Shown piece by piece: positions 1 to 64,000 of a DNA stretch of 64,000 nt. A program made the translations under genes and the position numbers. The notes beneath the pieces were generated by a model. That model saw only the letters and a list, made by a program, of their open reading frames with translations, had not been told where the DNA came from and ran no database searches. The stretch covers positions 10,144 through 74,143 of the forward strand of contig CAZQXK010000005.1 in assembly GCA_964597345.1 (NCBI GenBank), given 5' to 3'. Positions within the stretch are counted from its first letter, which is position 1. Every line of letters begins with the position of its first letter. The DNA is from an uncultured Thermodesulfobacteriota bacterium. Lineage in GTDB: Bacteria; Desulfobacterota; Desulfarculia; JACQYL01.

Positions 1-168
1 TCAATTGGCGGTGGATGAAGCGGTATCCGACGTGAATCATGCCCTGTATCTGGGCCGGCGGTTGGCGCTTGCGGAACGGGCTGCGAAGCGGGGAGAGCCT
101 TTCGAGGAATCCTGAAACCCTGTGCCGGAAATGCGTGCGGTGGAACAGGCCGGCGCGGCCCGAGAATT

Positions 169-705
169 TCAGAAGGGAGTGGAAGGCAGTCTTCGTCCGG
201 ATGTGGGAAACGCCAAGCTTCCCAGGACCGTCTCCAGGGTTTCGTCGCTGACCCGGAGGCACTCGAACCGGACCAGGCGCGCTTCCTGCACGGCGGTTTT
301 CCAGAACGCATCCCGTTGGGGCTCGGCGGACTCGTACACGTGCTCGTAGAAAACGGCCCGGATCCGCGCCCCTGCGATGAGCTTCAGGCAGACGTAGCAG
401 GGAGCCAGCGTCGTGTACAGCGTGCTTCCCTCCACGGAGATTCCGAAGCGCGCCGCTTGGGCGATGGCATTGGCTTCGGCGTGGGAGGATCGGCAGAAGT
501 TGTACTTGTCGTATTCGCCGATGTTCATGTGACGGCGGTGGCAGTAAGGTTCCCCGTTAACGGGAGGCTGGTCGCTGCAATGGGGGGCTCCCGGCATGGA
601 GCCGTTGTAGCCCGTGGCCAGAATATGCTTGTCCCGTACGATGACGGCTCCCGTCGGCCTGGAGTTGCAGGTGGATCGGGTGCTCACGATTTTGGCGATG
701 ATCAT
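169..705 (-). CDS. dCMP deaminase (cytidine/deoxycytidylate deaminase zinc-binding family); forms the C-terminal 178 aa of the spurious 607-aa ORF
   Basis: HAEANAI and PCYVC zinc-ligand motifs; ATG at 703-705; the start overlaps the thyA-like stop. Confidence 0.8.
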   Translation of the reverse strand: MIIAKIVSTRSTCNSRPTGAVIVRDKHILATGYNGSMPGAPHCSDQPPVNGEPYCHRRHMNIGEYDKYNFCRSSHAEANAIAQAARFGISVEGSTLYTTLAPCYVCLKLIAGARIRAVFYEHVYESAEPQRDAFWKTAVQEARLVRFECLRVSDETLETVLGSLAFPTSGRRLPSTPF

Positions 706-1532
706 GAAATATTCATCCCAGTCGGGGCGCACGTCTCGTTCTTTCCTCCGTCTTTCCTCGGGTGGATCTCGTCGAGATAGGTTCTCAACCGGGCCAGATC
801 GAAGTAGGACTCCGCCAGACCCAGCTTGAGACAGGTGATGAACATTTCTCCGTCTTCCACGCCGATTTCGGACGCCATGTATTCCTTGACCATCTGCAGG
901 CATCCCAGGTTGGCGGGTAGGCCGTTCCAGAGGTTCCAGCTCCGGAAGTGGATGCTGAAATGGAGCTTCCCGAACTTGATGGCCGTGTCGACGCCGCGGA
1001 GGCACTGGGTGGTCCCCGGTTCGACGGCGTTGAAGGCGTTGCCGATGACGCGGTTGCGGAGCAAAGCCCCTGTGGCCCGGTCTCGGACCTCGATGGTTTC
1101 CGAGGCGTCCACGGAGGTGTCGTAGTAATACAGGCTTTCGCCCCGTCCCACGGTCATGTAGCAGTGTTTCGTTCCGGGGCCGTGTTCCCGGTAGTAACGG
1201 ATGACCCACTCGATCTGCCAGCTCAGGTCCTGGCCGTAGGTGTAATGCTCGCCGGCCTGGGCCTGGTCCGTCATGTAATAGGGGAGGTACCGTTCGATGT
1301 AGCCGGGCTCCACGGGATTCGGAATTCCCAGGGAGGCGGGTATCTCGGGTTCCAGCGGACGGGCGCCGGGATACAGGACGTGTGCGGAAACAAAGTCCAG
1401 TTCCCATCGCTTGGTGGGGGTGCTTCCCTTGGTCACCGGATACTCCCGCCCCTGTTGTACGGTGGCGCGGAGCAGTTGGAACCACAGATCGGGAATATCT
1501 CTGGCCTGAAGAAAAACGGGCTGTAAGACCAT
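702..1532 (-). CDS. thyA: Thymidylate synthase, divergent ThyA family
   Basis: TTQCLRGVDTAIKFGKLHFSIHFRSWNLWNGLPANL aligns with the ThyA core [34 protein letters not shown] (catalytic Cys, RS, GLP.N); adjacent to dCMP deaminase. Confidence 0.6.
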   Translation of the reverse strand: MVLQPVFLQARDIPDLWFQLLRATVQQGREYPVTKGSTPTKRWELDFVSAHVLYPGARPLEPEIPASLGIPNPVEPGYIERYLPYYMTDQAQAGEHYTYGQDLSWQIEWVIRYYREHGPGTKHCYMTVGRGESLYYYDTSVDASETIEVRDRATGALLRNRVIGNAFNAVEPGTTQCLRGVDTAIKFGKLHFSIHFRSWNLWNGLPANLGCLQMVKEYMASEIGVEDGEMFITCLKLGLAESYFDLARLRTYLDEIHPRKDGGKNETCAPTGMNIS

Positions 1533-1921
1533 GGCGGCCCCGCCTGGATGGGATGCGACGGTTGTCGGTTTCAGGATCCGTGCCCGCCCGCGACGCGGTT
1601 TGAAACGGGCGGCCGGGGAACCGAATCCGAAGCCTATCCAAGAGGCGGGGGGAAGTCAAGGCGGTCCTTCTCGATTGTTTGAATAGACGGGCGTGCCTGC
1701 CGTGAGTAGGAGGGAGAAAGTCCGAACGTTCCATGGCGGGAGCGGTGCGATGAGTTGGAAAGCCAAAGGACGGCGCAGAGCGCCCACCGACTTGCCTGAG
1801 CGGCGAAACGTGAAGGTCGACGGCATGACGCCCATGCGCGAAGGGCGATCTCATCCCTTCCACCGGTTGACATGGGTCTAAGGAATGGATAAGTAGGGAG
1901 GAACCCATCCAAGGAGATGTT

Positions 1922-2140
1922 ATGGCGGATCTGAAGCGCCTCAGCGAACAATGTCCGAGCCGGACCGAGAACGACCGGAAGTGCACGTGCACGTATTCTG
2001 GATGCCCCAGGCACGGATTGTGCTGCCAGTGCCTGCACTATCATCTGGCGCAGAAGCAGTTACCGGCCTGCGCCTTTCCGGCGGATGTGGAACGCACCTA
2101 CGACCGATCGTTCCGGAAGTTCGTGGAAACGTACCGGTGA
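1922..2140 (+). CDS. Small Cys-rich hypothetical protein (72 aa, 9 Cys)
   Basis: Strong AAGGAG RBS 6 nt upstream of ATG; sits in an intergenic space; C..C/CC.C pattern suggests metal binding. Confidence 0.4.
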   Translation: MADLKRLSEQCPSRTENDRKCTCTYSGCPRHGLCCQCLHYHLAQKQLPACAFPADVERTYDRSFRKFVETYR

Positions 2141-2227
2141 TCCGCGTTCCCCGCGCCGCCGTGTGGAGAATGTTCTCCGGCGCCCCCTGCGGCGGGGGAT
2201 ACCTTTTCGGATCTTTTCCCATGGGTT

Positions 2228-3046
2228 ATGACGGCTCAGAGAATTGCATCTCTTCATGACGACACCACCATCCTGGATGCGGCCGTGCGGGCCGCACGCA
2301 AAGGGGGCAGGTGCATCCGGGAAGCCTGGGAGCGGAATCACCGTGTGTCGTTCAAGAAGTCACGCGAATTGGTTACGGAAACGGACTACGAGGCTCAGCG
2401 GATCATTGTGAACGAAATCGAGAGCGCGTTTCCGGATCATTCCATTCTGGCGGAAGAAGAGGATTTTCATGTGCGGCGCACGGAGCACGAATGGATCGTG
2501 GATCCGCTGGATGGAACGGTGAACTTTGCGCACGGTTTCCCTTTTGTAGGTGTTTCCATAGCTTACAAGAAAGGGGATGAGATCCTCGTGGGCGTGGTGT
2601 ATAATCCGATCATGGAGGAGCTTTTCTGGGCGGAACGAGGTCGGGGCGCCCATTTCCGGAACGCACCCATGAGAGTCAGTACGGAAGGTTCCTTGAGCAC
2701 TTCGCTGGTGGCCACGGGGTTTCCCTACGATCTATGGTCCGTTCAGGAAGAAGTTATGACGAAGTTCCGGCTGATGGCTTTGTCCAGTTTAGGCGTGCGA
2801 CGACCGGGTTCCGCGGCTCTGGATTTGGCGTATGTGGCGCGCGGGGTCTTTGACGGATTCTGGGAACAGGATCTGAAACCTTGGGACATCGCCGCCGGAA
2901 TCCTTCTGGTGCGCGAAGCGGGTGGAGTTGTAACGGATTTCAGAGGAGGGCGGGTTGATTTACACAGAGGCGAGATTATGGCCACAAACGGCCTCATTCA
3001 CGATCAAATGATCGCTCAACTGAGGGTGGAAGGAGAACCACACTAA
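2228..3046 (+). CDS. suhB: Inositol monophosphatase family protein (SuhB-like)
   Basis: Motifs DPLDGT, ATGFPYD and WD.AAG typical of IMPase/SuhB. Confidence 0.85.
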   Translation: MTAQRIASLHDDTTILDAAVRAARKGGRCIREAWERNHRVSFKKSRELVTETDYEAQRIIVNEIESAFPDHSILAEEEDFHVRRTEHEWIVDPLDGTVNFAHGFPFVGVSIAYKKGDEILVGVVYNPIMEELFWAERGRGAHFRNAPMRVSTEGSLSTSLVATGFPYDLWSVQEEVMTKFRLMALSSLGVRRPGSAALDLAYVARGVFDGFWEQDLKPWDIAAGILLVREAGGVVTDFRGGRVDLHRGEIMATNGLIHDQMIAQLRVEGEPH

Positions 3047-3238
3047 ATGAAAGGTCTGCTTTTGGAAGACGAGGTGGAAGGAAGGCTGAACTGTTTCGGG
3101 GACTTTGATCAGAAGGATTCCATTTGTCTGAAACGATGCGCCCTGAATATCGGCTGTGCCATCGCCAAGTCCAACTATGCGAATATCAACTTTCCCGAGG
3201 ACGAATTCTACCCGAGCTATCGCACGATGTACGAATGA
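3047..3238 (+). CDS. Small hypothetical protein (63 aa, 4 Cys)
   Basis: ATG directly abuts the suhB stop; AGGAGA upstream; lower-GC stretch; no recognisable family. Confidence 0.3.
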   Translation: MKGLLLEDEVEGRLNCFGDFDQKDSICLKRCALNIGCAIAKSNYANINFPEDEFYPSYRTMYE

Positions 3239-3268
3239 TGGTGCGTTCCGGCGCCGGGCGGGCCGGCG

Positions 3269-4198
3269 TCAGGATAGGTCCCGTTCCGTAGGCCGGAGGG
3301 CCGGATCGTCCGGAGGAACGTTCTCTGTTTCCTCCTGTTTCCAGGCTTCCAGTTTACGGAGTGTTCTTCTTTTGTGCCGTACGTACGCGACCAGGAAAAG
3401 CACCACCATGAGAAACCACAGGGTCCCGGCGCTGGTGAGCAGGGGGAACCAGGAAAAGCGAAAGCGGATGAAGGACTTCCATTCCTTCTCCAGCTTGTCG
3501 TACCGCATGCCCGTCGCCCTATAGAGGGACTCCTCGAACGTGAATCCTCTGACATAGTACTTCAAAAAATCCCGCAGGGCCTCGGTTCCGTATTCGGTTC
3601 GAAGAAATACGATTACATAGTAGCTTTGGGCGTAGGCAATACGGGCTCGTTCCTTGTCTGAAGGAAAGCCCTGTTCCAGCTCCCGGAGGGGTATGAGCCT
3701 GTTGCCGAGTACGGCGTGCATCATGTGCGCGTTTCTGGACCAGCTCCACTCCCCGGCCAGGTGCATGGCCAGTCCCTCGTTCAGCCACACGGGGATGCGT
3801 CCGGAATGGTACCGCGTACCCAGCAGGATATGGGTGTACTCATGGATGAACACACTCAGCAGGTTCATACCGGGGACGATCCTGGGCGACTTAAGCACGA
3901 TGGTGTATTCTCTCGGGTATGCCAGACCCTGCGCCCAATAGGGAGCCGGAGGATAGCCGGGGATCGCCTGCCGGAACCGGGCCGTGTCCGGGGATAGGAT
4001 CACTCGAATCCTCTTGTCGGGCTTCCATCCGGTCTCCGTTTCCACCTCCGCCGCCACGCCATCGACCCTGTCGGCCAAAGTCCGGGCGATTCCGGCGTCC
4101 GGGTTCGTATATTCCAGGAGGAAATGCAGCGTTTCGATCCGGCGCCAAGGGGGTTCCACGGCGAAGGCCAGGGACATGAACGTGAGAGCCATCAGCAT
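3269..4198 (-). CDS. Peptidase MA-like (HExxH) protein with a C-terminal transmembrane anchor
   Basis: HEYTH motif; N-terminal hydrophobic signal; C-terminal hydrophobic helix followed by a basic stretch. Confidence 0.7.
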   Translation of the reverse strand: MLMALTFMSLAFAVEPPWRRIETLHFLLEYTNPDAGIARTLADRVDGVAAEVETETGWKPDKRIRVILSPDTARFRQAIPGYPPAPYWAQGLAYPREYTIVLKSPRIVPGMNLLSVFIHEYTHILLGTRYHSGRIPVWLNEGLAMHLAGEWSWSRNAHMMHAVLGNRLIPLRELEQGFPSDKERARIAYAQSYYVIVFLRTEYGTEALRDFLKYYVRGFTFEESLYRATGMRYDKLEKEWKSFIRFRFSWFPLLTSAGTLWFLMVVLFLVAYVRHKRRTLRKLEAWKQEETENVPPDDPALRPTERDLS

Positions 4199-4309
4199 GA
4201 CGGTTTTGGGATCTTCCTCCTGTCAGGCCGCGATAATGTTTATCAACGGGCCGCCAAGATTCAGGGGAATTCTGAAGACGATTGGAAACCCCGTGAAACG
4301 GGTAGACGG

Positions 4310-4618
4310 TCAGGAGTCCAACGATTTCCGGATCAGACTCATCACCTGCTCCGGCGGCAGGGACAGTTGAACCGTCTTTCTCCGAGACCTCTCCCCCCGG
4401 ATGAGGAGCACATCCTTTTTGGACAGGTTCCAGGCTTTGGACAGGAAGGCGACCAACGCCTTGTTGGCGGCGCCGTCCACGGGAGGCGCCGTTAAACGGA
4501 TCCTGAGCGTATCCTCCCGCATGCCGTTGAAGCCGCTGCGTGAGCTGTTGGGCTGTACAAGGACCCGCAGCCTCGTGCCCCGTTCGAATGCCGTGATGCA
4601 AGGGAAGAGCGGATTCAT
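4310..4618 (-). CDS. yggU: DUF167 / YggU family protein
   Basis: LRIRLTAPPVDGAANKALVAFLSK signature; start trimmed to the MNPLF methionine. Confidence 0.7.
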   Translation of the reverse strand: MNPLFPCITAFERGTRLRVLVQPNSSRSGFNGMREDTLRIRLTAPPVDGAANKALVAFLSKAWNLSKKDVLLIRGERSRRKTVQLSLPPEQVMSLIRKSLDS

Positions 4619-4805
4619 GGCGGGCCGTATCCACGGCCGGGAAAAGGAGTCTGAGTATTCCCGCGGGTCCAAAGCCGACCCCTGCGGTCCGGTATACGAT
4701 ACACTCCGGTCACCGACCCCGTTGCCGGTCCTTTTGAACTTCAGGCGACTCCCCCATGCCGGAACCAACTATCCTGCCTATGCCTTCATGGTTTCCGCAG
4801 GATGA

Positions 4806-5309
4806 TCAGGTCTTGTTGAGAAATCGGATCTTTCCCTCCAGCTCCTCGGCTTCCCGCTGGTTTTCCTGTTCCAGGTCCAAAAGCTTCAAATGGGCTTCGA
4901 TGAACGAACGGAGCTTTATTTCGAGATGAGTCCGTTGCCGCTTCAGCTCCGCCAAGTCTTCGTGGAGCTGCGCGAGGCGTTTGTGGGTGTTGTTGAGCAT
5001 CTTTTCAGCGGTAAGCTCGGCCTTGGAAATGAGGAAATCCGCCTGTTTCTGCGCCTGTTCCTCGATGCGTCTGGCCTGTTCCCTGGCCTCGGGCAGAAGC
5101 CCCTCCAGTCGGATCTTTTCCCTTGAAACCTCGTTCAGCTTTCCGGACGTGTCTTTGAGTTCGAACCTCAGACTCCGGTTCTCCGCCAGGAGGCGGTCGA
5201 ACTCATCGGCCAGCTCATCCAGGAAAGACTCCACCGCTTTCGGATCGAGTCCCCGGAATCGCTTTCTGAACCGCTGCCCACGAATGATTTCGGGAGAGAG
5301 TTCGGACAT
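4806..5309 (-). CDS. DivIVA domain protein
   Basis: RFRKRFRGLDPKAVESFLDEL matches the DivIVA N-terminal motif; coiled-coil remainder; start at MSELSP with GGAG RBS. Confidence 0.75.
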   Translation of the reverse strand: MSELSPEIIRGQRFRKRFRGLDPKAVESFLDELADEFDRLLAENRSLRFELKDTSGKLNEVSREKIRLEGLLPEAREQARRIEEQAQKQADFLISKAELTAEKMLNNTHKRLAQLHEDLAELKRQRTHLEIKLRSFIEAHLKLLDLEQENQREAEELEGKIRFLNKT

Positions 5310-5463
5310 GGCATGCTCCTTATCAGCCTGCTGAAAAAGCCGATTGCCGGCAGGCTGTTGACGCGTGATGGGACGCCCGGCGCTGTATTTCCGAAGAATG
5401 AGGCGCGCACGAGATACGCCGGAGGAACGTTCCGCCATGCGGCTCGCGGACAGGGATATCTCC

Positions 5464-5772
5464 TCAGCGCGCCCCTCTCAGGGCCAACTCCATCAGCGAA
5501 GCCACCACGAAATTTTGAAGAAAAATGATCAACAAAAACACGATGATCGGCGAAAGGTCGATCATCCCCACATTCAGGGGAAGGATCCTGCGGATTCGCG
5601 ACAATACAGGCTCCGTCACCGAATAGAGAAATCGGACCAAGGGATTGTACGGATCCGGGTTGACCCATGAGATGACGGCACGGGCAATAATGATGATCAT
5701 ATACACATAGAGCACGGTGTCCAGGACCTTGGCGGTGGCCAGAAGGAAATTAGAGACGAGGCTTCCGAACAA
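5464..5772 (-). CDS. yggT: YggT family membrane protein
   Basis: About 100 aa with two transmembrane segments and a YggT-like sequence; part of the division cluster with DivIVA and YggU. Confidence 0.8.
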   Translation of the reverse strand: MFGSLVSNFLLATAKVLDTVLYVYMIIIIARAVISWVNPDPYNPLVRFLYSVTEPVLSRIRRILPLNVGMIDLSPIIVFLLIIFLQNFVVASLMELALRGAR

Positions 5773-6185
5773 GAATTTCTCCTTTGCGCTGGTTCGCGGG
5801 TGTGGGAGGCGAAGCCAGCATCGTCAGTTTATTTAAGAATTAGTATAGGTTGCCCGGACAGTCAAGCAAAAACGGGGTAAATCCCGGTCCGGGTTTCCGC
5901 GCAGCGGTGAATGTGCACGGGAACGTTCCTTGATGGGATTTAACAGGCCCTTGAAAAAGGCGATCTGCGGTCGCTCCAACGGCGTTGCGCTTCATCCTGC
6001 GGCGTACTGTATGTACGCCGCATTCCTCAGGATTCGCGCGCCTTGCATCTCATCGTTTTTCACCAGCCTGCGCGAAATACGGTACCCGAAATACGGTTTA
6101 TCAACGGGCTCTTAAGATGATATGATAATTAGTTGAGCGATGGGTTCCGAGAATGCAATGGGTTTTCACTTCGAGGGAGGTGGTT

Positions 6186-7202
6186 ATGACGGTTCAAAAG
6201 GGAGTCACCCTGGTGGAGCACATCCTGGACCAGGAGAAAGCGAACCCGGATGCTCGGGGGGCTTTCTCGAGACTGCTTACGGAGTTGGTGGTGGCGGCCA
6301 AGATCATATCCCGGGAAGTGAACCAATCGGGATTGGCCGAGTCCATGGGGTTTACAGGGGAAGTGAACATTCAGGGTGAGCAGGTGCAGAAACTGGACGA
6401 GTTCGCAAACCACCTGTTTATTCGGAGGATGCGGAAGTCGGGCATGCTGTGCGGCATGGCTTCCGAGGAAGTGGCGGATGTCATTGAAATTCCCGATCGG
6501 TTCGAATCCGGGGATTATCTTCTTCTCTTCGATCCCCTGGACGGTTCCACCAATATCGATGTGAACGTAAGTATTGGAACAATTTTCTCCATTTTAAGAC
6601 GGAAGTCCCCGGGTCCGCACATGCTGGTCAGCGACTTCCTGCGTCCCGGCAACGAGCAGGTGGCGGCGGGCTATTTCCTGTATGGGTCGAGCACCATGCT
6701 CGTGTACACGACGGGCAAGGGGGTGCACGGCTTCACCCTGGATCCGAGCGTAGGGGAGTTCTTTCTTTCCCATCCGGACATCCGGATTCCCGAGCGGGGA
6801 AAGATCTACAGCGTCAATGAGGGGAATTACCGATTCTGGCCCGAAACTATCCGGAACTACGTGGACTATTTGAAGAGTTCGGACAACAAGATGGGTAAAC
6901 CCTATTCCACGAGGTACGTGGGATCTCTGGTGGCGGATTTTCACCGAAATCTCCTGAAGGGCGGAATCTTCATGTACCCCGCGGATGCCAAGGATCCCAA
7001 CAAGCCCTTCGGAAAGCTGCGTTATTTGTACGAGTGCGCACCTCTCGCTTTCGTGGTGGAACAGGCGGGAGGGTATGCCAGTACCGGAGAGGGCCCCATC
7101 ATGGATTTCGTTCCTCAATCAATTCACCAGCGTTGTCCTCTGTATATAGGCAGTCGTCTGGACGTGATGGAGGCGGAAGAGTTTTTGCGTGGAGAACGCT
7201 GA
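6186..7202 (+). CDS. fbp: Fructose-1,6-bisphosphatase class 1
   Basis: Full-length FBPase I similarity ([16 protein letters not shown]); GGGAGG RBS; start at ATG 6186. Confidence 0.9.
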
Positions 7203-7226
7203 GTAGAGGAAGCGGGACTTTGGATC

Positions 7227-8264
7227 ATGCTGGTTCTGGGTATCGAGACATCCTGTGATGAGACAGCGGCGGCGGTGGTGGAAGACGGGCGGGTGATACG
7301 CTCCAACGTGGTGGCGAGCCAGGACGCCATCCACAAGGATTACGGGGGCGTGGTCCCGGAACTGGCCTCGAGAGAGCATATGCGGGCCGTTCTGCCGGTC
7401 ATCGACCGATCTCTCCGGCAGGCGGGAATTACCCTGCAACAAGTGGAAGGAATCGCGGTGACTCAGGGGCCCGGGCTGCTGGGGTCTTTGTTGATCGGTT
7501 TATGCGCCGCCAAATCCCTGGCCACGGTTCGTAATCTTCCCCTCGTGGGGGTGGACCACCTTGAAGCCCATGTGGCCGTGAACTTCCTGGGGGCGGCTCC
7601 TCCCGATTTCCCATTTACCGCACTGGTGGTCTCGGGGGGGCACACGAATCTGTACCACGTGACGAGTTTCTTCGACTTCGAGTTGCTCGGCCGGACCCGG
7701 GACGATGCGGCGGGGGAAGCTTTTGACAAAACCGCCAAGTTTTTGGGACTCGGATACCCGGGCGGGGTGGTGATCGACCGAATGGCCCGCGAAGGGGATA
7801 TGGAAGCCGTGAGGTTCCCCAGGGCCATGATGGATTCGGACTCCCTGGATTTCAGCTTCAGCGGTCTCAAGACCGCCGTCATCGCTTACATAAAGAAGCA
7901 TCCTCTGAACGGGGCCCGGGATGAACGGCGCGTGTGCGACATCGTCGCCGGTTTTCAGGAAGCCGTGGTGGATGTACTGACGGTCAAGGCGTTGCGCGCC
8001 GCAAAGGGGAACGACACCCGCCGACTGGTCCTTGCCGGAGGCGTGGCTGCGAACAGCCGCCTGCGCCTGAAACTGGGGGAAGGGTCCCGAACGGAAGGGG
8101 TGAAGCTTTTCGTACCGAGTCTTTCCTTATGTACGGACAACGCCGTGGGTGTGGCGGTGTTGGGGTATCATCGCTTGTGCGCGGGTCGTACGGATTCTCT
8201 GGACCTGGATGCCTACTCCCGCGTTCCCAAGTCTTTGTCCTATCCTTCGTCGGCGGTTTCATGA
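7227..8264 (+). CDS. tsaD: tRNA N6-adenosine threonylcarbamoyltransferase TsaD
   Basis: GIETSCDET start; Kae1/TsaD motifs throughout. Confidence 0.9.
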   Translation: MLVLGIETSCDETAAAVVEDGRVIRSNVVASQDAIHKDYGGVVPELASREHMRAVLPVIDRSLRQAGITLQQVEGIAVTQGPGLLGSLLIGLCAAKSLATVRNLPLVGVDHLEAHVAVNFLGAAPPDFPFTALVVSGGHTNLYHVTSFFDFELLGRTRDDAAGEAFDKTAKFLGLGYPGGVVIDRMAREGDMEAVRFPRAMMDSDSLDFSFSGLKTAVIAYIKKHPLNGARDERRVCDIVAGFQEAVVDVLTVKALRAAKGNDTRRLVLAGGVAANSRLRLKLGEGSRTEGVKLFVPSLSLCTDNAVGVAVLGYHRLCAGRTDSLDLDAYSRVPKSLSYPSSAVS

Positions 8265-9118
8265 GCCGTCAACCCCGGACGTTTCCTTCTCGACCCCGCA
8301 AACGTTGGGGACAGCATTTTCTACTGGATCCGAACCAGATCCGAAATATCGTGGAGTCATCCAGGCTCGAGGGGGGAGACTCTGTTCTGGAAATCGGCCC
8401 CGGCCGGGGATCTCTTACCGGCCCTCTGTGCGGTGCGGCGCGTTCCGTGACGGCGGTGGAGATTGATCCGGAGCTGGTGGGTTTCTTACGGGAGCGTTTC
8501 CGGGATTTCCCGAACCTCAGCGTGGTGTGCGGGGATTTCCTGAATTTCGACTTGGCCGCGTTGGCCCGAGACCAGGGGGGCGCTCTCGTGGTGGTGGGAA
8601 ACATTCCATACAATATTTCGGCGCCCATTCTCTTCCGACTGTTGGATTCCCGTTCTTCCATCCGCTCGGCGACCTTGATGCTGCAGAAAGAAGTGGCGGA
8701 TCGGATTCTGGCTCGGCCCGGCAGCAAAGCCTATGGGGTGCTCAGCCTATTGATTCCTTATGAAGCCCGGGCAAAGCGCCTGTTTTCTCTCCCTCCCTCG
8801 GCGTTCAGGCCGAAACCCAAGGTGGATTCCACGGTGATCCGCCTGGATTTCGAACAACCCCATCCGAGAAGAACTCCGTATCCGCATCTGTTCAGGGGCA
8901 TGGTCAAGGCGGGTTTCGGGAACCGCCGCAAGATGCTCAAGAACGCGTTGGGGAACAGCGCATCCGTGCCCGTCGATACGGGAATGGTGCTGGATGCGTT
9001 ATCGGCATGTTCTTTGAATCCGAAGGCGCGAGCCGAAAACCTGGAGTTGGATGACTTCCTGAAGTTGACGGAGGTGCTGGCATCCCGGATCCAGGGTCTC
9101 GACGTTGTGGAGGCCTAG
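8261..9118 (+). CDS. rsmA: 16S rRNA (adenine1518/1519-N6)-dimethyltransferase RsmA/KsgA
   Basis: GQHFL, EIGPGRGSLT and NIPYNIS motifs; ATG at 8261 overlaps the tsaD stop; the long N-terminal extension in the track is spurious. Confidence 0.9.
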   Translation: MSRQPRTFPSRPRKRWGQHFLLDPNQIRNIVESSRLEGGDSVLEIGPGRGSLTGPLCGAARSVTAVEIDPELVGFLRERFRDFPNLSVVCGDFLNFDLAALARDQGGALVVVGNIPYNISAPILFRLLDSRSSIRSATLMLQKEVADRILARPGSKAYGVLSLLIPYEARAKRLFSLPPSAFRPKPKVDSTVIRLDFEQPHPRRTPYPHLFRGMVKAGFGNRRKMLKNALGNSASVPVDTGMVLDALSACSLNPKARAENLELDDFLKLTEVLASRIQGLDVVEA

Positions 9119-9234
9119 TCGTCCGGAAAAGCGCGGTGCAGCGTTCCGGATTGGAATACCCGTGGAAGGCGCCTCGATGCGAGGAGGAAAACGGTTCCTG
9201 TCAAGGCATGGAGTCAAGGGGTGTTGTCAAGGGG

Positions 9235-9263
9235 TTGACAGTCCCCTCTAAATCGGGTAAACA
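9235..9263 (+). promoter_or_regulatory. Candidate sigma70-type promoter for panC (TTGACA-N17-TAAACA), preceded by three GTCAAGG direct repeats at 13-bp spacing (9200-9232)
   Basis: Perfect -35 with a weak -10 and a 17-nt spacer, about 160 bp upstream of the panC ATG; the repeats could be a regulator binding site. Confidence 0.3.
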
Positions 9264-9425
9264 AGCGGCATTCAAAAAACGGCTTGGATCCACAATGGTG
9301 GGCCGAGACCGGGTAGCCATGACAGCCCGGAGCAAGGCGGACGGGATCTTTACGGACTCGTACCCTGTTGACCGCATCCGGATGCGCATTGGAGGAACCT
9401 CCCGGTCTGCCGAGGAGGTTTTTTT

Positions 9426-10271
9426 ATGGATGTCATCGAGACCGTATCGGATATGCAGGCGCTCTCCGAGGCTCTCAGGAGCGGCGGCCGCATCATTGGT
9501 TTCGTTCCCACCATGGGATATCTGCATGAGGGTCATTTGAGCCTCGTGCGGGCCTCCAAGAGCCGCTGTAATGTCACCGTGGCCAGCATCTTTGTAAATC
9601 CCGCCCAATTCGGACCCAACGAGGATTATGCCGGCTATCCCAGGGACCTGGACCGGGATCTGCAAATGGCCCGGGAGGCGGGTGTGGACATCGTGTACCA
9701 TCCGGATGCCTCTCAAATGTACCCCCCCGGATTTCAAACGGTTGTCAGAGTGGAGCGGTTGAGTCAGGGGCTGTGTGGATCCAGCAGGCCGGGGCATTTC
9801 CAGGGCGTGGCGACGGTCGTCCTCAAGCTCTTCAACCAGGTGCTTCCTCATAAGGCGTTTTTCGGGCTGAAAGATTACCAGCAGGTGGCTGTGATCCGGC
9901 GCATGGCGAGGGATCTGGACCTGACCGTGGAGATTGCGCCCTGTCCGATTCACCGGGAGTCGGATGGCCTGGCCATGAGTTCCAGGAACGTGTACTTGAG
10001 TCCCGAGGGGCGCAAGGCCGCCCTGTGCCTGTCCCGCTCCATGGAACTGGCGCGGAGGCTGGTGAGCGAGGGAATGCGCGGATCCCGTGAGATTATTCAG
10101 GAAGTTCGGGATGGCATCGGGAAAGAGCCGCTCGCCCGCGAAGATTACGTGGAGATCCGTGATGCGGATACATTGGAACCCATAGACCGTGTCGAAAGAA
10201 AGGCCGTTCTGTTGCTGGCTGTTTGGATCGAAAAGGCGCGACTGATCGACAACGCTTTTTTGTTGGAATAG
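9426..10271 (+). CDS. panC: Pantoate--beta-alanine ligase
   Basis: [10 protein letters not shown] motif; full PanC similarity; GAGGAGG RBS. Confidence 0.9.
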
Positions 10272-10281
10272 GAGGAAATAC

Positions 10282-10686
10282 ATGCAGCGGATGATGCTGA
10301 AGTCGAAAATCCACAGGGCGACTATCACGGAAGCCAACCTGCATTATCAGGGCAGCATCGCCATTGATGAAAATCTCATGGAAGCGGCGGATATTCTTCC
10401 TTTCGAGATGGTGTACATCTACAATATCAATAACGGGGAACGGTTCGAGACGTATGCCATCAGCGGAGAGAGGGGTTCGGGAGAGATCTGCCTCAATGGC
10501 GCCGCGGCCCGTAAAGGGGAGCCCGGGGATTTGATCATCATTACGACCTTTGTCCAGGTCACCGAAGCGGAAGCACGCGAGTGCCGCCCCAAGACCTTTA
10601 TGGTGGATTCGGAGAACCGCATTTTGCCTGCTTCCTGCAACCAAACCGCCAAGTCTTTCCGGCGGGTGGAAGCCGCGGGCAGGTAA
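10282..10686 (+). CDS. panD: Aspartate 1-decarboxylase
   Basis: [12 protein letters not shown] start and GSIAID processing motif. Confidence 0.85.
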
Positions 10687-10887
10687 GCCGCCGGCCATAC
10701 TCCCGTGAGCCGGAAAAAGGGTACATGGTATCGTTACCGTTTCGGAGATCGCTTGGTAAATCCTCCGTTGGATGGAGGTGGAGGAGGAACGGTTATACCG
10801 TGCCTCTGAAGGTTCGATATTCGTTTCCGGCATCCGGTAAACAAATCCCGTGTGTCCCAGTTGCCCCATCTCCCCGGCGCCTTGCAG

Positions 10888-11012
10888 AAACAGGCGCCGA
10901 CAGGGGGGCGCCTGTAGTGTCTTCTTTGACTGCGGACTACTCCCTCTATGTGTCACTCCTCCGAATCTGTGCGTCCCGTATCTTGTCGTTTTTCGCCGAT
11001 CTTGCCCGGCCC
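10888..11012 (+). mobile_element. MITE-like repeat, degenerate copy (2a), right end truncated by adjacent copy 2b
   Basis: Aligns to the family consensus (AACAGGC...TGCGG...TATGT...ATCT.GTCGTTTTTCGCC) with many substitutions. Confidence 0.5.
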
Positions 11013-11018
11013 GGTTCC

Positions 11019-11198
11019 GCTTTTACAGTGAAAAGCGCGATCCGCAGTCACGCCTTCGGCGTGAGGCTTCATCCTTCATTATTGCGGCTACTGCATGTAC
11101 GCCTCATTCCTTAGGACTCACCACGCCAGAGGCGCGCCTTGCATCGCATCGTTTTGCACCGATCTGTCCGCAATACGGTTGATGAACGGGCTTTTGAG
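11019..11198 (+). mobile_element. MITE-like repeat copy 2b (degenerate left TIR, ~12-bp internal insertion)
   Basis: Has GTCACGCCttcGGCGTGA hairpin 1, TTGCGGCTACTGCATGTACGCC hairpin 2 and a right end ...GATGAACGGGCT. Confidence 0.7.
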
Positions 11199-11321
11199 AT
11201 TTGCTCAGGCGGTAGGAAGCGTTGCGCCGGTCGGGATTTGGAAATTGACTTCACCGCCGGCGGGTGCTATCTAATCCAACTTCGGTGTATGTCACACCCG
11301 CGTCGGAATAATGGAGTCCCC

Positions 11322-11472
11322 TAACAGGCCGTTGAAAAACGCGATCTGCTGAGTTGCGCTTCATCCTTCGTTCTTGCGGTGTACTGTACGCCTCATTCCG
11401 CAGGATTCGCGCGCCTTGCATCTCATCGTTCTTCGCCGGCCTGCCCGCAGTACTGTTTATCAAATGGCCGCC
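11322..11472 (+). mobile_element. MITE-like repeat copy 3 (lacks hairpin 1); ends ~30 bp upstream of the hisH ATG
   Basis: TA|ACAGGCCGTTGAAAAACGCGATCTGC...TCGTTCTTCGCCGGCCTGCCCGCAGTACTGTTTATCAA. Confidence 0.8.
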
Positions 11473-11502
11473 GGGGACTTTCAGGAGTCGGAAGAGCCGC
11501 TT

Positions 11503-12144
11503 ATGGTAGCTATTATCGATTACGGAGCCGGAAATCTGACCAGCGTGGCGCGGGCGCTGGAACGGTTGGGGATCCCTTGGGAGATTACCTCCGATCCGGT
11601 CCGCATCCGCGCCGCTGAACGGGTTATCTTCCCCGGCGTGGGAGCGGCCGGGCAGGCCATGTTGAATTTGAAGGCAGCGGGGCTGGATCGTGTCATTCGG
11701 GATGTGTTTGAAAAGGGAACCCCTTTGTTGGGGATTTGCCTGGGAACTCAGATTGTTCTGGAACACAGTGAAGAAAACGATACCCGATGTCTGGGACTAC
11801 TCAAAGGTCGCACCCGGAGTTTTGCCCGTCGCTTGTCATACTCGCGTCCGGAGCTGAAGATCCCGCATATGGGTTGGAACCAAGTAAGCATGGCGGCTGA
11901 CCATGCGGTGTTTGCGGGGCTGCCGGAGGAAAGCGACTTCTATTTCGTCCATTCGTACTATCCGGATCCTGAGGACGCGAATGTCAAATTGGGGGTGACG
12001 GAATACGGCGTCCGGTTTGCATCCGTCCTGGGGTGGAGGAATCTCTTGGCGGTGCAATTCCACCCCGAGAAAAGCGGTCCGGCGGGACTAGGCGTCCTGA
12101 AGCGATTTTCCGAGTGGAACGGTCGCGGTGTTTCCGGGATGTGA
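11503..12144 (+). CDS. hisH: Imidazole glycerol phosphate synthase glutamine amidotransferase subunit HisH-like (class I GATase)
   Basis: VAIIDYGAGN, GICLGTQ and HPEKS motifs; no hisF or other his genes nearby. Confidence 0.8.
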   Translation: MVAIIDYGAGNLTSVARALERLGIPWEITSDPVRIRAAERVIFPGVGAAGQAMLNLKAAGLDRVIRDVFEKGTPLLGICLGTQIVLEHSEENDTRCLGLLKGRTRSFARRLSYSRPELKIPHMGWNQVSMAADHAVFAGLPEESDFYFVHSYYPDPEDANVKLGVTEYGVRFASVLGWRNLLAVQFHPEKSGPAGLGVLKRFSEWNGRGVSGM

Positions 12145-12145
12145 A

Positions 12146-12167
12146 ACCGCCGATCGGTTTTTCCCTC
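12146..12167. terminator. Weak candidate bidirectional terminator between convergent hisH and the lytic transglycosylase gene (AAACCG-CCGAT-CGGTTT followed by TTTTT)
   Basis: Short A/T-rich stem followed by a 5-T run on the plus strand; the stem is weak. Confidence 0.25.
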
Positions 12168-12819
12168 AGAGGGATCGAAATTGCTGGGCGTATTCAATAA
12201 CCGCAGATACGTACTTCAGAGTATCCCGGTACGGAGGTATGCCTCCGTGCCTAAGCACGCGTGTGGGGCCGGCATTGTACGCCGCAAGGGCCAACTCAAC
12301 GTCCCCGTCCAGCATTTCCAGCAGTAATCTGAAATATCGGACTCCTGCATGGATGTTTTCTTCCGGGTCGAAGGCATTTCTCACACCCAACATATCGGCG
12401 GTTCCGGGCATGATTTGCATCAGGCCCGAAGCACCCACCGGTGACACGGCGGAAGGATTGAAACTGGATTCCGCCTGGATGATGGCTTTGACCAAGAAAA
12501 AATCCACGTCGTATTCGCTGGATGCCGCTTCGATAATGGGATCGTATCGGTGGAACGGGCTTTTGTTTTCCTCTGTTGCGCCTTCCTGGTCCGGACCAGC
12601 CGAGCTACTTTCATCCGAACAGGCCAGGAGGAGAACCTCGCTCCCGTGGACGACGGTTGTTGTCCGGTCCCTTTTCAGTAATGCCAGGAGATCCGGGTGG
12701 AGGATACCCGACGGCCGTGTTTTCACGGAGGAGAAGACGCGTTCCGGTTGGTGAGGCAAGACCATTCCGACGACAAATACAAGAAGTATCGGTAAGCTAT
12801 ACAGTGCTGCTTTGACCAT
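12166..12819 (-). CDS. Lytic transglycosylase (SLT domain) with signal peptide
   Basis: AIIQAESSFNPSAVSPVGASGLMQIMP and AYNAG motifs of the SLT domain. Confidence 0.8.
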   Translation of the reverse strand: MVKAALYSLPILLVFVVGMVLPHQPERVFSSVKTRPSGILHPDLLALLKRDRTTTVVHGSEVLLLACSDESSSAGPDQEGATEENKSPFHRYDPIIEAASSEYDVDFFLVKAIIQAESSFNPSAVSPVGASGLMQIMPGTADMLGVRNAFDPEENIHAGVRYFRLLLEMLDGDVELALAAYNAGPTRVLRHGGIPPYRDTLKYVSAVIEYAQQFRSL

Positions 12820-12861
12820 TGGAGCAAAATCTCCTTGACTCTATAATACCTGATGGGTCCT

Positions 12862-12890
12862 AATTTAGGTTTCTGAGTCCGGGGTGTCAA
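12862..12890 (-). promoter_or_regulatory. Candidate sigma70 promoter for the lytic transglycosylase gene (minus strand TTGACA-N17-TAAATT)
   Basis: Perfect -35 and 17-nt spacer; TSS predicted about 35 nt upstream of the start codon. Confidence 0.4.
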
Positions 12891-13012
12891 TTGTTTTTTC
12901 CCGCTTACAAGAGATGGGGATACGAAAAGAGACGGTCCGGATGGGTGCCCATATGGGTCTAACTATCTCATATTACCCGTATTATGTGTGTTGAGCGCTC
13001 GGAGGATTCTCC

Positions 13013-14404
13013 ATGAGATCCGGAAAAGCCCGAACATCGCACCACACTTCGGAGAGCCGGGAAAGATCGGGTGGGGAATCGCCGGCCCCGTACGACCTTG
13101 TGGTGCGCAACGGCCGAATTGTCACTATCAATTCCTCCTGTGAGATCATTGAGAACGGGTTCATAGCCGTGACCGGAGATACTATTTCAGAGATAGGACC
13201 GGGCGGGGCGGAATCCGCCGACAATGCCCGATGCAGTATCGACGCCCGTGGAGGCTTGGTATTGCCCGGTCTGGTCAACGCACACACGCATGCGGCTATG
13301 TCCTTGTTCCGAGGCTTGGCCGATGACTTGCCGCTGATGGACTGGCTGGATCACTACATATTTCCGGCGGAGCGAAAGCTGACGGGAGAGTGGGTGTATT
13401 GGGGCGCCATGCTGGCGGCGGCGGAGATGATTCGCTCGGGCACGACCACTTTTTGTGACATGTATCTGTTTGAAGACCGGGTCGCGGAGGCCGCCGCGTG
13501 TGCGGGTATGCGCGCCGTGGTTGGAGAGGTGCTCTATGATTTTGATTCTCCGAGCTACGGTCGTATCGAAAACGGATTGCGGTTCACGAGAGAACTTGTG
13601 GAACGTTGGAAGGGACACCCCTTGATTTCGGTGGCGGTTGAACCGCACAGTGCTTACACGTGTTCCCCGGAACTTCTGATTCGAGCCCGCGACTTGGCGG
13701 AAGAGACGGATGTTCCGCTGATCACCCATTTGAGCGAATCCGATTCGGAAGTGGCTGCGGTGGTAAAACGGCATGGAATGCGGCCCGTGGAATTTCTGGA
13801 TGAGCTGGGTGTCTTGACGGCGCGCCTGATTGCAGACCATTGCGTCGTGTTGAACGACAAGGAGATGGATCTGCTGGCGACTCGGGGAGTCCGAGTCTGC
13901 CACAACGCGGAAAGCAACATGAAGCTTGCTTCCGGCGTAAGTCCGGTACCGGACCTGATAAGCCGCGGCGTTCAAGTGGGGCTGGGAACGGATGGCTGTG
14001 CCAGCAACAACGATCTGAACATGTTCGGGGAAATGGATACGGTGGCCAAGCTCCACAAGGTGATTCGCAAGGACCCCACGATCATGGATGCCCGGACCGT
14101 GGTTTCCATGGCAACACGGGGAGGCGCCGCCGTCCTTGGCATGGAGCATGCCATCGGCAGCCTTGAAATAGGGAAAAAGGCCGATCTGGTGGTGCTGGAT
14201 TGCAGACGGCCTCATATGATACCGTTGTTCAATCCCTTTTCCCATCTGGTGTATTGCGCCAACGGTAGCGAAGTGACCTCCGTAGTCATCAATGGACGGC
14301 CCGTGTTGCTGGAGGGCCGGTTCACCACCCTGGATGAGAAAGAAGTGTTTTCTCGTGTGGAAGAAATCGGGAGGAATATCGGCGAACAACGGTGCTCACG
14401 ATAA
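13013..14404 (+). CDS. mtaD: Amidohydrolase, 5-methylthioadenosine/S-adenosylhomocysteine deaminase (MtaD)-like
   Basis: PGLVNAHTH metal-ligand motif and full MtaD/SsnA-family similarity; GGAGGA RBS 7 nt upstream. Confidence 0.8.
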   Translation: MRSGKARTSHHTSESRERSGGESPAPYDLVVRNGRIVTINSSCEIIENGFIAVTGDTISEIGPGGAESADNARCSIDARGGLVLPGLVNAHTHAAMSLFRGLADDLPLMDWLDHYIFPAERKLTGEWVYWGAMLAAAEMIRSGTTTFCDMYLFEDRVAEAAACAGMRAVVGEVLYDFDSPSYGRIENGLRFTRELVERWKGHPLISVAVEPHSAYTCSPELLIRARDLAEETDVPLITHLSESDSEVAAVVKRHGMRPVEFLDELGVLTARLIADHCVVLNDKEMDLLATRGVRVCHNAESNMKLASGVSPVPDLISRGVQVGLGTDGCASNNDLNMFGEMDTVAKLHKVIRKDPTIMDARTVVSMATRGGAAVLGMEHAIGSLEIGKKADLVVLDCRRPHMIPLFNPFSHLVYCANGSEVTSVVINGRPVLLEGRFTTLDEKEVFSRVEEIGRNIGEQRCSR

Positions 14405-14499
14405 CGGGCGAATACACGGATGTGGAAACATGCCGGCCGCAGTATCGGCTGCCGTCAATTCTGTTTTTGGTGCGGCGCCCGGTTGCGCAGGGCGCTTGG

Positions 14500-14660
14500 C
14501 ATGCCGTTGGAAAACGCGGGTCACGCCAACGGCGTGACACTTCATCCTTCGTCGTTGCGGCGTACCGTGTGTGCGCCTCAATCCTCAGGATTCGCGCGCC
14601 TTGCATCTCATCGTTTTTCACCGGCTTGTCCACAATGGTGTTTACCAACGGTTTGTTAGG
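14500..14660 (+). mobile_element. MITE-like repeat copy 4 (left TIR truncated)
   Basis: GTCACGCCAACGGCGTGAC hairpin, CTTCATCCTTCG, TTGCGGCGTACCGTGTGTGCGCC, CTCAGGATTCGCGCGCCTTGCATCTCATCGTTTTTCACCGG...CCAACGG. Confidence 0.8.
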
Positions 14661-14850
14661 ATCGGGTGGGACTACGGCGTATCCGGCGACCGTCTTTTTC
14701 GTTCGGGTTCGCGCTCCTGAAGGGCATCGGTTATCACCAGCCTTTCGGAATCCCTATTCTCATAGGACGGCGGAGGGGTTTCGGAGACTCGCTCCTGTAC
14801 CGTTCAGATGCTCCGATTGCTCAGAGCAGGACAGATATTGAGGTATTCTT

Positions 14851-16179
14851 GTGGCGGATATTAAGGAGTTTAGAGGTCTTCGCTATAACATGAGGTATGT
14901 GGACGACTTGTCACTTGTGGTTGCTCCTCCTTATGACGTAATCTCTCCCGAGGGACAGGAGAGATACTATCAAATGCATCCATACAATATCATTCGTCTT
15001 ATTCTTGGTAGGCAGTACCCGGAGGATACCGACACAGAGAATCGCTATACCCGATCCGCGACTTGCTTCAGGGAATGGCAGGAAGGTGGTATTCTGGTTC
15101 CGGATTCGGAGCCCGGTCTCTACTCATACGTCATCGATTACGAGGTGGAGGGATGTGCGCCGTGCCGACGCATGGGGTTGATTGCTCTGGTCCGGTTGGA
15201 GGATCTGACGGAAGGGAGTATCCGCCGTCATGAGAAGACGTTTTCCGAAACCAAGTCCGATCGTTTCAAGCTCATGCAGGCCTGTCGGGCCAATTTGTGT
15301 CCTATTTTCTCGGTATACTCCGATCCCGAGGCAAGAGTGACGAAGCTGTTGGAGGAGACGCGCGGGCCGTCCCCCGACGCGGAGTTTCGGGATCGAGACG
15401 GCATCCGGCACCGATTATGGCGCGTTACGGATACGGATGCGATTCGCCTGGTCCAGGAGTGGTTCCGGGGGCGCGAGCTGTTCATTGCCGACGGGCATCA
15501 CCGGTATGAGACGGCGGTGGCTTTCTGGCAACACGTCCAGGCGACGGAAGACATATCCGGAGAAGGGCATCCGGTGCAATACGTGATGATGTACCTGTGC
15601 AACGCGAGTGAACCTCTGACTATCCTCCCGGTGCATCGCCTGCTCACCGCCTGGCCTGCGCATCTTTCCAAAGAGGGATTCCTGAAGGAAGCGGCCGAGG
15701 TTATGGATGTGGAACGGTTCGAGTTCGGGGGTGATTTGTGTCCAGAGACGCTGGGCCGTCTCGCTTCGGCCATGAACGAGGGCGGAAGGCGTACGCACAC
15801 TTTCGGGTTCTGTTTTCAACATGACCGGAGTGTGAGCCTGCTCGGATTGAAGCCCCATATTATGGAAGAGATCTTTGGGGAAAGCATCCCGAAACCCCTG
15901 CAGGGTTTGGACGTCGTGGTGCTGACGGAGTTGGTGCTCAAGAGGATACTCGGCATACGGGATGAAGACCTGGATAACGAGCATGCGTTGCGGTATTCGA
16001 GCCGCATGGCGGAAGCTCTGCAAGCGGTGGAAGTGGGAAAATCCGCGGCGTGCTTTCTGATGAACCCCACCCGCATCGACCAGGTGATGGAGGTCGCCGA
16101 GGAAGGCCTGATCATGCCGCGCAAGTCCACTTACTTTTATCCCAAGGTGATCTCCGGCTTGGTGATAAACAGGTTATGA
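14851..16179 (+). CDS. DUF1015 family protein
   Basis: N-terminal FRGLRYN...PPYDVIS signature of DUF1015; GTG start with GAGG RBS. Confidence 0.8.
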   Translation: MADIKEFRGLRYNMRYVDDLSLVVAPPYDVISPEGQERYYQMHPYNIIRLILGRQYPEDTDTENRYTRSATCFREWQEGGILVPDSEPGLYSYVIDYEVEGCAPCRRMGLIALVRLEDLTEGSIRRHEKTFSETKSDRFKLMQACRANLCPIFSVYSDPEARVTKLLEETRGPSPDAEFRDRDGIRHRLWRVTDTDAIRLVQEWFRGRELFIADGHHRYETAVAFWQHVQATEDISGEGHPVQYVMMYLCNASEPLTILPVHRLLTAWPAHLSKEGFLKEAAEVMDVERFEFGGDLCPETLGRLASAMNEGGRRTHTFGFCFQHDRSVSLLGLKPHIMEEIFGESIPKPLQGLDVVVLTELVLKRILGIRDEDLDNEHALRYSSRMAEALQAVEVGKSAACFLMNPTRIDQVMEVAEEGLIMPRKSTYFYPKVISGLVINRL

Positions 16180-16940
16180 TGAACCGTGCCGATGTCAACG
16201 CGATTCAGAAAGCGTTGGGTCCGGGCGAGACGCTGGACACGCTTTTCGGAGGTCGATTGCTGCTGGTGCAGCACAAGGACGGGTACCGCTTCTCCCTGGA
16301 TGCGATTCTTCTGGCGCGGTTTGCGGCCGTGCAACCCGGTGACCGAGTCGTCGATCTGGGAACCGGCTGTGGGATAATCGCGGTCATTCTGGGGTTGGAT
16401 GCCCGGATTGATGGCATCGTAGGGGTCGAGGCGCAATCGGGGTTGGCGGGTTTGGCTCGAAAGAACGCTTGCCTTAACGGATTGGCGGATCGGATCCTGG
16501 TATGTGAAAGCCGGGTTACTCAGGTATCGGAGCATCTGCCTCCCGGAGCTTTTGATTTGGCGGTGCTCAACCCACCGTATGGAAGACCGGGATCGGGTCG
16601 CGTCAACCCCCGCATGGAGAAGGCTCAAGCCCGTCATGAGATCCTGGGAACCCTGGGAGATTTTGTTCAGGCCGCGGCCTACTTGCTCCGATTTGCAGGC
16701 CGTTTGGACCTCATCTATCGTCCTTCCAATCTCCCGTATCTGTTCCGGTGTCTGCAGGGGGAAGGCTTTGCTCCTAAACGCCTGCGGATGGTACATGGGA
16801 AAGAGGACTCTCCGGCCAGGCTGGTCTTGGTGTCGGCGTCGAAAGGGGGAGGAGAGGGGCTTGCGGTGGATCCTCCTCTGATTTTGTACCATGGCGACGG
16901 CGCATATACGAAGGAGTTCGAGGAGATTTACCGGTTGTGA
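16176..16940 (+). CDS. Class I SAM-dependent methyltransferase, tRNA1(Val)(adenine37-N6)-methyltransferase (YfiC/TrmN6)-like
   Basis: VDLGTGCGIIAV SAM motif I and NPPY catalytic motif; ATG overlaps the DUF1015 stop. Confidence 0.7.
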   Translation: MMNRADVNAIQKALGPGETLDTLFGGRLLLVQHKDGYRFSLDAILLARFAAVQPGDRVVDLGTGCGIIAVILGLDARIDGIVGVEAQSGLAGLARKNACLNGLADRILVCESRVTQVSEHLPPGAFDLAVLNPPYGRPGSGRVNPRMEKAQARHEILGTLGDFVQAAAYLLRFAGRLDLIYRPSNLPYLFRCLQGEGFAPKRLRMVHGKEDSPARLVLVSASKGGGEGLAVDPPLILYHGDGAYTKEFEEIYRL

Positions 16941-16995
16941 GGAATGAGGGACGGACCCCTTTCAAGTGTCCCCGGCGGCCGGGAACAGCGAAGGG

Positions 16996-17478
16996 TTACT
17001 CCAGCTTCCTGGAAGCGCTGAGCATCCAAAGACGCCGCACCTGTTCACGCATTTCCGGATCACGAATCCGCCGCACCTGCGCATGGATTTGCTCCGTGGT
17101 TTCCGGGTCCGGAAGCGGGCAGGATTCCGGCGGGGCCGAAGAATGCGTCGAAACCGTCTCCTGCAACGGAAAATCTCCTTGCTGAAAGCGGATTTCCTTG
17201 ATGATGGGTCTGCCGCAGGCGCGGTTCAGGTTGTTCCGGATGAGTTCCGCCTGAAACTGGAGTTCCTGCAACCACGCGGCGCTCGGGACAACCACCCAGA
17301 GCGTTCCGTTCCGGAAGGAAAGGGGTTGGGCCCGATCGGCCACAACGACACCCGCCTCGGCTTTCCAGTGTGTCCAAATCTCGATTCCGGAAGAAACATC
17401 CGATTGTCCGAGGAATATTTCTTTCAGGCTCAGGAGGGCCGCTCCCGTTCGTTTGCTTCGGTTTCGACGTCGGGTCAT
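16996..17478 (-). CDS. dciA: DUF721 / DciA-like protein
   Basis: GTLWVVVPSAAWLQELQFQAELIRNNLN...IKEIRF matches the DUF721 (DciA helicase-operator) pattern. Confidence 0.6.
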   Translation of the reverse strand: MTRRRNRSKRTGAALLSLKEIFLGQSDVSSGIEIWTHWKAEAGVVVADRAQPLSFRNGTLWVVVPSAAWLQELQFQAELIRNNLNRACGRPIIKEIRFQQGDFPLQETVSTHSSAPPESCPLPDPETTEQIHAQVRRIRDPEMREQVRRLWMLSASRKLE

Positions 17479-17821
17479 GGAAATTCCGGATTACGGATTA
17501 TGCCGCCGAGGAATGCACAGTCACTTTTGTTGGATGTTTCTGCACGGCATGGCGCCGATGAGTTACCAAGTAGACGATTCCAATCACTATAGCAGATCAT
17601 CCACCTCGTGCCAATCCTGCCCCCTGAGCACTGGAGGAATTCGGCATCGCCAACGCCGTAATCAACCTATCCCAATGAAATAGAGCGCAGGCGCCAAGAC
17701 CCTCGAGTCCGGTAGAAAGCGGGAACAACCCGGCTTTGGGTCTTTTCGCAGGAAGCCTGAACATGGGTTTGAGCCATCCGGTACATCCGGCAATGTACCC
17801 AGTTCTCTGAGGAATCGTCCC

Positions 17822-18763
17822 GTGCACATCGTGTCCGTAAGTCGGCGAACCGATATCCCGGCGTTCTACATGCCGTGGTTTCTAAACCGTTTGAAGGCGG
17901 GATACGCCTTGGTGGAGAATCCTTTCGGGGGTCGTCTTTTTGCGGTTTCTCTGATTCCTTCCGATGTTCGGGGGTTTGTTTTCTGGTCCAAGAATTTCGC
18001 TCCGCTGATTCCCCACTTCCCAGTGCTGGAACGTCGCGGGGACTCCTGCCGATTTCACTTTACCATTACCGGGCTGCCCCGATCTCTGGAGCCCCGGGTA
18101 CCGGAGACGCAACAGGCTCTCCAAACCTTCGATGCTCTGGTGGAAAGAGCCGGCAGCAAGCGTGTCACATGGCGATACGATCCCGTGCTGATTTCCAATG
18201 TGACCGATGCGGATTTCCATCTTCGAACCTTTCGGCGTCTGTGCAGACAGTTGGAGAACAAGACGGCAAGCTGTGTCATGAGTTTTCCTACCCGGTACGG
18301 AAAGGTGGAAAGACGGTTCGCACAGTTAGAGAAGATTAAGAACATCCGTGTACTGACGCCCACCGAGGATCGGAGGCTGCATCTTGCACGGGAACTGGCA
18401 TCCATTGCCCGGGAATTCGGCATAACCCTGCACTCCTGTTGCGGTGATTACCTGATAGGAGAAACAATCCGAAAGGCGCATTGCGTGGATTGGGATTCGG
18501 GAGAGGCCCCCGAGATCGGTTCATGGAGAGGAGTGAAGCGGAATCCTACCCGCAGCGAGTGCGGATGCCGGGACAGCCGGGACATCGGCGCCTACGACAC
18601 GTGTTTGCATGGTTGCGTTTATTGTTATGCCACCGGGAATTCGTTCGGACCTCGGGAGCCGTTCCGGAACGGGGATCCCGACTCCGATATTCTTGCCGTT
18701 CGGAACACGGCCAACCTGGAAACGCGAAAAAGAGCCGCGCTCCAGCAGCTTACCGGACGTTGA
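17822..18763 (+). CDS. DUF1848 family protein
   Basis: N-terminal VSVSRRTDIPAFY and C-terminal CxxxCxYCYA cysteine cluster typical of DUF1848. Confidence 0.7.
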   Translation: MHIVSVSRRTDIPAFYMPWFLNRLKAGYALVENPFGGRLFAVSLIPSDVRGFVFWSKNFAPLIPHFPVLERRGDSCRFHFTITGLPRSLEPRVPETQQALQTFDALVERAGSKRVTWRYDPVLISNVTDADFHLRTFRRLCRQLENKTASCVMSFPTRYGKVERRFAQLEKIKNIRVLTPTEDRRLHLARELASIAREFGITLHSCCGDYLIGETIRKAHCVDWDSGEAPEIGSWRGVKRNPTRSECGCRDSRDIGAYDTCLHGCVYCYATGNSFGPREPFRNGDPDSDILAVRNTANLETRKRAALQQLTGR

Positions 18764-19348
18764 ATGCGGCTCTGTGCAACGATTTCGTGGGATACAAGCA
18801 GGTTCCGTCCCCGGATGGCGCCTTCTTTCGTTTTCAGTCTACATCTGCGAAAACCGATCCGCTTTTCTAAAGTGATCATGAAGAATTATCAATCGCTCGA
18901 CCGGCACGCGGCCTTGATCTTGGTTAAGGAATGGTGCAATAAGATTGCCGGTAACGACGAGATCGACGAAAACGATCACCGGAAGCCGAATGCAAGGGCT
19001 TCCTGATCCGGTTTGGCTCCTCGCGGAATCAAGCCTGGAGTCCGGAGGAAGCTTAGTAGTATTTGTGGCCGCCGTGGAAATGGACGGATTGAGTCCGTGG
19101 GGGGCGGAATCGCGCTGAGATACTCCGGATACTTGTGTGGGAGGGACGGGTGGCGGCTTCGCCGGGGTTCAGTACCGCCCCGTGAATCAACAATCAAGTG
19201 CTCGGGTTATCAACGGCTGATAAGGGCCTATCCCGGTCCCTTCCGGGCTCCGGTCTTCCATCAAGCCTTGACTAGTCCAGTATACTTCTATAGCTTGATA
19301 TGGCTTGAGAACTGTTTGAGGTTCACTACAAGCCACTCCGGGGTGTTC

Positions 19349-20119
19349 ATGCTGAGGCCCATAGCAGCTTTGGGGCGTCTGACGATTCGTTTTGTGGAAG
19401 AGATGGGTCGCATCTTGATCCTGTTGGCCGAAGCGGTCTACTGGACGTTCCGCCCCCCTTTCAATATTCGAAATGTATTCACCCAGATGGAATTCGTGGG
19501 TGTGAAATCCATTTTCGTGGTCAGCCTGACGGGGGGCTTCACGGGGATGGTTTTCGCTCTTCAGAGTTACAAGGGGTTTCACTTGTTCGGCGCGGAAAGT
19601 TTGGTGGGGCCGGTGGTTACACTTTCCATAACCCGTGAGCTCAGTCCCGTCCTGACCTCGCTCATGGTGACCGGGCGGGCCGGTTCTGCTATGGCGGCCG
19701 AGATCGGAACCATGCGGGTGACGGAACAAATTGACGCCCTCAGGGCCATGGCGGTCAATCCGGTAAATCACCTGGTGGCGCCCCGAATACTCGCCGGCAC
19801 GCTGATGACGCCGGTACTCACGGGAGTGACTGATTTCATCGGCATCGCCGGGGGCTACTTCGTGGGAGTGTATCTCCTGGGTATGGATCGGGTTACCTTC
19901 TTGGGTCGCATCGAGGATTACGTGGAGCCGGCGGACATCATGCACGGCCTGTCCAAAGCCGTGGTCTTCGGTTTGATCTTGAGTCTTGTGGGTTGCTACA
20001 AGGGGATGACCACGGATGGTGGGGCTCAAGGGGTGGGCCGCTCCACCACGCAAGCCGTGGTGATTGCCTCTATCTTGATCCTGGTGTCCGATTATCTCTT
20101 TACGGCTTTGGTGTTCTGA
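19349..20119 (+). CDS. mlaE: Phospholipid ABC transporter permease MlaE
   Basis: MlaE/Ttg2B family similarity (VGPVVTLSITRELSPVLTSLMVTGRAGSAMAAEIG); first gene of mlaE-mlaF-mlaD. Confidence 0.85.
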   Translation: MLRPIAALGRLTIRFVEEMGRILILLAEAVYWTFRPPFNIRNVFTQMEFVGVKSIFVVSLTGGFTGMVFALQSYKGFHLFGAESLVGPVVTLSITRELSPVLTSLMVTGRAGSAMAAEIGTMRVTEQIDALRAMAVNPVNHLVAPRILAGTLMTPVLTGVTDFIGIAGGYFVGVYLLGMDRVTFLGRIEDYVEPADIMHGLSKAVVFGLILSLVGCYKGMTTDGGAQGVGRSTTQAVVIASILILVSDYLFTALVF

Positions 20120-20131
20120 TGCCGTTTCCGG

Positions 20132-20875
20132 ATGGGAAGAACGGCGGTGATCGAGCTGAACGATGTACACAAGTCTTTCGGCGTCCAGCATGTATTGCGG
20201 GGAGTGAACCTTCGCGTGGAGCGGGGAAGAATTACCGTGATCATGGGCGCAAGCGGCGGAGGCAAGAGCGTTCTTCTGAAACACATGATCGGCCTCATTC
20301 GCCCGGACCGTGGTGAAGTAAACGTGTATGGCGGCAATCTTGCGGCCATGTCGGAATGGGATATGGCGCCCATCCGAAAACGTATGGGTATTTTATTCCA
20401 GGATGCCGCCCTGTTCGACTCCATGAATGTGGCGCAAAACGTGGCATTTCCACTGTTACAACATACTCGACTGAAACCGCGGGAGGTCCGGCGGATCGTA
20501 GCGGAAAAGCTTGAACTCGTTGGACTCAGCGGGATTGAACAGAAGATGCCCTCCCACTTGAGCGGAGGAATGCGAAAACGTGTGGGATTGGCGAGGGCCA
20601 TTGCCATGGATCCCGAGATCTTGTTGTTTGACGAGCCTACGAGCGGGTTGGATCCGGTGCTGGCGGATTCCATCGATCGGTTGATCGTGAGAACCCAGAG
20701 CCGTCTCCATGTCACGGCCGTCGTGATCAGTCACGATGTTCAGAGCACGTTTCGAATTGCAGACCGGGTGGCCATGCTGGCGGAGGGAACCATTGTGGCT
20801 GAAGGAAGTCCGGAGGCCATGAAACAATCTCCTATTCCTGTGGTTCAACGCTTCCTTCAGGGGCGTTCGGAGTAA
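20132..20875 (+). CDS. mlaF: Phospholipid ABC transporter ATP-binding protein MlaF
   Basis: Walker A GASGGGKS, LSGGMRKRV signature, Walker B LLFDEP. Confidence 0.85.
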   Translation: MGRTAVIELNDVHKSFGVQHVLRGVNLRVERGRITVIMGASGGGKSVLLKHMIGLIRPDRGEVNVYGGNLAAMSEWDMAPIRKRMGILFQDAALFDSMNVAQNVAFPLLQHTRLKPREVRRIVAEKLELVGLSGIEQKMPSHLSGGMRKRVGLARAIAMDPEILLFDEPTSGLDPVLADSIDRLIVRTQSRLHVTAVVISHDVQSTFRIADRVAMLAEGTIVAEGSPEAMKQSPIPVVQRFLQGRSE

Positions 20876-20904
20876 AGGCTCCGCAAGACCCGGGGGGAAT
20901 CCTT

Positions 20905-22416
20905 ATGGGCGGTTTCACGGCGGAAATCAAGGTGGGGCTCCTGGTGTTGGCGGGGCTGATCGCCGTGGTCTACATGTCCTTCCAGGTGGGACGACCCGAT
21001 CCCACCGAACGGGATGGATACGAACTGGTGGCCTTCTTCGATACGGTCTCGGGGCTCAAACCGGGAACCCCCGTGGAGATGGCGGGTATCCGGATCGGAT
21101 CCGTGGAGGGTATCGGCCTCCATGAGGGAAGGGCCGAAGTGGTCCTGCGTATACGACCGGACGTGCTGATTGCCCATGACGCACAGGCCGTCATTCGGAC
21201 CCGCGGCGTCTTGGGAGACCGCTTCGTTCAGATTGTGCCCGGTTCCCCTCAGGAACCGGCCTTGACCCCCGGCTCGGAAATCGATCAGACGCAATCCCAG
21301 GTGGATGTGGATGAGCTGCTGGTGCAACTCACGGCCATCGCCGAGGATGTGAAATCGGTGACCGCCTCTTTGAAGGGAGCCGTCGGAGGCGTGGAAGGGG
21401 AAGAAACTCTCCGCGAAATCGTCGAAAACACGAGACGCGTCACGGGATCTCTGGACGCCATGGTCACTCGCAATACCGAGATCTTCGAGCAAATTTTGTC
21501 TAATTTCAGGAGCTTTTCCGCAGATCTCAAAGAATTGAGCGGTGTAAACAAAGAAAACGTGCATGTCCTGATCGCCAATGTACGTGGTGCCTCCGAATCC
21601 CTGGAGGAAACCCTGACCGGCCTTCAGTCGATCGTCCGGAGAGTGGAGCAGGGCGAGGGTACACTGGGACGTTTGTTGGTGGAGGATGAAACCATAGAGG
21701 AATTGAATGCGGCACTGGCGTCGGTCCGGGATGTTTCCGACAGAATCAGGAGGGGCGAAGGTACTCTGGGAAAGCTGGTGACGGATCCGTCCATCGGGGA
21801 GAAGTTGGATGAAACATTGACCCATGTGAGTTCTCTGACGGCCAGGGCGGAACGCTTAAGAGTCTACTTGGGCTATCGGGGTGAGTATCTGGTTCGAGGG
21901 GATGACGTGAAATCTTATGTGAACCTTCGAATCCAGCCCTCGTTGGATAAGTATTACCTGCTGAGCGTTGTGGATGATCCTCGGGGACGAATGCGAAGCA
22001 AAGTCACGGATCGTACGGTGACGCATCCCGACGGGAGCACCACGTTCGAGCGCGTGAGCGAGCAGCAGATCGACGAAGACGAACTCAAGTTTTCCGCGCA
22101 GATTGCCAAACGCTACTTTGATACCGCGATTCGAGGAGGTATTATTGAATCGACAGGCGGGTTCGGCGTGGATCATTACCTGTTCGACGACAATCTGAAG
22201 CTTTCCGCAGAGGTTTTTGATTTCGACTCCAGCCGTAAGCCCCATGTCAAGTTTTACGCGGATGCCAATCTCTTTGATCACTTCTATGTTACTGCGGGGT
22301 ACGACGACGCCTTCAGTGACCGGGGACGCAAATCCTTTTTTGTCGGTGCGGGTCTCCAGTTCAAAGACGATGATCTTAAGTTTCTCTTAGGCGGTACGAA
22401 CATCTCCTTGCCATGA
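20905..22416 (+). CDS. mlaD: MCE-family protein (MlaD-like, long form with C-terminal extension)
   Basis: N-terminal transmembrane helix plus MCE domain (LKPGTPVEMAGIRIGSVEGI); 503 aa. Confidence 0.8.
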   Translation: MGGFTAEIKVGLLVLAGLIAVVYMSFQVGRPDPTERDGYELVAFFDTVSGLKPGTPVEMAGIRIGSVEGIGLHEGRAEVVLRIRPDVLIAHDAQAVIRTRGVLGDRFVQIVPGSPQEPALTPGSEIDQTQSQVDVDELLVQLTAIAEDVKSVTASLKGAVGGVEGEETLREIVENTRRVTGSLDAMVTRNTEIFEQILSNFRSFSADLKELSGVNKENVHVLIANVRGASESLEETLTGLQSIVRRVEQGEGTLGRLLVEDETIEELNAALASVRDVSDRIRRGEGTLGKLVTDPSIGEKLDETLTHVSSLTARAERLRVYLGYRGEYLVRGDDVKSYVNLRIQPSLDKYYLLSVVDDPRGRMRSKVTDRTVTHPDGSTTFERVSEQQIDEDELKFSAQIAKRYFDTAIRGGIIESTGGFGVDHYLFDDNLKLSAEVFDFDSSRKPHVKFYADANLFDHFYVTAGYDDAFSDRGRKSFFVGAGLQFKDDDLKFLLGGTNISLP

Positions 22417-22524
22417 ACTCTCCGATGGTGCGGGGTTCCGGTTGCGGCCTTCATTCTGTGCAGGCGGAGTTCTTGCACGGTTTTCAACGATTCCATAAGA
22501 AATATTCCATAAGAGGGGGCCTGG

Positions 22525-24093
22525 GTGTTTCAATACGATCTGGACATGGACTGGCTGGATCAGAAAAAAGATCTATCCCGGGAAGAGATTCGAAAGAGGC
22601 TCTCGCGCATGCGTTCTCTTTGCCAAATGGTGCTGGAGATGGGCACCGACGGAATTCTCATTCTGGACGAAGAGGTATGTGTTGAATACGCAAATCGCAA
22701 GGCGGAGGAGCTGACGGGAATCAAGAAGGACCGACTCCTGGGCACCAAGTTCGATATTCTTTTGAACGACGTGGCCCGGCTTCCCTGGCTACAGATTCAC
22801 AGTGAGTTGGTAAGCCGCAAAGAAGACAGCCGCCGGTTTCTCACGGAATTCCTCATCAAGAGGCCCGACGGCTCTCAGTGTACCGTGGAGGCTTGTGTCA
22901 GCGTCGCCAGAACCGATGTGGGGCGTAAGACCTTTGTATATCTCCGGGAACAGACTCTCAAAGACGAAATCATGGATACCCTCCGCAGAACCAATGTGTT
23001 CCTATCCAACATCATCCGCAGTTCCGTGGACGGCATCATGGCCAGCGACATAAAAGGCAATGTGACCTTTTTCAACGAGTATGCCGAGCGTATGCTCGGC
23101 TACCGTTCGGAGGATGTGGTCGGGAAGATGCACATCAGCACGATTTACTCGGATCCGGCCGAAGCGCGTGAGATTATGGCCAAGATCCGGAGCGAGGAAT
23201 GCGGCGGTGTGGGCAAACTCACCACTACGCAAGTGAACTTGAAGGATCGTGAGGGTCGGATCATTCCCTGCAATCTCTCGGCAGCCATGATTTATGAGGA
23301 CGGACAGGAAAAAGCCACGGTGGGAATTTTTACCGACTTGAGAGAGCGGATCCGGATGGAACGGGAGTTGGAGGAAACCCATCTTCAGCTGGTGCAGTCC
23401 GAGAAGATGGCTTCCCTGGGAAAGCTGGCCGCCGGTGTAGCCCACGAAATCAACAATCCCCTCGGAGGGATTCTCATGTATGCCAACATCCTGATGGAAG
23501 ACATGAGCCCCGATAGCCCAGGCTGGAAAGATCTGGAGCACATCGTGGAGCAGACGCTCCGATGCAAGGATATTGTCCAGAACCTGTTGGATTTCAGTCG
23601 TCAAAGCGGAACCGAACAGATCTATTTCAGCGTGAATGAATGCGTGCAGAAGGTGGTTTCCTTATTCAAGGATCAGTCCATGCTGCACGATATACGAATA
23701 GTTCTCGAACTGGATCCGGAACTGCCGCGAGTATTGGGCAATCCGGGTCTAATGAATCAGGTCCTTACCAACTTACTGGTGAATGCCGTCGACGCCATGG
23801 AGGGGGAAGGGGTTCTGACGTTTCGTTCCAGGGCGGATTATCCCCAGGGTGTGCTGGTGGTCGAGGTGGAGGATACCGGGTGCGGGATTCCCGAAGAATT
23901 GCTTTCCCGAGTGTTCGACCCGTTCTTTACCACCAAGAAAGTGGGTAAAGGCACGGGACTGGGGCTGGCAACTTCGTACGGAATCGTCAAGCGCCACGGA
24001 GGTCGGCTTATGGTGAAAAGCGTCGAAGGTATGGGGTCCATTTTTCGTGTCGAACTTCCGATTCCTCCTGATGAGTCTTCCTCGCTACGATAA
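22525..24093 (+). CDS. PAS-domain sensor histidine kinase
   Basis: PAS-like repeats, H-box AAGVAHEINNPL, HATPase G-boxes (DTGCGIP, GTGLGL); GTG start with AAGAGGGGG RBS. Confidence 0.8.
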   Translation: MFQYDLDMDWLDQKKDLSREEIRKRLSRMRSLCQMVLEMGTDGILILDEEVCVEYANRKAEELTGIKKDRLLGTKFDILLNDVARLPWLQIHSELVSRKEDSRRFLTEFLIKRPDGSQCTVEACVSVARTDVGRKTFVYLREQTLKDEIMDTLRRTNVFLSNIIRSSVDGIMASDIKGNVTFFNEYAERMLGYRSEDVVGKMHISTIYSDPAEAREIMAKIRSEECGGVGKLTTTQVNLKDREGRIIPCNLSAAMIYEDGQEKATVGIFTDLRERIRMERELEETHLQLVQSEKMASLGKLAAGVAHEINNPLGGILMYANILMEDMSPDSPGWKDLEHIVEQTLRCKDIVQNLLDFSRQSGTEQIYFSVNECVQKVVSLFKDQSMLHDIRIVLELDPELPRVLGNPGLMNQVLTNLLVNAVDAMEGEGVLTFRSRADYPQGVLVVEVEDTGCGIPEELLSRVFDPFFTTKKVGKGTGLGLATSYGIVKRHGGRLMVKSVEGMGSIFRVELPIPPDESSSLR

Positions 24094-24123
24094 TCCTGAT
24101 TCCAAGAATCTGAATTCACGGAG

Positions 24124-25620
24124 GTGGAGGGGATGACGGATCCCGAACTCACGGTGGTTGTAGTGGATGATGAGAAACTCATCCGGGAAGGATGCGCCCG
24201 GGTTCTATCCAAAGCGGACTACCGGGTGTACACCGCCGAGAACGGCCGTGAGGGGTTGGACCTCATCATCCGCCGGCATGCGGATATCGCACTGTTGGAC
24301 CTGAAAATGCCCGTTATGGACGGGATGGCCGTTCTGGACGAAATCCGTGAGCGTCAATTGGATACGGTGGTGATTGTGATCACGGGTCATGGAACCATCG
24401 AGACGGCCGTTCAATCCATGAAACGCGGGGCGTACGATTTCATTACGAAGCCGTTTGCTCCGGATCAGGTTCGCATGGTAGTGCGCCGAGCCTGGGAAAT
24501 GAAACGCCTGGAAAGGGAAGCGGCGTTCCTTCGAGAAGAGCGGGCCAAAAGTCTCAGAGACATCGCCACAGAGAAAAGCCGTATTTCGAACATCATTCAG
24601 GCCATGGCCGATGGGGTGATCATCACGGATCAAAACGCGGAAATCGTACTGAACAATGCCGCCGCCTCACGGCTATTGGGGCTATCGCCCACGGTGCTGC
24701 GGGGTCGGAGTATTACGGAGGTTGTCGCCAATGCCGCCATGACCCGGGCCATCAGCCAGATTCTGAACGCGGATGCGCCCAACGTGTCCACCATAACCCA
24801 GGAATTGGAAGTAAGCGACGATGCACTGGTGCGAGCCACTTCGGGTGTGGTGAGGGATGAGGAAGGCACGCCCATGGGTACGGTGACGGTGCTCCAGGAC
24901 ATTGGACACGTGAAGCGGCTTGAACGAATGAAATCGGATTTCGTGTCCATGGTGGTTCACGAGTTGCGGTCACCTCTCGCGGCGATGCGCCAGCATGTGG
25001 ACTTGCTCCGTTCCCAAGTAATGGGGCCCTTGAATCCTACGCAGCGTGAGACTCTGGATCGTGTGGCGGAAAGAAGCACCGGGCTGTTGCGAATGATCAA
25101 TAACCTTCTGGATCTTTCCAAGATCGAAGCGGGGAAGCTGGTTTTGAACAAGGAACGCCTGGATATGAAGCCGGTAATCACCGCAGTTGTGGAGTTGATC
25201 CGGCCGCATGCCGAGGAACGGAACATTCGGGTGGAACTGGAGCTCCCGGATTCCCTCCCTCCCGTGCTCGGGGACCCCATGTATCTGGAAGGCGTTGTGA
25301 TGAATCTGGTCTCCAATGCCGTTCGATACAATCGGAACGGCGGTTCGGTCCATGTCCAGGCCGGATCCAAGGGGGACATGTTCCTTCTCGAAGTCTCGGA
25401 CACCGGCATCGGCATTGCGAAGGAAGATCTTCCACGGATTTTCGATCGATTCTACCGGGTCCGCAGCCGAGAAACCCGGAAAGTCGTTGGGACCGGTTTG
25501 GGGTTGCCCATCGTGAAAGGCGTGGTGGATGCCCACCTCGGCTCCATCGAAGTGGAAAGCGTTCCGGAACGGGGCACAATCTTTCGGGTGTTCATTCCAG
25601 CCGTTCCCGCCGCCTCCTGA
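24124..25620 (+). CDS. Hybrid response-regulator/sensor histidine kinase (N-terminal REC, PAS, HisKA, HATPase)
   Basis: VVVDDE...LLDLKMP REC domain; H-box HELRSPL; HATPase DTGIGI and GTGLGL. Confidence 0.8.
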   Translation: MEGMTDPELTVVVVDDEKLIREGCARVLSKADYRVYTAENGREGLDLIIRRHADIALLDLKMPVMDGMAVLDEIRERQLDTVVIVITGHGTIETAVQSMKRGAYDFITKPFAPDQVRMVVRRAWEMKRLEREAAFLREERAKSLRDIATEKSRISNIIQAMADGVIITDQNAEIVLNNAAASRLLGLSPTVLRGRSITEVVANAAMTRAISQILNADAPNVSTITQELEVSDDALVRATSGVVRDEEGTPMGTVTVLQDIGHVKRLERMKSDFVSMVVHELRSPLAAMRQHVDLLRSQVMGPLNPTQRETLDRVAERSTGLLRMINNLLDLSKIEAGKLVLNKERLDMKPVITAVVELIRPHAEERNIRVELELPDSLPPVLGDPMYLEGVVMNLVSNAVRYNRNGGSVHVQAGSKGDMFLLEVSDTGIGIAKEDLPRIFDRFYRVRSRETRKVVGTGLGLPIVKGVVDAHLGSIEVESVPERGTIFRVFIPAVPAAS

Positions 25621-26108
25621 AACGGATCCGGAATACAAATCGTTGACGCTGCCCCCCCCGACCCCTTAGAATCAAGCCAAGGAATCCTGTCGAAAAGGCA
25701 TCCGAGGGTCCGCCCAAAGGACCGCGAACAGCGCGGCCGCCGATACATGAATGGATAGGGCGTCCTCGTTGGTCCGGGCGTTGCGGCCTGCCTGAGCCGC
25801 GGAGATCCCGGCGTGTAGGGGTGCGGACAGCCTGCACCTCCGGGTCTTTACGTACGATTCATTGATGTGGACCCGTGTGCCTGGTCGCCTTGCGTCGGCC
25901 ACTGCCTCTCAGACCCGTACATACGCCGACGGGCAGGGAGTGAGGCGTCGGGCCGTTGAAGGACTTTTCGCCGGTGCAGCCGAAGGTCGATGTTGGGTCG
26001 TTAAAGTTCAGAAGAGAGGAGGGCTAATTCGGGAAGGTGTTCGAGCGAGTTGCGTAGTGTACGGATTTCGCGGAAGGAGCGGATCGGGGTGTTGAGGGCG
26101 CCGCGGAG

Positions 26109-26501
26109 TTGGCCAGGAGCAATGGGGCCCGGTTGTACTTTGTTCATGTCATTCCTCCCATCGTGGCCCCTTCCCCGGCCTTTGAGGAATTTGTGCCCAG
26201 CTATACTTCCATGGAGATTACCGAGGAAGTCATGAAAGCCTCCCAGGAAAAAATCAGCGAATGGTATGTCCCCCGCCTGCAGGATTACCCGAACTATGAG
26301 GTACGGATCGAAAATGGATATCCCTCCAATCGCATTGTAGAATTCGCCGAAAAGAATCAGGTCGATCTCATTGTCATGGGCTCTCAGGGCCTTACAGGGT
26401 TGGCCCACGTGTTCTTCGGAAGCACCGCGGAAAAGGTGGTTCGAAAAGCGGATTGCTCGGTTCTCTGCGTGAGGAGGCAACCGGAAAAGGATCCATCGTA
26501 A
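26109..26501 (+). CDS. Universal stress protein (UspA family), N-terminally short
   Basis: VMGSQGLTGLAHVFFGSTAEKVVRKADCSVLCV C-terminal Usp motif; TTG start; the first beta-strand/ATP-binding motif is missing and an in-frame stop lies 18 codons upstream. Confidence 0.55.
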   Translation: MARSNGARLYFVHVIPPIVAPSPAFEEFVPSYTSMEITEEVMKASQEKISEWYVPRLQDYPNYEVRIENGYPSNRIVEFAEKNQVDLIVMGSQGLTGLAHVFFGSTAEKVVRKADCSVLCVRRQPEKDPS

Positions 26502-26518
26502 ATCGAGGTGTGTTTCCC

Positions 26519-26911
26519 ATGCCCAATTCCGCCAGAATTTTGCTCGTGGACGACGACTACGACATGGTCGAATCCCTGAGACTTTTCCTGGAGGTGCGGG
26601 GGCTTCAAGTGGAATGCGCCTATACGGGCGAGGCGGCGTTGGATTGCGTGCGGAACTCGGTCCCGGATCTGTGTTTGCTGGACCTTGTTCTCCCGGACAC
26701 CGATGGGTTCAACCTCGTGGAGCGGATACGCGAACTTCCGGGTTGCGCAGCTATCCCGGTAATACTGATGACCGCCATGGGCACCGTCAGCGAGGCGCGA
26801 TCCTATTCGGGCATGGGGTCTCAACGCGTGGATGCCTTTGTGGTAAAACCTGTGGATTTTGATGAACTCAATGCGTTGCTGGATGCGTTGCTTCCCGTAT
26901 CCCGACTGTAA
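26519..26911 (+). CDS. Single-domain response regulator (REC only, CheY-like)
   Basis: ILLVDDD...LLDLVLPDTDG...VKP receiver motifs; 130 aa. Confidence 0.8.
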   Translation: MPNSARILLVDDDYDMVESLRLFLEVRGLQVECAYTGEAALDCVRNSVPDLCLLDLVLPDTDGFNLVERIRELPGCAAIPVILMTAMGTVSEARSYSGMGSQRVDAFVVKPVDFDELNALLDALLPVSRL

Positions 26912-27137
26912 TCCGGTCCATCGGCTTGACGGTGTTGCGACGATCCACTTCGGCGGATATCCATAGGCCCCGATTCCGAAAGCCGTATCTGTTCACTGGG
27001 AATGCAGGTGAGATGTCCCCGCGGCTTTTTCCTCCGGATTCCTGGAGAGATCCTCTTCCGCGGATCGGGTCCCGGAATTCGACGAATTTCATTGTCTACA
27101 GCGACAAGTTGGAGAAGCGTTCTAAAGGAGTTTCGCT

Positions 27138-28418
27138 GTGTGGCGAGCGAGCCTTCCGGACTCCATGATCCACGAATACACGAAGCTTTGTCTCCGGCTG
27201 GGAGGGCGCATGGTCTCCGATCAGAAGCCGGAATCCGTGCTGGAGGAACTATCCAACGGGTATAGGGACCTTTTTCACCTCGATTGCATCTGGGTCCTGA
27301 TGGGCAATGTCAAACTGGGGCGGTGCATTTCTTGGGAAACGGAGACCGACAAACCGCTCGATCTGACGGAATCCGACCAGGAGGCAATTCTCCGATTCCT
27401 GCTGGCCCAGGATGGGTTGATGACTCGCGAAGATCTGTTGAAGGGGGGGTTTCCGCTTTGGGTCCGGCTGGAGCGTTATCCATTCCTTGATTATCTTCCG
27501 GTGCGTGGCCGCGAGGGAACCGTAGGAGCTCTCATCGTGGCCGATCGTTGTCGGTCACTTGCCGAGGAGGAACGGAAACTGGCGGTAATGTTGCTCTCCC
27601 TTGTGGCGGAAGGGATCGCATCGCAGTCGGGTGGCGGATCCCTTCCAGTCTTTCAAGGGGATGAGCGGTCACTCGCCGCCTTGCAGAAGCAGATGGTTTT
27701 CTGCGTTCACGAGTTGAAGGCGCCGGTTGCAGCTGTGCGTCAGTATCTGATGATATTGGAACAAGGGATTGCAGGGGGCATGTCCCAGCTCCAGGAAGGC
27801 ATTGTCCGGAAGGCGTCACTACGTGCGCGGGCGACCTTGGACCTCCTGGACGACTGGCTTATTGCCGCGCGGATCGACGCTGGCCTGTATCCGCAAGAAG
27901 TTCGCCCGGTGAATGTGGCTATGCTGCTGAGACGGAGCCTGGAGGAGGAAGCGAAAGAAGCGGCTGCGAGAAGCGTCGAAATCACCTTGAGGGAACCGGT
28001 TCCTGCAGCGGTGGTTCGGGGAAACGAGGAGTTGTTGGGGAAGGCTTTGCGGTACTTGCTGCGAAATGCGATTCGTTTCAGTGCGCCGGGATTGGATGTG
28101 CAGGTGGAAATGCGGCAGGTCGGTGAGGGAACCAGCATAACGATTGCCGATCGAGGTTGCGGAATTCCGGAGCATGAATTATCCCGGGTATTTGAAGCCT
28201 TTTATCGCTCCAGGGATCCGAAGCTTCAGGATCAGGTGGGCGCCGGGATGGGACTCACGGTGGTGCGCTCCGTGATGGGCCTGCATGGCGGTTGGGTGCG
28301 TCTGTATCGGCGGCCCCAAGGCGGCGTGGAAGCGATTGTCTACTTGCCTTCGGCCTCCGGAGGGAATCGCGCCGGCAGTGTTCCACCGCCTGCTGACTCC
28401 TCGGATGCCGGATTCTGA
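27138..28418 (+). CDS. GAF-domain sensor histidine kinase
   Basis: N-terminal GAF-like region; H-box HELKAPV; HATPase DRGCGIP and GAGMGL. Confidence 0.75.
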   Translation: MWRASLPDSMIHEYTKLCLRLGGRMVSDQKPESVLEELSNGYRDLFHLDCIWVLMGNVKLGRCISWETETDKPLDLTESDQEAILRFLLAQDGLMTREDLLKGGFPLWVRLERYPFLDYLPVRGREGTVGALIVADRCRSLAEEERKLAVMLLSLVAEGIASQSGGGSLPVFQGDERSLAALQKQMVFCVHELKAPVAAVRQYLMILEQGIAGGMSQLQEGIVRKASLRARATLDLLDDWLIAARIDAGLYPQEVRPVNVAMLLRRSLEEEAKEAAARSVEITLREPVPAAVVRGNEELLGKALRYLLRNAIRFSAPGLDVQVEMRQVGEGTSITIADRGCGIPEHELSRVFEAFYRSRDPKLQDQVGAGMGLTVVRSVMGLHGGWVRLYRRPQGGVEAIVYLPSASGGNRAGSVPPPADSSDAGF

Positions 28419-29542
28419 GATAGTTCATGGAAGGCGCGGATGACCGTGTCTATCTCGGAGGGCGTATTGAATCCCGAGGGGCTCAGCCGGAAAGCGCCGT
28501 TGGGAAAGGTTCCCAAAGATTGGTGCATGAGGGGCGCGCAATGGAGTCCGGCCCTGCCCAGAATGCCATACTGTTTGAACAGGTATCCCTCCAAGGACTC
28601 CGGACTCAGGCTGGCCATGCATAAGGAAACGATGGGGACCCGATGCCCCCGGAGCGAGGGGTCCGCCAGGGTCACCCCCGGTATGTTCCCGAGTTCCGAT
28701 CGCAATCGCTGCGACAGGTCGATGGCGCGCTTCATGAATTCTTCACCCATTTCCCGGTGATGACGGAGGGCGGTGACCAGGCCGGTGAAGGCGGGTGCAC
28801 TGAGACTCCCTGCCTCGAGGCGCATGGGCATCTCTCGGGGCTGACCGGGTAGATCGCCGCGGTATCCCGTTCCTCCCACCCAGATTGGATTCAGTTCCAC
28901 GTCGGGATGCACATACAGGCCGGCGGTACCGGGAGGACCGTGAAGCCATTTGTGTCCTGTGAATGCCACGAGGTCCGCATGCATCGCCTCCGGAAGGAGA
29001 GGAATGCATCCCAGGGTCTGGGCGGCGTCCAGAAGGGTGATGGCTCCGACGCGTTTGGCCATTTCGAAGATCGGGGCCACGTCCATCAGCCGGCCGGTCA
29101 CGTTGGATGCATGGGTCAAGGCCACCAGGCGGGGATGACGTCTCATGGCGTCGGCCGCCTGCATCACATCCAGGCCGCCGTCCGGGGTCAGTCCGATACG
29201 GGTGACCTCGATGCCGGGATAGCGTTGTCTCAAGAGGTGGATGGGGCGGAGAACGGAGTTGTGCTCCGCTACGGTGGTCACGATACGACAGTCGTTCTCG
29301 ATTCCCAGTCCCAGGATGGCCGTGTTCAAGGCCAAGGTGGCGTCGTGGGTAAGGACGATACGGCTGGGATCCGTCACTTCCAACAGGTCGGCGAGTGTTT
29401 TCCGGCACTCTTCCACAGGATCGCCTTTACGGGTGCCGGAGCGGCCCCAGAAATGCGGAGGCGCGCCCATCACGCGCAAAATTGAACGGGAAACCCCCGG
29501 CGCCGAAGGCCAACCCAATGCAGCGTTGTTCAGGTAAATCAT
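28340..29542 (-). CDS. Aminotransferase class V / cysteine desulfurase family protein
   Basis: TGHKWLHGPPGTAGLYV PLP-lysine motif; full AAT-V fold similarity; 3' end overlaps the convergent kinase gene by 79 bp. Confidence 0.8.
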   Translation of the reverse strand: MIYLNNAALGWPSAPGVSRSILRVMGAPPHFWGRSGTRKGDPVEECRKTLADLLEVTDPSRIVLTHDATLALNTAILGLGIENDCRIVTTVAEHNSVLRPIHLLRQRYPGIEVTRIGLTPDGGLDVMQAADAMRRHPRLVALTHASNVTGRLMDVAPIFEMAKRVGAITLLDAAQTLGCIPLLPEAMHADLVAFTGHKWLHGPPGTAGLYVHPDVELNPIWVGGTGYRGDLPGQPREMPMRLEAGSLSAPAFTGLVTALRHHREMGEEFMKRAIDLSQRLRSELGNIPGVTLADPSLRGHRVPIVSLCMASLSPESLEGYLFKQYGILGRAGLHCAPLMHQSLGTFPNGAFRLSPSGFNTPSEIDTVIRAFHELSQNPASEESAGGGTLPARFPPEAEGK

Positions 29543-29690
29543 AGAAGATGCCCCGGATGGAGGCTTGCGCAGGGATGAAGAGAAGACTTCAGGGAACTGA
29601 GAACGCTCCGCGCGTGGAATGAATCACAAAGGTTCCGGCCCTGCGGAGGCCGGAACCCGGATTCCTTCCCTGTGTTACCGGGAGCCGATT

Positions 29691-31199
29691 CTAACCTATG
29701 GTTGCACACACCTGTTCAATGGCCTTGGCCATGGCCTCATCTTCGCGGCGGATGTCTTCCAGTGTCTTGGCCTGTACCTCGGGGGGTCTTTCCTCCAGGC
29801 CGTATTTCCACTTGAGGAACTGGATTCCGGTTGCAGGATAGATGGCCGTGATCAGGAGATCATAGTCGTCTTTGGCAAGATCTCCCACCCGCTTTCGGAC
29901 TTCGTTCAGTTCGGGTTCGAGATGATCCGCGGCTCTTCCTGTGACCGGAGTTTCGCCCCGCTTGTATCCTTTGAGGATCTTCTTCTGGATCTCGGCGGAT
30001 ATGGGTGTGGGCGTCCGGCCGTAGAGTCCGTATACCAGATCTTTGACCTGATTGGTTACAATATTATATTTGCCGAAGAGCACGTTCAACACGGCCTGGA
30101 CGCCCACGATCTGGGAAGTGGGTGTTACCAGCGGCGGAGTTCCCAGTTCTTTTCGGGTAACGGGCACCTCGGCGTATACCTCATCCAGCCGGTTCAGGGC
30201 ATTGTTCTCTTTGAGCTGACTCACCAAGTTGGAAATCATACCTCCGGGCACCTGATGCACCAACACGCCCGTGTCGATGACGGACATCTTGTGCTTGGCC
30301 AGGTAATCCCGATACTTGGGGGCTATCTGCTCGATGTGGTTTCCCATTTCCAGCAATAAGCCCAGGTCGAAGCCCGTATCCCGGTCCGTGCCGCTCAACG
30401 CCGCGACAATGGGTTCCACGGCAGGCTGGGAGGTCCGAAGCGCGAAAGGAGCGAGGCAGGTGTCCACGATGTCCACGCCGGCTTGAGCGGCCTCGAGGTA
30501 CACCATGGAACCCATGCCGCTCGTGTAATGCGTATGAAGATGAATAGGGATCGTGATGTGTTTCTTCAGCTCAGTGATCAGCTTTCGTATGTCCAGCGGA
30601 GCCATGATGCCGGCCATGTCCTTGATGCATAAGGTATCGGCTCCCATGTCCTGAAGTTCTTTGGCCTTGGACACGTAGTAATCCAGGTTGAACACCTCTC
30701 CGCCCATGTGGCGCCCAGTCAACGAGTAGCATATGGTCGCTTCAAATATTTTGCCGTTTGCCTTGATGCGTTCCACACATGTTTCAAAGTTACGAAAGTC
30801 GTTGAGTGCGTCGAAAGTTCGGAAAATATCGATTCCCACCTCCGATGCCTTATCCACAAATAGACGAACTACGTCGTCCGCGTAGTTGCGGTATCCAACC
30901 AAGTTCTGCCCTCGAAGTAACATAGAGAACGGGGTTTTCTTGATATATTTCTTCAAAGTTCGAACCCGTTCGAAGGGATCTTCTGCAAGAAACCTATGCA
31001 TGGTATCAAAGGTAGCGCCACCCCAAACTTCCATCGCCCAAAACCCCACGCTGTCCATCTTTTCAGCGATGGGAATCATGTCTTCGGTTCTCATTCGAGT
31101 GGCGAGCAGAGACTGGTGTCCGTCTCTAAAAGTATTGTCTTGAATCCTTAATGGATTCTTAGGTCCGCCTTCCATTAACTCGTTCATGTTTTCCTCCAT
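29691..31199 (-). CDS. Carboxyltransferase, oxaloacetate decarboxylase alpha / transcarboxylase 5S subunit family, without a biotinyl domain
   Basis: DTTFRDGHQS-like TIM-barrel start and conserved pyruvate carboxyltransferase core; 502 aa with no AMKM biotin motif; lower GC than its neighbours. Confidence 0.8.
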   Translation of the reverse strand: MEENMNELMEGGPKNPLRIQDNTFRDGHQSLLATRMRTEDMIPIAEKMDSVGFWAMEVWGGATFDTMHRFLAEDPFERVRTLKKYIKKTPFSMLLRGQNLVGYRNYADDVVRLFVDKASEVGIDIFRTFDALNDFRNFETCVERIKANGKIFEATICYSLTGRHMGGEVFNLDYYVSKAKELQDMGADTLCIKDMAGIMAPLDIRKLITELKKHITIPIHLHTHYTSGMGSMVYLEAAQAGVDIVDTCLAPFALRTSQPAVEPIVAALSGTDRDTGFDLGLLLEMGNHIEQIAPKYRDYLAKHKMSVIDTGVLVHQVPGGMISNLVSQLKENNALNRLDEVYAEVPVTRKELGTPPLVTPTSQIVGVQAVLNVLFGKYNIVTNQVKDLVYGLYGRTPTPISAEIQKKILKGYKRGETPVTGRAADHLEPELNEVRKRVGDLAKDDYDLLITAIYPATGIQFLKWKYGLEERPPEVQAKTLEDIRREDEAMAKAIEQVCATIG

Positions 31200-31351
31200 G
31201 CTGTGCAGCCGTTTTATCTAACGTATTTCACAAGTGGTTGAATGTTGAAAAGACAGTTACATGTGGAACCGATGAGGCTCAGCCTGGGTGGGGATAAGAA
31301 GGTTTCCGCCCCATCGGCTTCCTGCCCGGCGAGGTTCCAGAAATGGAACCC

Positions 31352-32263
31352 TTACTGTCCAATGGAGGACCGCAAGTCGGCGAGATGACGCACCCGTGCT
31401 TCGAGATTCAAAAGATACGCCGCTTCCGGTTGTTTCGGCGCAGGTTTGGTATCATACTCGAAAGCCTTGATTCGGTGGATGACATGTTCAATGTTTCCTT
31501 GTTCCGATTCCAGCAGGTTATCTACCCATTTCCTATACTCGCAGGCCCTTTTCAAAGACCGCCGGAGAAAGGTTGGGGCGTCTTTGTCCGTGTGTACGAA
31601 CAAGTGCCCTTGACACAATACCTCGACGTCCAGGGTCGCCAGGCGCCGAATGGAATTCACGTATGCTTCAAAATCCACCAGAAATTCCGTTACAATGTCT
31701 CCCGTCGTATCCATAACTCCAGCGGCTTCGGAAGCAATGAGAATTCTCTGTTCAGGTATGTAATAGCTCATCAGATCCCAGGTATGACCGGGAGTATGAA
31801 TAACTTCCACGGTCAATTCGGGTCCCAGAGAGATCCGTTGATTGTCTGATACGATCATATCCAAGTCAAAAGGGCGGAAAGGATCTTGGAGGACGTGTCC
31901 TTGATTCTCGATCCATGGTAGAGACAATATATTACGGTTCAAGGTTCCAATCAGCGCCTGGGCATTGGGGCGCTGGAGAATATCGCCGGCCTTGCGCGAG
32001 GCGGCAATGGTCAAGCCTGGGAACGATTCTTTCAAGTAGGCGGCGGAGCCACAGTGGTCATAATGTACGTGCGTGATAAAAAGAATTTCCGGCCGGCGGG
32101 ATCCCAAGATATCCTGAACGGCCTTTCGGTATACTTCTCCCAGACAGGTGAATCCGGCTTCAAACAACACGGGCCGTTCGCCGTCCAGGAGATAGACCGG
32201 CACCGACGCTTCGCCCAACACGTACAGATTGTTTCGCACATGCCCAGTGCCGCTGAAAACCAA
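31352..32263 (-). CDS. MBL-fold metallo-hydrolase
   Basis: THVHYDHCG metal-binding motif. Confidence 0.75.
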   Translation of the reverse strand: MVFSGTGHVRNNLYVLGEASVPVYLLDGERPVLFEAGFTCLGEVYRKAVQDILGSRRPEILFITHVHYDHCGSAAYLKESFPGLTIAASRKAGDILQRPNAQALIGTLNRNILSLPWIENQGHVLQDPFRPFDLDMIVSDNQRISLGPELTVEVIHTPGHTWDLMSYYIPEQRILIASEAAGVMDTTGDIVTEFLVDFEAYVNSIRRLATLDVEVLCQGHLFVHTDKDAPTFLRRSLKRACEYRKWVDNLLESEQGNIEHVIHRIKAFEYDTKPAPKQPEAAYLLNLEARVRHLADLRSSIGQ

Positions 32264-32304
32264 TGTGTTTTCCTCAATGGTTCCGGGGAGCCTGCCGAAT
32301 CCCG

Positions 32305-32368
32305 GCGGGCTGTTGAAAAAGGCGATCTCCCGTCACGCCTTCGGCGTGACGATTCATCCGGACGCAAA
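32305..32368 (+). mobile_element. MITE-like repeat, left-end fragment (copy 5, ~65 bp)
   Basis: GGGCTGTTGAAAAAGGCGATCTCCCGTCACGCCTTCGGCGTGACGATTCATCC; lies ~40 bp upstream of the MBL hydrolase start. Confidence 0.6.
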
Positions 32369-32577
32369 AACCTCCGAACGGGAAACGGAGAAAAAACGTC
32401 TTCCTGCTCCTCAACCCGTTTCCGGGTGCGTATCGGAAGATGAACATAGCAATGAACCGCCGGTAGTGTCAATGCTATGCGGCAGTTTGGAATGGGCTCC
32501 GCCGACTCAGGGAGATGAAGCCGGGGAAGCATGTTCGGGAGGGAAAGCGTGCTTGGAATCGCCCCGGGAGGGGGAGT

Positions 32578-32732
32578 TAACAGGCCGCTGAAAAACGCGA
32601 TCTGCTTCGTTGGGCTTCATCTTTCGGCATTGCGGCGTACTGGTTGTACGCCTCATTCCTCAGGATTCGCCCGCCTTGCATCTCGTCGTTTTTGACCGGC
32701 CTGCCCGTAATGCTGTTTATCCACGGCTGTTA
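32578..32732 (+). mobile_element. MITE-like repeat copy 6 (full, clean TA flanks)
   Basis: TA|ACAGGCCGCTGAAAAACGCGATCTGC...GGCGTACTGGTTGTACGCC...CTGCCCGTAATGCTGTTTATCCACGGCTGT|TA. Confidence 0.85.
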
Positions 32733-32737
32733 AGGAT

Positions 32738-33445
32738 CTAAGACGAACGGCTTGCAGGGGGCCGGGGGCCGCCTGTCTTTCTGTACCGCGCAGCGATACG
32801 ATTCGGAGAAACCCTCAACAGGTAGGATAGGATGACAACTTGATTTTTCATCGTGGTTTTCCAAAGTCCCCAGGCGGCCCATCGCCGGCCCGAGGTAAGC
32901 ACGCGTTTCCGGACGATGGCGATTCGACCGAAACGGCGGACGCGTCTCATGAACGCGAAGTCTTCCATAATGGGAAGTTCAGGAAAGCCTCCCAGCCGCC
33001 GAAAGACCTCGGCGCGCACAAACACGGCCTGATCCCCGTAAGGCAGCTTAAAAAGTCTCGAACGCCAATCGGCCAGGCGCTCGATGCAGCGTATTCCGCG
33101 GCATTCCAGATCTATACCCAATAGAAACGCCCCTGCGGCCACGTCGGGGCGAGAAAGCACCCGTCGGACATGCTCATCGAATCCCACGGGAAGAAGTGTG
33201 TCCGCGTGCAGAAAGAGCAGGGCGCCGCCGGAAGCGGCCCGAGCGCCTTCGTTCATCTGTGCGGCCCTGCCCCGCTTTGCGACCAGCACGCGCGCCCCCG
33301 ATCCCAACGCCGTTTGTACCGTGCCGTCCATACTTCCGCCGTCCACGACGAGGATCTCCACATCCGAAGCGGCCCGGGCCCGCTCCAGGACCGGCGGCAG
33401 TGTGAATTCTTCATCGAGGGCCGGGATGACGATGGAAATGCGCAT
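32738..33445 (-). CDS. Glycosyltransferase family 2
   Basis: ISIVIPALDEE start, DGGSMDGT and DxD-like ED motifs. Confidence 0.75.
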   Translation of the reverse strand: MRISIVIPALDEEFTLPPVLERARAASDVEILVVDGGSMDGTVQTALGSGARVLVAKRGRAAQMNEGARAASGGALLFLHADTLLPVGFDEHVRRVLSRPDVAAGAFLLGIDLECRGIRCIERLADWRSRLFKLPYGDQAVFVRAEVFRRLGGFPELPIMEDFAFMRRVRRFGRIAIVRKRVLTSGRRWAAWGLWKTTMKNQVVILSYLLRVSPNRIAARYRKTGGPRPPASRSS

Positions 33446-33519
33446 GGGTAAGTCCGTCCTTTGTGACATCCGACCGGCCCGGCCGCAAAACCGGATGTAC
33501 CGGCGTCTCGTTCCCTAAG

Positions 33520-34281
33520 TTATTCTTCCTCCGTGTCGAGGAGCCAAACGAGGGTTCCGCGGGGACGAACGCCGGCCACCGGAAACGTGCGGGCGGCTTT
33601 CTCGGGCCGATCCCATATGGAATGGATCACACGGGCTTTGCGGGCTCCCGAAGCCAGAATCAGGACGCAGCGGGCTCGATTGATGGCGGGAAGAGTCAGT
33701 GTGATGCGCGGCAGGAGGGGAGGCAGAAGCGGGTGCGGTTCATGCAGTACCCAGCGCGCGCGTTCTTTCAGCAACGGTGATTCCGGGAAAAGCGATGCCG
33801 TGTGGCCGTCCGATCCTACGCCCAGCAAGGTCACATCGAAGGTGGGTGCTTCGTCGCGGGAGTGAACTCCTTGCTCTCCCTCATCCAAGCAACCGAAAAA
33901 TGCGCGGAGTTCCCGTTCGTAGGTCTTGGCCGCCTCTTCCGGGGCACTGAGTCCGACGGGAACGGGATGGATGTTCTCGCTGGGTATGGGCACCTTCGAA
34001 AGGAGCGTATCGAAGGCCGAGGCGTAGTTGCTGAAAGAGCTTTCGGGAGATGCGATCCGTTCATCCCCCCAGAAGACGTGTGATGACTCCCATGGAAACT
34101 CCCGGGTCATGGAAGGAGTTGCCAAGCGCCTGTAGAGCGGTATGGGGGTGGAGCCTCCTGATAGAACCAGTGTGAACACACCTCGAAGGCGTACGCTTTC
34201 CTTGGCGTGTGCCAGAATCAGATCGGCCGCCGCGCGCCCCAGCTCCCCCGCCGGAGTATGGACGCGTAGTTCAACGTGCAT
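33520..34281 (-). CDS. pgl: 6-phosphogluconolactonase
   Basis: LSGGSTP, WGDER and LLGVGSDGHTASLFP motifs. Confidence 0.8.
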   Translation of the reverse strand: MHVELRVHTPAGELGRAAADLILAHAKESVRLRGVFTLVLSGGSTPIPLYRRLATPSMTREFPWESSHVFWGDERIASPESSFSNYASAFDTLLSKVPIPSENIHPVPVGLSAPEEAAKTYERELRAFFGCLDEGEQGVHSRDEAPTFDVTLLGVGSDGHTASLFPESPLLKERARWVLHEPHPLLPPLLPRITLTLPAINRARCVLILASGARKARVIHSIWDRPEKAARTFPVAGVRPRGTLVWLLDTEEE

Positions 34282-34295
34282 GGGCCGTTTGGTCC

Positions 34296-35909
34296 TCAGT
34301 CGTTTTCAACGTGCTCTCTCAACTCCATTCTGGGGTCTGTGGAAGGAGGCCCCCAGCTTCCGGCAGGGTAGAACCCCAAGAGCGAACCCGGATCGGAGCA
34401 GGCTTCGCATTGCTGGAGAATGGGACTGACGTAAGCCCAACAGACTTCCACACCATCCTGTCTCCAGAAGAGCATACGGTCTCCGGCGATGCAGTCGAGG
34501 ACCGCTTTTTCGTATGCATCCAGACGGGTTCCGGGATAGTGGGTGTTGTACTGGAAATCCATGCTGACGGATCTCAGGCAAAGTCGTGGTCCGGGTACCT
34601 TGGCCTGGAAAGAAAGCTCGATTCGCTCCGAGGGCTGGATGCAAAAGGTGAGAATGTTTTCTGAAATGTGTTCCCCCAGAACGTTTCGAAACATGGAATG
34701 CGGCACCGCTTTGAAATGGACGACAATATGGGTTGTTTTCCGAGCCAAGCGCTTGCCTGTTGAAATATAGAAGGGAACGCCCTGCCAACGCCAGTTGTCG
34801 ATAAACACCTTTGTCATGGCATAGGTGGGAGTGGTCGAATTCGGAGGTATGTGCTTTTCCTGTCTGTATCCAAGTACCGGTAGTCCGCGAACGTGGCCGG
34901 GTCCATATTGCCCCAAAAGGATGTTGCCCCTCAAGTCCCCGGTGGGAAAGGGTTTCAACGATCGAAACACCTTGACTTTCTCGTCTTGTACATAGCTGGC
35001 TTCGAAACGTGACGGAGCTTCCATGGCCGTCAAAGCCAGCAGTTGCATCATGTGGTTTTGGAACATGTCCCTGAGAACGCCTGCCTGATCGTAGTAACCC
35101 GCACGTTCGCCCACGCCGGTTTCTTCGGCTGCCGTGATATGCACATGATTAATGTGTTGGCGATTCCAGAGCGGTTCGAAGACGGAATTGGCGAATCGGA
35201 ACATCAGGATGTTTTGGACTGTTTCCTTGGCGAGGAAATGGTCCATTCGGAAAATCTGGTCTTCACGGAAATGTCTCAGCAGGCTTGCGTTCAGTTCCAC
35301 AGCGGAGTCGTAGTCGTGTCCGAAAGGTTTTTCGACGACGATTCGGACCCATCCTGCTTCTTCCCGGTTTTCCGAAGCCATGCCGGCCTCTCCGACGGCT
35401 TGTCCCATGTCTTTATAAAGCGTTGGAGGCGTAGCGAAATAGAAGACGCGGTTTCCGTGGAGATGATGCGCTCGTTCCATTTTCCCCAGCAGGGTGTCCA
35501 ATTCCCGAAAGGCATCCGTGTTGTCGTATTGGATTGGTCGGTAAAACAGGATGGATGCAAAAGATTCCCAGGTGGAGCCCAACTCGTGTCCTTGCCCGGA
35601 AAGAGCTTCCTTCATGACGGTTCGGAAGTGGTCGTCGGTCATAACGGTCCTGCCGCAGCCGAGCACGAAGAACGGTTTCGGAAGTCTTTCTTGTGTGAAG
35701 AGCCGATACAGGGATGGAATGAGTTTTTGCCGGGTTAAGTCTCCGGATGCCCCCAGAATGATAAAGGCGCAAGGTTCCAGTTTCGGCAGGGTCGAGTCCG
35801 GACCGCACGATTCCTCGGGTCGGGACGGATGACTTCCGTCTTGAGGAGGTATGGGTGCCGTCTGACCGTCGTGATTGGGCGCCATCAGGATACCTCTTTC
35901 AGGATTCAT
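34296..35909 (-). CDS. zwf: Glucose-6-phosphate 1-dehydrogenase
   Basis: ILGASGDLT dinucleotide motif, RIDHFLAKE-type active site (RMDHFLAKE), full-length similarity. Confidence 0.9.
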   Translation of the reverse strand: MNPERGILMAPNHDGQTAPIPPQDGSHPSRPEESCGPDSTLPKLEPCAFIILGASGDLTRQKLIPSLYRLFTQERLPKPFFVLGCGRTVMTDDHFRTVMKEALSGQGHELGSTWESFASILFYRPIQYDNTDAFRELDTLLGKMERAHHLHGNRVFYFATPPTLYKDMGQAVGEAGMASENREEAGWVRIVVEKPFGHDYDSAVELNASLLRHFREDQIFRMDHFLAKETVQNILMFRFANSVFEPLWNRQHINHVHITAAEETGVGERAGYYDQAGVLRDMFQNHMMQLLALTAMEAPSRFEASYVQDEKVKVFRSLKPFPTGDLRGNILLGQYGPGHVRGLPVLGYRQEKHIPPNSTTPTYAMTKVFIDNWRWQGVPFYISTGKRLARKTTHIVVHFKAVPHSMFRNVLGEHISENILTFCIQPSERIELSFQAKVPGPRLCLRSVSMDFQYNTHYPGTRLDAYEKAVLDCIAGDRMLFWRQDGVEVCWAYVSPILQQCEACSDPGSLLGFYPAGSWGPPSTDPRMELREHVEND

Positions 35910-36819
35910 CCGCTAAACCGGAGACTAGTACGGAATGGCCTCCAAACTCCCTGCGCAGGGCCGCGACCACTTTGTCCGAGAATCGATCTTGCTGACGGGA
36001 CAAGAAACGCTGCATCAGGGACAGGGTGATGACCGGAGCGGCGACCCCCGTTTCCATCGCCTCTTCCACCGTCCACCTTCCTTCCCCTGAATCTTCCACG
36101 TAACCCCGAATTCGCTGCAATCGTCCGTCGTCGGCAAACGCGGACTCCAGGAGTTCCAGAAGCCACGAACGGATGACGCTTCCCCGGTTCCACAGGCGCG
36201 CAACGGATGCGTAGTTCAGTGAATCCTTGTATTGGGAGGATTCGAGCAGGGCGAACCCTTCGCCATAGGCCTGCATCATGCCGTATTCGATTCCATTGTG
36301 GATCATCTTCACGAAGTGTCCGGCTCCGGCGAATCCGCAGTAAAGATGGCCCGTGGGAGAGGCCAGCGTGTCCAAAACAGGTCCCAGAAACCGCACATCA
36401 TCGGGATCCCCCCCAAGCATGATGCAATAACCGTTTTCCAGGCCCCATACACCTCCACTGACTCCCGCGTCCACGTAACGGATTCCCACGGTCGCAAGAT
36501 CGTGGAACCTCCTCAGGTCGTCTCGGTAGTGCGTATTTCCACCTTCCACCACCAGATCCCCGGAGGTCAACAAGCGTTTCAGGTCTGCCAGGTGCTCATC
36601 TACAACCGTACCGGCGGGCAGCATCAGCCAAACCACCCTGGGAGGAGTCAGCTGTTCCACAACGGCTTCGAGGGAAGGCGCCCCGGATGCTCCTTCCCGC
36701 ATGATTTCTTCCGTCTTGGCAAACGAACGATTGTAGGCCACCACCTCGTGATTTCCCCGCAGCAGACGCCGAGCCATGTTCATGCCCATACGTCCCAATC
36801 CTACCATTCCGATACGCAC
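35899..36819 (-). CDS. gnd: 6-phosphogluconate dehydrogenase (decarboxylating), short YqeC/Gnd-like form
   Basis: MRIGMVGLGRMGMNMA Rossmann start and GHFVKMIHNGIEYG motif. Confidence 0.85.
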   Translation of the reverse strand: MRIGMVGLGRMGMNMARRLLRGNHEVVAYNRSFAKTEEIMREGASGAPSLEAVVEQLTPPRVVWLMLPAGTVVDEHLADLKRLLTSGDLVVEGGNTHYRDDLRRFHDLATVGIRYVDAGVSGGVWGLENGYCIMLGGDPDDVRFLGPVLDTLASPTGHLYCGFAGAGHFVKMIHNGIEYGMMQAYGEGFALLESSQYKDSLNYASVARLWNRGSVIRSWLLELLESAFADDGRLQRIRGYVEDSGEGRWTVEEAMETGVAAPVITLSLMQRFLSRQQDRFSDKVVAALRREFGGHSVLVSGLADES

Positions 36820-36937
36820 CTGAGACCTCCTTGGGTCGATTCCCGGAAGAAACCTCTCGCCGCGACTCTCGGTTTTGCCGTTCCGACATGTGTCTCGGCC
36901 GGCGACGAACGCGAAGTTGGATATCCGGGTTTATAAG

Positions 36938-37675
36938 TCAACGAAACACTTCAATGAAGTCCAACCACGCGAGCGCCCGTTCCCCTGTATCGTCCGAGTC
37001 GCTCATGATACCTATGGTGGCGATTTCCGGAGGATCCGCACCAAAGGCTCTACGATAATCCGACAAAACATCGACTTCTTCGATAAGCCAACGGCCGACC
37101 TCTCCGTCTCCTTGCCGCAACGGGATCATTCGGGCTCGATCCGAGTAGGGGTTCGTGAGAATTCCGGCTTCGTGCGAACGATTGGCCCATACGTAATTCA
37201 GTGTGCTGTCCGGGGGATATTCTCCGAAAAAGATTCTCGCCAGCTCATACTTCGCTCTGTCAAGAAAACCTATCCGGCTTGGATCATATTGGAACAACAC
37301 GTAGATCCGGAGTGGGTAGTCGTCCCCTGCCTTGGTTCCCGTGTCGCCTCCTTTGTATACGTTATCGATTTTCCATCTCCATCGAAGTCTCGGGTATTGG
37401 AACACCGAGTATGTCTCATTCCAAACCAGTCCGGATGCCGACTGGTGCGATTCGGCCTTGAGGTGTGTGTGTTCCCCGAAGGTCTCTATGCTGTACCGTG
37501 TGTGCCGTTCGATACCCCGGAAATGGACGGGTCGCCACTGATCCAGCGTGTTGAATTCTTCGCGGAATCGTAGAAATTCTCCGGTAAGACCCATGTTCGC
37601 AGGAAATACGCATGGAGTCAAAACACACAAGATCCATAGGAGGCCCCGGGCGAGCGGCGGTATGATTGACAAGGT
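36938..37675 (-). CDS. DUF3047 family protein with signal peptide (start uncertain)
   Basis: DUF3047-like core (YPLRIYVLF...GEYPPDSTLNYVW); hydrophobic LARGLLWILCVLTPCVFPA signal; the upstream Arg-rich extension in the track looks spurious. Confidence 0.5.
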   Translation of the reverse strand, partial: TLSIIPPLARGLLWILCVLTPCVFPANMGLTGEFLRFREEFNTLDQWRPVHFRGIERHTRYSIETFGEHTHLKAESHQSASGLVWNETYSVFQYPRLRWRWKIDNVYKGGDTGTKAGDDYPLRIYVLFQYDPSRIGFLDRAKYELARIFFGEYPPDSTLNYVWANRSHEAGILTNPYSDRARMIPLRQGDGEVGRWLIEEVDVLSDYRRAFGADPPEIATIGIMSDSDDTGERALAWLDFIEVFR

Positions 37676-37746
37676 TCGGGAACGGGCCGTCCGCCCGGTC
37701 CTGCTGCAACGGTGGGTTTCGTGGAAACGAGGGAACCGGGGTCTTG

Positions 37747-38268
37747 TCAGGAGACGCCGATCCAGCTCCGCAGGGAGGGAAGATCCTCGGAAATCCATTC
37801 TGCGCCGAGCCTCCGCTCGATGAATACGGTGAACAGGCTTTCCATGATTTGAAGAGGTACTTCCATCAGGTACAGGCGTTCCAGAAGACGACCTTCGATG
37901 CCGGATTCCTCCTCTTCTTGAGACATGATGCGGGGAAGCCTCATGGATTGAAACACGAAACCGTCCCCTTTGAAGGTGAACTCCCACTCCTGATGGCCTT
38001 TGCCCAGAAGCAGCCGAGCCTCCCGGACCTTCTTTCCTTCCCGCAACGCCGCCTTTCCTTCCTTGAGATCCGCATGGAGCCCCTGGCAGAGGACCGTTTC
38101 GGTATATTCGCCGTCACCGGCTTCAAGAATCACCCGCTTGTGAAACACTACGGTCACATCCCCTTGTCCGGGAACGAATACACTGCCCCCCCGTTCTTCG
38201 CTCTTGTACCACAGCCAAGTGAGGAATTCTCGACTAAGGGTTCTGGATTGGATTGAGAACTCGGTCAC
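37747..38268 (-). pseudogene. rdgC: Recombination-associated protein RdgC, C-terminal portion (gene split by MITE copy 7)
   Basis: SREFLTWLWYKS...GKAALREGKKVREARLLLGKGHQEWEFTFKGDGFVFQSMRL aligns with the E. coli RdgC C-terminal half (ELTLTEWVRS...[30 protein letters not shown]). Confidence 0.55.
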
Positions 38269-38350
38269 GTCCGTATCTCCATGGGCCCGAGCAAAGACCC
38301 TTCTGTGTCGGCGCAGACACCGTGGCGCTCGAACCCTCTCCGCCGCAGCT

Positions 38351-38518
38351 TACCAAGCTGTTGAAAAACGCGATCTGCTTTCACGCCTTTGGCGTGACGC
38401 TTCATCCTTCGTTCTTGCGGCGTACTGGTTGTGCGCCTCATTCCTCAGGATTCGCGCGCCTTGCATCTCATCGTTTTTGAACAGCCTGCCCGAAATGCTG
38501 TTTTTCAACGGGTCGTTA
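38351..38518 (+). mobile_element. MITE-like repeat copy 7 (full), inserted between the two rdgC fragments
   Basis: TA|CCAAGCTGTTGAAAAACGCGATCTGC, TCACGCCTTTGGCGTGAC hairpin, ...CAACGGGTCGT|TA. Confidence 0.85.
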
Positions 38519-38602
38519 CATGCCGCATTGCGTGCGATTCGTGCGTCTTGCATCCGGTCGCCTCTTTTATGACCGCCGACACGCCCGGTTTGGATCGGGT
38601 GG

Positions 38603-39202
38603 TCAGACTAAGGATTCGGGGACCAGCCTTTCCAGAGGACCGCGTATCTTTTCGGGGAGAAGCGCCGGATCCCAGGGGACAAAGGGAACGACATCCATGT
38701 CGAAGGAGCGCTTGAACAGCTTCTCGAAGTCTTTTCGAACCGATTCCGACACGGAGCAGAACAGGAGCCATCGACCTGAAACGGACCAGCATACATCGAT
38801 CAACGTGGGAACCGGCATCATTTTCGATAACAGGATTTCCCGAACCCGATCCTTGATTTCAGCTCTTTCTTCCCTGGAAAGAAACTTCCGTTCCGAGGCA
38901 AGTCGGATCCGCGCCTCCGCTTCCAGGATCTGTTTCTTGAGGAGCGCCGGAGGAACGGCTCGGCGGTCGATACGGAGCGAAAAGGCCAAGAACTCACCTA
39001 CCGCATAGGGCGCCTGCTCAAAGTCCGTATCGACGATACTTCCAAGGCCGACCCAACCCGTGGTCTTTTCTTCGACAACTCCCTCCAACTCCTGAAAGGC
39101 GAACTTCTTGAGACGTTGGTGGACAAACTCCCGGAAAGAAGACGGCTCTTCTCCTTCAATGCGGTACTTAACGAATGTGACGGTCCCTTTTAGCAAAGCC
39201 AT
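38603..39202 (-). pseudogene. rdgC: RdgC, N-terminal portion (~residues 1-180 of the RdgC family)
   Basis: MALLKGTVTFVKYRI...HQRLKKFAFQELEGVVEEKTTGWVGLGS aligns with E. coli MLWFKNLMVYRL...[28 protein letters not shown]; ends in a non-homologous 20-aa tail before the stop. Confidence 0.6.
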
Positions 39203-39282
39203 GGTGTTGGAAGACGATCTCCATGTAAGGGTTTTCGGGGGGGGAAGGCGCGATCCCCCCAACGTCGAACCTCATCCAGCCT

Positions 39283-39380
39283 TACCAGGCCGTTGAAAAA
39301 CAAGAGCTACCGTCATGCCTTTGGCGTGACGCTTCGTCTTTCGTTCTTGCGGCGTACTGTATGTACGCCTCGTTCCTCTT
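39283..39380 (+). mobile_element. MITE-like repeat copy 8 (left ~100 bp only; truncated)
   Basis: TA|CCAGGCCGTTGAAAAACAAGAGC...GTCATGCCTTTGGCGTGAC...TTGCGGCGTACTGTATGTACGCCTCGTTCCTC, then the homology stops. Confidence 0.7.
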
Positions 39381-39415
39381 ATCGACATTCGAGCGTACCT
39401 GTAGGCGCCGGACCG

Positions 39416-40183
39416 CTATTCGCTTCGGGTTGTTCCATACATATCGAGGTAGGCATTGAACGTGTCCATGCGTCTTTGATCCAGAGGTTTCAACTCGCCG
39501 TCTATGGATATGGGTACCTTCGTTTGGAACAAGTAGTTGACTACTTCTTGGATACCGCAGATCCTGTAGACCTTGAGTTCCGTCTTGGCCTGGAAATCCG
39601 TTATGGCATCCGTGCCCTTGACGCCAAGAACAACGTTCCCTTCCTCGTCATAAACGGCGCGGGTCTGTTCCCGATCTATACCCAGAACAACCCCTTGAAC
39701 CTTCAGCTCGACCCCGTTCCTCACAGCTTCCTGATTTATCTTTTCCAAAAGCTCATACTTGGTGGCCATGGATGTTCCCACATCATCCACTATGATGATT
39801 TCCCGGTCACGGTTCAGGCAACCGTTTACAAACAAACTCCGGGAAGCGGTGGCTTCTCCGTGGTGTTTCAGCTCCTTGCGATCGTATTCGAAAAGAGCTT
39901 CTCGCTGGTGGTTCAACCAAAGGGCGCAGGCCGTTGCGCAGGCGATGGCGCTTCCTTTATAGGAAGGGCCGAGAATCACATCCGCCTTCAGGTTCAAATG
40001 AACGATCTTGTCGGCGAAATAGGTTCCGAGCAGATAGCTGAGTTTTCCCGTCCGAAAACGGCCCATGTTCACGAAGTACGGTGTGGGGCGACCGTCTTTC
40101 AGGACCAACCCTTCAAAAAAGAACAGCGCTCCACACTCGGCAAGGAGTTCGGCGAATTTCTTCTGATACGCTTCCATAGGCAA
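39416..40183 (-). CDS. Phosphoribosyltransferase-domain protein (orotate phosphoribosyltransferase-like)
   Basis: PRPP-binding motif IIIVDDVGTSMATKYE; about 52% GC versus ~60% for its neighbours; flanked by MITE copies 8 and 9. Confidence 0.65.
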   Translation of the reverse strand: MPMEAYQKKFAELLAECGALFFFEGLVLKDGRPTPYFVNMGRFRTGKLSYLLGTYFADKIVHLNLKADVILGPSYKGSAIACATACALWLNHQREALFEYDRKELKHHGEATASRSLFVNGCLNRDREIIIVDDVGTSMATKYELLEKINQEAVRNGVELKVQGVVLGIDREQTRAVYDEEGNVVLGVKGTDAITDFQAKTELKVYRICGIQEVVNYLFQTKVPISIDGELKPLDQRRMDTFNAYLDMYGTTRSE

Positions 40184-40387
40184 ATATCATCCTCTATATC
40201 CGGTTGGATCGGCGGGAAGGAGGAGCGTCTCGAAACCTTGAGACCGGGATGAGCCGGGCACGATGAACAAAACCCATCTCACGGACGGCCTCGAAGAATT
40301 CCAAGGCATATTGAAAGGTCCTTTCACGGTGGCAACGATTGCGGGGTAAGCCTCGTCCCGGAGTGTTTCCCGGGGATACGCAGGGTC

Positions 40388-40529
40388 TAACAGGCTGTGG
40401 AAAAACGCGATCTGCTGTGTTGCGCTCCCGGCGTACAGTATGTACGCCTCATTCCTCAGGATTCGCCCGCCTTGGATCTCATCGTTTTACACCGGCCTTT
40501 CCGTAATACTGTGTATCAACGGGCTGTTA
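40388..40529 (+). mobile_element. MITE-like repeat copy 9 (lacks hairpin 1)
   Basis: TA|ACAGGCTGTGGAAAAACGCGATCTGC...GGCGTACAGTATGTACGCC...TGTATCAACGGGCTGT|TA. Confidence 0.85.
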
Positions 40530-41006
40530 AACGTGCCGCGCACGCCGCACCGCTGTCCTGCGCCGTGAAGTGGGAAGGTTCTACGGGACTATCGCCGAAC
40601 TTGTCAAGTGGAATATGGCCGCAGCCTGTAAGGCTTGCCAAGCGGGATTATCTGCGGTATTTCTATCCCGGCGGTTGTTTGTTCAGACTATTCCACGCGT
40701 TCAATCCTGGTACAGCCGGAAGCCTCCCAACTACAAAGGTTCCGATGTCTGCGCCGGACATACTTCCTCGGAGGATCGTCCGCAAGTCCGTTGCATGTCA
40801 CGGAATCCCGGATGGGTTGGACCTGGAGTATGTTCCGGCTGTTGCGCCCGCGGGGCCATGGGATGCACCCGGAAGGCCGGAGAAAGGCGCGATCTGCGGT
40901 GTTGACTTTTCGCTTGGTTTCAGCTGCGTATTCCGTGGAGGTGTCGTCCCGTGATTGACGCATTTCAAGAAGCATCGACCTGGACAACGCGCCGGCAAGT
41001 CGGGTC

Positions 41007-41162
41007 TATCAGGCTTTTGAAAAACGCGATATGCGGCATTGGGCTTTATCCTTCGTCATTGCGGCGTACTGTAGGTACGCCTCATTCCTCAGGATTCGCC
41101 CGCCTTGCATCTCATCGTTTCGCACCGCCCTGCCCTTAATAAGGTTTATCAACGGGCTGCCA
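41007..41162 (+). mobile_element. MITE-like repeat copy 10; ends ~53 bp upstream of the enoyl-CoA hydratase ATG
   Basis: TA|TCAGGCTTTTGAAAAACGCGATATGC...GGCGTACTGTAGGTACGCC...GGTTTATCAACGGGCTGC. Confidence 0.8.
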
Positions 41163-41215
41163 GAGTGGGCGGCGGCGATTTTTTGATGAGGCGGATAGAA
41201 AGCAGGAGACAGGAG

Positions 41216-42025
41216 ATGACATATTCAACTGTGGAATACTCGATAACCCATCGAGTGGGCATTCTGAAGCTGAACCGGCCGGAGCGCATGAACGCGGTAA
41301 TCGAAAAGATGTACCTGGAAATTCAGGATATCGTGAGCCGAGCCGCCGAGGATACGGAGGTGCGCTCCATGATTTTGACGGGTTCCGAATTCAAACGGGG
41401 GGATGTGGTCAAACAGGCGTTCTGTGCGGGCGCGGATCTCAAAAAGCATTCCAGCGGCCAACGAAGTCCTGCCGAGCAGAGATCCTATATATTGTTGGCC
41501 CATGAAACCACTCGCAGGTTGTACGAGTTTCCCAAGCCTGTCATCGCGGCCGTCAACGGTCCCGCTCGGGGGGCGGGAGCAGAAATGGCTCTCAGCTGCG
41601 ACTTCATCTTTATGGCGGAAACGGCTACCCTGGCGTTTCCCGAAACGGGATTGGGCACCTTCGTGGGGGGAGGTGTGACTTCCATTCTTCCCGCCATCGT
41701 AGGAATCACCGTGGCCAAAGAGCTCATTTATACGGGCCGCGTGGTGGACGGGAAAGCCGCAGCTCGTATGGGCTTGGCATTGAGATGTACGCCGTTGGAG
41801 CGTCTCCTCGAGGAATGTCTGGCGTTTGCCGGAGAACTCGCGGAGAAAGCGCCCCTCTCCCTCCGATTGGCCAAGAAGCGGTTGCAGGGCTCGTCCCGTC
41901 TGGATCTGGAGACCGTACTGCTCCTGGAAGCGGAAGACATCCTGTCCTGCATGCGAACTGAGGACTGGCTCGAAGGGAACCGAAGTTTTTCCGAAAAACG
42001 CAAACCCATTTTCACAGGCAAATAG
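41216..42025 (+). CDS. Enoyl-CoA hydratase/isomerase family protein
   Basis: Crotonase fold motifs (FCAGADL, AAVNGPARGAGAEMAL); AGGAG RBS; the upstream ATG lying inside the MITE is rejected. Confidence 0.8.
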   Translation: MTYSTVEYSITHRVGILKLNRPERMNAVIEKMYLEIQDIVSRAAEDTEVRSMILTGSEFKRGDVVKQAFCAGADLKKHSSGQRSPAEQRSYILLAHETTRRLYEFPKPVIAAVNGPARGAGAEMALSCDFIFMAETATLAFPETGLGTFVGGGVTSILPAIVGITVAKELIYTGRVVDGKAAARMGLALRCTPLERLLEECLAFAGELAEKAPLSLRLAKKRLQGSSRLDLETVLLLEAEDILSCMRTEDWLEGNRSFSEKRKPIFTGK

Positions 42026-42039
42026 AACGGGGAATACCG

Positions 42040-44184
42040 ATGGATCTTCAACGGGTACTGAACGCCGATTCCGTGGCCATTATCGGCGCGTCAAGAGACG
42101 AAAAGAAACGAGGGTATCAGGCCATCAAAACACTCCTGCAGGAAAAGTACGAAGGCAGGATTTTTCCTGTAAATCCCAAGGAAGAAAGCATCCTGGGATT
42201 GAAATGTTATAAGAGCGTTCTGGATATCAAAGAATCCGTGGATCTGGCTTTGATCACCACGCCCGCTCAAACGGTTCCGGCCATACTGGAAGACTGCGGT
42301 AAGATCGAAGTGGCGGGTGTCGTTGTCATCGCCGGCGGTTTCGGAGAGATCGGGGAAAAGGGTAGGAAACTCCAGAGTGAAATTGTCCAGACGGCCATGC
42401 GACATCACATTCGGATCATCGGACCCAACACCAACGGAATGATCAATTTGAACAAAAACCTGAATCTGGTGGGGCTGGGTGATGTTCCGAAGGGAGATAT
42501 AGCCCTGATTTCGCAGAGCGGGAACATGGCGCTTCATGTCATCACCGAAGCCAAGCTGAAAAGCCGGAAGGGATTCAGTTACTATGTGGGCGTCGGGAAC
42601 GAAGCCGACGTCAAGTTTCATGAATACCTGGAGTTTTTCCGGAATGATCCCGGAACGAAGGCCATCGTGATGTATGTGGAGGGGATGAAGGACGGGAGAA
42701 GGTTTCTCCAGCAGGCCTACAATACCACCAAGGAAAAGCCGGTGGTTCTGCTGAAGAGCGGTCGAACCTCCAAGGGGAAAGCCAGTGCGGGCTCCCACAC
42801 CGGAGCATTGGCCGGTATTTCCGAAGTAGCCAAGACAGCGTTCATGCGCGCGGGAATCATCGGCGTAGAGAACTCGGACGAGTTGTTTCCGGCTGCGGAA
42901 ACGCTTTCAAGCCTGCCACCGCTGAAGAATCGCAGGGTGGCCATTCTGGCGGATGGAGGGGGGCATGCCACCATCGCGGCGGATTTGCTCACGGATTACG
43001 ATCTCGAAATCCCCAAGTTGGGGCGCGCCACAAGGAACAGACTTCGAACCGTCCTGCCCTGGAATGCGGCGTTGACAAATCCCATCGACGTGGCCGGGGG
43101 TACGGACGCAAACCCGGCGGTGTTTGCGGATTGTGCGCGCATTCTTTTGGAAGATGAACACATCGACGGATTGCTCATCGTGGGGTTGTTCGGTGGTTAT
43201 GGTATTCGGTTTGCGGAGATGCTCCGGTTCAATGAGGAGGATGCGGCACACCAGATGGGAAAACTTGTTAAGGCGACCGGGAAACCCATCCTGGTGCACA
43301 GCCTGTACAATTACGCCAAGCCCCATTCCCTGGAACTGCTCAGGTATTACAATATCCCGGTATATGATTCCCTGGATATTGCGTGCAAATGTATAGCCGT
43401 GCTGTATCAATACGGGCACTACCTGCACGCCTATCCCAAGAAAACCAATTTTGTCTTCAATTGGGGCGCCAAGGCTCATAAGGAATGCGAAACTATAATC
43501 AAACAGGCGCTGGCGGAAAAGCGCACGGCTTTGTTCGAGCACGAAGCCAAAGAGCTGTTAAGAATGCACGGGGCTCCGGTGACGGCGGACCGACTGGCCG
43601 TCACGGCGGACGAGGCCGTAGGATTTGCAAAGGAGGCGGGGGGGCCTGTTGCGTTGAAGATCGTTTCCCCGCAGATCCTTCACAAGAGCGATGCGGGAGG
43701 CGTGAAGCTGGGATTGGGGACCGAAGAGGAAATCCGCAGCGCTTTCGAGGAGATTGTGGAAAACGCCCGCAGGTACAACGCCAAAGCGGATCTGAGAGGA
43801 TGTATCGTGTCGCCCATGACGGGTGAAGGTACCGAGATCATTATCGGGACCAAGATCGATGAGCAGTTCGGGCCCGTGGTTATGTTCGGGTTGGGAGGCA
43901 TCCTGGTGGAAGTGGTGAAAGACGTTTCCTTCCGTGTCCTTCCCTTGTCGAGAAACGCAGCCGCCAAGATGATCGCCGAGATCAAGTCGGCGCCCATTCT
44001 GAACGGCGTTCGAGGCATGCCTCCGGTTGACAAGAGAGCCATAGTGAACCTCCTTCTTACGGTTTCCGAACTTGTGGAGGCCTACCCCCAGGTTCACGAA
44101 ATGGATTTAAACCCGGTCATCGCCCACAAACACGGGATTACCATCGTGGATGCCCGAATGATTCTCAAGAGAGGGCATAGATGA
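42040..44184 (+). CDS. Acetate--CoA ligase (ADP-forming), fused alpha+beta (CoA-binding + ATP-grasp)
   Basis: N-terminal SVAIIGAS CoA-binding domain, succinyl-CoA-synthetase-like flavodoxin domain, C-terminal ATP-grasp; 714 aa. Confidence 0.85.
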   Translation: MDLQRVLNADSVAIIGASRDEKKRGYQAIKTLLQEKYEGRIFPVNPKEESILGLKCYKSVLDIKESVDLALITTPAQTVPAILEDCGKIEVAGVVVIAGGFGEIGEKGRKLQSEIVQTAMRHHIRIIGPNTNGMINLNKNLNLVGLGDVPKGDIALISQSGNMALHVITEAKLKSRKGFSYYVGVGNEADVKFHEYLEFFRNDPGTKAIVMYVEGMKDGRRFLQQAYNTTKEKPVVLLKSGRTSKGKASAGSHTGALAGISEVAKTAFMRAGIIGVENSDELFPAAETLSSLPPLKNRRVAILADGGGHATIAADLLTDYDLEIPKLGRATRNRLRTVLPWNAALTNPIDVAGGTDANPAVFADCARILLEDEHIDGLLIVGLFGGYGIRFAEMLRFNEEDAAHQMGKLVKATGKPILVHSLYNYAKPHSLELLRYYNIPVYDSLDIACKCIAVLYQYGHYLHAYPKKTNFVFNWGAKAHKECETIIKQALAEKRTALFEHEAKELLRMHGAPVTADRLAVTADEAVGFAKEAGGPVALKIVSPQILHKSDAGGVKLGLGTEEEIRSAFEEIVENARRYNAKADLRGCIVSPMTGEGTEIIIGTKIDEQFGPVVMFGLGGILVEVVKDVSFRVLPLSRNAAAKMIAEIKSAPILNGVRGMPPVDKRAIVNLLLTVSELVEAYPQVHEMDLNPVIAHKHGITIVDARMILKRGHR

Positions 44185-44593
44185 ACCATTCGTAATGCCG
44201 TAGCGACACGTTCGGGATGAGGAATAAGGCTTTTTCGTCGAGAGTCCCCTCACCGGGCTGTCGAAAATTACGAATCTTGATCCGAGGTCTTATCTTTTTT
44301 CCCCACTCTGATGCCGCTATCCGTACCGCACTTGCCTACGATTCGCGTATCCGGTAGATGATCGTGCTTATGGCCCGCCCGAACACATGAACGTTTTCCA
44401 GGGGGCCGCCGAATTTTAGCGGCCTTCATTTATGGGTTGCGTTCAGTATTGTGTTTTGGCACTATAAGGTTACCCTGTCGGATTGATGAAATACGTTTTT
44501 TCATCCCGATGGGGTAGGGTCACAGGGGCAGAGGGGCCGCACTAACATACTGCGGTGGTATTTCACGTCTTGATCCAACAGAAAGGAGCAGGT

Positions 44594-45826
44594 ATGCGTA
44601 GTCGTTTTTGGTTGACTATGGCTGTGGCTTGTCTTTTGGCGCTGGCGATTCCAGCCGCCGCTCAAGACACCTGGAAGATCGGCGCTCCTCAGCCCATGAC
44701 GGGGCCGGATGCGCCCTTCGGTGACAAGTTCAAAAAAGCATACGCCCTTGCAGTGGAGGAGATCAACGCCGCCGGTGGGATTCACGGCAAAATGATCGAG
44801 GTCGTGATCGAAGACCACCAGGCCAAAAATCACCTGGCGGCGACGGTAACGGAAAAACTCATTAATCAATATAAAGTGCTGATACTCACCGGTGGTCGAG
44901 CCTCCGGGCAAGCGGTGGAGATTGCTTCCGTGGCCCAGCGGCTCAAATGCCCGTACCTGGTGGATCATCCATCCGCAGACATCATTACCGCGAAGGGCTT
45001 CGAGTGGATCTTCCGGAACAATCCCACCGGCACCATCTATCCACAGGCTTTCAACAGGTTCATCACTGAAATTCCCGGCGCCATGCCCAAGTCGGCGGCG
45101 GTCGTTTATGATAATACCGTGTTCGGCAAGAGTATTGCCAATTCGGCCATGTCCTTTCTCAAATCCAAGAATGTACCTATCGTGAATGACGAGGCGTATT
45201 CGGTGAATACACTGGATTTCAAGCCCATCATGACCAAGGTCAAAGCGAACAAACCCGATTTTCTACTCATGGTGGCGGTTTCGACCACGGACGCCATCCT
45301 GATGACCCGCCATGCCAAAGAAATCGGAATTACTCCACGGGCTTTTGTGGGATTCGGTGGGGGCTTTGGGGTTGCGGATTTCACCACGGAGTTGGGTCCT
45401 CTTTCGCAGCATGTTTTTTCCTCAGCGGCTTGGTCCGGTAATCCCAACGATCCCGATACCCGAGCTTTTTACGACAAGTTCTATAAGACGTACGGTTTCT
45501 ATCCCAAAGAGCATGAGGTGGAGGGATACGCGGCCATTTACATCATCGCCGATGCGCTCAAGCGGGCTAACCTTACCGGTAACCTGGAGGAGGACCGAAA
45601 CGCGGTGCGGGAGGCCTTGCTGGGTACTGATATGGTTACCGTTTTCGGCAAGGTGAAGTTTGGAAACTGGGAGGGTCCTCTGGGGGACAAATACACCAAT
45701 CAGAATATCTACTCGCCGGAGCATTCCGTACTGGCCCAGTGGCTGGGCGGAAAGCTGCTCAACGTTTGGCCCAAAGATAACGCCGAGGTTGATTACGTGT
45801 TTCCCGATCCCGGTATGACCCGGTAG
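44594..45826 (+). CDS. ABC transporter substrate-binding protein (branched-chain amino acid / LivK family) with signal peptide
   Basis: Signal peptide LLALAIPAAAQ; periplasmic binding protein type I fold similarity; AAAGGAG RBS. Confidence 0.85.
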   Translation: MRSRFWLTMAVACLLALAIPAAAQDTWKIGAPQPMTGPDAPFGDKFKKAYALAVEEINAAGGIHGKMIEVVIEDHQAKNHLAATVTEKLINQYKVLILTGGRASGQAVEIASVAQRLKCPYLVDHPSADIITAKGFEWIFRNNPTGTIYPQAFNRFITEIPGAMPKSAAVVYDNTVFGKSIANSAMSFLKSKNVPIVNDEAYSVNTLDFKPIMTKVKANKPDFLLMVAVSTTDAILMTRHAKEIGITPRAFVGFGGGFGVADFTTELGPLSQHVFSSAAWSGNPNDPDTRAFYDKFYKTYGFYPKEHEVEGYAAIYIIADALKRANLTGNLEEDRNAVREALLGTDMVTVFGKVKFGNWEGPLGDKYTNQNIYSPEHSVLAQWLGGKLLNVWPKDNAEVDYVFPDPGMTR

Positions 45827-45908
45827 AGTACTTCGCAGGGAACGGGAGACGGAAAGCCGACGGGACTTCGTGCCGCCACACCGATTAGGAAGCGGAAAGA
45901 GGTTCGGG

Positions 45909-46775
45909 ATGGAAACTTTTGTTCAGAGTCTGGTTAATGGAGTGCTCACGGGTTCACTCTATGCCATGATCGGTGTGGGGCTCACTATCATCTTCGGGGT
46001 CATGCGCATTATCAACATGGCTCACGGAGATATGGTTATGCTGGGTATGTACGGCGCCTTCTGGGCTTTCACGCTTTGGCGGATCGATCCTTTCCTGTCC
46101 ATCGTTGTCTGGGTGCCGGCGGCTTTTCTGGGGGGAATGATTGTTTTTCGTTTTCTGCTCAAGAAGATCGTGCCCGCCGGTGAGTTGAACACGCTGCTCT
46201 ATACCGCCGGGCTTTCCCTCTTTCTGGCCAACCTGGCGCTGCTCACCTGGAGCGGGGACTACCGCACTATCAAACTACCCTATGCCCTCATGCCCCTTAG
46301 ACCCATGGGTATCGCGGTACCTATTCCTCTGGCGGTGGCTTTTGGAATGGCCATTTTGATTACGGCGTTGTTGTATTGGTTCCTGTCGCGCACCCCCACC
46401 GGCAGGGCCCTCAGGGCCACGGCTCAGGAACCGGAGGCGGCGGCTTTGATGGGCATTAATGTCGGCTACATGAACGTCCTTACCTTCGGTTTGGGTACGG
46501 CTCTTGCCTGCGGAGCGGGTGTGCTGCTTGCCCCTTCGTTGTATCTCTATCCCACCGTGGGCCAAATCCTGGTGGCTAAGTGCTTCGTAATCGTCGTACT
46601 TGGAGGCCTGGGGTCGGTGCCGGGGGCCATCGCAGGAGGGATTCTGCTGGGAGTGGTGGAATCCTTTGGGGCGGTTTATGTGTCCGTACCGTACAAGGAC
46701 GCCATCGGGTTTATAATCTTTCTTCTGGTGCTGTTATTCAAACCGTCCGGCCTCTTTGGGGTGGGCAAATCATGA
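45909..46775 (+). CDS. livH: Branched-chain amino acid ABC transporter permease LivH-like
   Basis: LivH/BPD_transp_2 family similarity; multiple transmembrane segments. Confidence 0.85.
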   Translation: METFVQSLVNGVLTGSLYAMIGVGLTIIFGVMRIINMAHGDMVMLGMYGAFWAFTLWRIDPFLSIVVWVPAAFLGGMIVFRFLLKKIVPAGELNTLLYTAGLSLFLANLALLTWSGDYRTIKLPYALMPLRPMGIAVPIPLAVAFGMAILITALLYWFLSRTPTGRALRATAQEPEAAALMGINVGYMNVLTFGLGTALACGAGVLLAPSLYLYPTVGQILVAKCFVIVVLGGLGSVPGAIAGGILLGVVESFGAVYVSVPYKDAIGFIIFLLVLLFKPSGLFGVGKS

Positions 46776-47716
46776 AGAAGTTTCTAGTGGTTGCCGCTTT
46801 CTTCGTCTTGGCCCTGGCCCCCTGGATGGTCCGGGATCCTTTTTTTATTCATTTGATGATCGAAGTGCTCGTATGGACGGTGCTCGGTGCTTCCTGGAAT
46901 ATATTGGGCGGATTTGCGGGTCAGGTTTCCTTCGGGCATGCGGCGTTCATGGGAACCGGAGCTTACACCACCATGATCCTCTACTTGGATCTGGGTGTGC
47001 CTCCCTGGTATGGAATCCTTTTGGGGGGGCTGGCGGCGTCTCTGATCTCTCTGCCTATAGGCTTCATTTGCTTCCGGCTTCGAGGACCCTATTTCGCGCT
47101 CTCTACCTTGGCCGTGGCCGAGATCATCCGTTTGGTGGCCCTCAATTGGGAGAGCCTTACCGCCGGGCCGGTGGGACTCCTCATCACCACGCTGCCGCCC
47201 GTCACGTTCCGTGGGGAATCGCTGAATTGGGAAAGCAAGATCCCCTTCTTCTATATTGTGCTGGTGATTGCGATGGGCGCTTTGGGCGCCACCCAATTTC
47301 TGGCTCGATCCAGGCTGGGGGCCTATCTCTTGGCTCTTCGTGACGATATCGACAGCGCTGAAGCCATCGGTATCAACACGGTGCAAGCCCGAGTGGCGGG
47401 GCTGTTCCTGTCGGCTTTCCTCGCCGGAGTGGCAGGGGGCTTTTACGCCTGGTACCTTCGTTACATAGACCCGGACTCCGTGTTTTCCATCGCCCTTTCG
47501 GTGGAAATGGTCTTCATCGCGGTGGTGGGTGGTTTGACCACGGTGGCGGGTCCTCTGGTGGGAGCGGTGTTCCTGGTATCCGTAGCCGAAACGTTCCGCG
47601 AGCACTTCCTGGTGGGGCACTTGATCTTTTATGGATTGTTCATGATGATCGCTATCCGTTTCATGCCGGAAGGCATCTGGGGGCGGCTGCGTTTGAAACG
47701 GAGAATCGGAAGCTGA
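46772..47716 (+). CDS. livM: Branched-chain amino acid ABC transporter permease LivM-like
   Basis: Start overlaps the livH stop (ATGA); LivM family transmembrane pattern. Confidence 0.85.
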   Translation: MKKFLVVAAFFVLALAPWMVRDPFFIHLMIEVLVWTVLGASWNILGGFAGQVSFGHAAFMGTGAYTTMILYLDLGVPPWYGILLGGLAASLISLPIGFICFRLRGPYFALSTLAVAEIIRLVALNWESLTAGPVGLLITTLPPVTFRGESLNWESKIPFFYIVLVIAMGALGATQFLARSRLGAYLLALRDDIDSAEAIGINTVQARVAGLFLSAFLAGVAGGFYAWYLRYIDPDSVFSIALSVEMVFIAVVGGLTTVAGPLVGAVFLVSVAETFREHFLVGHLIFYGLFMMIAIRFMPEGIWGRLRLKRRIGS

Positions 47717-47825
47717 ATTCGGAGGCGGGTGAGGGGGTTTTTCGCGGTACGCGCCGAGCTCTTCCCTTGGCGGTTCCGGGAATTCAGATGCGGGCTTGCC
47801 GGTCTGTGATGAGGGGGTCCGGAGG

Positions 47826-48560
47826 ATGGCTTTGCTGGAGGTGAGAGAACTCACGAAGGACTTCGGTGGCCTGCGGGCTGTCAACGATCTTTCCTTTGTA
47901 CTGGAAGCCGGCGAGATCCTGGGACTTATCGGCCCCAACGGCGCCGGGAAGACGACCGTGTTCAATCTGATCGCGGGCTTCCTCAATCCTAACCGAGGGA
48001 AGGTGCTGTTCAAAGGACAGGACTTGGTGGGACTAAAGCCTTACGCGGTAACGCGCCGAGGGGTGGCCCGCACCTTTCAGATTGTGAAGCCCTTTCGTAA
48101 ACTGAGCGTTTTGGAGAACGTGACTCTTGCCGCCTTTCTGCGCCACCGCAAGCGTAAGGATGCCGAGGCGGAGGGCCAGGGGGTTTTGGAGCAAGTGCGC
48201 CTCGACGGTAAGCGGACCTCCCTGGCGGAGGACCTCACTCTGGGTGAGCAGAAACGGCTCGAAATTGCACGAGCGCTGGCTACAAAGCCGGAGCTGCTCC
48301 TTCTGGACGAGCCGATGGGGGGGCTCAATCCTACCGAAATCGACCAAGCCGCCGCCATGGTACGGGACATCTGCCGGGAAGGCGTGACCATCATCTGGGT
48401 GGAACACGTTCTCAAAGCCATCATGAACTCGTCTCACCGGGTGGTGGTTATTCATCATGGCGTGAAGATCGCCGATGCGCCGCCGGCGGAAGTTGTTAAG
48501 AATCCGGAGGTGGTGGCGGCCTATCTTGGGAGCAAAGCCGAAAGCTATGTTGCGGATTGA
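47826..48560 (+). CDS. livG: ABC transporter ATP-binding protein LivG-like
   Basis: Walker A GPNGAGKTT, signature LTLGEQKRLEIARAL, Walker B LLLDEP. Confidence 0.85.
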   Translation: MALLEVRELTKDFGGLRAVNDLSFVLEAGEILGLIGPNGAGKTTVFNLIAGFLNPNRGKVLFKGQDLVGLKPYAVTRRGVARTFQIVKPFRKLSVLENVTLAAFLRHRKRKDAEAEGQGVLEQVRLDGKRTSLAEDLTLGEQKRLEIARALATKPELLLLDEPMGGLNPTEIDQAAAMVRDICREGVTIIWVEHVLKAIMNSSHRVVVIHHGVKIADAPPAEVVKNPEVVAAYLGSKAESYVAD

Positions 48561-49248
48561 CGATCTCCAGGTGTTTTACGGCAATGTGCAGGCCTTGTGG
48601 GGGGTTGCCTTTGATGTGGTCCAAGGCGAGTTGGTGGCCTTGGTGGGCGCCAACGGCGCGGGTAAAACCACGCTGCTCAAAACCATTTCAGGGTTGCTTC
48701 GCCCCAGGACCGGCTCCATCGTCTTTGAAAATCGACATATGGAAACGGCCACCCCCCGAGAGATCGTGATGCGTGGCATCGTGCAGGTTCCAGAGGGTCG
48801 TAAGCTCTTTCCCGAAATGACGGTTCGAGAGAATCTGCTGTTGGGAGCGTTTACTAGGCCGTCTGCGGAACATGAAGCCAAGCTGGAAAAGGTCTTCTCC
48901 GTTTTCCCACGTCTCAGGGAACGGGCAAAACAAGAGGGGGGTACTCTTTCCGGAGGTGAGCAGCAGATGGTGGCCATCGGCCGGGGACTCATGTCCGAAC
49001 CCCGTCTTCTGATGCTGGACGAGCCTTCGTTGGGCCTGGCCCCGTTAGTGGTGGAGGAAATGTTCCGTGTGGTAGCGGAAATCAACCGCATGGGAGTCAC
49101 CGTATTGCTGGTGGAGCAGAACACACATCTCGCACTGTCCCTGGCCGCCCGGGGACTGGTCATGGAATTGGGGAAAATCGTCCTCAGCGGCACCGGTGAC
49201 GACCTCCTGGCCGATCCCCAGGTCCGCAAAGCCTATCTCGGCCTGTGA
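48547..49248 (+). CDS. livF: ABC transporter ATP-binding protein LivF-like
   Basis: Walker A GANGAGKTT, LSGGEQQMVAIGRGL, LMLDEP; overlaps the livG end. Confidence 0.85.
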   Translation: MLRIDDLQVFYGNVQALWGVAFDVVQGELVALVGANGAGKTTLLKTISGLLRPRTGSIVFENRHMETATPREIVMRGIVQVPEGRKLFPEMTVRENLLLGAFTRPSAEHEAKLEKVFSVFPRLRERAKQEGGTLSGGEQQMVAIGRGLMSEPRLLMLDEPSLGLAPLVVEEMFRVVAEINRMGVTVLLVEQNTHLALSLAARGLVMELGKIVLSGTGDDLLADPQVRKAYLGL

Positions 49249-50074
49249 TGGGCTGTTTGTGGGCCGGACCTGCGTGTACCCCGCCTTGCGTATCCTCCTC
49301 CGAATAGAGGGGGGAACTGTCGGCCCGCGAAGCCCCGTCGAACGGTCCACGCGGTTTGCGTTCCCAACGCTTGGACCACCTGTAAATGTGATCTCTTATG
49401 AGATAGGCAGGTCCCATGAAAGCCAGTGACAGCACCGTGATCAGAATGACCTGGAGGTATTTTTCCGAATAGAGATTGGCCCCTTGCAGGGAAAGAATCA
49501 GGGTGCCCGGAATGCGTCCCACCGCGGCGGTGATGAGCAGCAGGCGCAGGGGAAGCCGGCTCATCCCCAGTACCAGGCACAGGTAATCCTTGGGAAAACC
49601 GGGAATGACGAAGAGCAGAAAAATCAGGAAAATCGCTTTGACACGGAGGAGGAAATCAAAGCGTTGAAGTAAGGCGGGAGGCAGGAAACGTTCCACGATC
49701 CGTCGTCCCAAGTACCGTCCGATGATCAGGTTTACAAAGGATCCGATGGTGAGACCCGCGGTGGAGTACAGAAAGCCGGGGGCGAAGCCGAAAATGAATC
49801 CACCCAGGAATCCGGTGGCTTCTCCAGGGATCGGAGCGAGCACCACCTGGAGAATCTGGAGACCCATGAAGACCAGTGGAGCCCACTGTCCCCAAGAAAG
49901 CACGTATGCCTTGAACTCCTTGGGTCGTTTCATCGCCGGATCCACCAAGTCGTAGATCTGGGAGTGAAAGCGCACCAACAGAACGGCGCAAAGGCCCAGT
50001 CCGACAAGAACGGCGGCAAGGTACATCCAGGGATTGTTGAGGAATTTGGCCGATCGTTCCCGTTCCTCGTTCAT
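49184..50074 (-). CDS. DedA/TVP38 (SNARE-associated) family membrane protein
   Basis: VLAPIPGEATGFLGGFIFG and GRYLGR DedA motifs; start at MNEER; the upstream N-terminal extension is MITE-derived. Confidence 0.75.
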   Translation of the reverse strand: MNEERERSAKFLNNPWMYLAAVLVGLGLCAVLLVRFHSQIYDLVDPAMKRPKEFKAYVLSWGQWAPLVFMGLQILQVVLAPIPGEATGFLGGFIFGFAPGFLYSTAGLTIGSFVNLIIGRYLGRRIVERFLPPALLQRFDFLLRVKAIFLIFLLFVIPGFPKDYLCLVLGMSRLPLRLLLITAAVGRIPGTLILSLQGANLYSEKYLQVILITVLSLAFMGPAYLIRDHIYRWSKRWERKPRGPFDGASRADSSPLYSEEDTQGGVHAGPAHKQPITGRDRLCGPGDRPGGRHRCR

Positions 50075-50137
50075 ATCCGTTTCCCGGCAAAAACGTTCCC
50101 TATCATCCGTTCTCACGTTCTCCGAGTTTCCCTGATT

Positions 50138-50335
50138 TGCAGGCCGTTGAAAAACTCGATCTGCTGTAACGCCAAGGCGTGACGTTTCATCTTTTCTGCC
50201 TGTGCGTCCCACGCAGACAGGCGTCATTGCGCCGTACCGTATGTACGCCTCATTTCGCCACGCCGAAGGCGCGGCCTGCATCTCATCGTCTTACACCGGC
50301 CCGCCCGCAATACTTGTGCGTCAACGGGCTGTCAG
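50138..50335 (+). mobile_element. MITE-like repeat copy 11 (198 bp; carries an extra internal hairpin CTGCCTGTGCGTCCCACGCAGACAGGCG)
   Basis: GCAGGCCGTTGAAAAACTCGATCTGC...TAACGCCAAGGCGTGAC...insertion...CCGTATGTACGCC...TGTGCGTCAACGGGCTGT. Confidence 0.8.
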
Positions 50336-50558
50336 GGGCCCTTGTTTCGGCAGGGGAGGATAGGGTCCAACGCCTATCGCTTCCGGTCCCTGGAATATTC
50401 CAAGACATAAGACATGAAGACCAACAAAAAAGTCAGCCAAAAAACAGGCTGCCAGGACTGGGTATCCAGGAAGAATCGGGTGAGAAAAAGTGCGGCGCCG
50501 AGGCTCAGGGCGCAACGGATCAACAGTTTCAAGACGGGATTCATGCAAGGCCCTCATT

Positions 50559-50724
50559 TAACAGGCTGGTGAAAAACGCGACCTGCTGTCACGCTAAGGC
50601 GTGATGCTTCATCCTTCGTCATTGCGGCGTACGGGTTGTACGCCTCATTGCTCACCTTCGCGCGACTTTCATCGCATCGTCTTTGAGCAGCCTGTTCGAA
50701 ATGGTGTTTACCAACGGGCTGCTA
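50559..50724 (+). mobile_element. MITE-like repeat copy 12 (full); its right flanking TA lies inside the ruvB stop codon
   Basis: TA|ACAGGCTGGTGAAAAACGCGACCTGC, GTCACGCTAAGGCGTGAT hairpin (G-T/G-U compatible), ...CCAACGGGCTGC|TA(G). Confidence 0.85.
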
Positions 50725-51747
50725 GTATATCGAGTCTTGGATGGCGGGCCCCTTATGACCGAAGTATTCGAAGGCCAGCCGGGTCGCCACCCTGCCCCGA
50801 GGCGTTCTTTTCAAGAACCCCAGCTGTATCAGAAAGGGCTCATACACGTCTTCGATTGTGTCCTTCTCCTCTCCGATGGCTGCGGCCAATGTTTCCAATC
50901 CCAGGGGGCCCCCGTCGAATTTTTCGATGATGGTCAACAGAATCTTTCGATCCATACGGTCGAAACCGCGTTCGTCCACGTCCAGCATACACAGGGCGTG
51001 TCGGGCCACTTCCAAGGTGATGATCCCGTCTGCCCGGACCTGGGCGTAATCCCGTACCCTTCGCAGGAGCCTGTTGGCCACCCTGGGTGTGCCACGACTT
51101 CGGCGGGCGATCTCGAAAGCCCCGTCCGGTTGTATGGGAACCTTGAGAATCTGGGCGGTACGATTGACGATGTAGGTCAACTCTTCCGTCCCATAAAACT
51201 CCAGGTGCAATACCACGCCGAATCGATCTCTCAACGGAGGCGTGAGCAGCCCCGCTCGGGTGGTGGCGCCCACCAGCGTGAATGGAGGAAGGTCCAACTT
51301 GATGGAACGCGCCCCGGGACCCTGACCGATGACGATGTCCAGCTGGAAATCTTCCATCGCCGGATACAGGATTTCTTCCACTACGTGGCTTAAGCGATGT
51401 ATCTCATCGATGAACAACACGTCGTACGGATCCAGGTTCGTCAGGATGGCCGCCAGATCTCCGGGGCGGTCCAGGACGGGGCCGCTTGTGGCCTTGAGGT
51501 TGACGTTCAGCTCCCGGGAAATGATGTGAGCCAGGGAGGTTTTTCCCAGGCCGGGGTGTCCATGGCAGAGTACGTGGTCCATGGCTTCGCCCCGCTGCCG
51601 GGCGGCCTGGATACAGATACGAAGGTGTTCTTTTACTGGGCCCTGACCGATGTATTCGTCCAGTGAATTCGGTCTCAGGCTGACCTCTACCCGCTCCTCT
51701 CCGAGTTCCTGGACGGGATTCAGAACATCTCGCGGGTCATCGGACAT
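50722..51747 (-). CDS. ruvB: Holliday junction branch migration helicase RuvB
   Basis: Walker [21 protein letters not shown]; full-length RuvB. Confidence 0.95.
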
Positions 51748-52352
51748 CAGTCGGTCTCGTTAAGACGGCGCAGGGCCTGCCGAATAAGCGCTTCCAATTT
51801 GGGAGACTCGCTCTCGGGCTGGGCGAGTCCGTGAACGATCTCCTCCACTTCCTTGCGTCTGAATCCCAGGTTGACCAGCGCGGACACGGCATCCTCCAGA
51901 ATCCGAGGACGGGAAGCCTCCATGCCCGGTTTGAAGGAGAGGACGTCCAGACGTCCCAGCTTTTCAGAAAGCTCCACCACCAAACGCTCCGCCGTTTTCT
52001 TTCCCACGCCCGGTATAGCGTTGAGGCGACTCACATCGCGTCTTTGAATAGCTCCCCGCAGGTCTTCAGGGGGTATTCGGGAGAGGATGTTCATGGCTAC
52101 TTTCGGCCCTATACCCGAAATACCGATCAACCTGAGGAACAGTTCCTTTTCCAGAAGTGAACGGAATCCATACAGATGGATAGCGTCTTCTCTCACGTGC
52201 GTATGGATGTGGAGAGACACTTCCGAGTGCAATTCCGGTAACCGGCACAGTGTTTCCAGGGAGACCCAAACCCGGTATCCGACCCCATTCACCAGGACAA
52301 TTACGTGATCCGGCGCCTTTAAGGCGACGATGCCCTGTAGAGAGGCGATCAT
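51747..52352 (-). CDS. ruvA: Holliday junction DNA helicase RuvA
   Basis: MIASLQG...GVGYRV start, [12 protein letters not shown] HhH motif; start trimmed from the spurious upstream extension. Confidence 0.9.
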
Positions 52353-52353
52353 C

Positions 52354-52851
52354 CTAGAGCCCTTTGTGGAGTTGGTCAAGAAACGAGCGTGAAACCTGGA
52401 GATGGCAGATGGCCGCGGCCAAGGCGTCGGCGGCATCCAGAGAACGCTTTCCGGTGTTTCCCAGTAAGATTCCCACCATTCTCTGCACCTGGGCTTTGGC
52501 CGCATGTCCGTAGCCCACGACGGACTTCTTGATCTCCAAAGGACTGTATTCATAAACCGTAAGCCCTGCATTTACCGCGGCCAGGAGCACCGCTCCACGG
52601 GCTTGTCCCAGCTTCAGCGCACTCTGCGGATTGCGGGCGAGGAACAAGGCTTCCACGGCCATTTCGTGGGGGCCCGTCTCTTCAATGGCGTGGGTCAGTT
52701 GGTCATAAATGCGTTTCAGCCTGGATGGAAACGAGGAATTCCGAGGCTGACGAATCGTGCCGTCGGCAATGAGGATCAGCCGGTTTCCTTTCTTTTCCAC
52801 GATTCCAAAGCCCGTGGCGTTGGAGCCCGGATCTACGCCGAGAATCCGCAT
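52354..52851 (-). CDS. ruvC: Crossover junction endodeoxyribonuclease RuvC
   Basis: MRILGVDPGS start, RNase H-like fold, acidic catalytic residues. Confidence 0.9.
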   Translation of the reverse strand: MRILGVDPGSNATGFGIVEKKGNRLILIADGTIRQPRNSSFPSRLKRIYDQLTHAIEETGPHEMAVEALFLARNPQSALKLGQARGAVLLAAVNAGLTVYEYSPLEIKKSVVGYGHAAKAQVQRMVGILLGNTGKRSLDAADALAAAICHLQVSRSFLDQLHKGL

Positions 52852-52854
52852 GGG

Positions 52855-53604
52855 CTATTTGTTCAAGGCCTCGAGTATGTCGTCGGGTATGTCGAAATTG
52901 GCATACACGTTCTGGACATCTTCGTTTTCCTCCAATACGTCCATCAACTTCAGCATCTTCTCCGCCTGTTCCCGGTTCAAAGGCACCGTGGATTGGGGAA
53001 TCATGGTGACTTCCGCCAGTTCCACGGGAATCGCTTTTTCCTCAATGGCCCGTCTTACCGATTCAAAATCCTCCAGGGCCGTGACCACATCGTACTCTGT
53101 TCCTTCATTCCGGACATCCTCCGCTCCGGCTTCCAGGACGGTTTCCATCAGGGTGTCTTCATCCACGCTTTCCGGTTTGACGACGATGAGCCCCTTTTTC
53201 TGAAAGATCCAGGATACGGCGCCGGCCTCGGCCATGCTGCGGCCGTATTTGCTGAAAATATGACGGACTTCCGCGACGGTACGATTCCTGTTATCGGTAA
53301 GACTCTCCACCAGAATGGCTACGCCGTTGGGACCATATCCCTCCAATACGGCTTCCTCATAACTCGTCCCTTCCAGTTCCCCGGTACCCTTCTTGATGGC
53401 TCTTTCGATGTTATCTTTAGGCATGTTGGCGGTCTTAGCCGCCAGCACGGCGGTTCTGAGGCGGGGATTGGATTCTGTATCGCCACCGCCTATGCGGGCG
53501 GCAACCGTGATTTCCCGGATCAGCTTGGTGAAGATCCTGCCGCGTTTTGCATCGGCGGCGCCTTTCTTGTGTTTGATCGTGCTCCATTTCGAATGACCCG
53601 ACAT
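52855..53604 (-). CDS. yebC: YebC/PmpR family DNA-binding transcriptional regulator
   Basis: [14 protein letters not shown] hallmark N-terminus. Confidence 0.9.
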
Positions 53605-53616
53605 GTGCGTACTCCT

Positions 53617-54210
53617 TCAGATTTTGACATCCATTCCCAGGACGAATACCTCCCGACTTTCTTTTCGACTCGAGGGAGGTTTAAACACGCGGGCCGACTT
53701 GAACGCTCTTCGCGCTTCGGTGAGGAACACGTTGAACTCCTGACTCTGGAAAATTTTGCAGAAAAACACACCGTTGGGCTTCAACACCGCCAAGGCGATT
53801 TCCATGGCCCGTTTGGACAGTTCGTACGAACGGACTCCGTCCACGAACCGGTCTCCGCTCGTATCCGGGGCAAGATCGCTCAACACCACGTCAAACCGGG
53901 AGCATACGGCCTGGATTGTTTTCGGGTCCATCGTCAGAACGTCGGCTTGGATGAAATGGACTGCGGGAAAGTCCAACGCGGGCCGTCTGCGATCTACGGC
54001 CACCAGAGTCCCTGTCTTTCCTATGCGTTCCGCGCAATATTGAACCCATGAGCCTGGATGGCAACCCAAATCCAGTACGGCGTTTCCGGGTCGAATTAAA
54101 TGGACTTTCCGGTCCACCGTCTCCAATTTGAAGACCGACCGGGCAACGTACCCCCTTTCCTTCGCTTTTCGGGAAAAGGGGTCTTTTTGAAATCGGTTTA
54201 CCATAAGCAT
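53617..54210 (-). CDS. rlmE: 23S rRNA (uridine2552-2'-O)-methyltransferase RlmE/FtsJ
   Basis: RSVFKL, VLDLGCHPGSW, DLAP motifs. Confidence 0.85.
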   Translation of the reverse strand: MLMVNRFQKDPFSRKAKERGYVARSVFKLETVDRKVHLIRPGNAVLDLGCHPGSWVQYCAERIGKTGTLVAVDRRRPALDFPAVHFIQADVLTMDPKTIQAVCSRFDVVLSDLAPDTSGDRFVDGVRSYELSKRAMEIALAVLKPNGVFFCKIFQSQEFNVFLTEARRAFKSARVFKPPSSRKESREVFVLGMDVKI

Positions 54211-54317
54211 CTGAACGTATAAGTATATTCAGCCGGTAGAGCAAAAGTCAATTTCAAAGGATTGGGAGCTTGGGACGGGACAGAACGAAATCGAACGGGC
54301 CTGTTCGGTTCTCCGCT

Positions 54318-54473
54318 TAGCAAGTCGGTGAAATACACGATCTGCGGCTTTGTGCTTCATCCTTCGTCATTGCGGCGTACTGCAAGTACGCCTCATTCCT
54401 CAGGATTCGCCCGCTTTGCATTTCATCGTTTTTCACCGGCCTTCCCGTAATACAGTTTATCAACGGCGTGATA
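54318..54473 (+). mobile_element. MITE-like repeat copy 13 (lacks hairpin 1)
   Basis: TA|GCAAGTCGGTGAAATACACGATCTGC...GGCGTACTGCAAGTACGCC...CAGTTTATCAACGGCGTGA|TA. Confidence 0.8.
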
Positions 54474-54579
54474 GGAGCTTTTCCGGAGCTGCCTGAAGCG
54501 GCGTGAAAGCGGGTCACCGGATCAGTGTACGCAATCCGCCTGGGGCAATCCGGACATCCCCCGAAACTCCATCGATTGG

Positions 54580-55041
54580 TCAATTCCAACCCCACAGAAA
54601 TAGATGGTATACGAGGAGAACTCCATATAGAACTCCAATGGAGCACAGGGCCGTCTTCGCAACCGGGTGATGGTAATACGTTACGAGCAGAACGACACAC
54701 AGGGATGTGAGCGCATACTTGAGAAGAAAAAAGACGTAAGGTCCAATTTGGATCAGACCATCCATAAAGGGATTCAGTTCCCGGGCTCCCCGGGAGATAT
54801 GGATGAGTGTGTACAACCCGTCCGCCGCGCACAGGAGCATGACGGACAGTGCGATCAGCAACGGCCGTATCCCGTACTGGTCCACCCAGGGTTTCCGATA
54901 GGCGTCTTCGCGTCTCCGGATGCTCTTCCTTCGTCCTCGATGGGCGCCCAGACGGAACGGATTGGTGGTTTTTTTTCGTCGATCGACTTGGGTTCTGTAG
55001 GGCGGACTTCCGCCGGGCCGTGTAAAGGGGGGATCGGTCAT
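54580..55041 (-). CDS. Hypothetical membrane protein (DUF5658-like); start uncertain
   Basis: C-terminal ~90 aa forms three hydrophobic helices; the N-terminal Arg/Lys-rich 60 aa may be an artefact. Confidence 0.45.
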   Translation of the reverse strand: MTDPPFTRPGGSPPYRTQVDRRKKTTNPFRLGAHRGRRKSIRRREDAYRKPWVDQYGIRPLLIALSVMLLCAADGLYTLIHISRGARELNPFMDGLIQIGPYVFFLLKYALTSLCVVLLVTYYHHPVAKTALCSIGVLYGVLLVYHLFLWGWN

Positions 55042-55410
55042 AAGTCTGACAGTGATTCCGTTCTTGGTTTGTCAAAACTCCAAAGGCCACCGACACAAAC
55101 GTCGTGTAAGCCGGCGGCATGTTGTTGGATGTGAACCCGGGAATCCGGGGCGCAGGGCTGATTCCTTCATACCATTAAATGGAGTTCTCTACAAGGCATG
55201 AGCCGAGGATTCGAGAGGGGCCGTCCATCTGCGTCGGCGCGGGGTTCTTGTACCCGTTCGGGATTCCGTTGACTCCGGGTCTGTGCCCGCATATTCTGGT
55301 TCTCATGCCGTGGCGGCGCCGGATGATATAGACCCATCTCGCGCCGGACGAACGAAACAAAGACGAACGGTGCAACCGGGCCGGGAGATTCCCGGGGGGA
55401 GGATCCGATC

Positions 55411-55932
55411 ATGGAGCTTAGCGACAAGAGGGCCGTGATTTTGGCCGAGGATCTCTACAATGAAATGGAGCTTTGGTATCCTTATTATCGGCTCAGGGAA
55501 GCGGGATGTGATGTGACGTTGGTTGGATCGGGACGATCCAAGATATTTCACAGCAAAGCGGGGCTCCCTGTCGAGGTTCAGGCCGATGCGGATCAGGTGG
55601 CCGTATCGGATTATCATGCCGTCATCATTCCTGGGGGGTACGCCCCCGACCACATGCGGCGATATCCGGCCATGGTGAAGCTGGTGAGAGAGTTCTTCGA
55701 CCGGAACAAGGTGGTGGCTTCAATTTGTCACGCCGGCTGGATGCTTGCTTCCGCCGATATCGTAAGGGGTCGTACCGTGACGGCGTTCTTTTCGATCAAA
55801 GACGATCTGGTGAATGCGGGAGCGGTTTTCATAGACCGGGAAGTGGTAGTCGATGGAAACTTGATCACGAGCCGAAAGCCGGACGATTTGCCTGCCTTCA
55901 TGCGGGCCGTGATCTCCGCCATGGAAGCGTGA
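55411..55932 (+). CDS. DJ-1/PfpI family protein (type 1 glutamine amidotransferase-like)
   Basis: Catalytic ICHAGW nucleophile elbow and IIPGG motif. Confidence 0.85.
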   Translation: MELSDKRAVILAEDLYNEMELWYPYYRLREAGCDVTLVGSGRSKIFHSKAGLPVEVQADADQVAVSDYHAVIIPGGYAPDHMRRYPAMVKLVREFFDRNKVVASICHAGWMLASADIVRGRTVTAFFSIKDDLVNAGAVFIDREVVVDGNLITSRKPDDLPAFMRAVISAMEA

Positions 55933-56108
55933 GTCCGGAGAATGCCAGCGGACGAAGAAAGGTTCTCCATTTGGGTTTGGGGGGTCGGACGGATCACACC
56001 GGCCGGTATTCGGAGCGCGGGTCCTGTGGGAGGCGCCGTCATGACCCGCGGTGGTTTGAGGCAGCCGTATGCGGTGGGAATGCCCAGGTTCTTCCACCAG
56101 CGCGTTAT

Positions 56109-56305
56109 TAAACCGTGTGAGTGCGGGCCAATGCAAAACGATGAGATGCAAGGCGGGCGACTTCTGAGGAATGAGGCGTGCATACAGTACGTCGCAATGA
56201 CGCCTGTCTGCGCCTGCCTGTGCGCGTCCGCCCGCAGACAGGTGGACGCACAGGCAGAAAGGATGAAGCCTAACGACGCAGATCGAGTCTTTCAACGGCC
56301 TGCTA
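56109..56305 (-). mobile_element. MITE-like repeat copy 14, the only reverse-oriented copy; carries the extra-hairpin insertion; its flanking TA lies inside the stop codon of the downstream rRNA methyltransferase gene
   Basis: Reverse complement of the family consensus (AACGATGAGATGCAAGGCG..GAGGAATGAGGCGTGCATACAGTACG...CAACGGCCTGC|TA). Confidence 0.85.
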
Positions 56306-57490
56306 CAGGACTCTGCAGATCATTCCTTTGAGGTATTCCGACTCCGGGAATGAAATCAAGACGGGATGGTCGTTGGATTGGCTCAACGGTTCGAGTATCT
56401 GAAGGTGGCGACCCGCGTCCATGGAGGCGGCCGACACCGTCTTTCGAAAAAACTCGGCGGGCATGTTTCCGGAACAAGAAAAGGTGGCCAGGATTCCTCC
56501 CGGGTGAAGCAGTTTGACGGCCAGGAGATTGATGTCCTTGTATCCTCGAGCCGCACGGTCCAGGTGGGCTCTCGAATGAGCGAACTTCGGGGGATCCAGG
56601 ATTACCATACCGAAAGAACGGTTCTCGTCCCGGTAACGCCGCAACAGATGGAATGCATCGCCTTCCACCGCATGCCCGGGTGGAGAAGGGTATCCGTTTC
56701 GCTCCATATTTCGGTCCGATAGTGACAAGGCTTGGGGGGAGACGTCCATCCGGATGACAGAACGGGCTCCGGCGCCTATTGCGTACACCGAGAATGCGCC
56801 GGTGTACGTGAAGCAATCCAAGACGTCCCTTCCTGTTGCGTATCGGGCCACCGAAGGCCGGTTTCGGCGTTGGTCCAGATAGAACCCCGTTTTATGCCCG
56901 CCCTTCACATCCACCAGAAATGTGTACCCGTTCTCGCGGATCTCTAGTACACCGGAAGGCTCTCGGCCTCTCAGTGCTCCGGCCACGGGTTCCAGACCCT
57001 CCAGGGATCTAGCCCGGACGTCGCTTCGTTCGTAAATTCCGGAGGGATGAACCAGACTCATCAATAGATCGACCAAAAGATGCTTGACCTTTTCGATGCC
57101 CGCGGTCAGGCTCTGGACCACTACAAAATCCTCATACCGGTCCACGATCAGGCCCGGTAAAAGGTCCGCTTCTCCGTATACCAGCCTTAAGGCGCTGGTG
57201 GAACCGTAATCGGGCGAATCCATGCGCGCCTGGATGGCGCGTTGCAGGTGTTGCTCCCACCAATCGGCATCCACACGGAGGCTTTCGCTCGATTCCAGCA
57301 GCCTCACCCGGATTTGGGAACAAGGGTTGTAGTATCCCCAGGCCAGGAATTGATTTCGGGCGTCCACGACACGAACGATGTCGCCCGGCTCCGGATTTCC
57401 CAAGACCCGATCCACAGCTCCGGAAAAAACCCATGGATGACGGCGATGAACCGATCGATCCCGGTCATGTTTGAGTTGAACTCGGATCAT
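56303..57490 (-). CDS. Class I SAM-dependent rRNA methyltransferase, RlmI-like (PUA + MTase)
   Basis: RHPWVF PUA-like start and C-terminal MTase motifs (DCFTYTGAFS, DPPKF). Confidence 0.8.
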   Translation of the reverse strand: MIRVQLKHDRDRSVHRRHPWVFSGAVDRVLGNPEPGDIVRVVDARNQFLAWGYYNPCSQIRVRLLESSESLRVDADWWEQHLQRAIQARMDSPDYGSTSALRLVYGEADLLPGLIVDRYEDFVVVQSLTAGIEKVKHLLVDLLMSLVHPSGIYERSDVRARSLEGLEPVAGALRGREPSGVLEIRENGYTFLVDVKGGHKTGFYLDQRRNRPSVARYATGRDVLDCFTYTGAFSVYAIGAGARSVIRMDVSPQALSLSDRNMERNGYPSPPGHAVEGDAFHLLRRYRDENRSFGMVILDPPKFAHSRAHLDRAARGYKDINLLAVKLLHPGGILATFSCSGNMPAEFFRKTVSAASMDAGRHLQILEPLSQSNDHPVLISFPESEYLKGMICRVL

Positions 57491-57675
57491 GCCGCCAACA
57501 GCGGGAACCGGATCAGGAATGTTCCCACTGCGCTAACCTCCTGTACGGACGAAAGACCACGGTAAGCCGGGAAAAGCCGTTTCAGCCGGGGTGAATCTAT
57601 TCTACGGTTACGGATCCGTCAAACTGAAAGCCGCCTTTTGATGTATTCAGGATCGATCCTTGTCTCTTTCATCCT

Positions 57676-57834
57676 TATCCGACTGGTGAAAGACGCGACC
57701 TGCTGTCACGCCAACAGCGTGACGGCTCATCCTCCGTCATTGCGGCATACTGTATGTACGCCGCATGCCTAAGGATTCGTGGGCCTTGTATCTCATCGTT
57801 CTTTGCCGGTCCGCCCGCAGACTTCATATCATTA
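57676..57834 (+). mobile_element. MITE-like repeat copy 15 (degenerate right end)
   Basis: TA|TCCGACTGGTGAAAGACGCGACCTGC, GTCACGCCAACAGCGTGAC hairpin, GGCATACTGTATGTACGCC...CCGCCCGCAGAC.. Confidence 0.75.
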
Positions 57835-57872
57835 GGTCGATTCACGGTGGAGAAGTGGGTCATTGTCGGTGC

Positions 57873-58508
57873 TCAGCCGGGAACCGCGCTCTGAATCTGC
57901 TGAAAACCCGTTACCATGAACTGGACGGCTATTACGGCAAGGAGCAGCCCCAAAAGCCGGGTCACCACGCGAATACCGCTGATACCGATGGCATCGAAAA
58001 TCCGTGCTCCAAAACGGAAAACACCGTAAACAACCGTGCAGGAGATCAGAATGGAAAGCAGGAGCAAAGCCAGGTGAACGGACTGTCCCGATTGATCTCT
58101 CCAGACCAGAACCGCCGTAATGGCTCCCGGACCGGCGAGCAGGGGGGTGGCCAAAGGAACCAACGCAACGTTTTGTCGGGTCATTCGTTCCTCTTCCTCT
58201 TCCGAAGAGGTCTTGAATCCCGCGCCGATGAGGTTCAGCATCTGCAATGCATGCACGAAAAAGACAAAGCCTCCGGCGAGTTGAAAGGCGGGGAGGCTGA
58301 TGGCGAAAAACAGGAGCACATAGTCTCCGGTGAGGCAGAAAAATACGAGAATCAGACCCGCTGTCACCGCCGCCGTGCGGGCGATCCGGTTGCGCTCCGC
58401 ATGGCGGTCTCTTTCGGTAAGGGCCAGAAAGGGCCCCAAATTACCCAACGGGTCCATGATGATGAGCAGTGGGATCAGAATTTTCAGAAAAGAATGAACC
58501 AGTTCCAT
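57873..58508 (-). CDS. MarC family (UPF0056) integral membrane protein
   Basis: MarC family pattern (LLIIMDPLGNLGPFLAL) and six hydrophobic segments. Confidence 0.8.
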   Translation of the reverse strand: MELVHSFLKILIPLLIIMDPLGNLGPFLALTERDRHAERNRIARTAAVTAGLILVFFCLTGDYVLLFFAISLPAFQLAGGFVFFVHALQMLNLIGAGFKTSSEEEEERMTRQNVALVPLATPLLAGPGAITAVLVWRDQSGQSVHLALLLLSILISCTVVYGVFRFGARIFDAIGISGIRVVTRLLGLLLAVIAVQFMVTGFQQIQSAVPG

Positions 58509-58870
58509 GAGGTGCACCCTGAGAGGGTATCGCTGAAACGGTCGAGACACAAGCCCCGGAGCCCTAAAGCATTCCGGTGGAACATCGCGTCAATGGCGCC
58601 TGCGTGCGGCGCGCTCCTGCCGGAAAAGACGTTCGATGAGCGCCCTTGGACGGCGGCGGCCCGTCGCCGGAGTGGGGGTTTATCGCCTTGCCCCAGTCTC
58701 GGACTTGGGACCGCCGGGGTAATTTCAACTTCCAAGCCCCAGGCAGGAATTGCCGTCCCCCGGGCAACGACCTCCTGTTTCCGGGTCGCGGGAGCCGCCG
58801 GCTTAATCGGTTCCGAATCGGACCCGGCCACAGGAAGGATCATGACGTCCCAACAGAGGTTCGATGGAAA

Positions 58871-59179
58871 TCACGGCTTCTTGAGTTTGTCGATCATTTC
58901 TTCGACTTCGCGGGCGCCTTTTTCGTACAGTCTGGGCTCATCCGGGGCAAGCTCTTTCAGAAGCCTGAGAAATTCCCCGGCGTGCACGATCTCTTCCTCG
59001 GCGATGTCGTAGAGAACCTCTTTGGCCAATTCGTGGTCAATAGACTCCGCCAACTGCACATAGAGTTGGACGGCTTCATACTCGGCGGCGATCATGTATC
59101 GCACGGCTCGAATCAACTCCTCGTGCGTCAGTTTTCGGTCCTTGGCCAAACCGGAAAAGGCCGTGGTGAATTCGGGCAT
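58871..59179 (-). CDS. Ferritin-like (EncFtn/rubrerythrin-like half-ferritin) small protein, no encapsulin targeting tail
   Basis: AAEYEAVQLY...AEEEIVHAGEF parallels the EncFtn EELEAVDWY...EEKEHAAMTLEW metal-binding helices; 102 aa. Confidence 0.5.
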   Translation of the reverse strand: MPEFTTAFSGLAKDRKLTHEELIRAVRYMIAAEYEAVQLYVQLAESIDHELAKEVLYDIAEEEIVHAGEFLRLLKELAPDEPRLYEKGAREVEEMIDKLKKP

Positions 59180-59460
59180 AAAGCACCTCCTGTTTCAATT
59201 TCACGTCATGGCGGAATGTACCGCCGTCGAGCCTTGAAGTGAACTATCGTTTTCAACCCTGCACGGAACGCCGCCATATGTGAGCGCAAAGCTCCAACGC
59301 GTCCCTGCCGGCGATAACTCCCAGGCCGAACTGTACCCAAGGCTGAGCCCCCTTGTCAACGAACTCGCCGCATGAAGGGATGCGACATGGTCCCATCATG
59401 AGTCGGAGCGTTCAAGAAACTACCTTCGGGCTGCTGGGTCACTATGACGGAGTGCGGTGT

Positions 59461-59489
59461 TTGACCTCGTCTTCCCGCGGAAGTATAAG
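59461..59489 (+). promoter_or_regulatory. Candidate sigma70 promoter (TTGACC-N17-TATAAG) for the 59583 gene
   Basis: Good -35/-10 with a 17-nt spacer, about 95 bp upstream of the ATG. Confidence 0.4.
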
Positions 59490-59582
59490 GAAATATAGGG
59501 ATCGGGAAAAATAACTCGGAAGCCTTCCGCAGATATGCGGATTCCCAAGCGGCATGCAAGGGTCTTCTGGAGGAATACAAGG

Positions 59583-60161
59583 ATGAAACGGAACTATTGC
59601 TTGAACGTATTACTCTTGAGTGCGATGTTAGGTTTTTCAGCTGGGGATTACGCGGAAACGTCGGCCCAGTCTACGGCTGAACCCACTTTCGCGGTACTAC
59701 CGTTCTTTATGCCGGGTGAAGCGAAAGACTATGTGCACGTGATCATGAAATCGCTTTACGACGTGGTGGAAGACATGGAACTCTTCGTGCCTGCGTATTC
59801 CTATTACCCCGGGGATGGAAGATACTCGCCTGAAGCCATTCCCGCAGGTCAATTACAGCCCGGCGAGATATCAAGGCTTTGGAAGCGGAAGAGTTTCTTC
59901 GCTCCCTGGGAGCCCAATGACGCTCTCGTGTTCGAGATCGGGGAGAGGCTGGGAGTCGATGGAGTGCTTCTCTATTCGGTGCAGATCTTGGGTCGTGGAA
60001 ACGACCGAATTCAGTCATTTTTGTATCATATCAAAGATCGCCGGGTCCTTACCAGAGGAGTGGTGGACGAGATCAAGCATAACTACACCAGTGAAATCTC
60101 CACGGTGATGCTCTCCTCCCGAATTCGACAGGTGACTGCCGACGTGTTTTACAAGTTCTAA
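59583..60161 (+). CDS. Secreted hypothetical protein with signal peptide
   Basis: MKRNYCLNVLLLSAMLGFSAG signal; AAGGA RBS; FAVLPF motif as seen in periplasmic/outer-membrane-associated domains; its stop TAA is the TA flank of MITE copy 16. Confidence 0.5.
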   Translation: MKRNYCLNVLLLSAMLGFSAGDYAETSAQSTAEPTFAVLPFFMPGEAKDYVHVIMKSLYDVVEDMELFVPAYSYYPGDGRYSPEAIPAGQLQPGEISRLWKRKSFFAPWEPNDALVFEIGERLGVDGVLLYSVQILGRGNDRIQSFLYHIKDRRVLTRGVVDEIKHNYTSEISTVMLSSRIRQVTADVFYKF

Positions 60162-60250
60162 CAGGCTGTCGAAAAAACGCGATCTGACGTACCGTCTGTG
60201 GCGTACATTTTCTTCCTTGCCGTATCTGTGATCGGCCTGTCCGAGCCGGT
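60159..60250 (+). mobile_element. MITE-like repeat copy 16 (degenerate/truncated, ~90 bp)
   Basis: TA|ACAGGCTGTCGAAAAAACGCGATCTGACGTACCGTCTGTGGCGTAC...ATCTGTGATCGGCCTGTCCG. Confidence 0.55.
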
Positions 60251-60380
60251 CGTGCCTGCACCGAAACCTGAAGTGCAGGCGCGACCGAGACGGGTATGCA
60301 TCGTAAGCTCTTCATCGCGTTGTCTTGGAGCCGCCTGCCGAACCACGGATCTTCTCCTCGGGCCTGTCTTTTCCCCGGGT

Positions 60381-63300
60381 TCACGGTTCCATACCCACAA
60401 TTCCCCTGACTCGGGTTTCCCGTGAGCGGGCCTTATTATTCAAAGAGTCGGGGTCGGGGGTTTCTGAAATTATTTCCACCTGGGCGGCGATTATTCCACT
60501 GGGCGCCGACTTCCGGACCGCGCCTCGAATCAGGATGAGCTGGGATCTTTCAGGGGACAGGTCCCCAAGAGTCCATTGTTCTTTAAAGGATTCCCAACGG
60601 CTGCCGCCGTCCACGGACATTTCGATTTCATGAACCTGGCTGGGGGGGAAGCTTCTCAGCTCGACGTTACGGGCGTTAGAGGGGCCGTGGTTGGTGACGG
60701 TGACACTGTATAATACCGGTCGACCCGCGTCGACGGGGCCCTCGGGTCCGGACATGGTGACCGAAAGATCCGCACGGCCGGTGATCTCGGACGATTCCGG
60801 TTTCATTCGGTTGTTGGAAGGGTCAGGGTCCCGCGTGGGGGAGCGGACTTCGGCATCCAGGTCCAAGGTTCCAGCCGCACCTGAGTGAATGCTTGCCCGG
60901 ATCAACAGGTGTCTGGATTGAGCGGCTTCAATGGATCCCAATTGGATCATGGCTCCCGCGGAACTCCATGAGCGGCCTCCGTCCAGGGAACATTGGAGAT
61001 CCTTCACCACCTCGGTCACCTGAACGTTCAGGGTGACGTCTTCCGCTCTCGAAGGTCCCTGGTTGTGTATGGTGATGGTGTAGAAACCCTGCCCCCCCGC
61101 AGGAACGGCGGACGGGACTCCCGTCCAGACGGCGGAAAGGTCGGCGACTCGTTCCACCCGGGTCGTGACGGAAGCCTCGTTGTTGCCGGAATTCCTGTCG
61201 TCGGTTTCAGATGTCACACGAGCCCGATTCACTAGGAAATCTTCAGCCGACGCCTCCACATGAATACGAAGTTCCATCGTACGGGATTGACCTGCCGGAA
61301 TCTTTCCCAGGGGCAGCGCGCCCTTCCAAGGCCTCCATGCTCCGGAATCTTCCTTCAACCGGAATTCAGGCCGAGACGCCCCCGGCGGCATGTCCTCCAT
61401 GATACGTACGTTTTGTGCGTCCGACGGACCCAAATTCTCCGCGTGAATCGAGTAGATCAAGGATTCCAGTACGGTGACGGTATCCGACGCCGATTCTTTT
61501 CTCAGAACCAAATCCGCCCTTCTTTCAATCCGGGATTCAGTCCGTCCGCTGCGGTTGTTGCCCGGTTCCGGGTCCGGAGTTTGAGAAGATACGGAAAGGG
61601 AAAGGGAGGTTGCATCCGCTTTGGAGGAAGCGGCCACGGTTCCGCGAAGCCACACCGTCCTCGGGGTATGTACAGGGAGATCGCCTAGAAGAGATCCTTC
61701 TTTCCAAGGGTTCCACCCGTCCGTGGGCGATGTTATGGAAACCTCCAGATTCTTAAGGTGTTCCGTTCTCATTTCCTTAAGGACCACCTGCCGGGCGTCC
61801 GACGGTCCTCGATTCCAGACGTGAATCTGGAATAGGCTCGATTCCCCCGCTGTGATGACTTCCGGGATGTCTCCGGGTTCGATGGAAAGATCGGAACGGG
61901 TCTGTATGGAAGCAATGGATTTGACGCTTGTTTCCTCGTAACGGGAGGGATCCAGGGTGATCCATCGCAAAACCGGTTTGAGTTCCAACATCCCCAACGC
62001 GGATGAAGGCACAAGACCTTCCAGATGAACGGCCGCCGATTGCCCTGCTTCGAGAGTTTCCATGGACAGGGAACCGGTCCAGGACTTCTTCTCCGGCGCC
62101 CCGTTCTCCCGGTAATGCAGGTCTTGAAGGGCATGGGTGGGATCCAGCTTCAGGGCTACTTGTCGGGCATCGGAAGGGCCGTGGTTGGTCATATGAAGGG
62201 TATACCCGGTTGGTCTTCCCGCCGTAACGGGTCCCGCGGGCGTATCCACGGAAACCGTCACTCGGGACCGCCCTCTCAGCGGGGTCACGACGGCGGCTTT
62301 GTTGTTGGCCGGATTCGGATCCGGTCCTTCCGTCATGACCCGTATCCCGTAATCAATGGGATCCACCGCAGAGGAAGATACGAGACCGCGAACCATTAAA
62401 TGTCTTTTTCCCCCCGCCTCGATCCGCCCGATAATCCTTTCCGCTTCCCAATCCAGCCAGGATCGGCCGTCGTCTTCCGAGAGTCGAACGTTGGAAAGGG
62501 CCTCAGGACGCGATTCGTGCAGTGCCACTCTGTCGGTGTCGGAAGGCCCGTCGTTGTAAACCGTCGCGCGGTATTCCACGTAGTCGCCGGCAATTGCGGG
62601 ATCGCTGAGGGAAGTCAGTTCCAGACGGAGGTCCGATTCGAGCACCACGGACAGCGTCGTTGAGGCTTCGTTGTTGCCTGCGACGGGATCCTCGGTGGAT
62701 GATCGAACCTTGAAAACAAGGTCCAGTCGGTCGCGGGCGGAGGGAGCCGCACGGCCGACCACTTGGACGTGTTTGGTGGAACCCGCTTTCATGGGACCCA
62801 ATTGAAGGGGGGACCATGCGAGCGACTCGCTCGGTGTTTCTTCGATCCCCATAATGAACTTGGGATCCAGGATGCCTTCGGAAAAGATCCCTGAGAGCTG
62901 GATGTCGGAAGCGTCGGAAGGTCCGGCGTTATGCAAGGTGAAGCGTCCTTCAAGAACGCCCCCGGCTGTCACGGATTCCTCGAACTCAATTTTGGAAATC
63001 ACCAGATCCGCTTTTGGCTGTACGAGAATCCGTCGTTCCTTCTGGCTGTCGGCCGGCTTGGCGTCCAGTGTTTCCGAGTTCACCCTGATACGCAAGTCAA
63101 GGGCCCCATCAGCCGAAGCAGCCACCGTACCTCGGAAGCGTAACTCCATCGAGCGATTCGCCGGCAAGATGTCCCAGCGAAGGAAGCCTTCCCAGGGTTT
63201 CCAATTGACTCCACGGTCTTCCGAATATTCCGGGTCGGAGATATCTTCCGGATGGAAATGTTCAAGCGAAACCTGAACGGCATCGGAAGGCCCGGCATTG

Positions 63301-64000
63301 GACACGTGGGCCGCGTATTCCAGGATCATGCCTGCTTCGATGCTCTTGGGAAGCCCTTTCTCTTCGATGATGAGGTTGGCCCGTAACTGTATGGGAGACG
63401 TGATCCGGATAATGTTGTTCCGGGTTTGAGGGTCTTCCGTCACGGATGAAAACAGTTCGAATTGCGCCGCAAAGTCACCTCGGGCTGAGGATGACAGGGA
63501 GCCTCGGACATGAAAGAGTTGGCTTCGGTTTGCGGGGAGGTTCACCAAAGTGAGATTGCCGGGCCAGGGTCTCCACGTTTTTCCACCGTCGCGGGAAAAT
63601 TCAGGGTGAAGCAGCATTCCCGGAAGTTCCCCCGATAATCGGACCGTGTCCGCGTCGGAGGGTCCCCCGTTGTGTGCTCGAAGTTCGTACAGGAGTTGGG
63701 TTCCCGCCGTAGGTTCCTTCTCGGCGGCTTCCAGTGTGAGCGTGAGATCCGCCTGGACCCGGACATCCAGGTTCAAAGCGGCCGTGTTGTTTTCGGTATC
63801 CGGATCGTCGGTGGGCGACTCAACCCGAGCCCGGAAGCGCAGGGATTCAGTGGCGGAGGCGTCCACATCACCGTACAAATGAACGGTCCGGGATTGCCTG
63901 GCCTGAAGGTCTCCCAAAGGAATGGTTTCCTTCCACTCGAGAAAAACGCCCGTGTCGTCCAAAGAGTACTTGGTATCTCTGAGATCCGGAGGGGGGGACA
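60381..64000 (-). CDS. Very large repetitive surface protein with at least 9 DUF11 / 'conserved repeat domain' units; N-terminus lies beyond the window
   Basis: ~110-aa repeats each with the N.GPSDA motif (HNGGPSDAD, SNAGPSDAV, HNAGPSDAS, YNDGPSDTD, TNHGPSDAR, WNRGPSDAR, ENLGPSDAQ, HNQGPSRAE, TNHGPSNAR); the ORF is open to the window edge. Confidence 0.7.
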   Translation of the reverse strand, partial: SPPPDLRDTKYSLDDTGVFLEWKETIPLGDLQARQSRTVHLYGDVDASATESLRFRARVESPTDDPDTENNTAALNLDVRVQADLTLTLEAAEKEPTAGTQLLYELRAHNGGPSDADTVRLSGELPGMLLHPEFSRDGGKTWRPWPGNLTLVNLPANRSQLFHVRGSLSSSARGDFAAQFELFSSVTEDPQTRNNIIRITSPIQLRANLIIEEKGLPKSIEAGMILEYAAHVSNAGPSDAVQVSLEHFHPEDISDPEYSEDRGVNWKPWEGFLRWDILPANRSMELRFRGTVAASADGALDLRIRVNSETLDAKPADSQKERRILVQPKADLVISKIEFEESVTAGGVLEGRFTLHNAGPSDASDIQLSGIFSEGILDPKFIMGIEETPSESLAWSPLQLGPMKAGSTKHVQVVGRAAPSARDRLDLVFKVRSSTEDPVAGNNEASTTLSVVLESDLRLELTSLSDPAIAGDYVEYRATVYNDGPSDTDRVALHESRPEALSNVRLSEDDGRSWLDWEAERIIGRIEAGGKRHLMVRGLVSSSAVDPIDYGIRVMTEGPDPNPANNKAAVVTPLRGRSRVTVSVDTPAGPVTAGRPTGYTLHMTNHGPSDARQVALKLDPTHALQDLHYRENGAPEKKSWTGSLSMETLEAGQSAAVHLEGLVPSSALGMLELKPVLRWITLDPSRYEETSVKSIASIQTRSDLSIEPGDIPEVITAGESSLFQIHVWNRGPSDARQVVLKEMRTEHLKNLEVSITSPTDGWNPWKEGSLLGDLPVHTPRTVWLRGTVAASSKADATSLSLSVSSQTPDPEPGNNRSGRTESRIERRADLVLRKESASDTVTVLESLIYSIHAENLGPSDAQNVRIMEDMPPGASRPEFRLKEDSGAWRPWKGALPLGKIPAGQSRTMELRIHVEASAEDFLVNRARVTSETDDRNSGNNEASVTTRVERVADLSAVWTGVPSAVPAGGQGFYTITIHNQGPSRAEDVTLNVQVTEVVKDLQCSLDGGRSWSSAGAMIQLGSIEAAQSRHLLIRASIHSGAAGTLDLDAEVRSPTRDPDPSNNRMKPESSEITGRADLSVTMSGPEGPVDAGRPVLYSVTVTNHGPSNARNVELRSFPPSQVHEIEMSVDGGSRWESFKEQWTLGDLSPERSQLILIRGAVRKSAPSGIIAAQVEIISETPDPDSLNNKARSRETRVRGIVGMEP

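Follow-up and report, generated by a model that had tools for sequence, protein, structure and literature searches.

Between the housekeeping genes of the 64,000-nucleotide stretch of DNA analysed here (the window) lie many copies of a short repeat, which raises the question of what moved them and what their conserved body is for. They are probably old copies of a non-autonomous cut-and-paste MITE with a 4-bp N-T-A-N target and a conserved structured body, L-core-R1. The general MITE reading had been put forward in an earlier note and holds: the element is multi-copy, non-coding and intergenic, it has terminal inverted repeats (TIRs) and target-site duplications, and the window is transposase-free, as had been claimed (Pfam searches with 40 ORFs of the window; the annotation of contig L072, which is 99% identical). 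The note had not recognised the element as a described one; a search of Rfam gave no match even at E ≤ 10 and a literature search found no description. The MITE family appears to be undescribed, with an unusual structured core.

Repeat finding recovers the proposed multi-copy family, as does an nhmmer profile built from eight copies, which detects 14 strong copies in the window (E 6e-20 to 2e-51). These account for 14 of the 17 copies listed earlier; the other three (32308-32359, 60157-60216 and 10930-11002) are just fragments or very degenerate. Two further remnants were detected by nhmmer, at 5319-5428 (minus strand) and 4216-4259. Together, copies, fragments and remnants make up about 2.5 kb, or 3.9% of the window. 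The intergenic location reported earlier was confirmed for every window copy, each lying between predicted genes, and in a larger sample for 102 of 103 sites. The element measures 150–162 bp, with a short form of 150 bp and a long form of 162 bp that has one extra hairpin.

The strong copies lie on the plus strand, with one exception. Short forms are found at 32581..32729 (149 bp; nhmmer 32575-32736, E 2e-51; flanks TTAA/TTAA), 41010..41159 (150 bp; nhmmer 41004-41165, E 4e-51; decayed flanks CTAT/CCAG) and 54321..54470 (150 bp; nhmmer 54315-54476, E 5e-51; flanks TTAG/ATAG). The long form is represented by 38354..38515 (162 bp; nhmmer 38348-38518, E 5e-51), flanked by an exact, non-palindromic 4-bp duplication, TTAC/TTAC, and by 50562..50721 (160 bp; nhmmer 50556-50727, E 2e-46; flanks TTAA/CTAG), within whose right flank lies the stop codon of ruvB. 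The extra hairpin of the copy at 14500..14655 (156 bp; nhmmer 14494-14662, E 2.5e-47; flanks TTGG/TTAG) reads GTCACGCC-N4-GGCGTGAC. The full copy at 5944..6111 (168 bp; nhmmer 5938-6117, E 6e-45; flanks TTAA/TTAA) has a short stretch duplicated in the spacer ahead of its right end, R2. The copy at 11325..11470 (146 bp; nhmmer 11321-11475, E 2e-47; flanks CTAA/CCGG) combines a perfect left TIR with a decayed right end, and that at 40391..40526 (136 bp; nhmmer 40385-40530, E 5e-39; flanks CTAA/TTAA) has an internal deletion of 14 nt. The copy at 11027..11193 (nhmmer 11027-11198, E 5e-33; alignment) has a degenerate left end, a recognisable R2 end and a 12-nt insertion in its core, and the copy at 57679..57820 (nhmmer 57675-57820, E 6e-28) has diverged ends, the right one decayed.

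Two copies carry nested palindromic insertions at an identical core position. In 50140..50331 (192 bp, plus strand; nhmmer 50135-50337, E 3e-27) the insertion is small (~50196-50223), and 39 bp at 50217-50255 are absent from L072; in 56098..56302 (205 bp; nhmmer 56093-56305, E 2e-22 and 5e-10; flanks GTAG/GTGG), the sole strong copy on the minus strand, it is about 56 nt long. The plus-strand 5′ fragments are 39286..39378, with the left TIR, the extra hairpin and the first half of the core (nhmmer 39281-39378, E 6e-20, model positions 4-89), 32306..32362, with the left TIR and the extra hairpin (nhmmer 32308-32359, E 7e-5), and the weak 60162..60216, covering the left TIR region (nhmmer 60157-60216, E 2e-3). 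A very degenerate plus-strand remnant at 10930..11002 is borderline (E 0.025). Of the two newly detected remnants, the degenerate minus-strand copy at 5319..5428 (E 7e-8) lies upstream of a DivIVA domain gene, in which the Pfam DivIVA match starts at ORF residue 47; the other is a solo R2-like right end with one mismatch (4216..4253, plus strand; nhmmer 4216-4259, E 1e-3).

Both internal hairpins exist as first described, and so does the terminal inverted repeat of ~16 bp. The simple TIR layout, however, missed a larger fold: instead of pairing with R2, the true right end, the left TIR (L) pairs with an internal inverted copy, R1, located ~100 nt downstream of L and followed by a spacer of ~11 nt and then R2. 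L, core and R1 form a ~125-nt hairpin (32581-32703 in copy 32581..32729, RNA fold z −6.1 on the plus and −6.7 on the minus strand; 38354-38488 in copy 38354..38515, z −4.6 and −5.6); MFE z-scores of the copies range from −4.6 to −8.3. The arm stem holds a nearly invariant A5/T5 tract (A5 and T5 columns at least 90% invariant), and there are three inner helices, P2 (GCGC/GCGC), P3 (ATCCT/AGGAT) and P4 (GGCGTAC/GTACGCC), with conserved internal loops. The hairpin is backed by covariation. RNAalifold shows compensatory changes in 14 of 20 pairs, and L position 6 (C/T) tracks R1 (92 concordant, 35 discordant), with R2 remaining C. A manual 38-pair structure has 90.6% of its cells paired versus 80.5% in shuffles (0/500), a covariation score of 0.255 versus 0.098 in shuffles and 0.04–0.07 in slid controls, and double changes at 23 pairs; much of this covariation is between sub-lineages, the independent events being far fewer than the cells counted, and DNA-level processes can likewise keep inverted repeats complementary.

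A second family had also escaped the first description. This sister family (S-type, as opposed to the window-type or W-type) comes from other syntrophic bacteria, namely 20 further MAG assemblies, most of which bear the label Syntrophales, and the 69-nt core is identical to its consensus at 68 positions. The TIRs are only ~50% identical, the arms match at 13/26 and 12/25 positions and the P4 loop at 0/6. The S-type duplication is 6–7 bp long (an exact 6-bp repeat at 21/41 sites versus ~1 expected; 7 bp in five cases), and S-type arms with a duplication also enclose other cargo (L024:3832, AACTTT). The two consensus sequences show the core to be common to both families.

A core so constant could be cargo in the form of a functional, structured RNA expressed from the complementary strand, with the MITE as its vehicle and not a deletion remnant; candidates would be a small RNA with a regulatory role, an RNA that binds protein, or one of ribozyme-like or guide-like type on which transposition depends. 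The near-identity of the core between families with unlike TIRs and duplication lengths speaks for this, as do unpaired internal-loop bases conserved like the stems, the P4 loop being free, and compensatory changes in P2, P3 and P4, including those of the diverged 'core B' variant (L063:3347-3475, L052:1238-1360). One strand is favoured as well, an asymmetry overlooked earlier: the written strand has 111 A:C mismatches versus 54 G:T (53 versus 11 in the core alone), and for 62 of 71 copies the complement has the more stable fold (−60.0 versus −53.3 kcal/mol). Wobble asymmetry and folding energy both favour the complementary strand. However, few independent changes underlie helices P2–P4. The lack of an Rfam match also counts against RNA cargo, a promoter consensus was seen neither within the copies nor next to them, their orientation is not tied to that of flanking genes (26 versus 38), and the per-column decay of old copies looks neutral except at sub-family sites. 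On balance, an RNA cargo is rather unlikely.

The age and fixation of the copies bear also on another reading, a domesticated host element of REP/ERIC type that is no longer meaningfully mobile and is kept by selection for a role in termination, mRNA stabilisation or nucleoid-protein binding. The copies are old and fixed: pairwise identity among 70 short-form copies is 83%, and all copies in window positions 40680-61748 recur in contigs L072 and L073, which are 99% identical. The sister family occupies orthologous filled sites in different species (L008/L034 and L012/L037). The strictly intergenic placement and the A5-stem-T5 architecture would also fit domestication. Against it, position and orientation relative to genes show no preference (the intergenic regions holding copies are tandem in 64, divergent in 22 and convergent in 17 cases, with no enrichment), decayed and truncated copies are common, and decay appears uniform. 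In MAG JAKQIZ01, moreover, contig ends carry nearly identical copies, which indicate a recent spread of the sister family. Domestication is quite improbable.

The ends and flanks of the element point to the type of transposition. The element ends, 5′-CAGGCYGTTGAAAAAC ... GTTTATCAACGGGCTG-3′, form an imperfect 16-bp TIR with matches at 13/16 positions. Ends of the form ACAGG...GCTGT, with a 2-bp TA duplication made by an IS630/Tc1-mariner transposase, had been proposed at first; none of this was borne out. The element is CAGG...GCTG, and the supposed terminal A...T pair occurs in 5 of 74 copies. Of 74 independent W-type insertion sites whose ends are clean, 22 have an exact direct repeat of 4 bp as flanks; shuffling gave 2.6 on average and never more than 9 (2000 shuffles). 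Flank agreement is 0.61–0.77 at all four positions, and other registers lack comparable agreement. TA is the middle of this 4-bp duplication, its second base being T in 62 and its third A in 58 of the 74 sites; the outer positions are weakly Y (65%) and R (59%). As no empty site was found among ~150 flank comparisons, the duplication was established statistically, from the 74 sites, and not seen directly; on that basis the duplicated target is four bases, N-T-A-N, as for IS5 (YTAR).

A MITE moved by an IS630/Tc1-mariner-type enzyme, which would insert at TA, duplicate TA alone and have TIRs ACAGG...CCTGT, agrees with TA as the commonest flank centre and with the N-TA-N preference of IS630 targets. 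Such a TA-only model is contradicted by the 4-bp flank agreement: the bases on either side of TA vary together as in a direct repeat (agreement 0.72 and 0.61 versus 0.28 and 0.26 expected), the 2-bp register has no signal (one exact versus 3.8 expected), the terminal A...T pair is rare, and the duplication is 4 bp even at non-TA sites (CCGG/CCGG, ACAA/ACAA, GTGG/GTGG, TTGA/TTGA). We regard it as highly improbable. A single-strand DNA element moved by an HUH enzyme (REP/RAYT, IS200/IS605 PATE-like or rolling-circle), its hairpin recognised on one strand at the replication fork, would account for the G-rich-strand orientation bias (13/14 strong window copies; 83/123 unique sites, p = 1.3e-4; 54 versus 30 in the first set of loci) and for a long hairpin with compensatory changes specific to copy lineages, but it is hardly credible, given the TIRs and fixed duplications (4 bp; 6–7 bp in the sister family), which IS200/IS605 and REP systems are not known to produce, the 20–40 nt length of REPs, a wobble-compatible strand that is C-rich and not the one expected to be exposed as lagging-strand template, and the lack of a Y1/HUH gene nearby.

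In the preferred reading, that of an old cut-and-paste MITE, a trans-acting transposase would cut N-T-A-N with a 4-nt stagger, duplicating all four bases in the manner of IS5. The hairpin may have mattered to the success of the source element rather than to every copy, most likely acting as a single-stranded fold of the complementary strand. It could have been the 3′ terminal terminator or insulator of a lost parent IS, read in the direction R2 to L, its 3′ arm supplied by the outer TIR; deletion of the transposase gene would then have left R2, spacer and hairpin. As a two-way transcription stop, the A5-stem-T5 hairpin might make intergenic insertions tolerable. Copy placement in tandem, divergent and convergent regions lends this role no support, and a simple terminator scan did not flag copies above shuffles. 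Since a plain hairpin is enough for termination, the 68/69 conservation, unpaired core bases included, is not explained by a terminator role. The ~1.5 Mb of loci covered yielded neither an autonomous element nor a cognate transposase, and also no ORF enclosed by a TIR pair and no multi-copy ORF.

Among known systems, IS5 has the duplication motif (C/T)TA(A/G) (PMC5009759). IS5 and the MITEs derived from IS5-family elements, moved by a DDE transposase, share with the window family a TA-centred 4-bp duplication with weakly Y...R outer bases; in the window family, however, these bases are nearly free and a cognate transposase was not found, and the 6–7 bp duplication of the sister family is not IS5-like. 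The ISDol1 group of ISNCY makes 6–7 bp. The window-family TIR, of a short GGC..GTTGAA.AAA type, resembles the putative IS903 end, GGCTTTGTTGAATAAATC, a sequence confirmed only to adjoin 'IS5 family transposase' genes in E. coli; IS903 duplicates 9 bp instead of 4 bp. The assignment is thus tentatively IS5-like, by duplication length and motif and by this TIR likeness.

REP/BIME repeats with RAYT transposases and IS200/IS605 PATEs are likewise intergenic hairpin repeats with a strand or orientation bias, but they are 20–40-nt palindromes or hairpin-ended units without the TIRs and target duplications seen here. Correia elements (NEMIS) of Neisseria are abundant intergenic MITEs of ~100–160 bp with short and long forms, as in the window family, and their inverted ends also fold to a hairpin in transcripts, with reported terminator, promoter and processing effects. 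They differ in their unrelated sequence, their TA duplication and their 26-bp TIRs, which pair with each other, whereas the window family duplicates 4 bp and its left TIR has an internal copy as pairing partner. In enterobacteria, ERIC (IRU) elements are imperfect palindromes of ~127 bp whose central core is conserved from genus to genus, and their larger variants arise via insertions at fixed internal sites, like the nested insertions at one core position described above. Their hosts and sequence are different, and their mobility and duplication are poorly defined, whereas the window and sister families show statistically clear duplications and combine two TIR/TSD classes with one core.

A copy of the repeat family of the window (W-type) comprises, on the strand written in the earlier note, a left terminal inverted repeat (TIR; L, CAGGCYGTTGAAAAACGCGATCTGC), an optional hairpin (GTCACGCC-N3-4-GGCGTGAC), a 69-nt core, an internal inverted copy of L (R1, GCATCTCATCGTTTTTCACCGGCCTG), a spacer of about 11 nt and the true right end (R2, GTTTATCAACGGGCTG), which is a second, shorter inverted copy of L. 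L (CAGGCTGTTGAAAAAC) and the reverse complement of R2 (CAGCCCGTTGATAAAC) match at 13 of 16 positions, and the TIR columns are mostly at least 90% conserved among 133 copies. Without the optional hairpin a copy measures 150 bp (short form); with it, 162 bp (long form). The core reads GCGC TTC ATCCT TCGTCATTGC GGCGTAC-loop-GTACGCC TCATTCCTC AGGAT TC GCGC GCCTT; L, core and R1 fold as a hairpin of about 125 nt, with the arms forming stem P1 around the inner helices P2, P3 and P4. The P4 loop has 4–6 nt plus insertions; since its length varies, there is no conserved reading frame and a coding core was rejected. Both visual inspection and a promoter scan led to the rejection of a core promoter of the sigma-54 or sigma-70 type. 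Small palindromes are nested in some copies at recurrent core positions: at 50196–50223 and 56203–56259 in the window, after CATCCTTC at three other loci (L004, L030, L066) and in the P4 loop at two more (L028, L038). Two window copies carry related inserts (TCTGCCTGTGCGTCC...GCAGACAGGC) at an identical point. These palindromes may be another very small repeat family, or they may mark a sub-lineage of the MITE.

A repeat search of the window grouped 5–12 copies per segment, and an nhmmer profile built from eight copies found 14 strong ones (E 6e-20 to 2e-51). The family takes up roughly 2.5 kb (3.9%) of the window, whose G+C content is 56.6%. The profile recovered the strong copies listed in the earlier note, reduced three of its items to weak fragments and added two remnants, one on the minus strand at 5319–5428 and a solo right end at 4216–4259. 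According to a codon-usage gene map, every window copy lies between genes. Pfam scans of 40 window ORFs yielded housekeeping functions only, including FBPase, TsaD, KsgA, PanC/PanD, G6PD, 6PGD, RuvB, an MlaE/MlaD-type transporter and histidine kinases; the earlier statement that the window has no transposase agrees with these scans and with the precomputed annotation of a 99%-identical contig. Exact-protein look-ups for three further proteins added little (two had no record and one led only to a 5.9-kb contig), and a tRNA/tmRNA scan of the window found none. In the segment 20905–28418, a gene for an MlaD-domain protein precedes those for three paralogous sensor kinases (PAS/HisKA/HATPase) and for a response regulator; repeat D9 of the repeat search is the HisKA motif common to these kinases and is unrelated to the MITE. 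Repeats D10 and D11 are internal to a protein of about 2500 aa with FG-GAP, CLIPPER and BNR repeats, part of which is encoded at 60381–63962 and which continues past the window in a near-identical metagenome contig (L072). The ruvB stop codon (TAG, minus strand, 50722–50724) lies inside a CTAG tetranucleotide directly abutting the right end of copy 50562–50721, so this insertion is placed exactly at the gene end.

After the removal of orthologous duplicates, 137 W-type insertion sites were left, 74 of them with clean CAGG...GCTG ends. A 4-bp flanking direct repeat is exact at 22 of these 74 sites; over 2000 shuffles the mean was 2.6 and the highest count 9. The flanks agree at the four positions in proportions of 0.72, 0.77, 0.70 and 0.61, where 0.28 and 0.26 are expected for the outer two; in no other register do the flanks agree to a similar degree. 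Targets have the form N-T-A-N, weakly favouring Y at position 1 (65%) and R at position 4 (59%), and tetranucleotides without TA (CCGG, ACAA, GTGG, TTGA) are duplicated too. A duplication of TA only, as previously proposed, is contradicted by the 2-bp register, with one exact repeat at the 74 sites versus 3.8 expected; as the outer bases and non-TA sites are also duplicated, the 'TA flanks' mark the middle of a duplication that spans 4 bp. The A...T pair formerly taken as the TIR tips occurs in only 5 of the 74 copies. Duplications of IS5 follow (C/T)TA(A/G) (PMC5009759). The W-type duplication matches this 4-bp YTAR-like pattern, whereas it does not match the TA-only duplication of IS630/Tc1-mariner elements.

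MITEs are multi-copy, non-coding elements shorter than about 300 bp, with TIRs, a target duplication of fixed length and a related autonomous element. The W-type family is small, multi-copy and non-coding, with TIRs and a fixed-length duplication; the attribution to MITEs in the earlier note thus stands, and W-type is a family of MITEs that duplicate the 4 bp N-T-A-N. REP/BIME sequences are palindromic units of 20–40 nt with no TIRs or target duplication and a linked Y1 transposase; a RAYT-associated identity of this kind was rejected, as the W-type unit is 150–162 bp long with TIRs and a target duplication and has no Y1 transposase nearby. The duplications contradict models of an HUH/single-stranded DNA element or an IS630 element.

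A 25-nt core pattern, run against one genome per species, found at least 70 loci in at least 24 metagenome-assembled genomes (MAGs), and the labels among the listed MAG matches are mostly Syntrophus, Smithella, Syntrophaceae or Syntrophales. In 20 of the 24 listed MAGs, the window profile matched only at about model positions 19–108, which correspond to the core. The sister family in these 20 MAGs (S-type) has different arms (GACGGCTTCGTAAAAAGGCCGGATGC ... GCCTGCGGCCTTTTTACGAAGCCGTC, then a spacer, then CTTTTTACGAGGTCGTC) and shares the L–core–R1–spacer–R2 layout. The W-type and S-type consensus sequences are identical at 68 of 69 core positions versus 13/26 and 12/25 positions in the arms and 0/6 in the terminal (P4) loop. 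S-type copies have a 6-bp duplication (21 of 41 exact versus about one expected; five cases of 7 bp), mostly A/T-rich with T at the end. S-type arms also enclose other small cargos, one of them with a duplication (L024:3832, AACTTT), and therefore the arms, not the core, define mobility. One Syntrophales MAG (L063) bears both an S-type (ATCCTT|ATCCTT) and a W-like (CTAA|TTAA) copy, each with its own duplication length, which implies two transposases. The W-like element with a diverged core ('core B') was found in this MAG and in a second Syntrophales MAG (L052), which also bears S-type copies.

MAG CAYOVG01 (Syntrophobacteraceae) holds W-type copies as well, as does a MAG with the label Pseudomonadota (L070). 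When metagenomes were scanned for the left arm of W-type, 120 loci (920 kb) were obtained; of the 243 hits of the profile in them, 165 are full length. One copy (L196:11676–11843, flanks TTAT|TTAT) lies in a contig classed as viral (IMG/VR UViG_3300005145_000110), a possible route for horizontal spread of W-type. Scanning viral contigs with the S-type TIR gave 36 single matches, apparently due to chance, and a plasmid database search with one copy gave no match. Rfam has no hits in the window at the gathering score and, at E<=10, a single chance hit (E 6.7) on an S-type copy; the searchable literature on Syntrophus MITEs, insertion sequences or the core sequence contains no description of the family. 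Found in neither, W-type appears to be undescribed.

The hairpin is supported by covariation. RNAalifold recovered the L–R1 stem from 71 copies, with compensatory changes in 14 of 20 pairs. For a manual 38-pair structure (P1 arms, P2, P3 and P4), 90.6% of cells pair versus 80.5% after shuffling (0/500), and the covariation score is 0.255 versus 0.098 for shuffled alignments and 0.04–0.07 with slid partners; double changes occur in 23 pairs. Examples are GACGGCGCCG...CGGCGCCGTC in a Smithella/Syntrophus locus (L037), GCGC/GCGC to GGGC/GCCC in P2 and, in 'core B', ATCCT/AGGAT to AAACC/GGTTT and GTAC/GTAC to GTAT/ATAC. Position 6 of the W-type L (C or T) tracks R1 (92 concordant, 35 discordant copies), while R2 remains C. 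In W-type and S-type alike, the A5 and T5 tracts within the arms show at least 90% invariance, and single-copy fold z-scores range from -4.6 to -8.3 on either strand. W-type holds a conserved hairpin module common to a sister family with other TIRs and a 6–7-bp duplication. The covariation is largely between sub-lineages, pointing to selection on source elements and not on every copy; the hairpin was probably kept because it matters to the source element.

The two strands are not equivalent. On the written strand, A:C mismatches outnumber G:T mismatches (111 vs 54; 53 vs 11 in the core helices), and the complementary strand gives the better RNA fold in 62 of 71 copies (mean -60.0 vs -53.3 kcal/mol). 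Therefore, if one strand is functional, it is the complement of the consensus written earlier. In the window, 13 of the 14 strong copies (5944–60216) are on the plus strand, which is G-rich throughout. The bias is weaker in larger samples: the written strand is on the locally G-rich strand at 83 of 123 unique W-type sites (p = 1.3e-4) and in 54 of 84 copies of the first locus set (p = 0.012). It is not a by-product of gene direction, since 26 copies between same-direction genes are co-directional and 38 opposite, and tandem (64), divergent (22) and convergent (17) intervals are all occupied. Replication-coupled targeting or selection could account for it.

Proteins on JGI metagenome contigs of 220–269 kb share 99% identity with the window RuvB; the next-best matches, Syntrophobacterales isolates among them, are only 76–80% identical. 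These contigs match window positions 40680–61748 at 99.0–99.5% and contain all copies of that stretch. The sole structural difference between the strains across these 21 kb is a 39-bp indel: two contigs of about 99% identity (L072 and L073) lack window positions 50217–50255, inside copy 50140–50331, a loss that removes helix P4. The RuvB and contig matches place the window in an uncultured Syntrophobacteraceae-like species. Some 150 comparisons of flanks among the fetched contigs revealed no empty site, all orthologous sites being filled. Short-form W-type copies have 83% pairwise identity; apart from a few sub-family sites, which fall in loops, in the spacer and at covarying positions, they have diverged more or less evenly. 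The W-type family is old and fixed in the window species. S-type copies in MAG JAKQIZ01 are near-identical and often at contig ends, which indicates recent activity there. Some S-type copies occupy orthologous positions next to the same genes in different Smithella/Syntrophus species (L008:1732–1857 and L034:944–1069; L012:5673–5800 and L037:2095–2222), so some insertions predate speciation.

Neither the window nor about 1.5 Mb of fetched loci yielded an autonomous element with matching ends. In the fetched loci, TIR pairs 300–4000 bp apart with a matching duplication are neighbouring MITEs only, no ORF is multi-copy in different contexts, and solo arms and truncated copies adjoin housekeeping ORFs (thiolase, LeuA, aminopeptidase and similar). 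The mobilising enzyme is probably an IS5-like DDE transposase, judging from the duplication and from a loose resemblance of the W-type TIR to the presumed end of IS903, a sequence that adjoins 'IS5 family transposase' genes in E. coli.

In the preferred reading, the hairpin would be a terminal terminator or insulator of the parent insertion sequence, read from R2 towards L. The A5–stem–T5 layout, the better fold of the complementary strand and the R2–spacer–hairpin order all fit; however, neither the placement of copies among the gene-arrangement classes nor a terminator scan supports a terminator role, and a plain hairpin would not need such conservation (68/69) of unpaired bases. It seems rather unlikely that the core is instead a functional RNA module that two MITE lineages carry, or that its fold is needed for transposition. 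The 69-nt core would then be a functional single-stranded module, the likeliest form being an RNA of the complementary strand. It would be under stronger constraint than the transposase-binding ends, and would have been either kept in two MITE lineages or transferred between them; these lineages, in different syntrophic Thermodesulfobacteriota, would differ in transposition chemistry, with staggers of 4 bp and 6–7 bp. If so, the elements would be vehicles dispersing structured RNA, or the fold would be part of the transposition mechanism; to our knowledge, neither is established for bacterial elements with TIRs and target duplications. Returning to the hairpin itself, it could be a terminator relic, an insulator useful to the host or an RNA needed for mobility.

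In this uncultured Syntrophobacteraceae-like species, about 4% of a housekeeping region consists of these elements, and as relatives occur in at least 24 species-level MAG assemblies, assembly, annotation and probably transcription boundaries are affected in an ecologically important group. By their duplication, IS5-derived MITEs are among the closest analogues of W-type. Correia elements, which are abundant and hairpin-forming with short and long forms, and ERIC, with a conserved imperfect palindrome and insertions at fixed internal sites, are also among them. MITEs usually have conserved ends and a free interior. Here this pattern is inverted: a structured interior hardly varies, whereas the two types differ in their ends and even in duplication length. 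The unusual feature of these elements is an interior more conserved than the ends across two duplication classes.

Follow-up and report, generated by a model that had tools for sequence, protein, structure and literature searches.

A repeat family dispersed between genes

The window analysed here is a stretch of 64 kb, in which a short repeat of ~155–165 bp recurs between Pfam-supported genes that lie on both strands. A profile HMM built from nine full copies (nhmmer) detected 19 copies or fragments, every one of them intergenic: 17 are on the plus strand and two on the minus strand (two-sided binomial p = 7e-4). Confident copies (E<1e-5) divide 13:2 (p = 0.007), and merging adjacent copies into single loci gives 12:2 (p = 0.013). 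A preliminary description of this DNA had placed 16 of 17 copies on the same strand; by these counts the claim is real and slightly stronger. The 17-mer ACAGGCCGTTGAAAAAC, allowing up to three mismatches, occurs 23 times against an expectation of 0.22, and the arms of the repeat are far above chance.

Nine plus-strand copies are full. They are located between the divergent genes yggT and fbp (5936–6121, 152 bits, with a TTAA/TTAA duplication and a third right-arm repeat); at 11320–11479 (160 bits), adjoining a copy downstream of panD whose left end is degraded (11028–11202, 110 bits); between plus-strand amidohydrolase and DUF1015 genes (14493–14666, 157 bits); between two minus-strand genes (32574–32742, 174 bits, TTAA/TTAA); between minus-strand DUF3047 and rdgC (38347–38519, 169 bits, direct TTAC/TTAC duplication); in a divergent intergenic region (40384–40532, 148 bits, with a short internal deletion); just upstream of an enoyl-CoA hydratase gene (41003–41169, 172 bits); against the 3′ end of ruvB (50556–50730, 154 bits); and between minus-strand genes (54315–54480, 171 bits). 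Less complete plus-strand copies are a left half between minus-strand genes (39281–39378, 64 bits, model positions 5–90) and a copy without the outer right arm (57675–57819, 94 bits, model 6–138). The remaining plus-strand matches are fragments: a right end consisting of the second right arm only (4214–4261, E = 4.8e-4, model 120–167, direct-repeat family D14), a left part at 32308–32359 (E = 2.3e-4, families D7, D8 and D11), a weak left part at 40874–40930 (E = 5e-3, family D12) and a left end at 60157–60189 (E = 1.3e-3, families D11 and D15).

A sub-variant of the repeat carries an extra palindromic internal insertion of ~45 nt. It is represented by a plus-strand copy at 50135–50339 (94 bits) and by a minus-strand copy in a convergent intergenic region at 56090–56306 (77+33 bits); the two form the inverted pairs I11, I17 and I18, which are 88–96% complementary. 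The latter had been described as the only minus-strand copy (56109–56305). It is real, but a second one had been overlooked: a degenerate copy comprising the right two-thirds of the element, between yggT and divIVA (5317–5428, E = 1.3e-7, model 55–166). Locus L091, 99.7% identical where it overlaps that part of the window, carries this copy too.

Anatomy and target site

The repeat contains no open reading frame, and its loop lengths vary out of frame among copies, as befits non-coding DNA. It is bounded by terminal inverted repeats of ~16 nt, with CAGGCCGTTGAAAAAC at the left end and GTTTATCAACGGGCTG at the right. Alignment reveals that the ends are asymmetric: there is one left arm, whereas the right end has two arms in direct orientation, an inner (R1) and an outer (R2), 27 nt apart. 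The left arm CAGGCCGTTGAAAAAC matches the reverse complement of the inner right arm at 15 of 16 positions and that of the outer right arm, CAGCCCGTTGATAAAC, at 14 of 16.

Insertion is accompanied by a direct duplication of 4 bp, NTAN, in which the central T and A are each present in at least 80% of cases. Of 54 copies, 13 have matching 4-bp flanks on the two sides, compared with 2.1 expected from shuffling, and copies with a non-palindromic left flank gave 12 direct matches and no inverted ones; no other duplication length was supported by this test of 54 copies. The outer flank positions match on both sides in 32/54 and 25/54 copies, against roughly 27–31% estimated from base composition. The target itself is symmetric and roughly palindromic (CC-NTAN-GG), and both flanks and duplications differ between the copies in the window. 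The repeat is a non-autonomous MITE. Of the TA signature attributed to it earlier, the terminal inverted repeats and the central TA stand; a TA duplication does not, since what is duplicated is the direct 4-bp NTAN. A MITE of the IS630 / Tc1-mariner type, which would show a 2-bp TA duplication, was rejected: not one copy has an exact 2-bp-only register.

An IS5-family element with the same ends

A public-contig locus (L294, positions 8945–10272) contains a 1.3-kb insertion sequence of the form CTAG|CAGGCCGTTGAAAAAC...TTTTTCAACGGCCTG|CTAG. Its 378-aa ORF matches NF033581, the IS5 family transposase model, at 287 bits (cut-off 140) and carries the Pfam domains DUF772 and DDE_Tnp_1. The IS630 origin considered in the preliminary description is therefore not supported, both because the duplication is 4 bp and because the transposase of a full insertion sequence bounded by identical ends is a DDE enzyme of the IS5 family. 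The same two properties, shared ends and a direct 4-bp duplication, lead us to class the repeat as an IS5-type MITE. IS5 elements duplicate 4 bp at YTAR-like targets, and the NTAN duplication fits this short IS5-group type.

The insertion sequence and the MITE are alike in their terminal repeat (CAGGCCGTTGAAAAAC), in a 4-bp duplication with central TA (CTAG in the former, NTAN in the latter) and in a palindromic target. They differ in that the MITE has two copies of the arm at its right end and an unrelated interior; because the terminal 16 nt are all that the two have in common, the MITE does not derive from the L294 element by simple deletion. Moreover, the contig bearing L294 is unrelated to the genome studied here, and no ORF enclosed by a pair of these ends was found within the 64 kb and the scattered loci of this genome. 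Since its terminal repeat is shared with a transposase-encoding element, the MITE is most likely moved in trans by an IS5-family DDE transposase, through what would be an ordinary double-strand, staggered-cut reaction.

Orientation follows GC skew

The direction of replication was inferred from local GC skew alone, on metagenome contigs. By the usual convention the G-rich strand is the leading strand, and it has the sequence of the lagging-strand template. An independent set of 86 insertion sites outside the window, on non-overlapping loci (44 clusters from 46 loci), places the plus orientation on the G-rich strand in 58–63 of the 86 (p = 2e-3 to 2e-5). Raw local skew gives 59:27 (p = 7e-4) and gene-strand-corrected skew 63:23 (p = 2e-5); the correction is possibly slightly circular, and the raw figures are for this reason the conservative ones. 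Counted per locus, the association is 30:8 (p = 5e-4). Other contigs of the same genome give 14:3, with minus-strand copies where skew is negative, so that orientation flips with skew. The proposal that the bias is linked to replication is thus supported on independent contigs, with GC skew as the proxy, and the roughly 50/50 distribution that would have marked it as an accident of the window was not seen. Orientation is non-random with respect to GC skew.

About three quarters of all copies, and about five sixths of the well-preserved ones, have the order left arm, core, right arms on the G-rich strand. Bias is greatest in the best-preserved copies (35/41, versus 41/60 for the rest). This is suggestive of a bias set at insertion, but it would also fit if intact copies of the disfavoured orientation were preferentially lost. 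About one quarter of copies are discordant with skew, some of them on strongly skewed loci (L112 and L176). In two variants (L100 and L197) the core is inverted with respect to the outer arm, and it is the core, not the arrangement of the arms, that follows skew.

The bias had been noted as holding despite mixed gene orientation, and it proves to be independent of the direction of neighbouring genes. By locus, the plus-strand copies of the window lie between minus-strand genes in seven instances, between plus-strand genes in two, and in divergent and convergent regions in two and one, respectively. Across the 86 outside sites orientation agreed with gene-strand balance in 49, which is not significant; where the flanking genes are co-directional the element shares their direction 16 times and opposes it 25 times, again not significant. 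Split by the strand of the genes, copies concordant and discordant with skew number 13:4 for leading-strand and 21:3 for lagging-strand genes. Orientation follows neither gene direction, nor target-site asymmetry, nor hairpin strength.

Origin of the bias

We consider it probable that the repeat is an IS5-type MITE oriented according to skew, and that its bias is set at the moment of insertion by a transposition complex coupled to the replication fork. Because the ends of the MITE are asymmetric, such a complex would itself be polar, and it could engage an asymmetric feature of the fork, for example the beta clamp or lagging-strand gaps. Gomez et al. (2014) proposed engagement of this kind for IS5-family and other DDE elements. 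The two flipped variants described above slightly question the part assigned to asymmetric ends. The earlier assumption that DDE elements go in either way round is too sweeping: in some chromosomes IS5a, ISL3, IS30, IS3 and others have a replication-linked orientation bias, and a peptide of the IS5a transposase binds the beta clamp (PMC3971601). The published IS5a bias is significant in Firmicutes only, with none of significance in Proteobacteria as a whole (PMC3971601), whereas here a bias of ~75–85% occurs in a Thermodesulfobacteriota-like (Syntrophales-related) organism. The MITE would add to the DDE elements with replication-linked orientation, a property already known for some IS5-family members; the literature documents such bias for some IS families, and our search of it returned no report for a gene-less MITE.

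The bias could instead arise after insertion, if both orientations are inserted and one is subsequently lost or counter-selected, either through slippage deletion between the 4-bp duplications, favoured where the lagging-strand template bears the more stable, strand-specific hairpin, or through interference of one orientation with replication or transcription. The element is indeed a long quasi-palindrome whose minus strand folds more stably (−33.1 versus −30.9 kcal/mol with DNA parameters; 64 of 75 copies), and the dominant orientation puts the weaker-folding strand on the G-rich strand, that is, on the lagging-strand template. Orientation-dependent deletion of palindromes on the lagging strand, which Trinh and Sinden reportedly described in 1991, would be expected to act in this direction; of the two discordant copies in the window, moreover, one is a degenerate fragment and the other has damaged right arms. 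Nevertheless, concordance does not depend on hairpin strength (71% in the strongest energy class, 72% in the middle one and 89% in the weakest) and is flat with respect to the folding asymmetry of the strands (76%, 76% and 74%). Discordant copies fold no more weakly, the bias is no stronger in older, degraded copies, enrichment of promoters or terminators in the element was not found, and orientation is unrelated to neighbouring gene direction. Differential loss consequently seems unlikely to us. Sampling or local copying, by local hopping or by segmental duplication of same-strand copies, has in its favour the adjacent sets 11028/11320, 32308/32574, 40384/40874/41003 and 50135/50556; because several copies are such adjacent pairs, the 19 in the window are not 19 independent events. 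Yet the window remains at 12:2 per locus, flanks and duplications differ between copies, and the association with skew is reproduced, changing sign with it, on the 44 non-overlapping clusters elsewhere, so that an accident of this sort is scarcely credible.

A different possibility is that the 90-nt core functions as a non-coding RNA or as a regulatory module, dispersed by transposon ends that do nothing else, and co-oriented, as are highly expressed genes, through selection against head-on transcription. Among MAGs of Syntrophus, Smithella and other Syntrophales the core hardly varies, in contrast to the arms and the length of the duplication (4 bp versus ~6–8 bp among relatives with diverged arms); hairpin loops are of variable length, additional hairpins occur as insertions at three fixed positions, the left arm and the inner right arm covary, and in the two flipped variants it is the core that tracks skew. 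Against this, Rfam gave no match at gathering thresholds over the window, and at E≤10 only two hits, of chance level, which lay away from the copies; a promoter or terminator common to the copies was not evident, and copies occur in every gene context. Within the window-type family the arms are conserved as much as the core. Most of the covariation falls in the arms and is explained by the coevolution of inverted repeats, and the core pairs are uninformative because they are almost invariant. We regard a module dispersed in this way as improbable, and assign a similarly small chance to a related reading, in which the core is a functional structured module (RNA or single-stranded DNA) riding different transposon ends and would itself, rather than the transposase-binding ends, set replication-strand polarity, for example if the lagging-strand template is where it is recognised. 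Mobilisation as single-stranded DNA by a Y1/HUH enzyme targeting the lagging-strand template, whether as an IS200/IS605-type PATE or as a REP/RAYT REPIN, had also been suggested for this repeat. The sign of the bias is that of IS200/IS605 elements and either strand forms strong hairpins; however, the direct 4-bp target-site duplication and the 16-nt terminal repeats, identical to those of an element encoding an IS5-family DDE transposase, speak against it, as do a palindromic target in place of a fixed one-sided tetranucleotide and a length of 160 nt rather than the 20–40 nt of a REP. Peel-and-paste HUH transposition is not known to create a target duplication, and no Y1 or RAYT gene was present among the Pfam-checked ORFs next to copies in the window. 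Such a route is very improbable.

Comparison with other repeats

IS200/IS605 elements, PATEs and REP/RAYT systems lack terminal inverted repeats and target duplications, insert 3′ of a fixed tetra- or pentanucleotide and require a Y1/HUH enzyme. They resemble the MITE in replication-tied orientation and strong hairpin potential; they are unlike it in that the MITE has terminal inverted repeats, a 4-bp duplication and, as its matching autonomous element, a DDE insertion sequence. Classification as an IS200/IS605 PATE was rejected on the presence of inverted repeats and a duplication and on the symmetry of the target. REPINs are inverted pairs of 20–40-nt palindromic units, associated with RAYTs and without a duplication; this assignment was likewise rejected, the unit here being ~160 nt with a duplication and with no RAYT among the copy-adjacent ORFs checked.

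Transposon Tn7, in its TnsE pathway, has functionally asymmetric ends with unequal numbers of binding sites, and the fork and the beta clamp set the orientation of its insertions, a case cited in PMC3971601. The MITE is comparable in its asymmetric ends and replication-linked orientation, but Tn7 has 5-bp duplications, TGT...ACA ends and a dedicated targeting protein, and nothing of that kind was seen with the MITE.

In general form the MITE resembles the Correia repeats of Neisseria, ERIC and the pneumococcal RUP, BOX and SPRITE repeats: all are non-coding intergenic sequences of 100–200 bp with inverted ends, a TA-containing duplication, long hairpins and sub-variants. Pneumococcal BOX, RUP and SPRITE lie on the leading strand in 61–63% of cases, a mild bias that mirrors that of the coding strand (PMC3049150). 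In those repeats the bias is thus weaker and linked to genes, whereas in the MITE it is stronger and independent of the direction of the neighbours.

Repeat copies in the window

In the window there are 23 matches to the 17-mer at the left end of the element, with up to three mismatches allowed, where 0.22 would be expected, and repeat finding returned overlapping families of 7–13 copies, all of them direct except in the region 56.1–56.3 kb. The inventory of copies was taken from a profile HMM with nine full copies as input. On the plus strand it comprises 13 confident copies (at 5936, 11028, 11320, 14493, 32574, 38347, 39281, 40384, 41003, 50135, 50556, 54315 and 57675) and four weak fragments (4214, 32308, 40874 and 60157); on the minus strand, one copy at 56090–56306 and one degenerate copy at 5317–5428 (E 1.3e-7). 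A tRNA scan returned none. The strand count is 17:2 for all copies and fragments (p = 7e-4). It is 13:2 if only the confident copies are taken (p = 0.007), and 12:2 with adjacent copies merged (p = 0.013). The strong strand bias claimed in the preliminary description (16 of 17 copies) is thus real. The copy it had placed near 56.1–56.3 kb does lie on the minus strand, but is not the sole exception: the copy at 5317–5428 had gone unrecorded.

Genes were called by codon-usage score and 30 flanking ORFs were checked with Pfam; these agree with the earlier statement that neighboring genes lie on both strands. At seven loci plus-strand copies are flanked on both sides by minus-strand genes (for example, MBL/GT2, DUF3047/rdgC, rdgC/PRTase, dedA/ruvB, ftsJ and rlmI/marC); at two they lie between plus-strand genes (panD/GATase and amidohydrolase/DUF1015), and two divergent regions and one convergent region hold plus copies as well. 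Over most of the window the plus strand has a positive GC skew, which falls to about zero, or slightly negative, where genes are on the minus strand.

Two details of the gene context deserve mention. The degenerate minus-strand copy abuts the start of divIVA (5300–5330), and the apparent ribosome-binding site before the divIVA ATG is the arm-derived GGCTGATAAGGAG of that copy. Elsewhere, three adjacent ORFs of ∼500 aa each (20905–22416, 22525–24093 and 24124–25620) are followed by a fourth at 27138–28418; a diverged 45-nt motif (repeat family D16) recurs at 21307, 24955 and 27705, and the ORFs bearing it may be paralogues.

Element anatomy and target site

The consensus reads NTAN, CAGGCCGTTGAAAAAC, GCGATCTGC, core, GTTTTTCACCGGCCTG (the inner right arm, R1), an 11-nt spacer, GTTTATCAACGGGCTG (the outer right arm, R2) and NTAN. 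A single 16-mer gives all three arms: once forward on the left and twice reversed on the right. The four bases beyond the arms form a direct repeat outside the inverted repeat (gtag/gtag, ttac/ttac, gtat/gtat, ctat/ctat and gtaa/gtaa are examples). These 4-bp flanks are identical in 13 of 54 copies, against 2.1 expected by shuffling (maximum of 8 in 2000 shuffles); copies with a non-palindromic left flank gave 12 direct matches and no inverted ones, and the flank comparison lent no support to registers of 2, 5, 6, 7 or 8 bp. On insertion the element therefore duplicates 4 bp of its target around a central TA, within a roughly palindromic sequence, CC-NTAN-GG. The TA signature of the preliminary description is present, but only as the middle of the NTAN duplication.

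No Rfam family was matched in the whole window at gathering thresholds, or at 38.3–41.25 kb at relaxed thresholds. A small protein encoded by the core (MTKDEAQRS... on the minus strand, or a plus-strand read-through ORF) was rejected because hairpin-loop lengths vary among copies by non-multiples of three. Also considered were terminator activity and a sigma-70 promoter (TTGACG-17-GATGCT) in the arm of other-type copies, which have nearly the same core but different arms: both were rejected after a promoter and terminator consensus scan of 10 kb that holds six copies, in which the element was not enriched for such signals and had no site that recurs.

A probable IS5-family partner

A search for end pairs 0.6–3 kb apart in 1.5 Mb of genome and metagenome loci, the available pieces of the window's genome among them, recovered neighboring MITEs only and no autonomous element. 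A left-arm scan of viral contigs returned mostly chance 16-mer matches and one real insertion sequence, at 8945–10272 of locus L294: CTAG, CAGGCCGTTGAAAAAC, a 378-aa ORF, TTTTTCAACGGCCTG and CTAG. The ORF scores 287 bits against NCBIfam NF033581 ‘IS5 family transposase’ (cut-off 140) and contains the Pfam domains DUF772 and DDE_Tnp_1. Although the element and this insertion sequence share the terminal 16 nt only, the common ends and duplication length identify the repeat as a MITE of IS5 type. Residues 23–27 of the transposase read QSNLF. The clamp-binding pentapeptide is QL[SD]LF, which QSNLF resembles; on this likeness QSNLF is a candidate clamp-binding motif, offered as a lead only.

The element is, then, a DDE-type MITE with asymmetric ends and a symmetric target. 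IS200/IS605 PATEs, REPINs and IS630 MITEs were each discarded, since for each a defining feature conflicts with the 4-bp duplication, the symmetric target or the IS5-type partner. Single-strand mobilization of the IS200/IS605 or REP/RAYT kind, of which the preliminary description had called such a bias typical, is contradicted by the 4-bp duplication, the palindromic target and the ends held in common with an IS5-family insertion sequence. An IS630/TA origin does not survive either: the duplication is 4 bp, and the ends match an insertion sequence encoding an IS5-family transposase.

Orientation and GC skew outside the window

A metagenome scan with a pattern specific for window-type copies (arms as in the window) gave 120 loci, and the HMM 106 matches in 46 loci; removal of overlaps, split matches and shared flanks left 101 unique insertion sites, 86 of them outside the window. 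The loci comprise 44 non-overlapping clusters. With replication direction read from the local skew of metagenome contigs, and with loci that represent a few related populations, 59 of the 86 outside sites have the plus orientation on the strand that is G-rich locally (p = 7e-4), a figure that becomes 63 of 86 when the gene-strand part of the skew is subtracted (slope 0.056; p = 2e-5) and 30:8, with 7 ties, when each locus is given a single vote (p = 5e-4). Further contigs of the window's genome, of equal coverage, give 14:3, and three of them (L160, L200 and L208) carry minus-strand copies where the skew is negative: the flip between replichores that the earlier reading set as a test is seen, with skew as the stand-in for replichore.

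Agreement of orientation with gene-strand balance (49 of 86) is not significant; nor is the count where both neighbors point the same way (16 with the genes, 25 against). Counted for and against the skew, copies split 13:4 among leading-strand genes and 21:3 among lagging-strand ones; in divergent regions the split is 8:2 and in convergent ones 6:3. Orientation thus tracks GC skew rather than transcription. Other-type copies in MAGs lean in the same direction more weakly (40:27; 24:12 at strongly skewed loci), which alone is not significant. The replication-linked bias is ∼3:1 overall and higher in the window.

Origin of the bias

Because the MITE carries no gene, the bias does not stem from selection on transposase expression or from co-orientation of coding sequence with replication. 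An asymmetric target motif was rejected as its source, the target being palindromic. We infer that the bias is fixed at insertion: a polar transposition complex would contact the replication fork. As to timing, the well-preserved copies, those of at least 140 bits, are the most biased (35 of 41, versus 41 of 60 for the remainder). Orientation biases that are family-specific and relate to local GC skew are on record for a number of DDE families, IS5a and ISL3 among them (PMC3971601), which supports the insertion-time model in general; the authors of that work argue against post-insertion selection, report binding of an IS5a transposase peptide to the beta clamp, and cite IS903, an IS5-family member, for a link between transposition and replication (PMC3971601). 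The main rival is that a quasi-palindrome is lost depending on its orientation. In its favor, the minus strand folds more stably in 64 of 75 copies, and the dominant orientation holds it away from the lagging-strand template. Against it, skew concordance is unchanged by hairpin strength or by the strand asymmetry of folding, and folding is no weaker in discordant copies.

As an IS5-type MITE the element is of an ordinary kind, though its sequence family is new, and its replication-linked bias fits existing knowledge of the parent IS family. Literature searches returned nothing specific on a Syntrophus MITE or on MITE orientation versus replication, and no published report of replication-linked bias for a gene-less MITE; the pneumococcal BOX, RUP and SPRITE repeats differ in reaching 61–63% only, mirroring coding bias (PMC3049150). 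The family is a clean natural example for the idea that the polarity of the fork is read by some DDE transposition complexes (here of IS5 type), in a lineage outside the Firmicutes, the source of most reported biases of this kind. For uncultured Syntrophales-like bacteria, copy orientation also provides an additional indicator of which way replication runs on fragmentary contigs.

Relatives and the conserved core

The window sequence lies within OSEO01000037.1, a 330-kb sediment metagenome contig, and the left end of the window is overlapped by Ga0209270_1000070 at 99.7% identity. In the genome collection, a core-pattern scan detected copies in MAGs that carry the labels Syntrophus, Smithella, Syntrophaceae and Syntrophales; in that collection full window-type copies are confined to one MAG, labelled Syntrophobacteraceae (L002, L008 and L043). 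In other-type copies the 90-nt core is almost invariant (loci L005–L090; for example, L026 3346–3437 and 5699–5795, L049 1519–1608 and L073 1831–1939) and the arms are GACGGCTTCGTAAAAAG, covarying with the inner right arm and not with the outer. Their flanking direct duplication is longer than 4 bp, bracketed only at about 6–8 bp, and three fixed places have additional hairpins inserted. The core resembles a module borne between transposon ends that have diverged. This core/arm modularity is the family's least ordinary feature, and the sole explanation we offer is that the ends would have diverged with their transposases.

In the JAKQIZ01 MAG many contigs (L025, L037, L047, L050, L079 and L085) break off within the element, almost always at one position. 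Such stops fit k-mer assembly broken by near-identical high-copy repeats, so the family was probably recently active in that genome; high copy number likewise explains assembly breaks in related MAGs. One other-type copy (L044 3463–3552) is on a contig binned as the archaeon Candidatus Methanoperedens, through either binning error or horizontal transfer. In two different MAGs (L045 and L066, at a site ∼25–30 nt upstream of the element) the element occupies the same spot, directly before a gene whose product starts with MGKIIGIDLGTT; the gene appears dnaK-like by eye only. The shared spot may reflect an insertion that is old and orthologous, or else a favored target.

Sub-variants and rearranged copies

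The copies at 50135–50339 (plus) and 56090–56306 (minus) both carry an extra palindromic insertion of ∼45 nt (CTGCCTGTGCGTCC...CGCAGACAGGCG), which places the only full-length minus-strand copy in a distinct sub-variant. Their segments are 88–96% complementary, forming inverted repeats 5.9 kb apart around ruvB-ftsJ-DJ-1 that could mediate inversion of the segment in between. An optional short hairpin (GTCACGCC-TTYG-GGCGTGAC) directly follows the left arm in some copies (38372–38395, 14518–14538, 50580–50600, 11045–11065, 39305–39331, 57697–57720 and 32327–32350) and is absent from others: two sub-families occur side by side in the window.

The right arms also vary. In the copy at 5936–6121 this region is tandemly triplicated, with one more CCCGAAATACGGT unit, showing that the 27-nt arm-plus-spacer unit is able to expand. 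Short-form copies without the outer right arm end at the inner one (57675–57819 in the window; L106 5786–5913, L164 30–176 and L199 1111–1244), and represent either the ancestral form or the products of deletion. Two further copies (L100 487–648 and L197 816–975) have the extra arm on the left of the core and not on the right, as though the core had flipped in its place between the left arm and R1; in both it is the orientation of the core, not the arrangement of the arms, that matches local GC skew.
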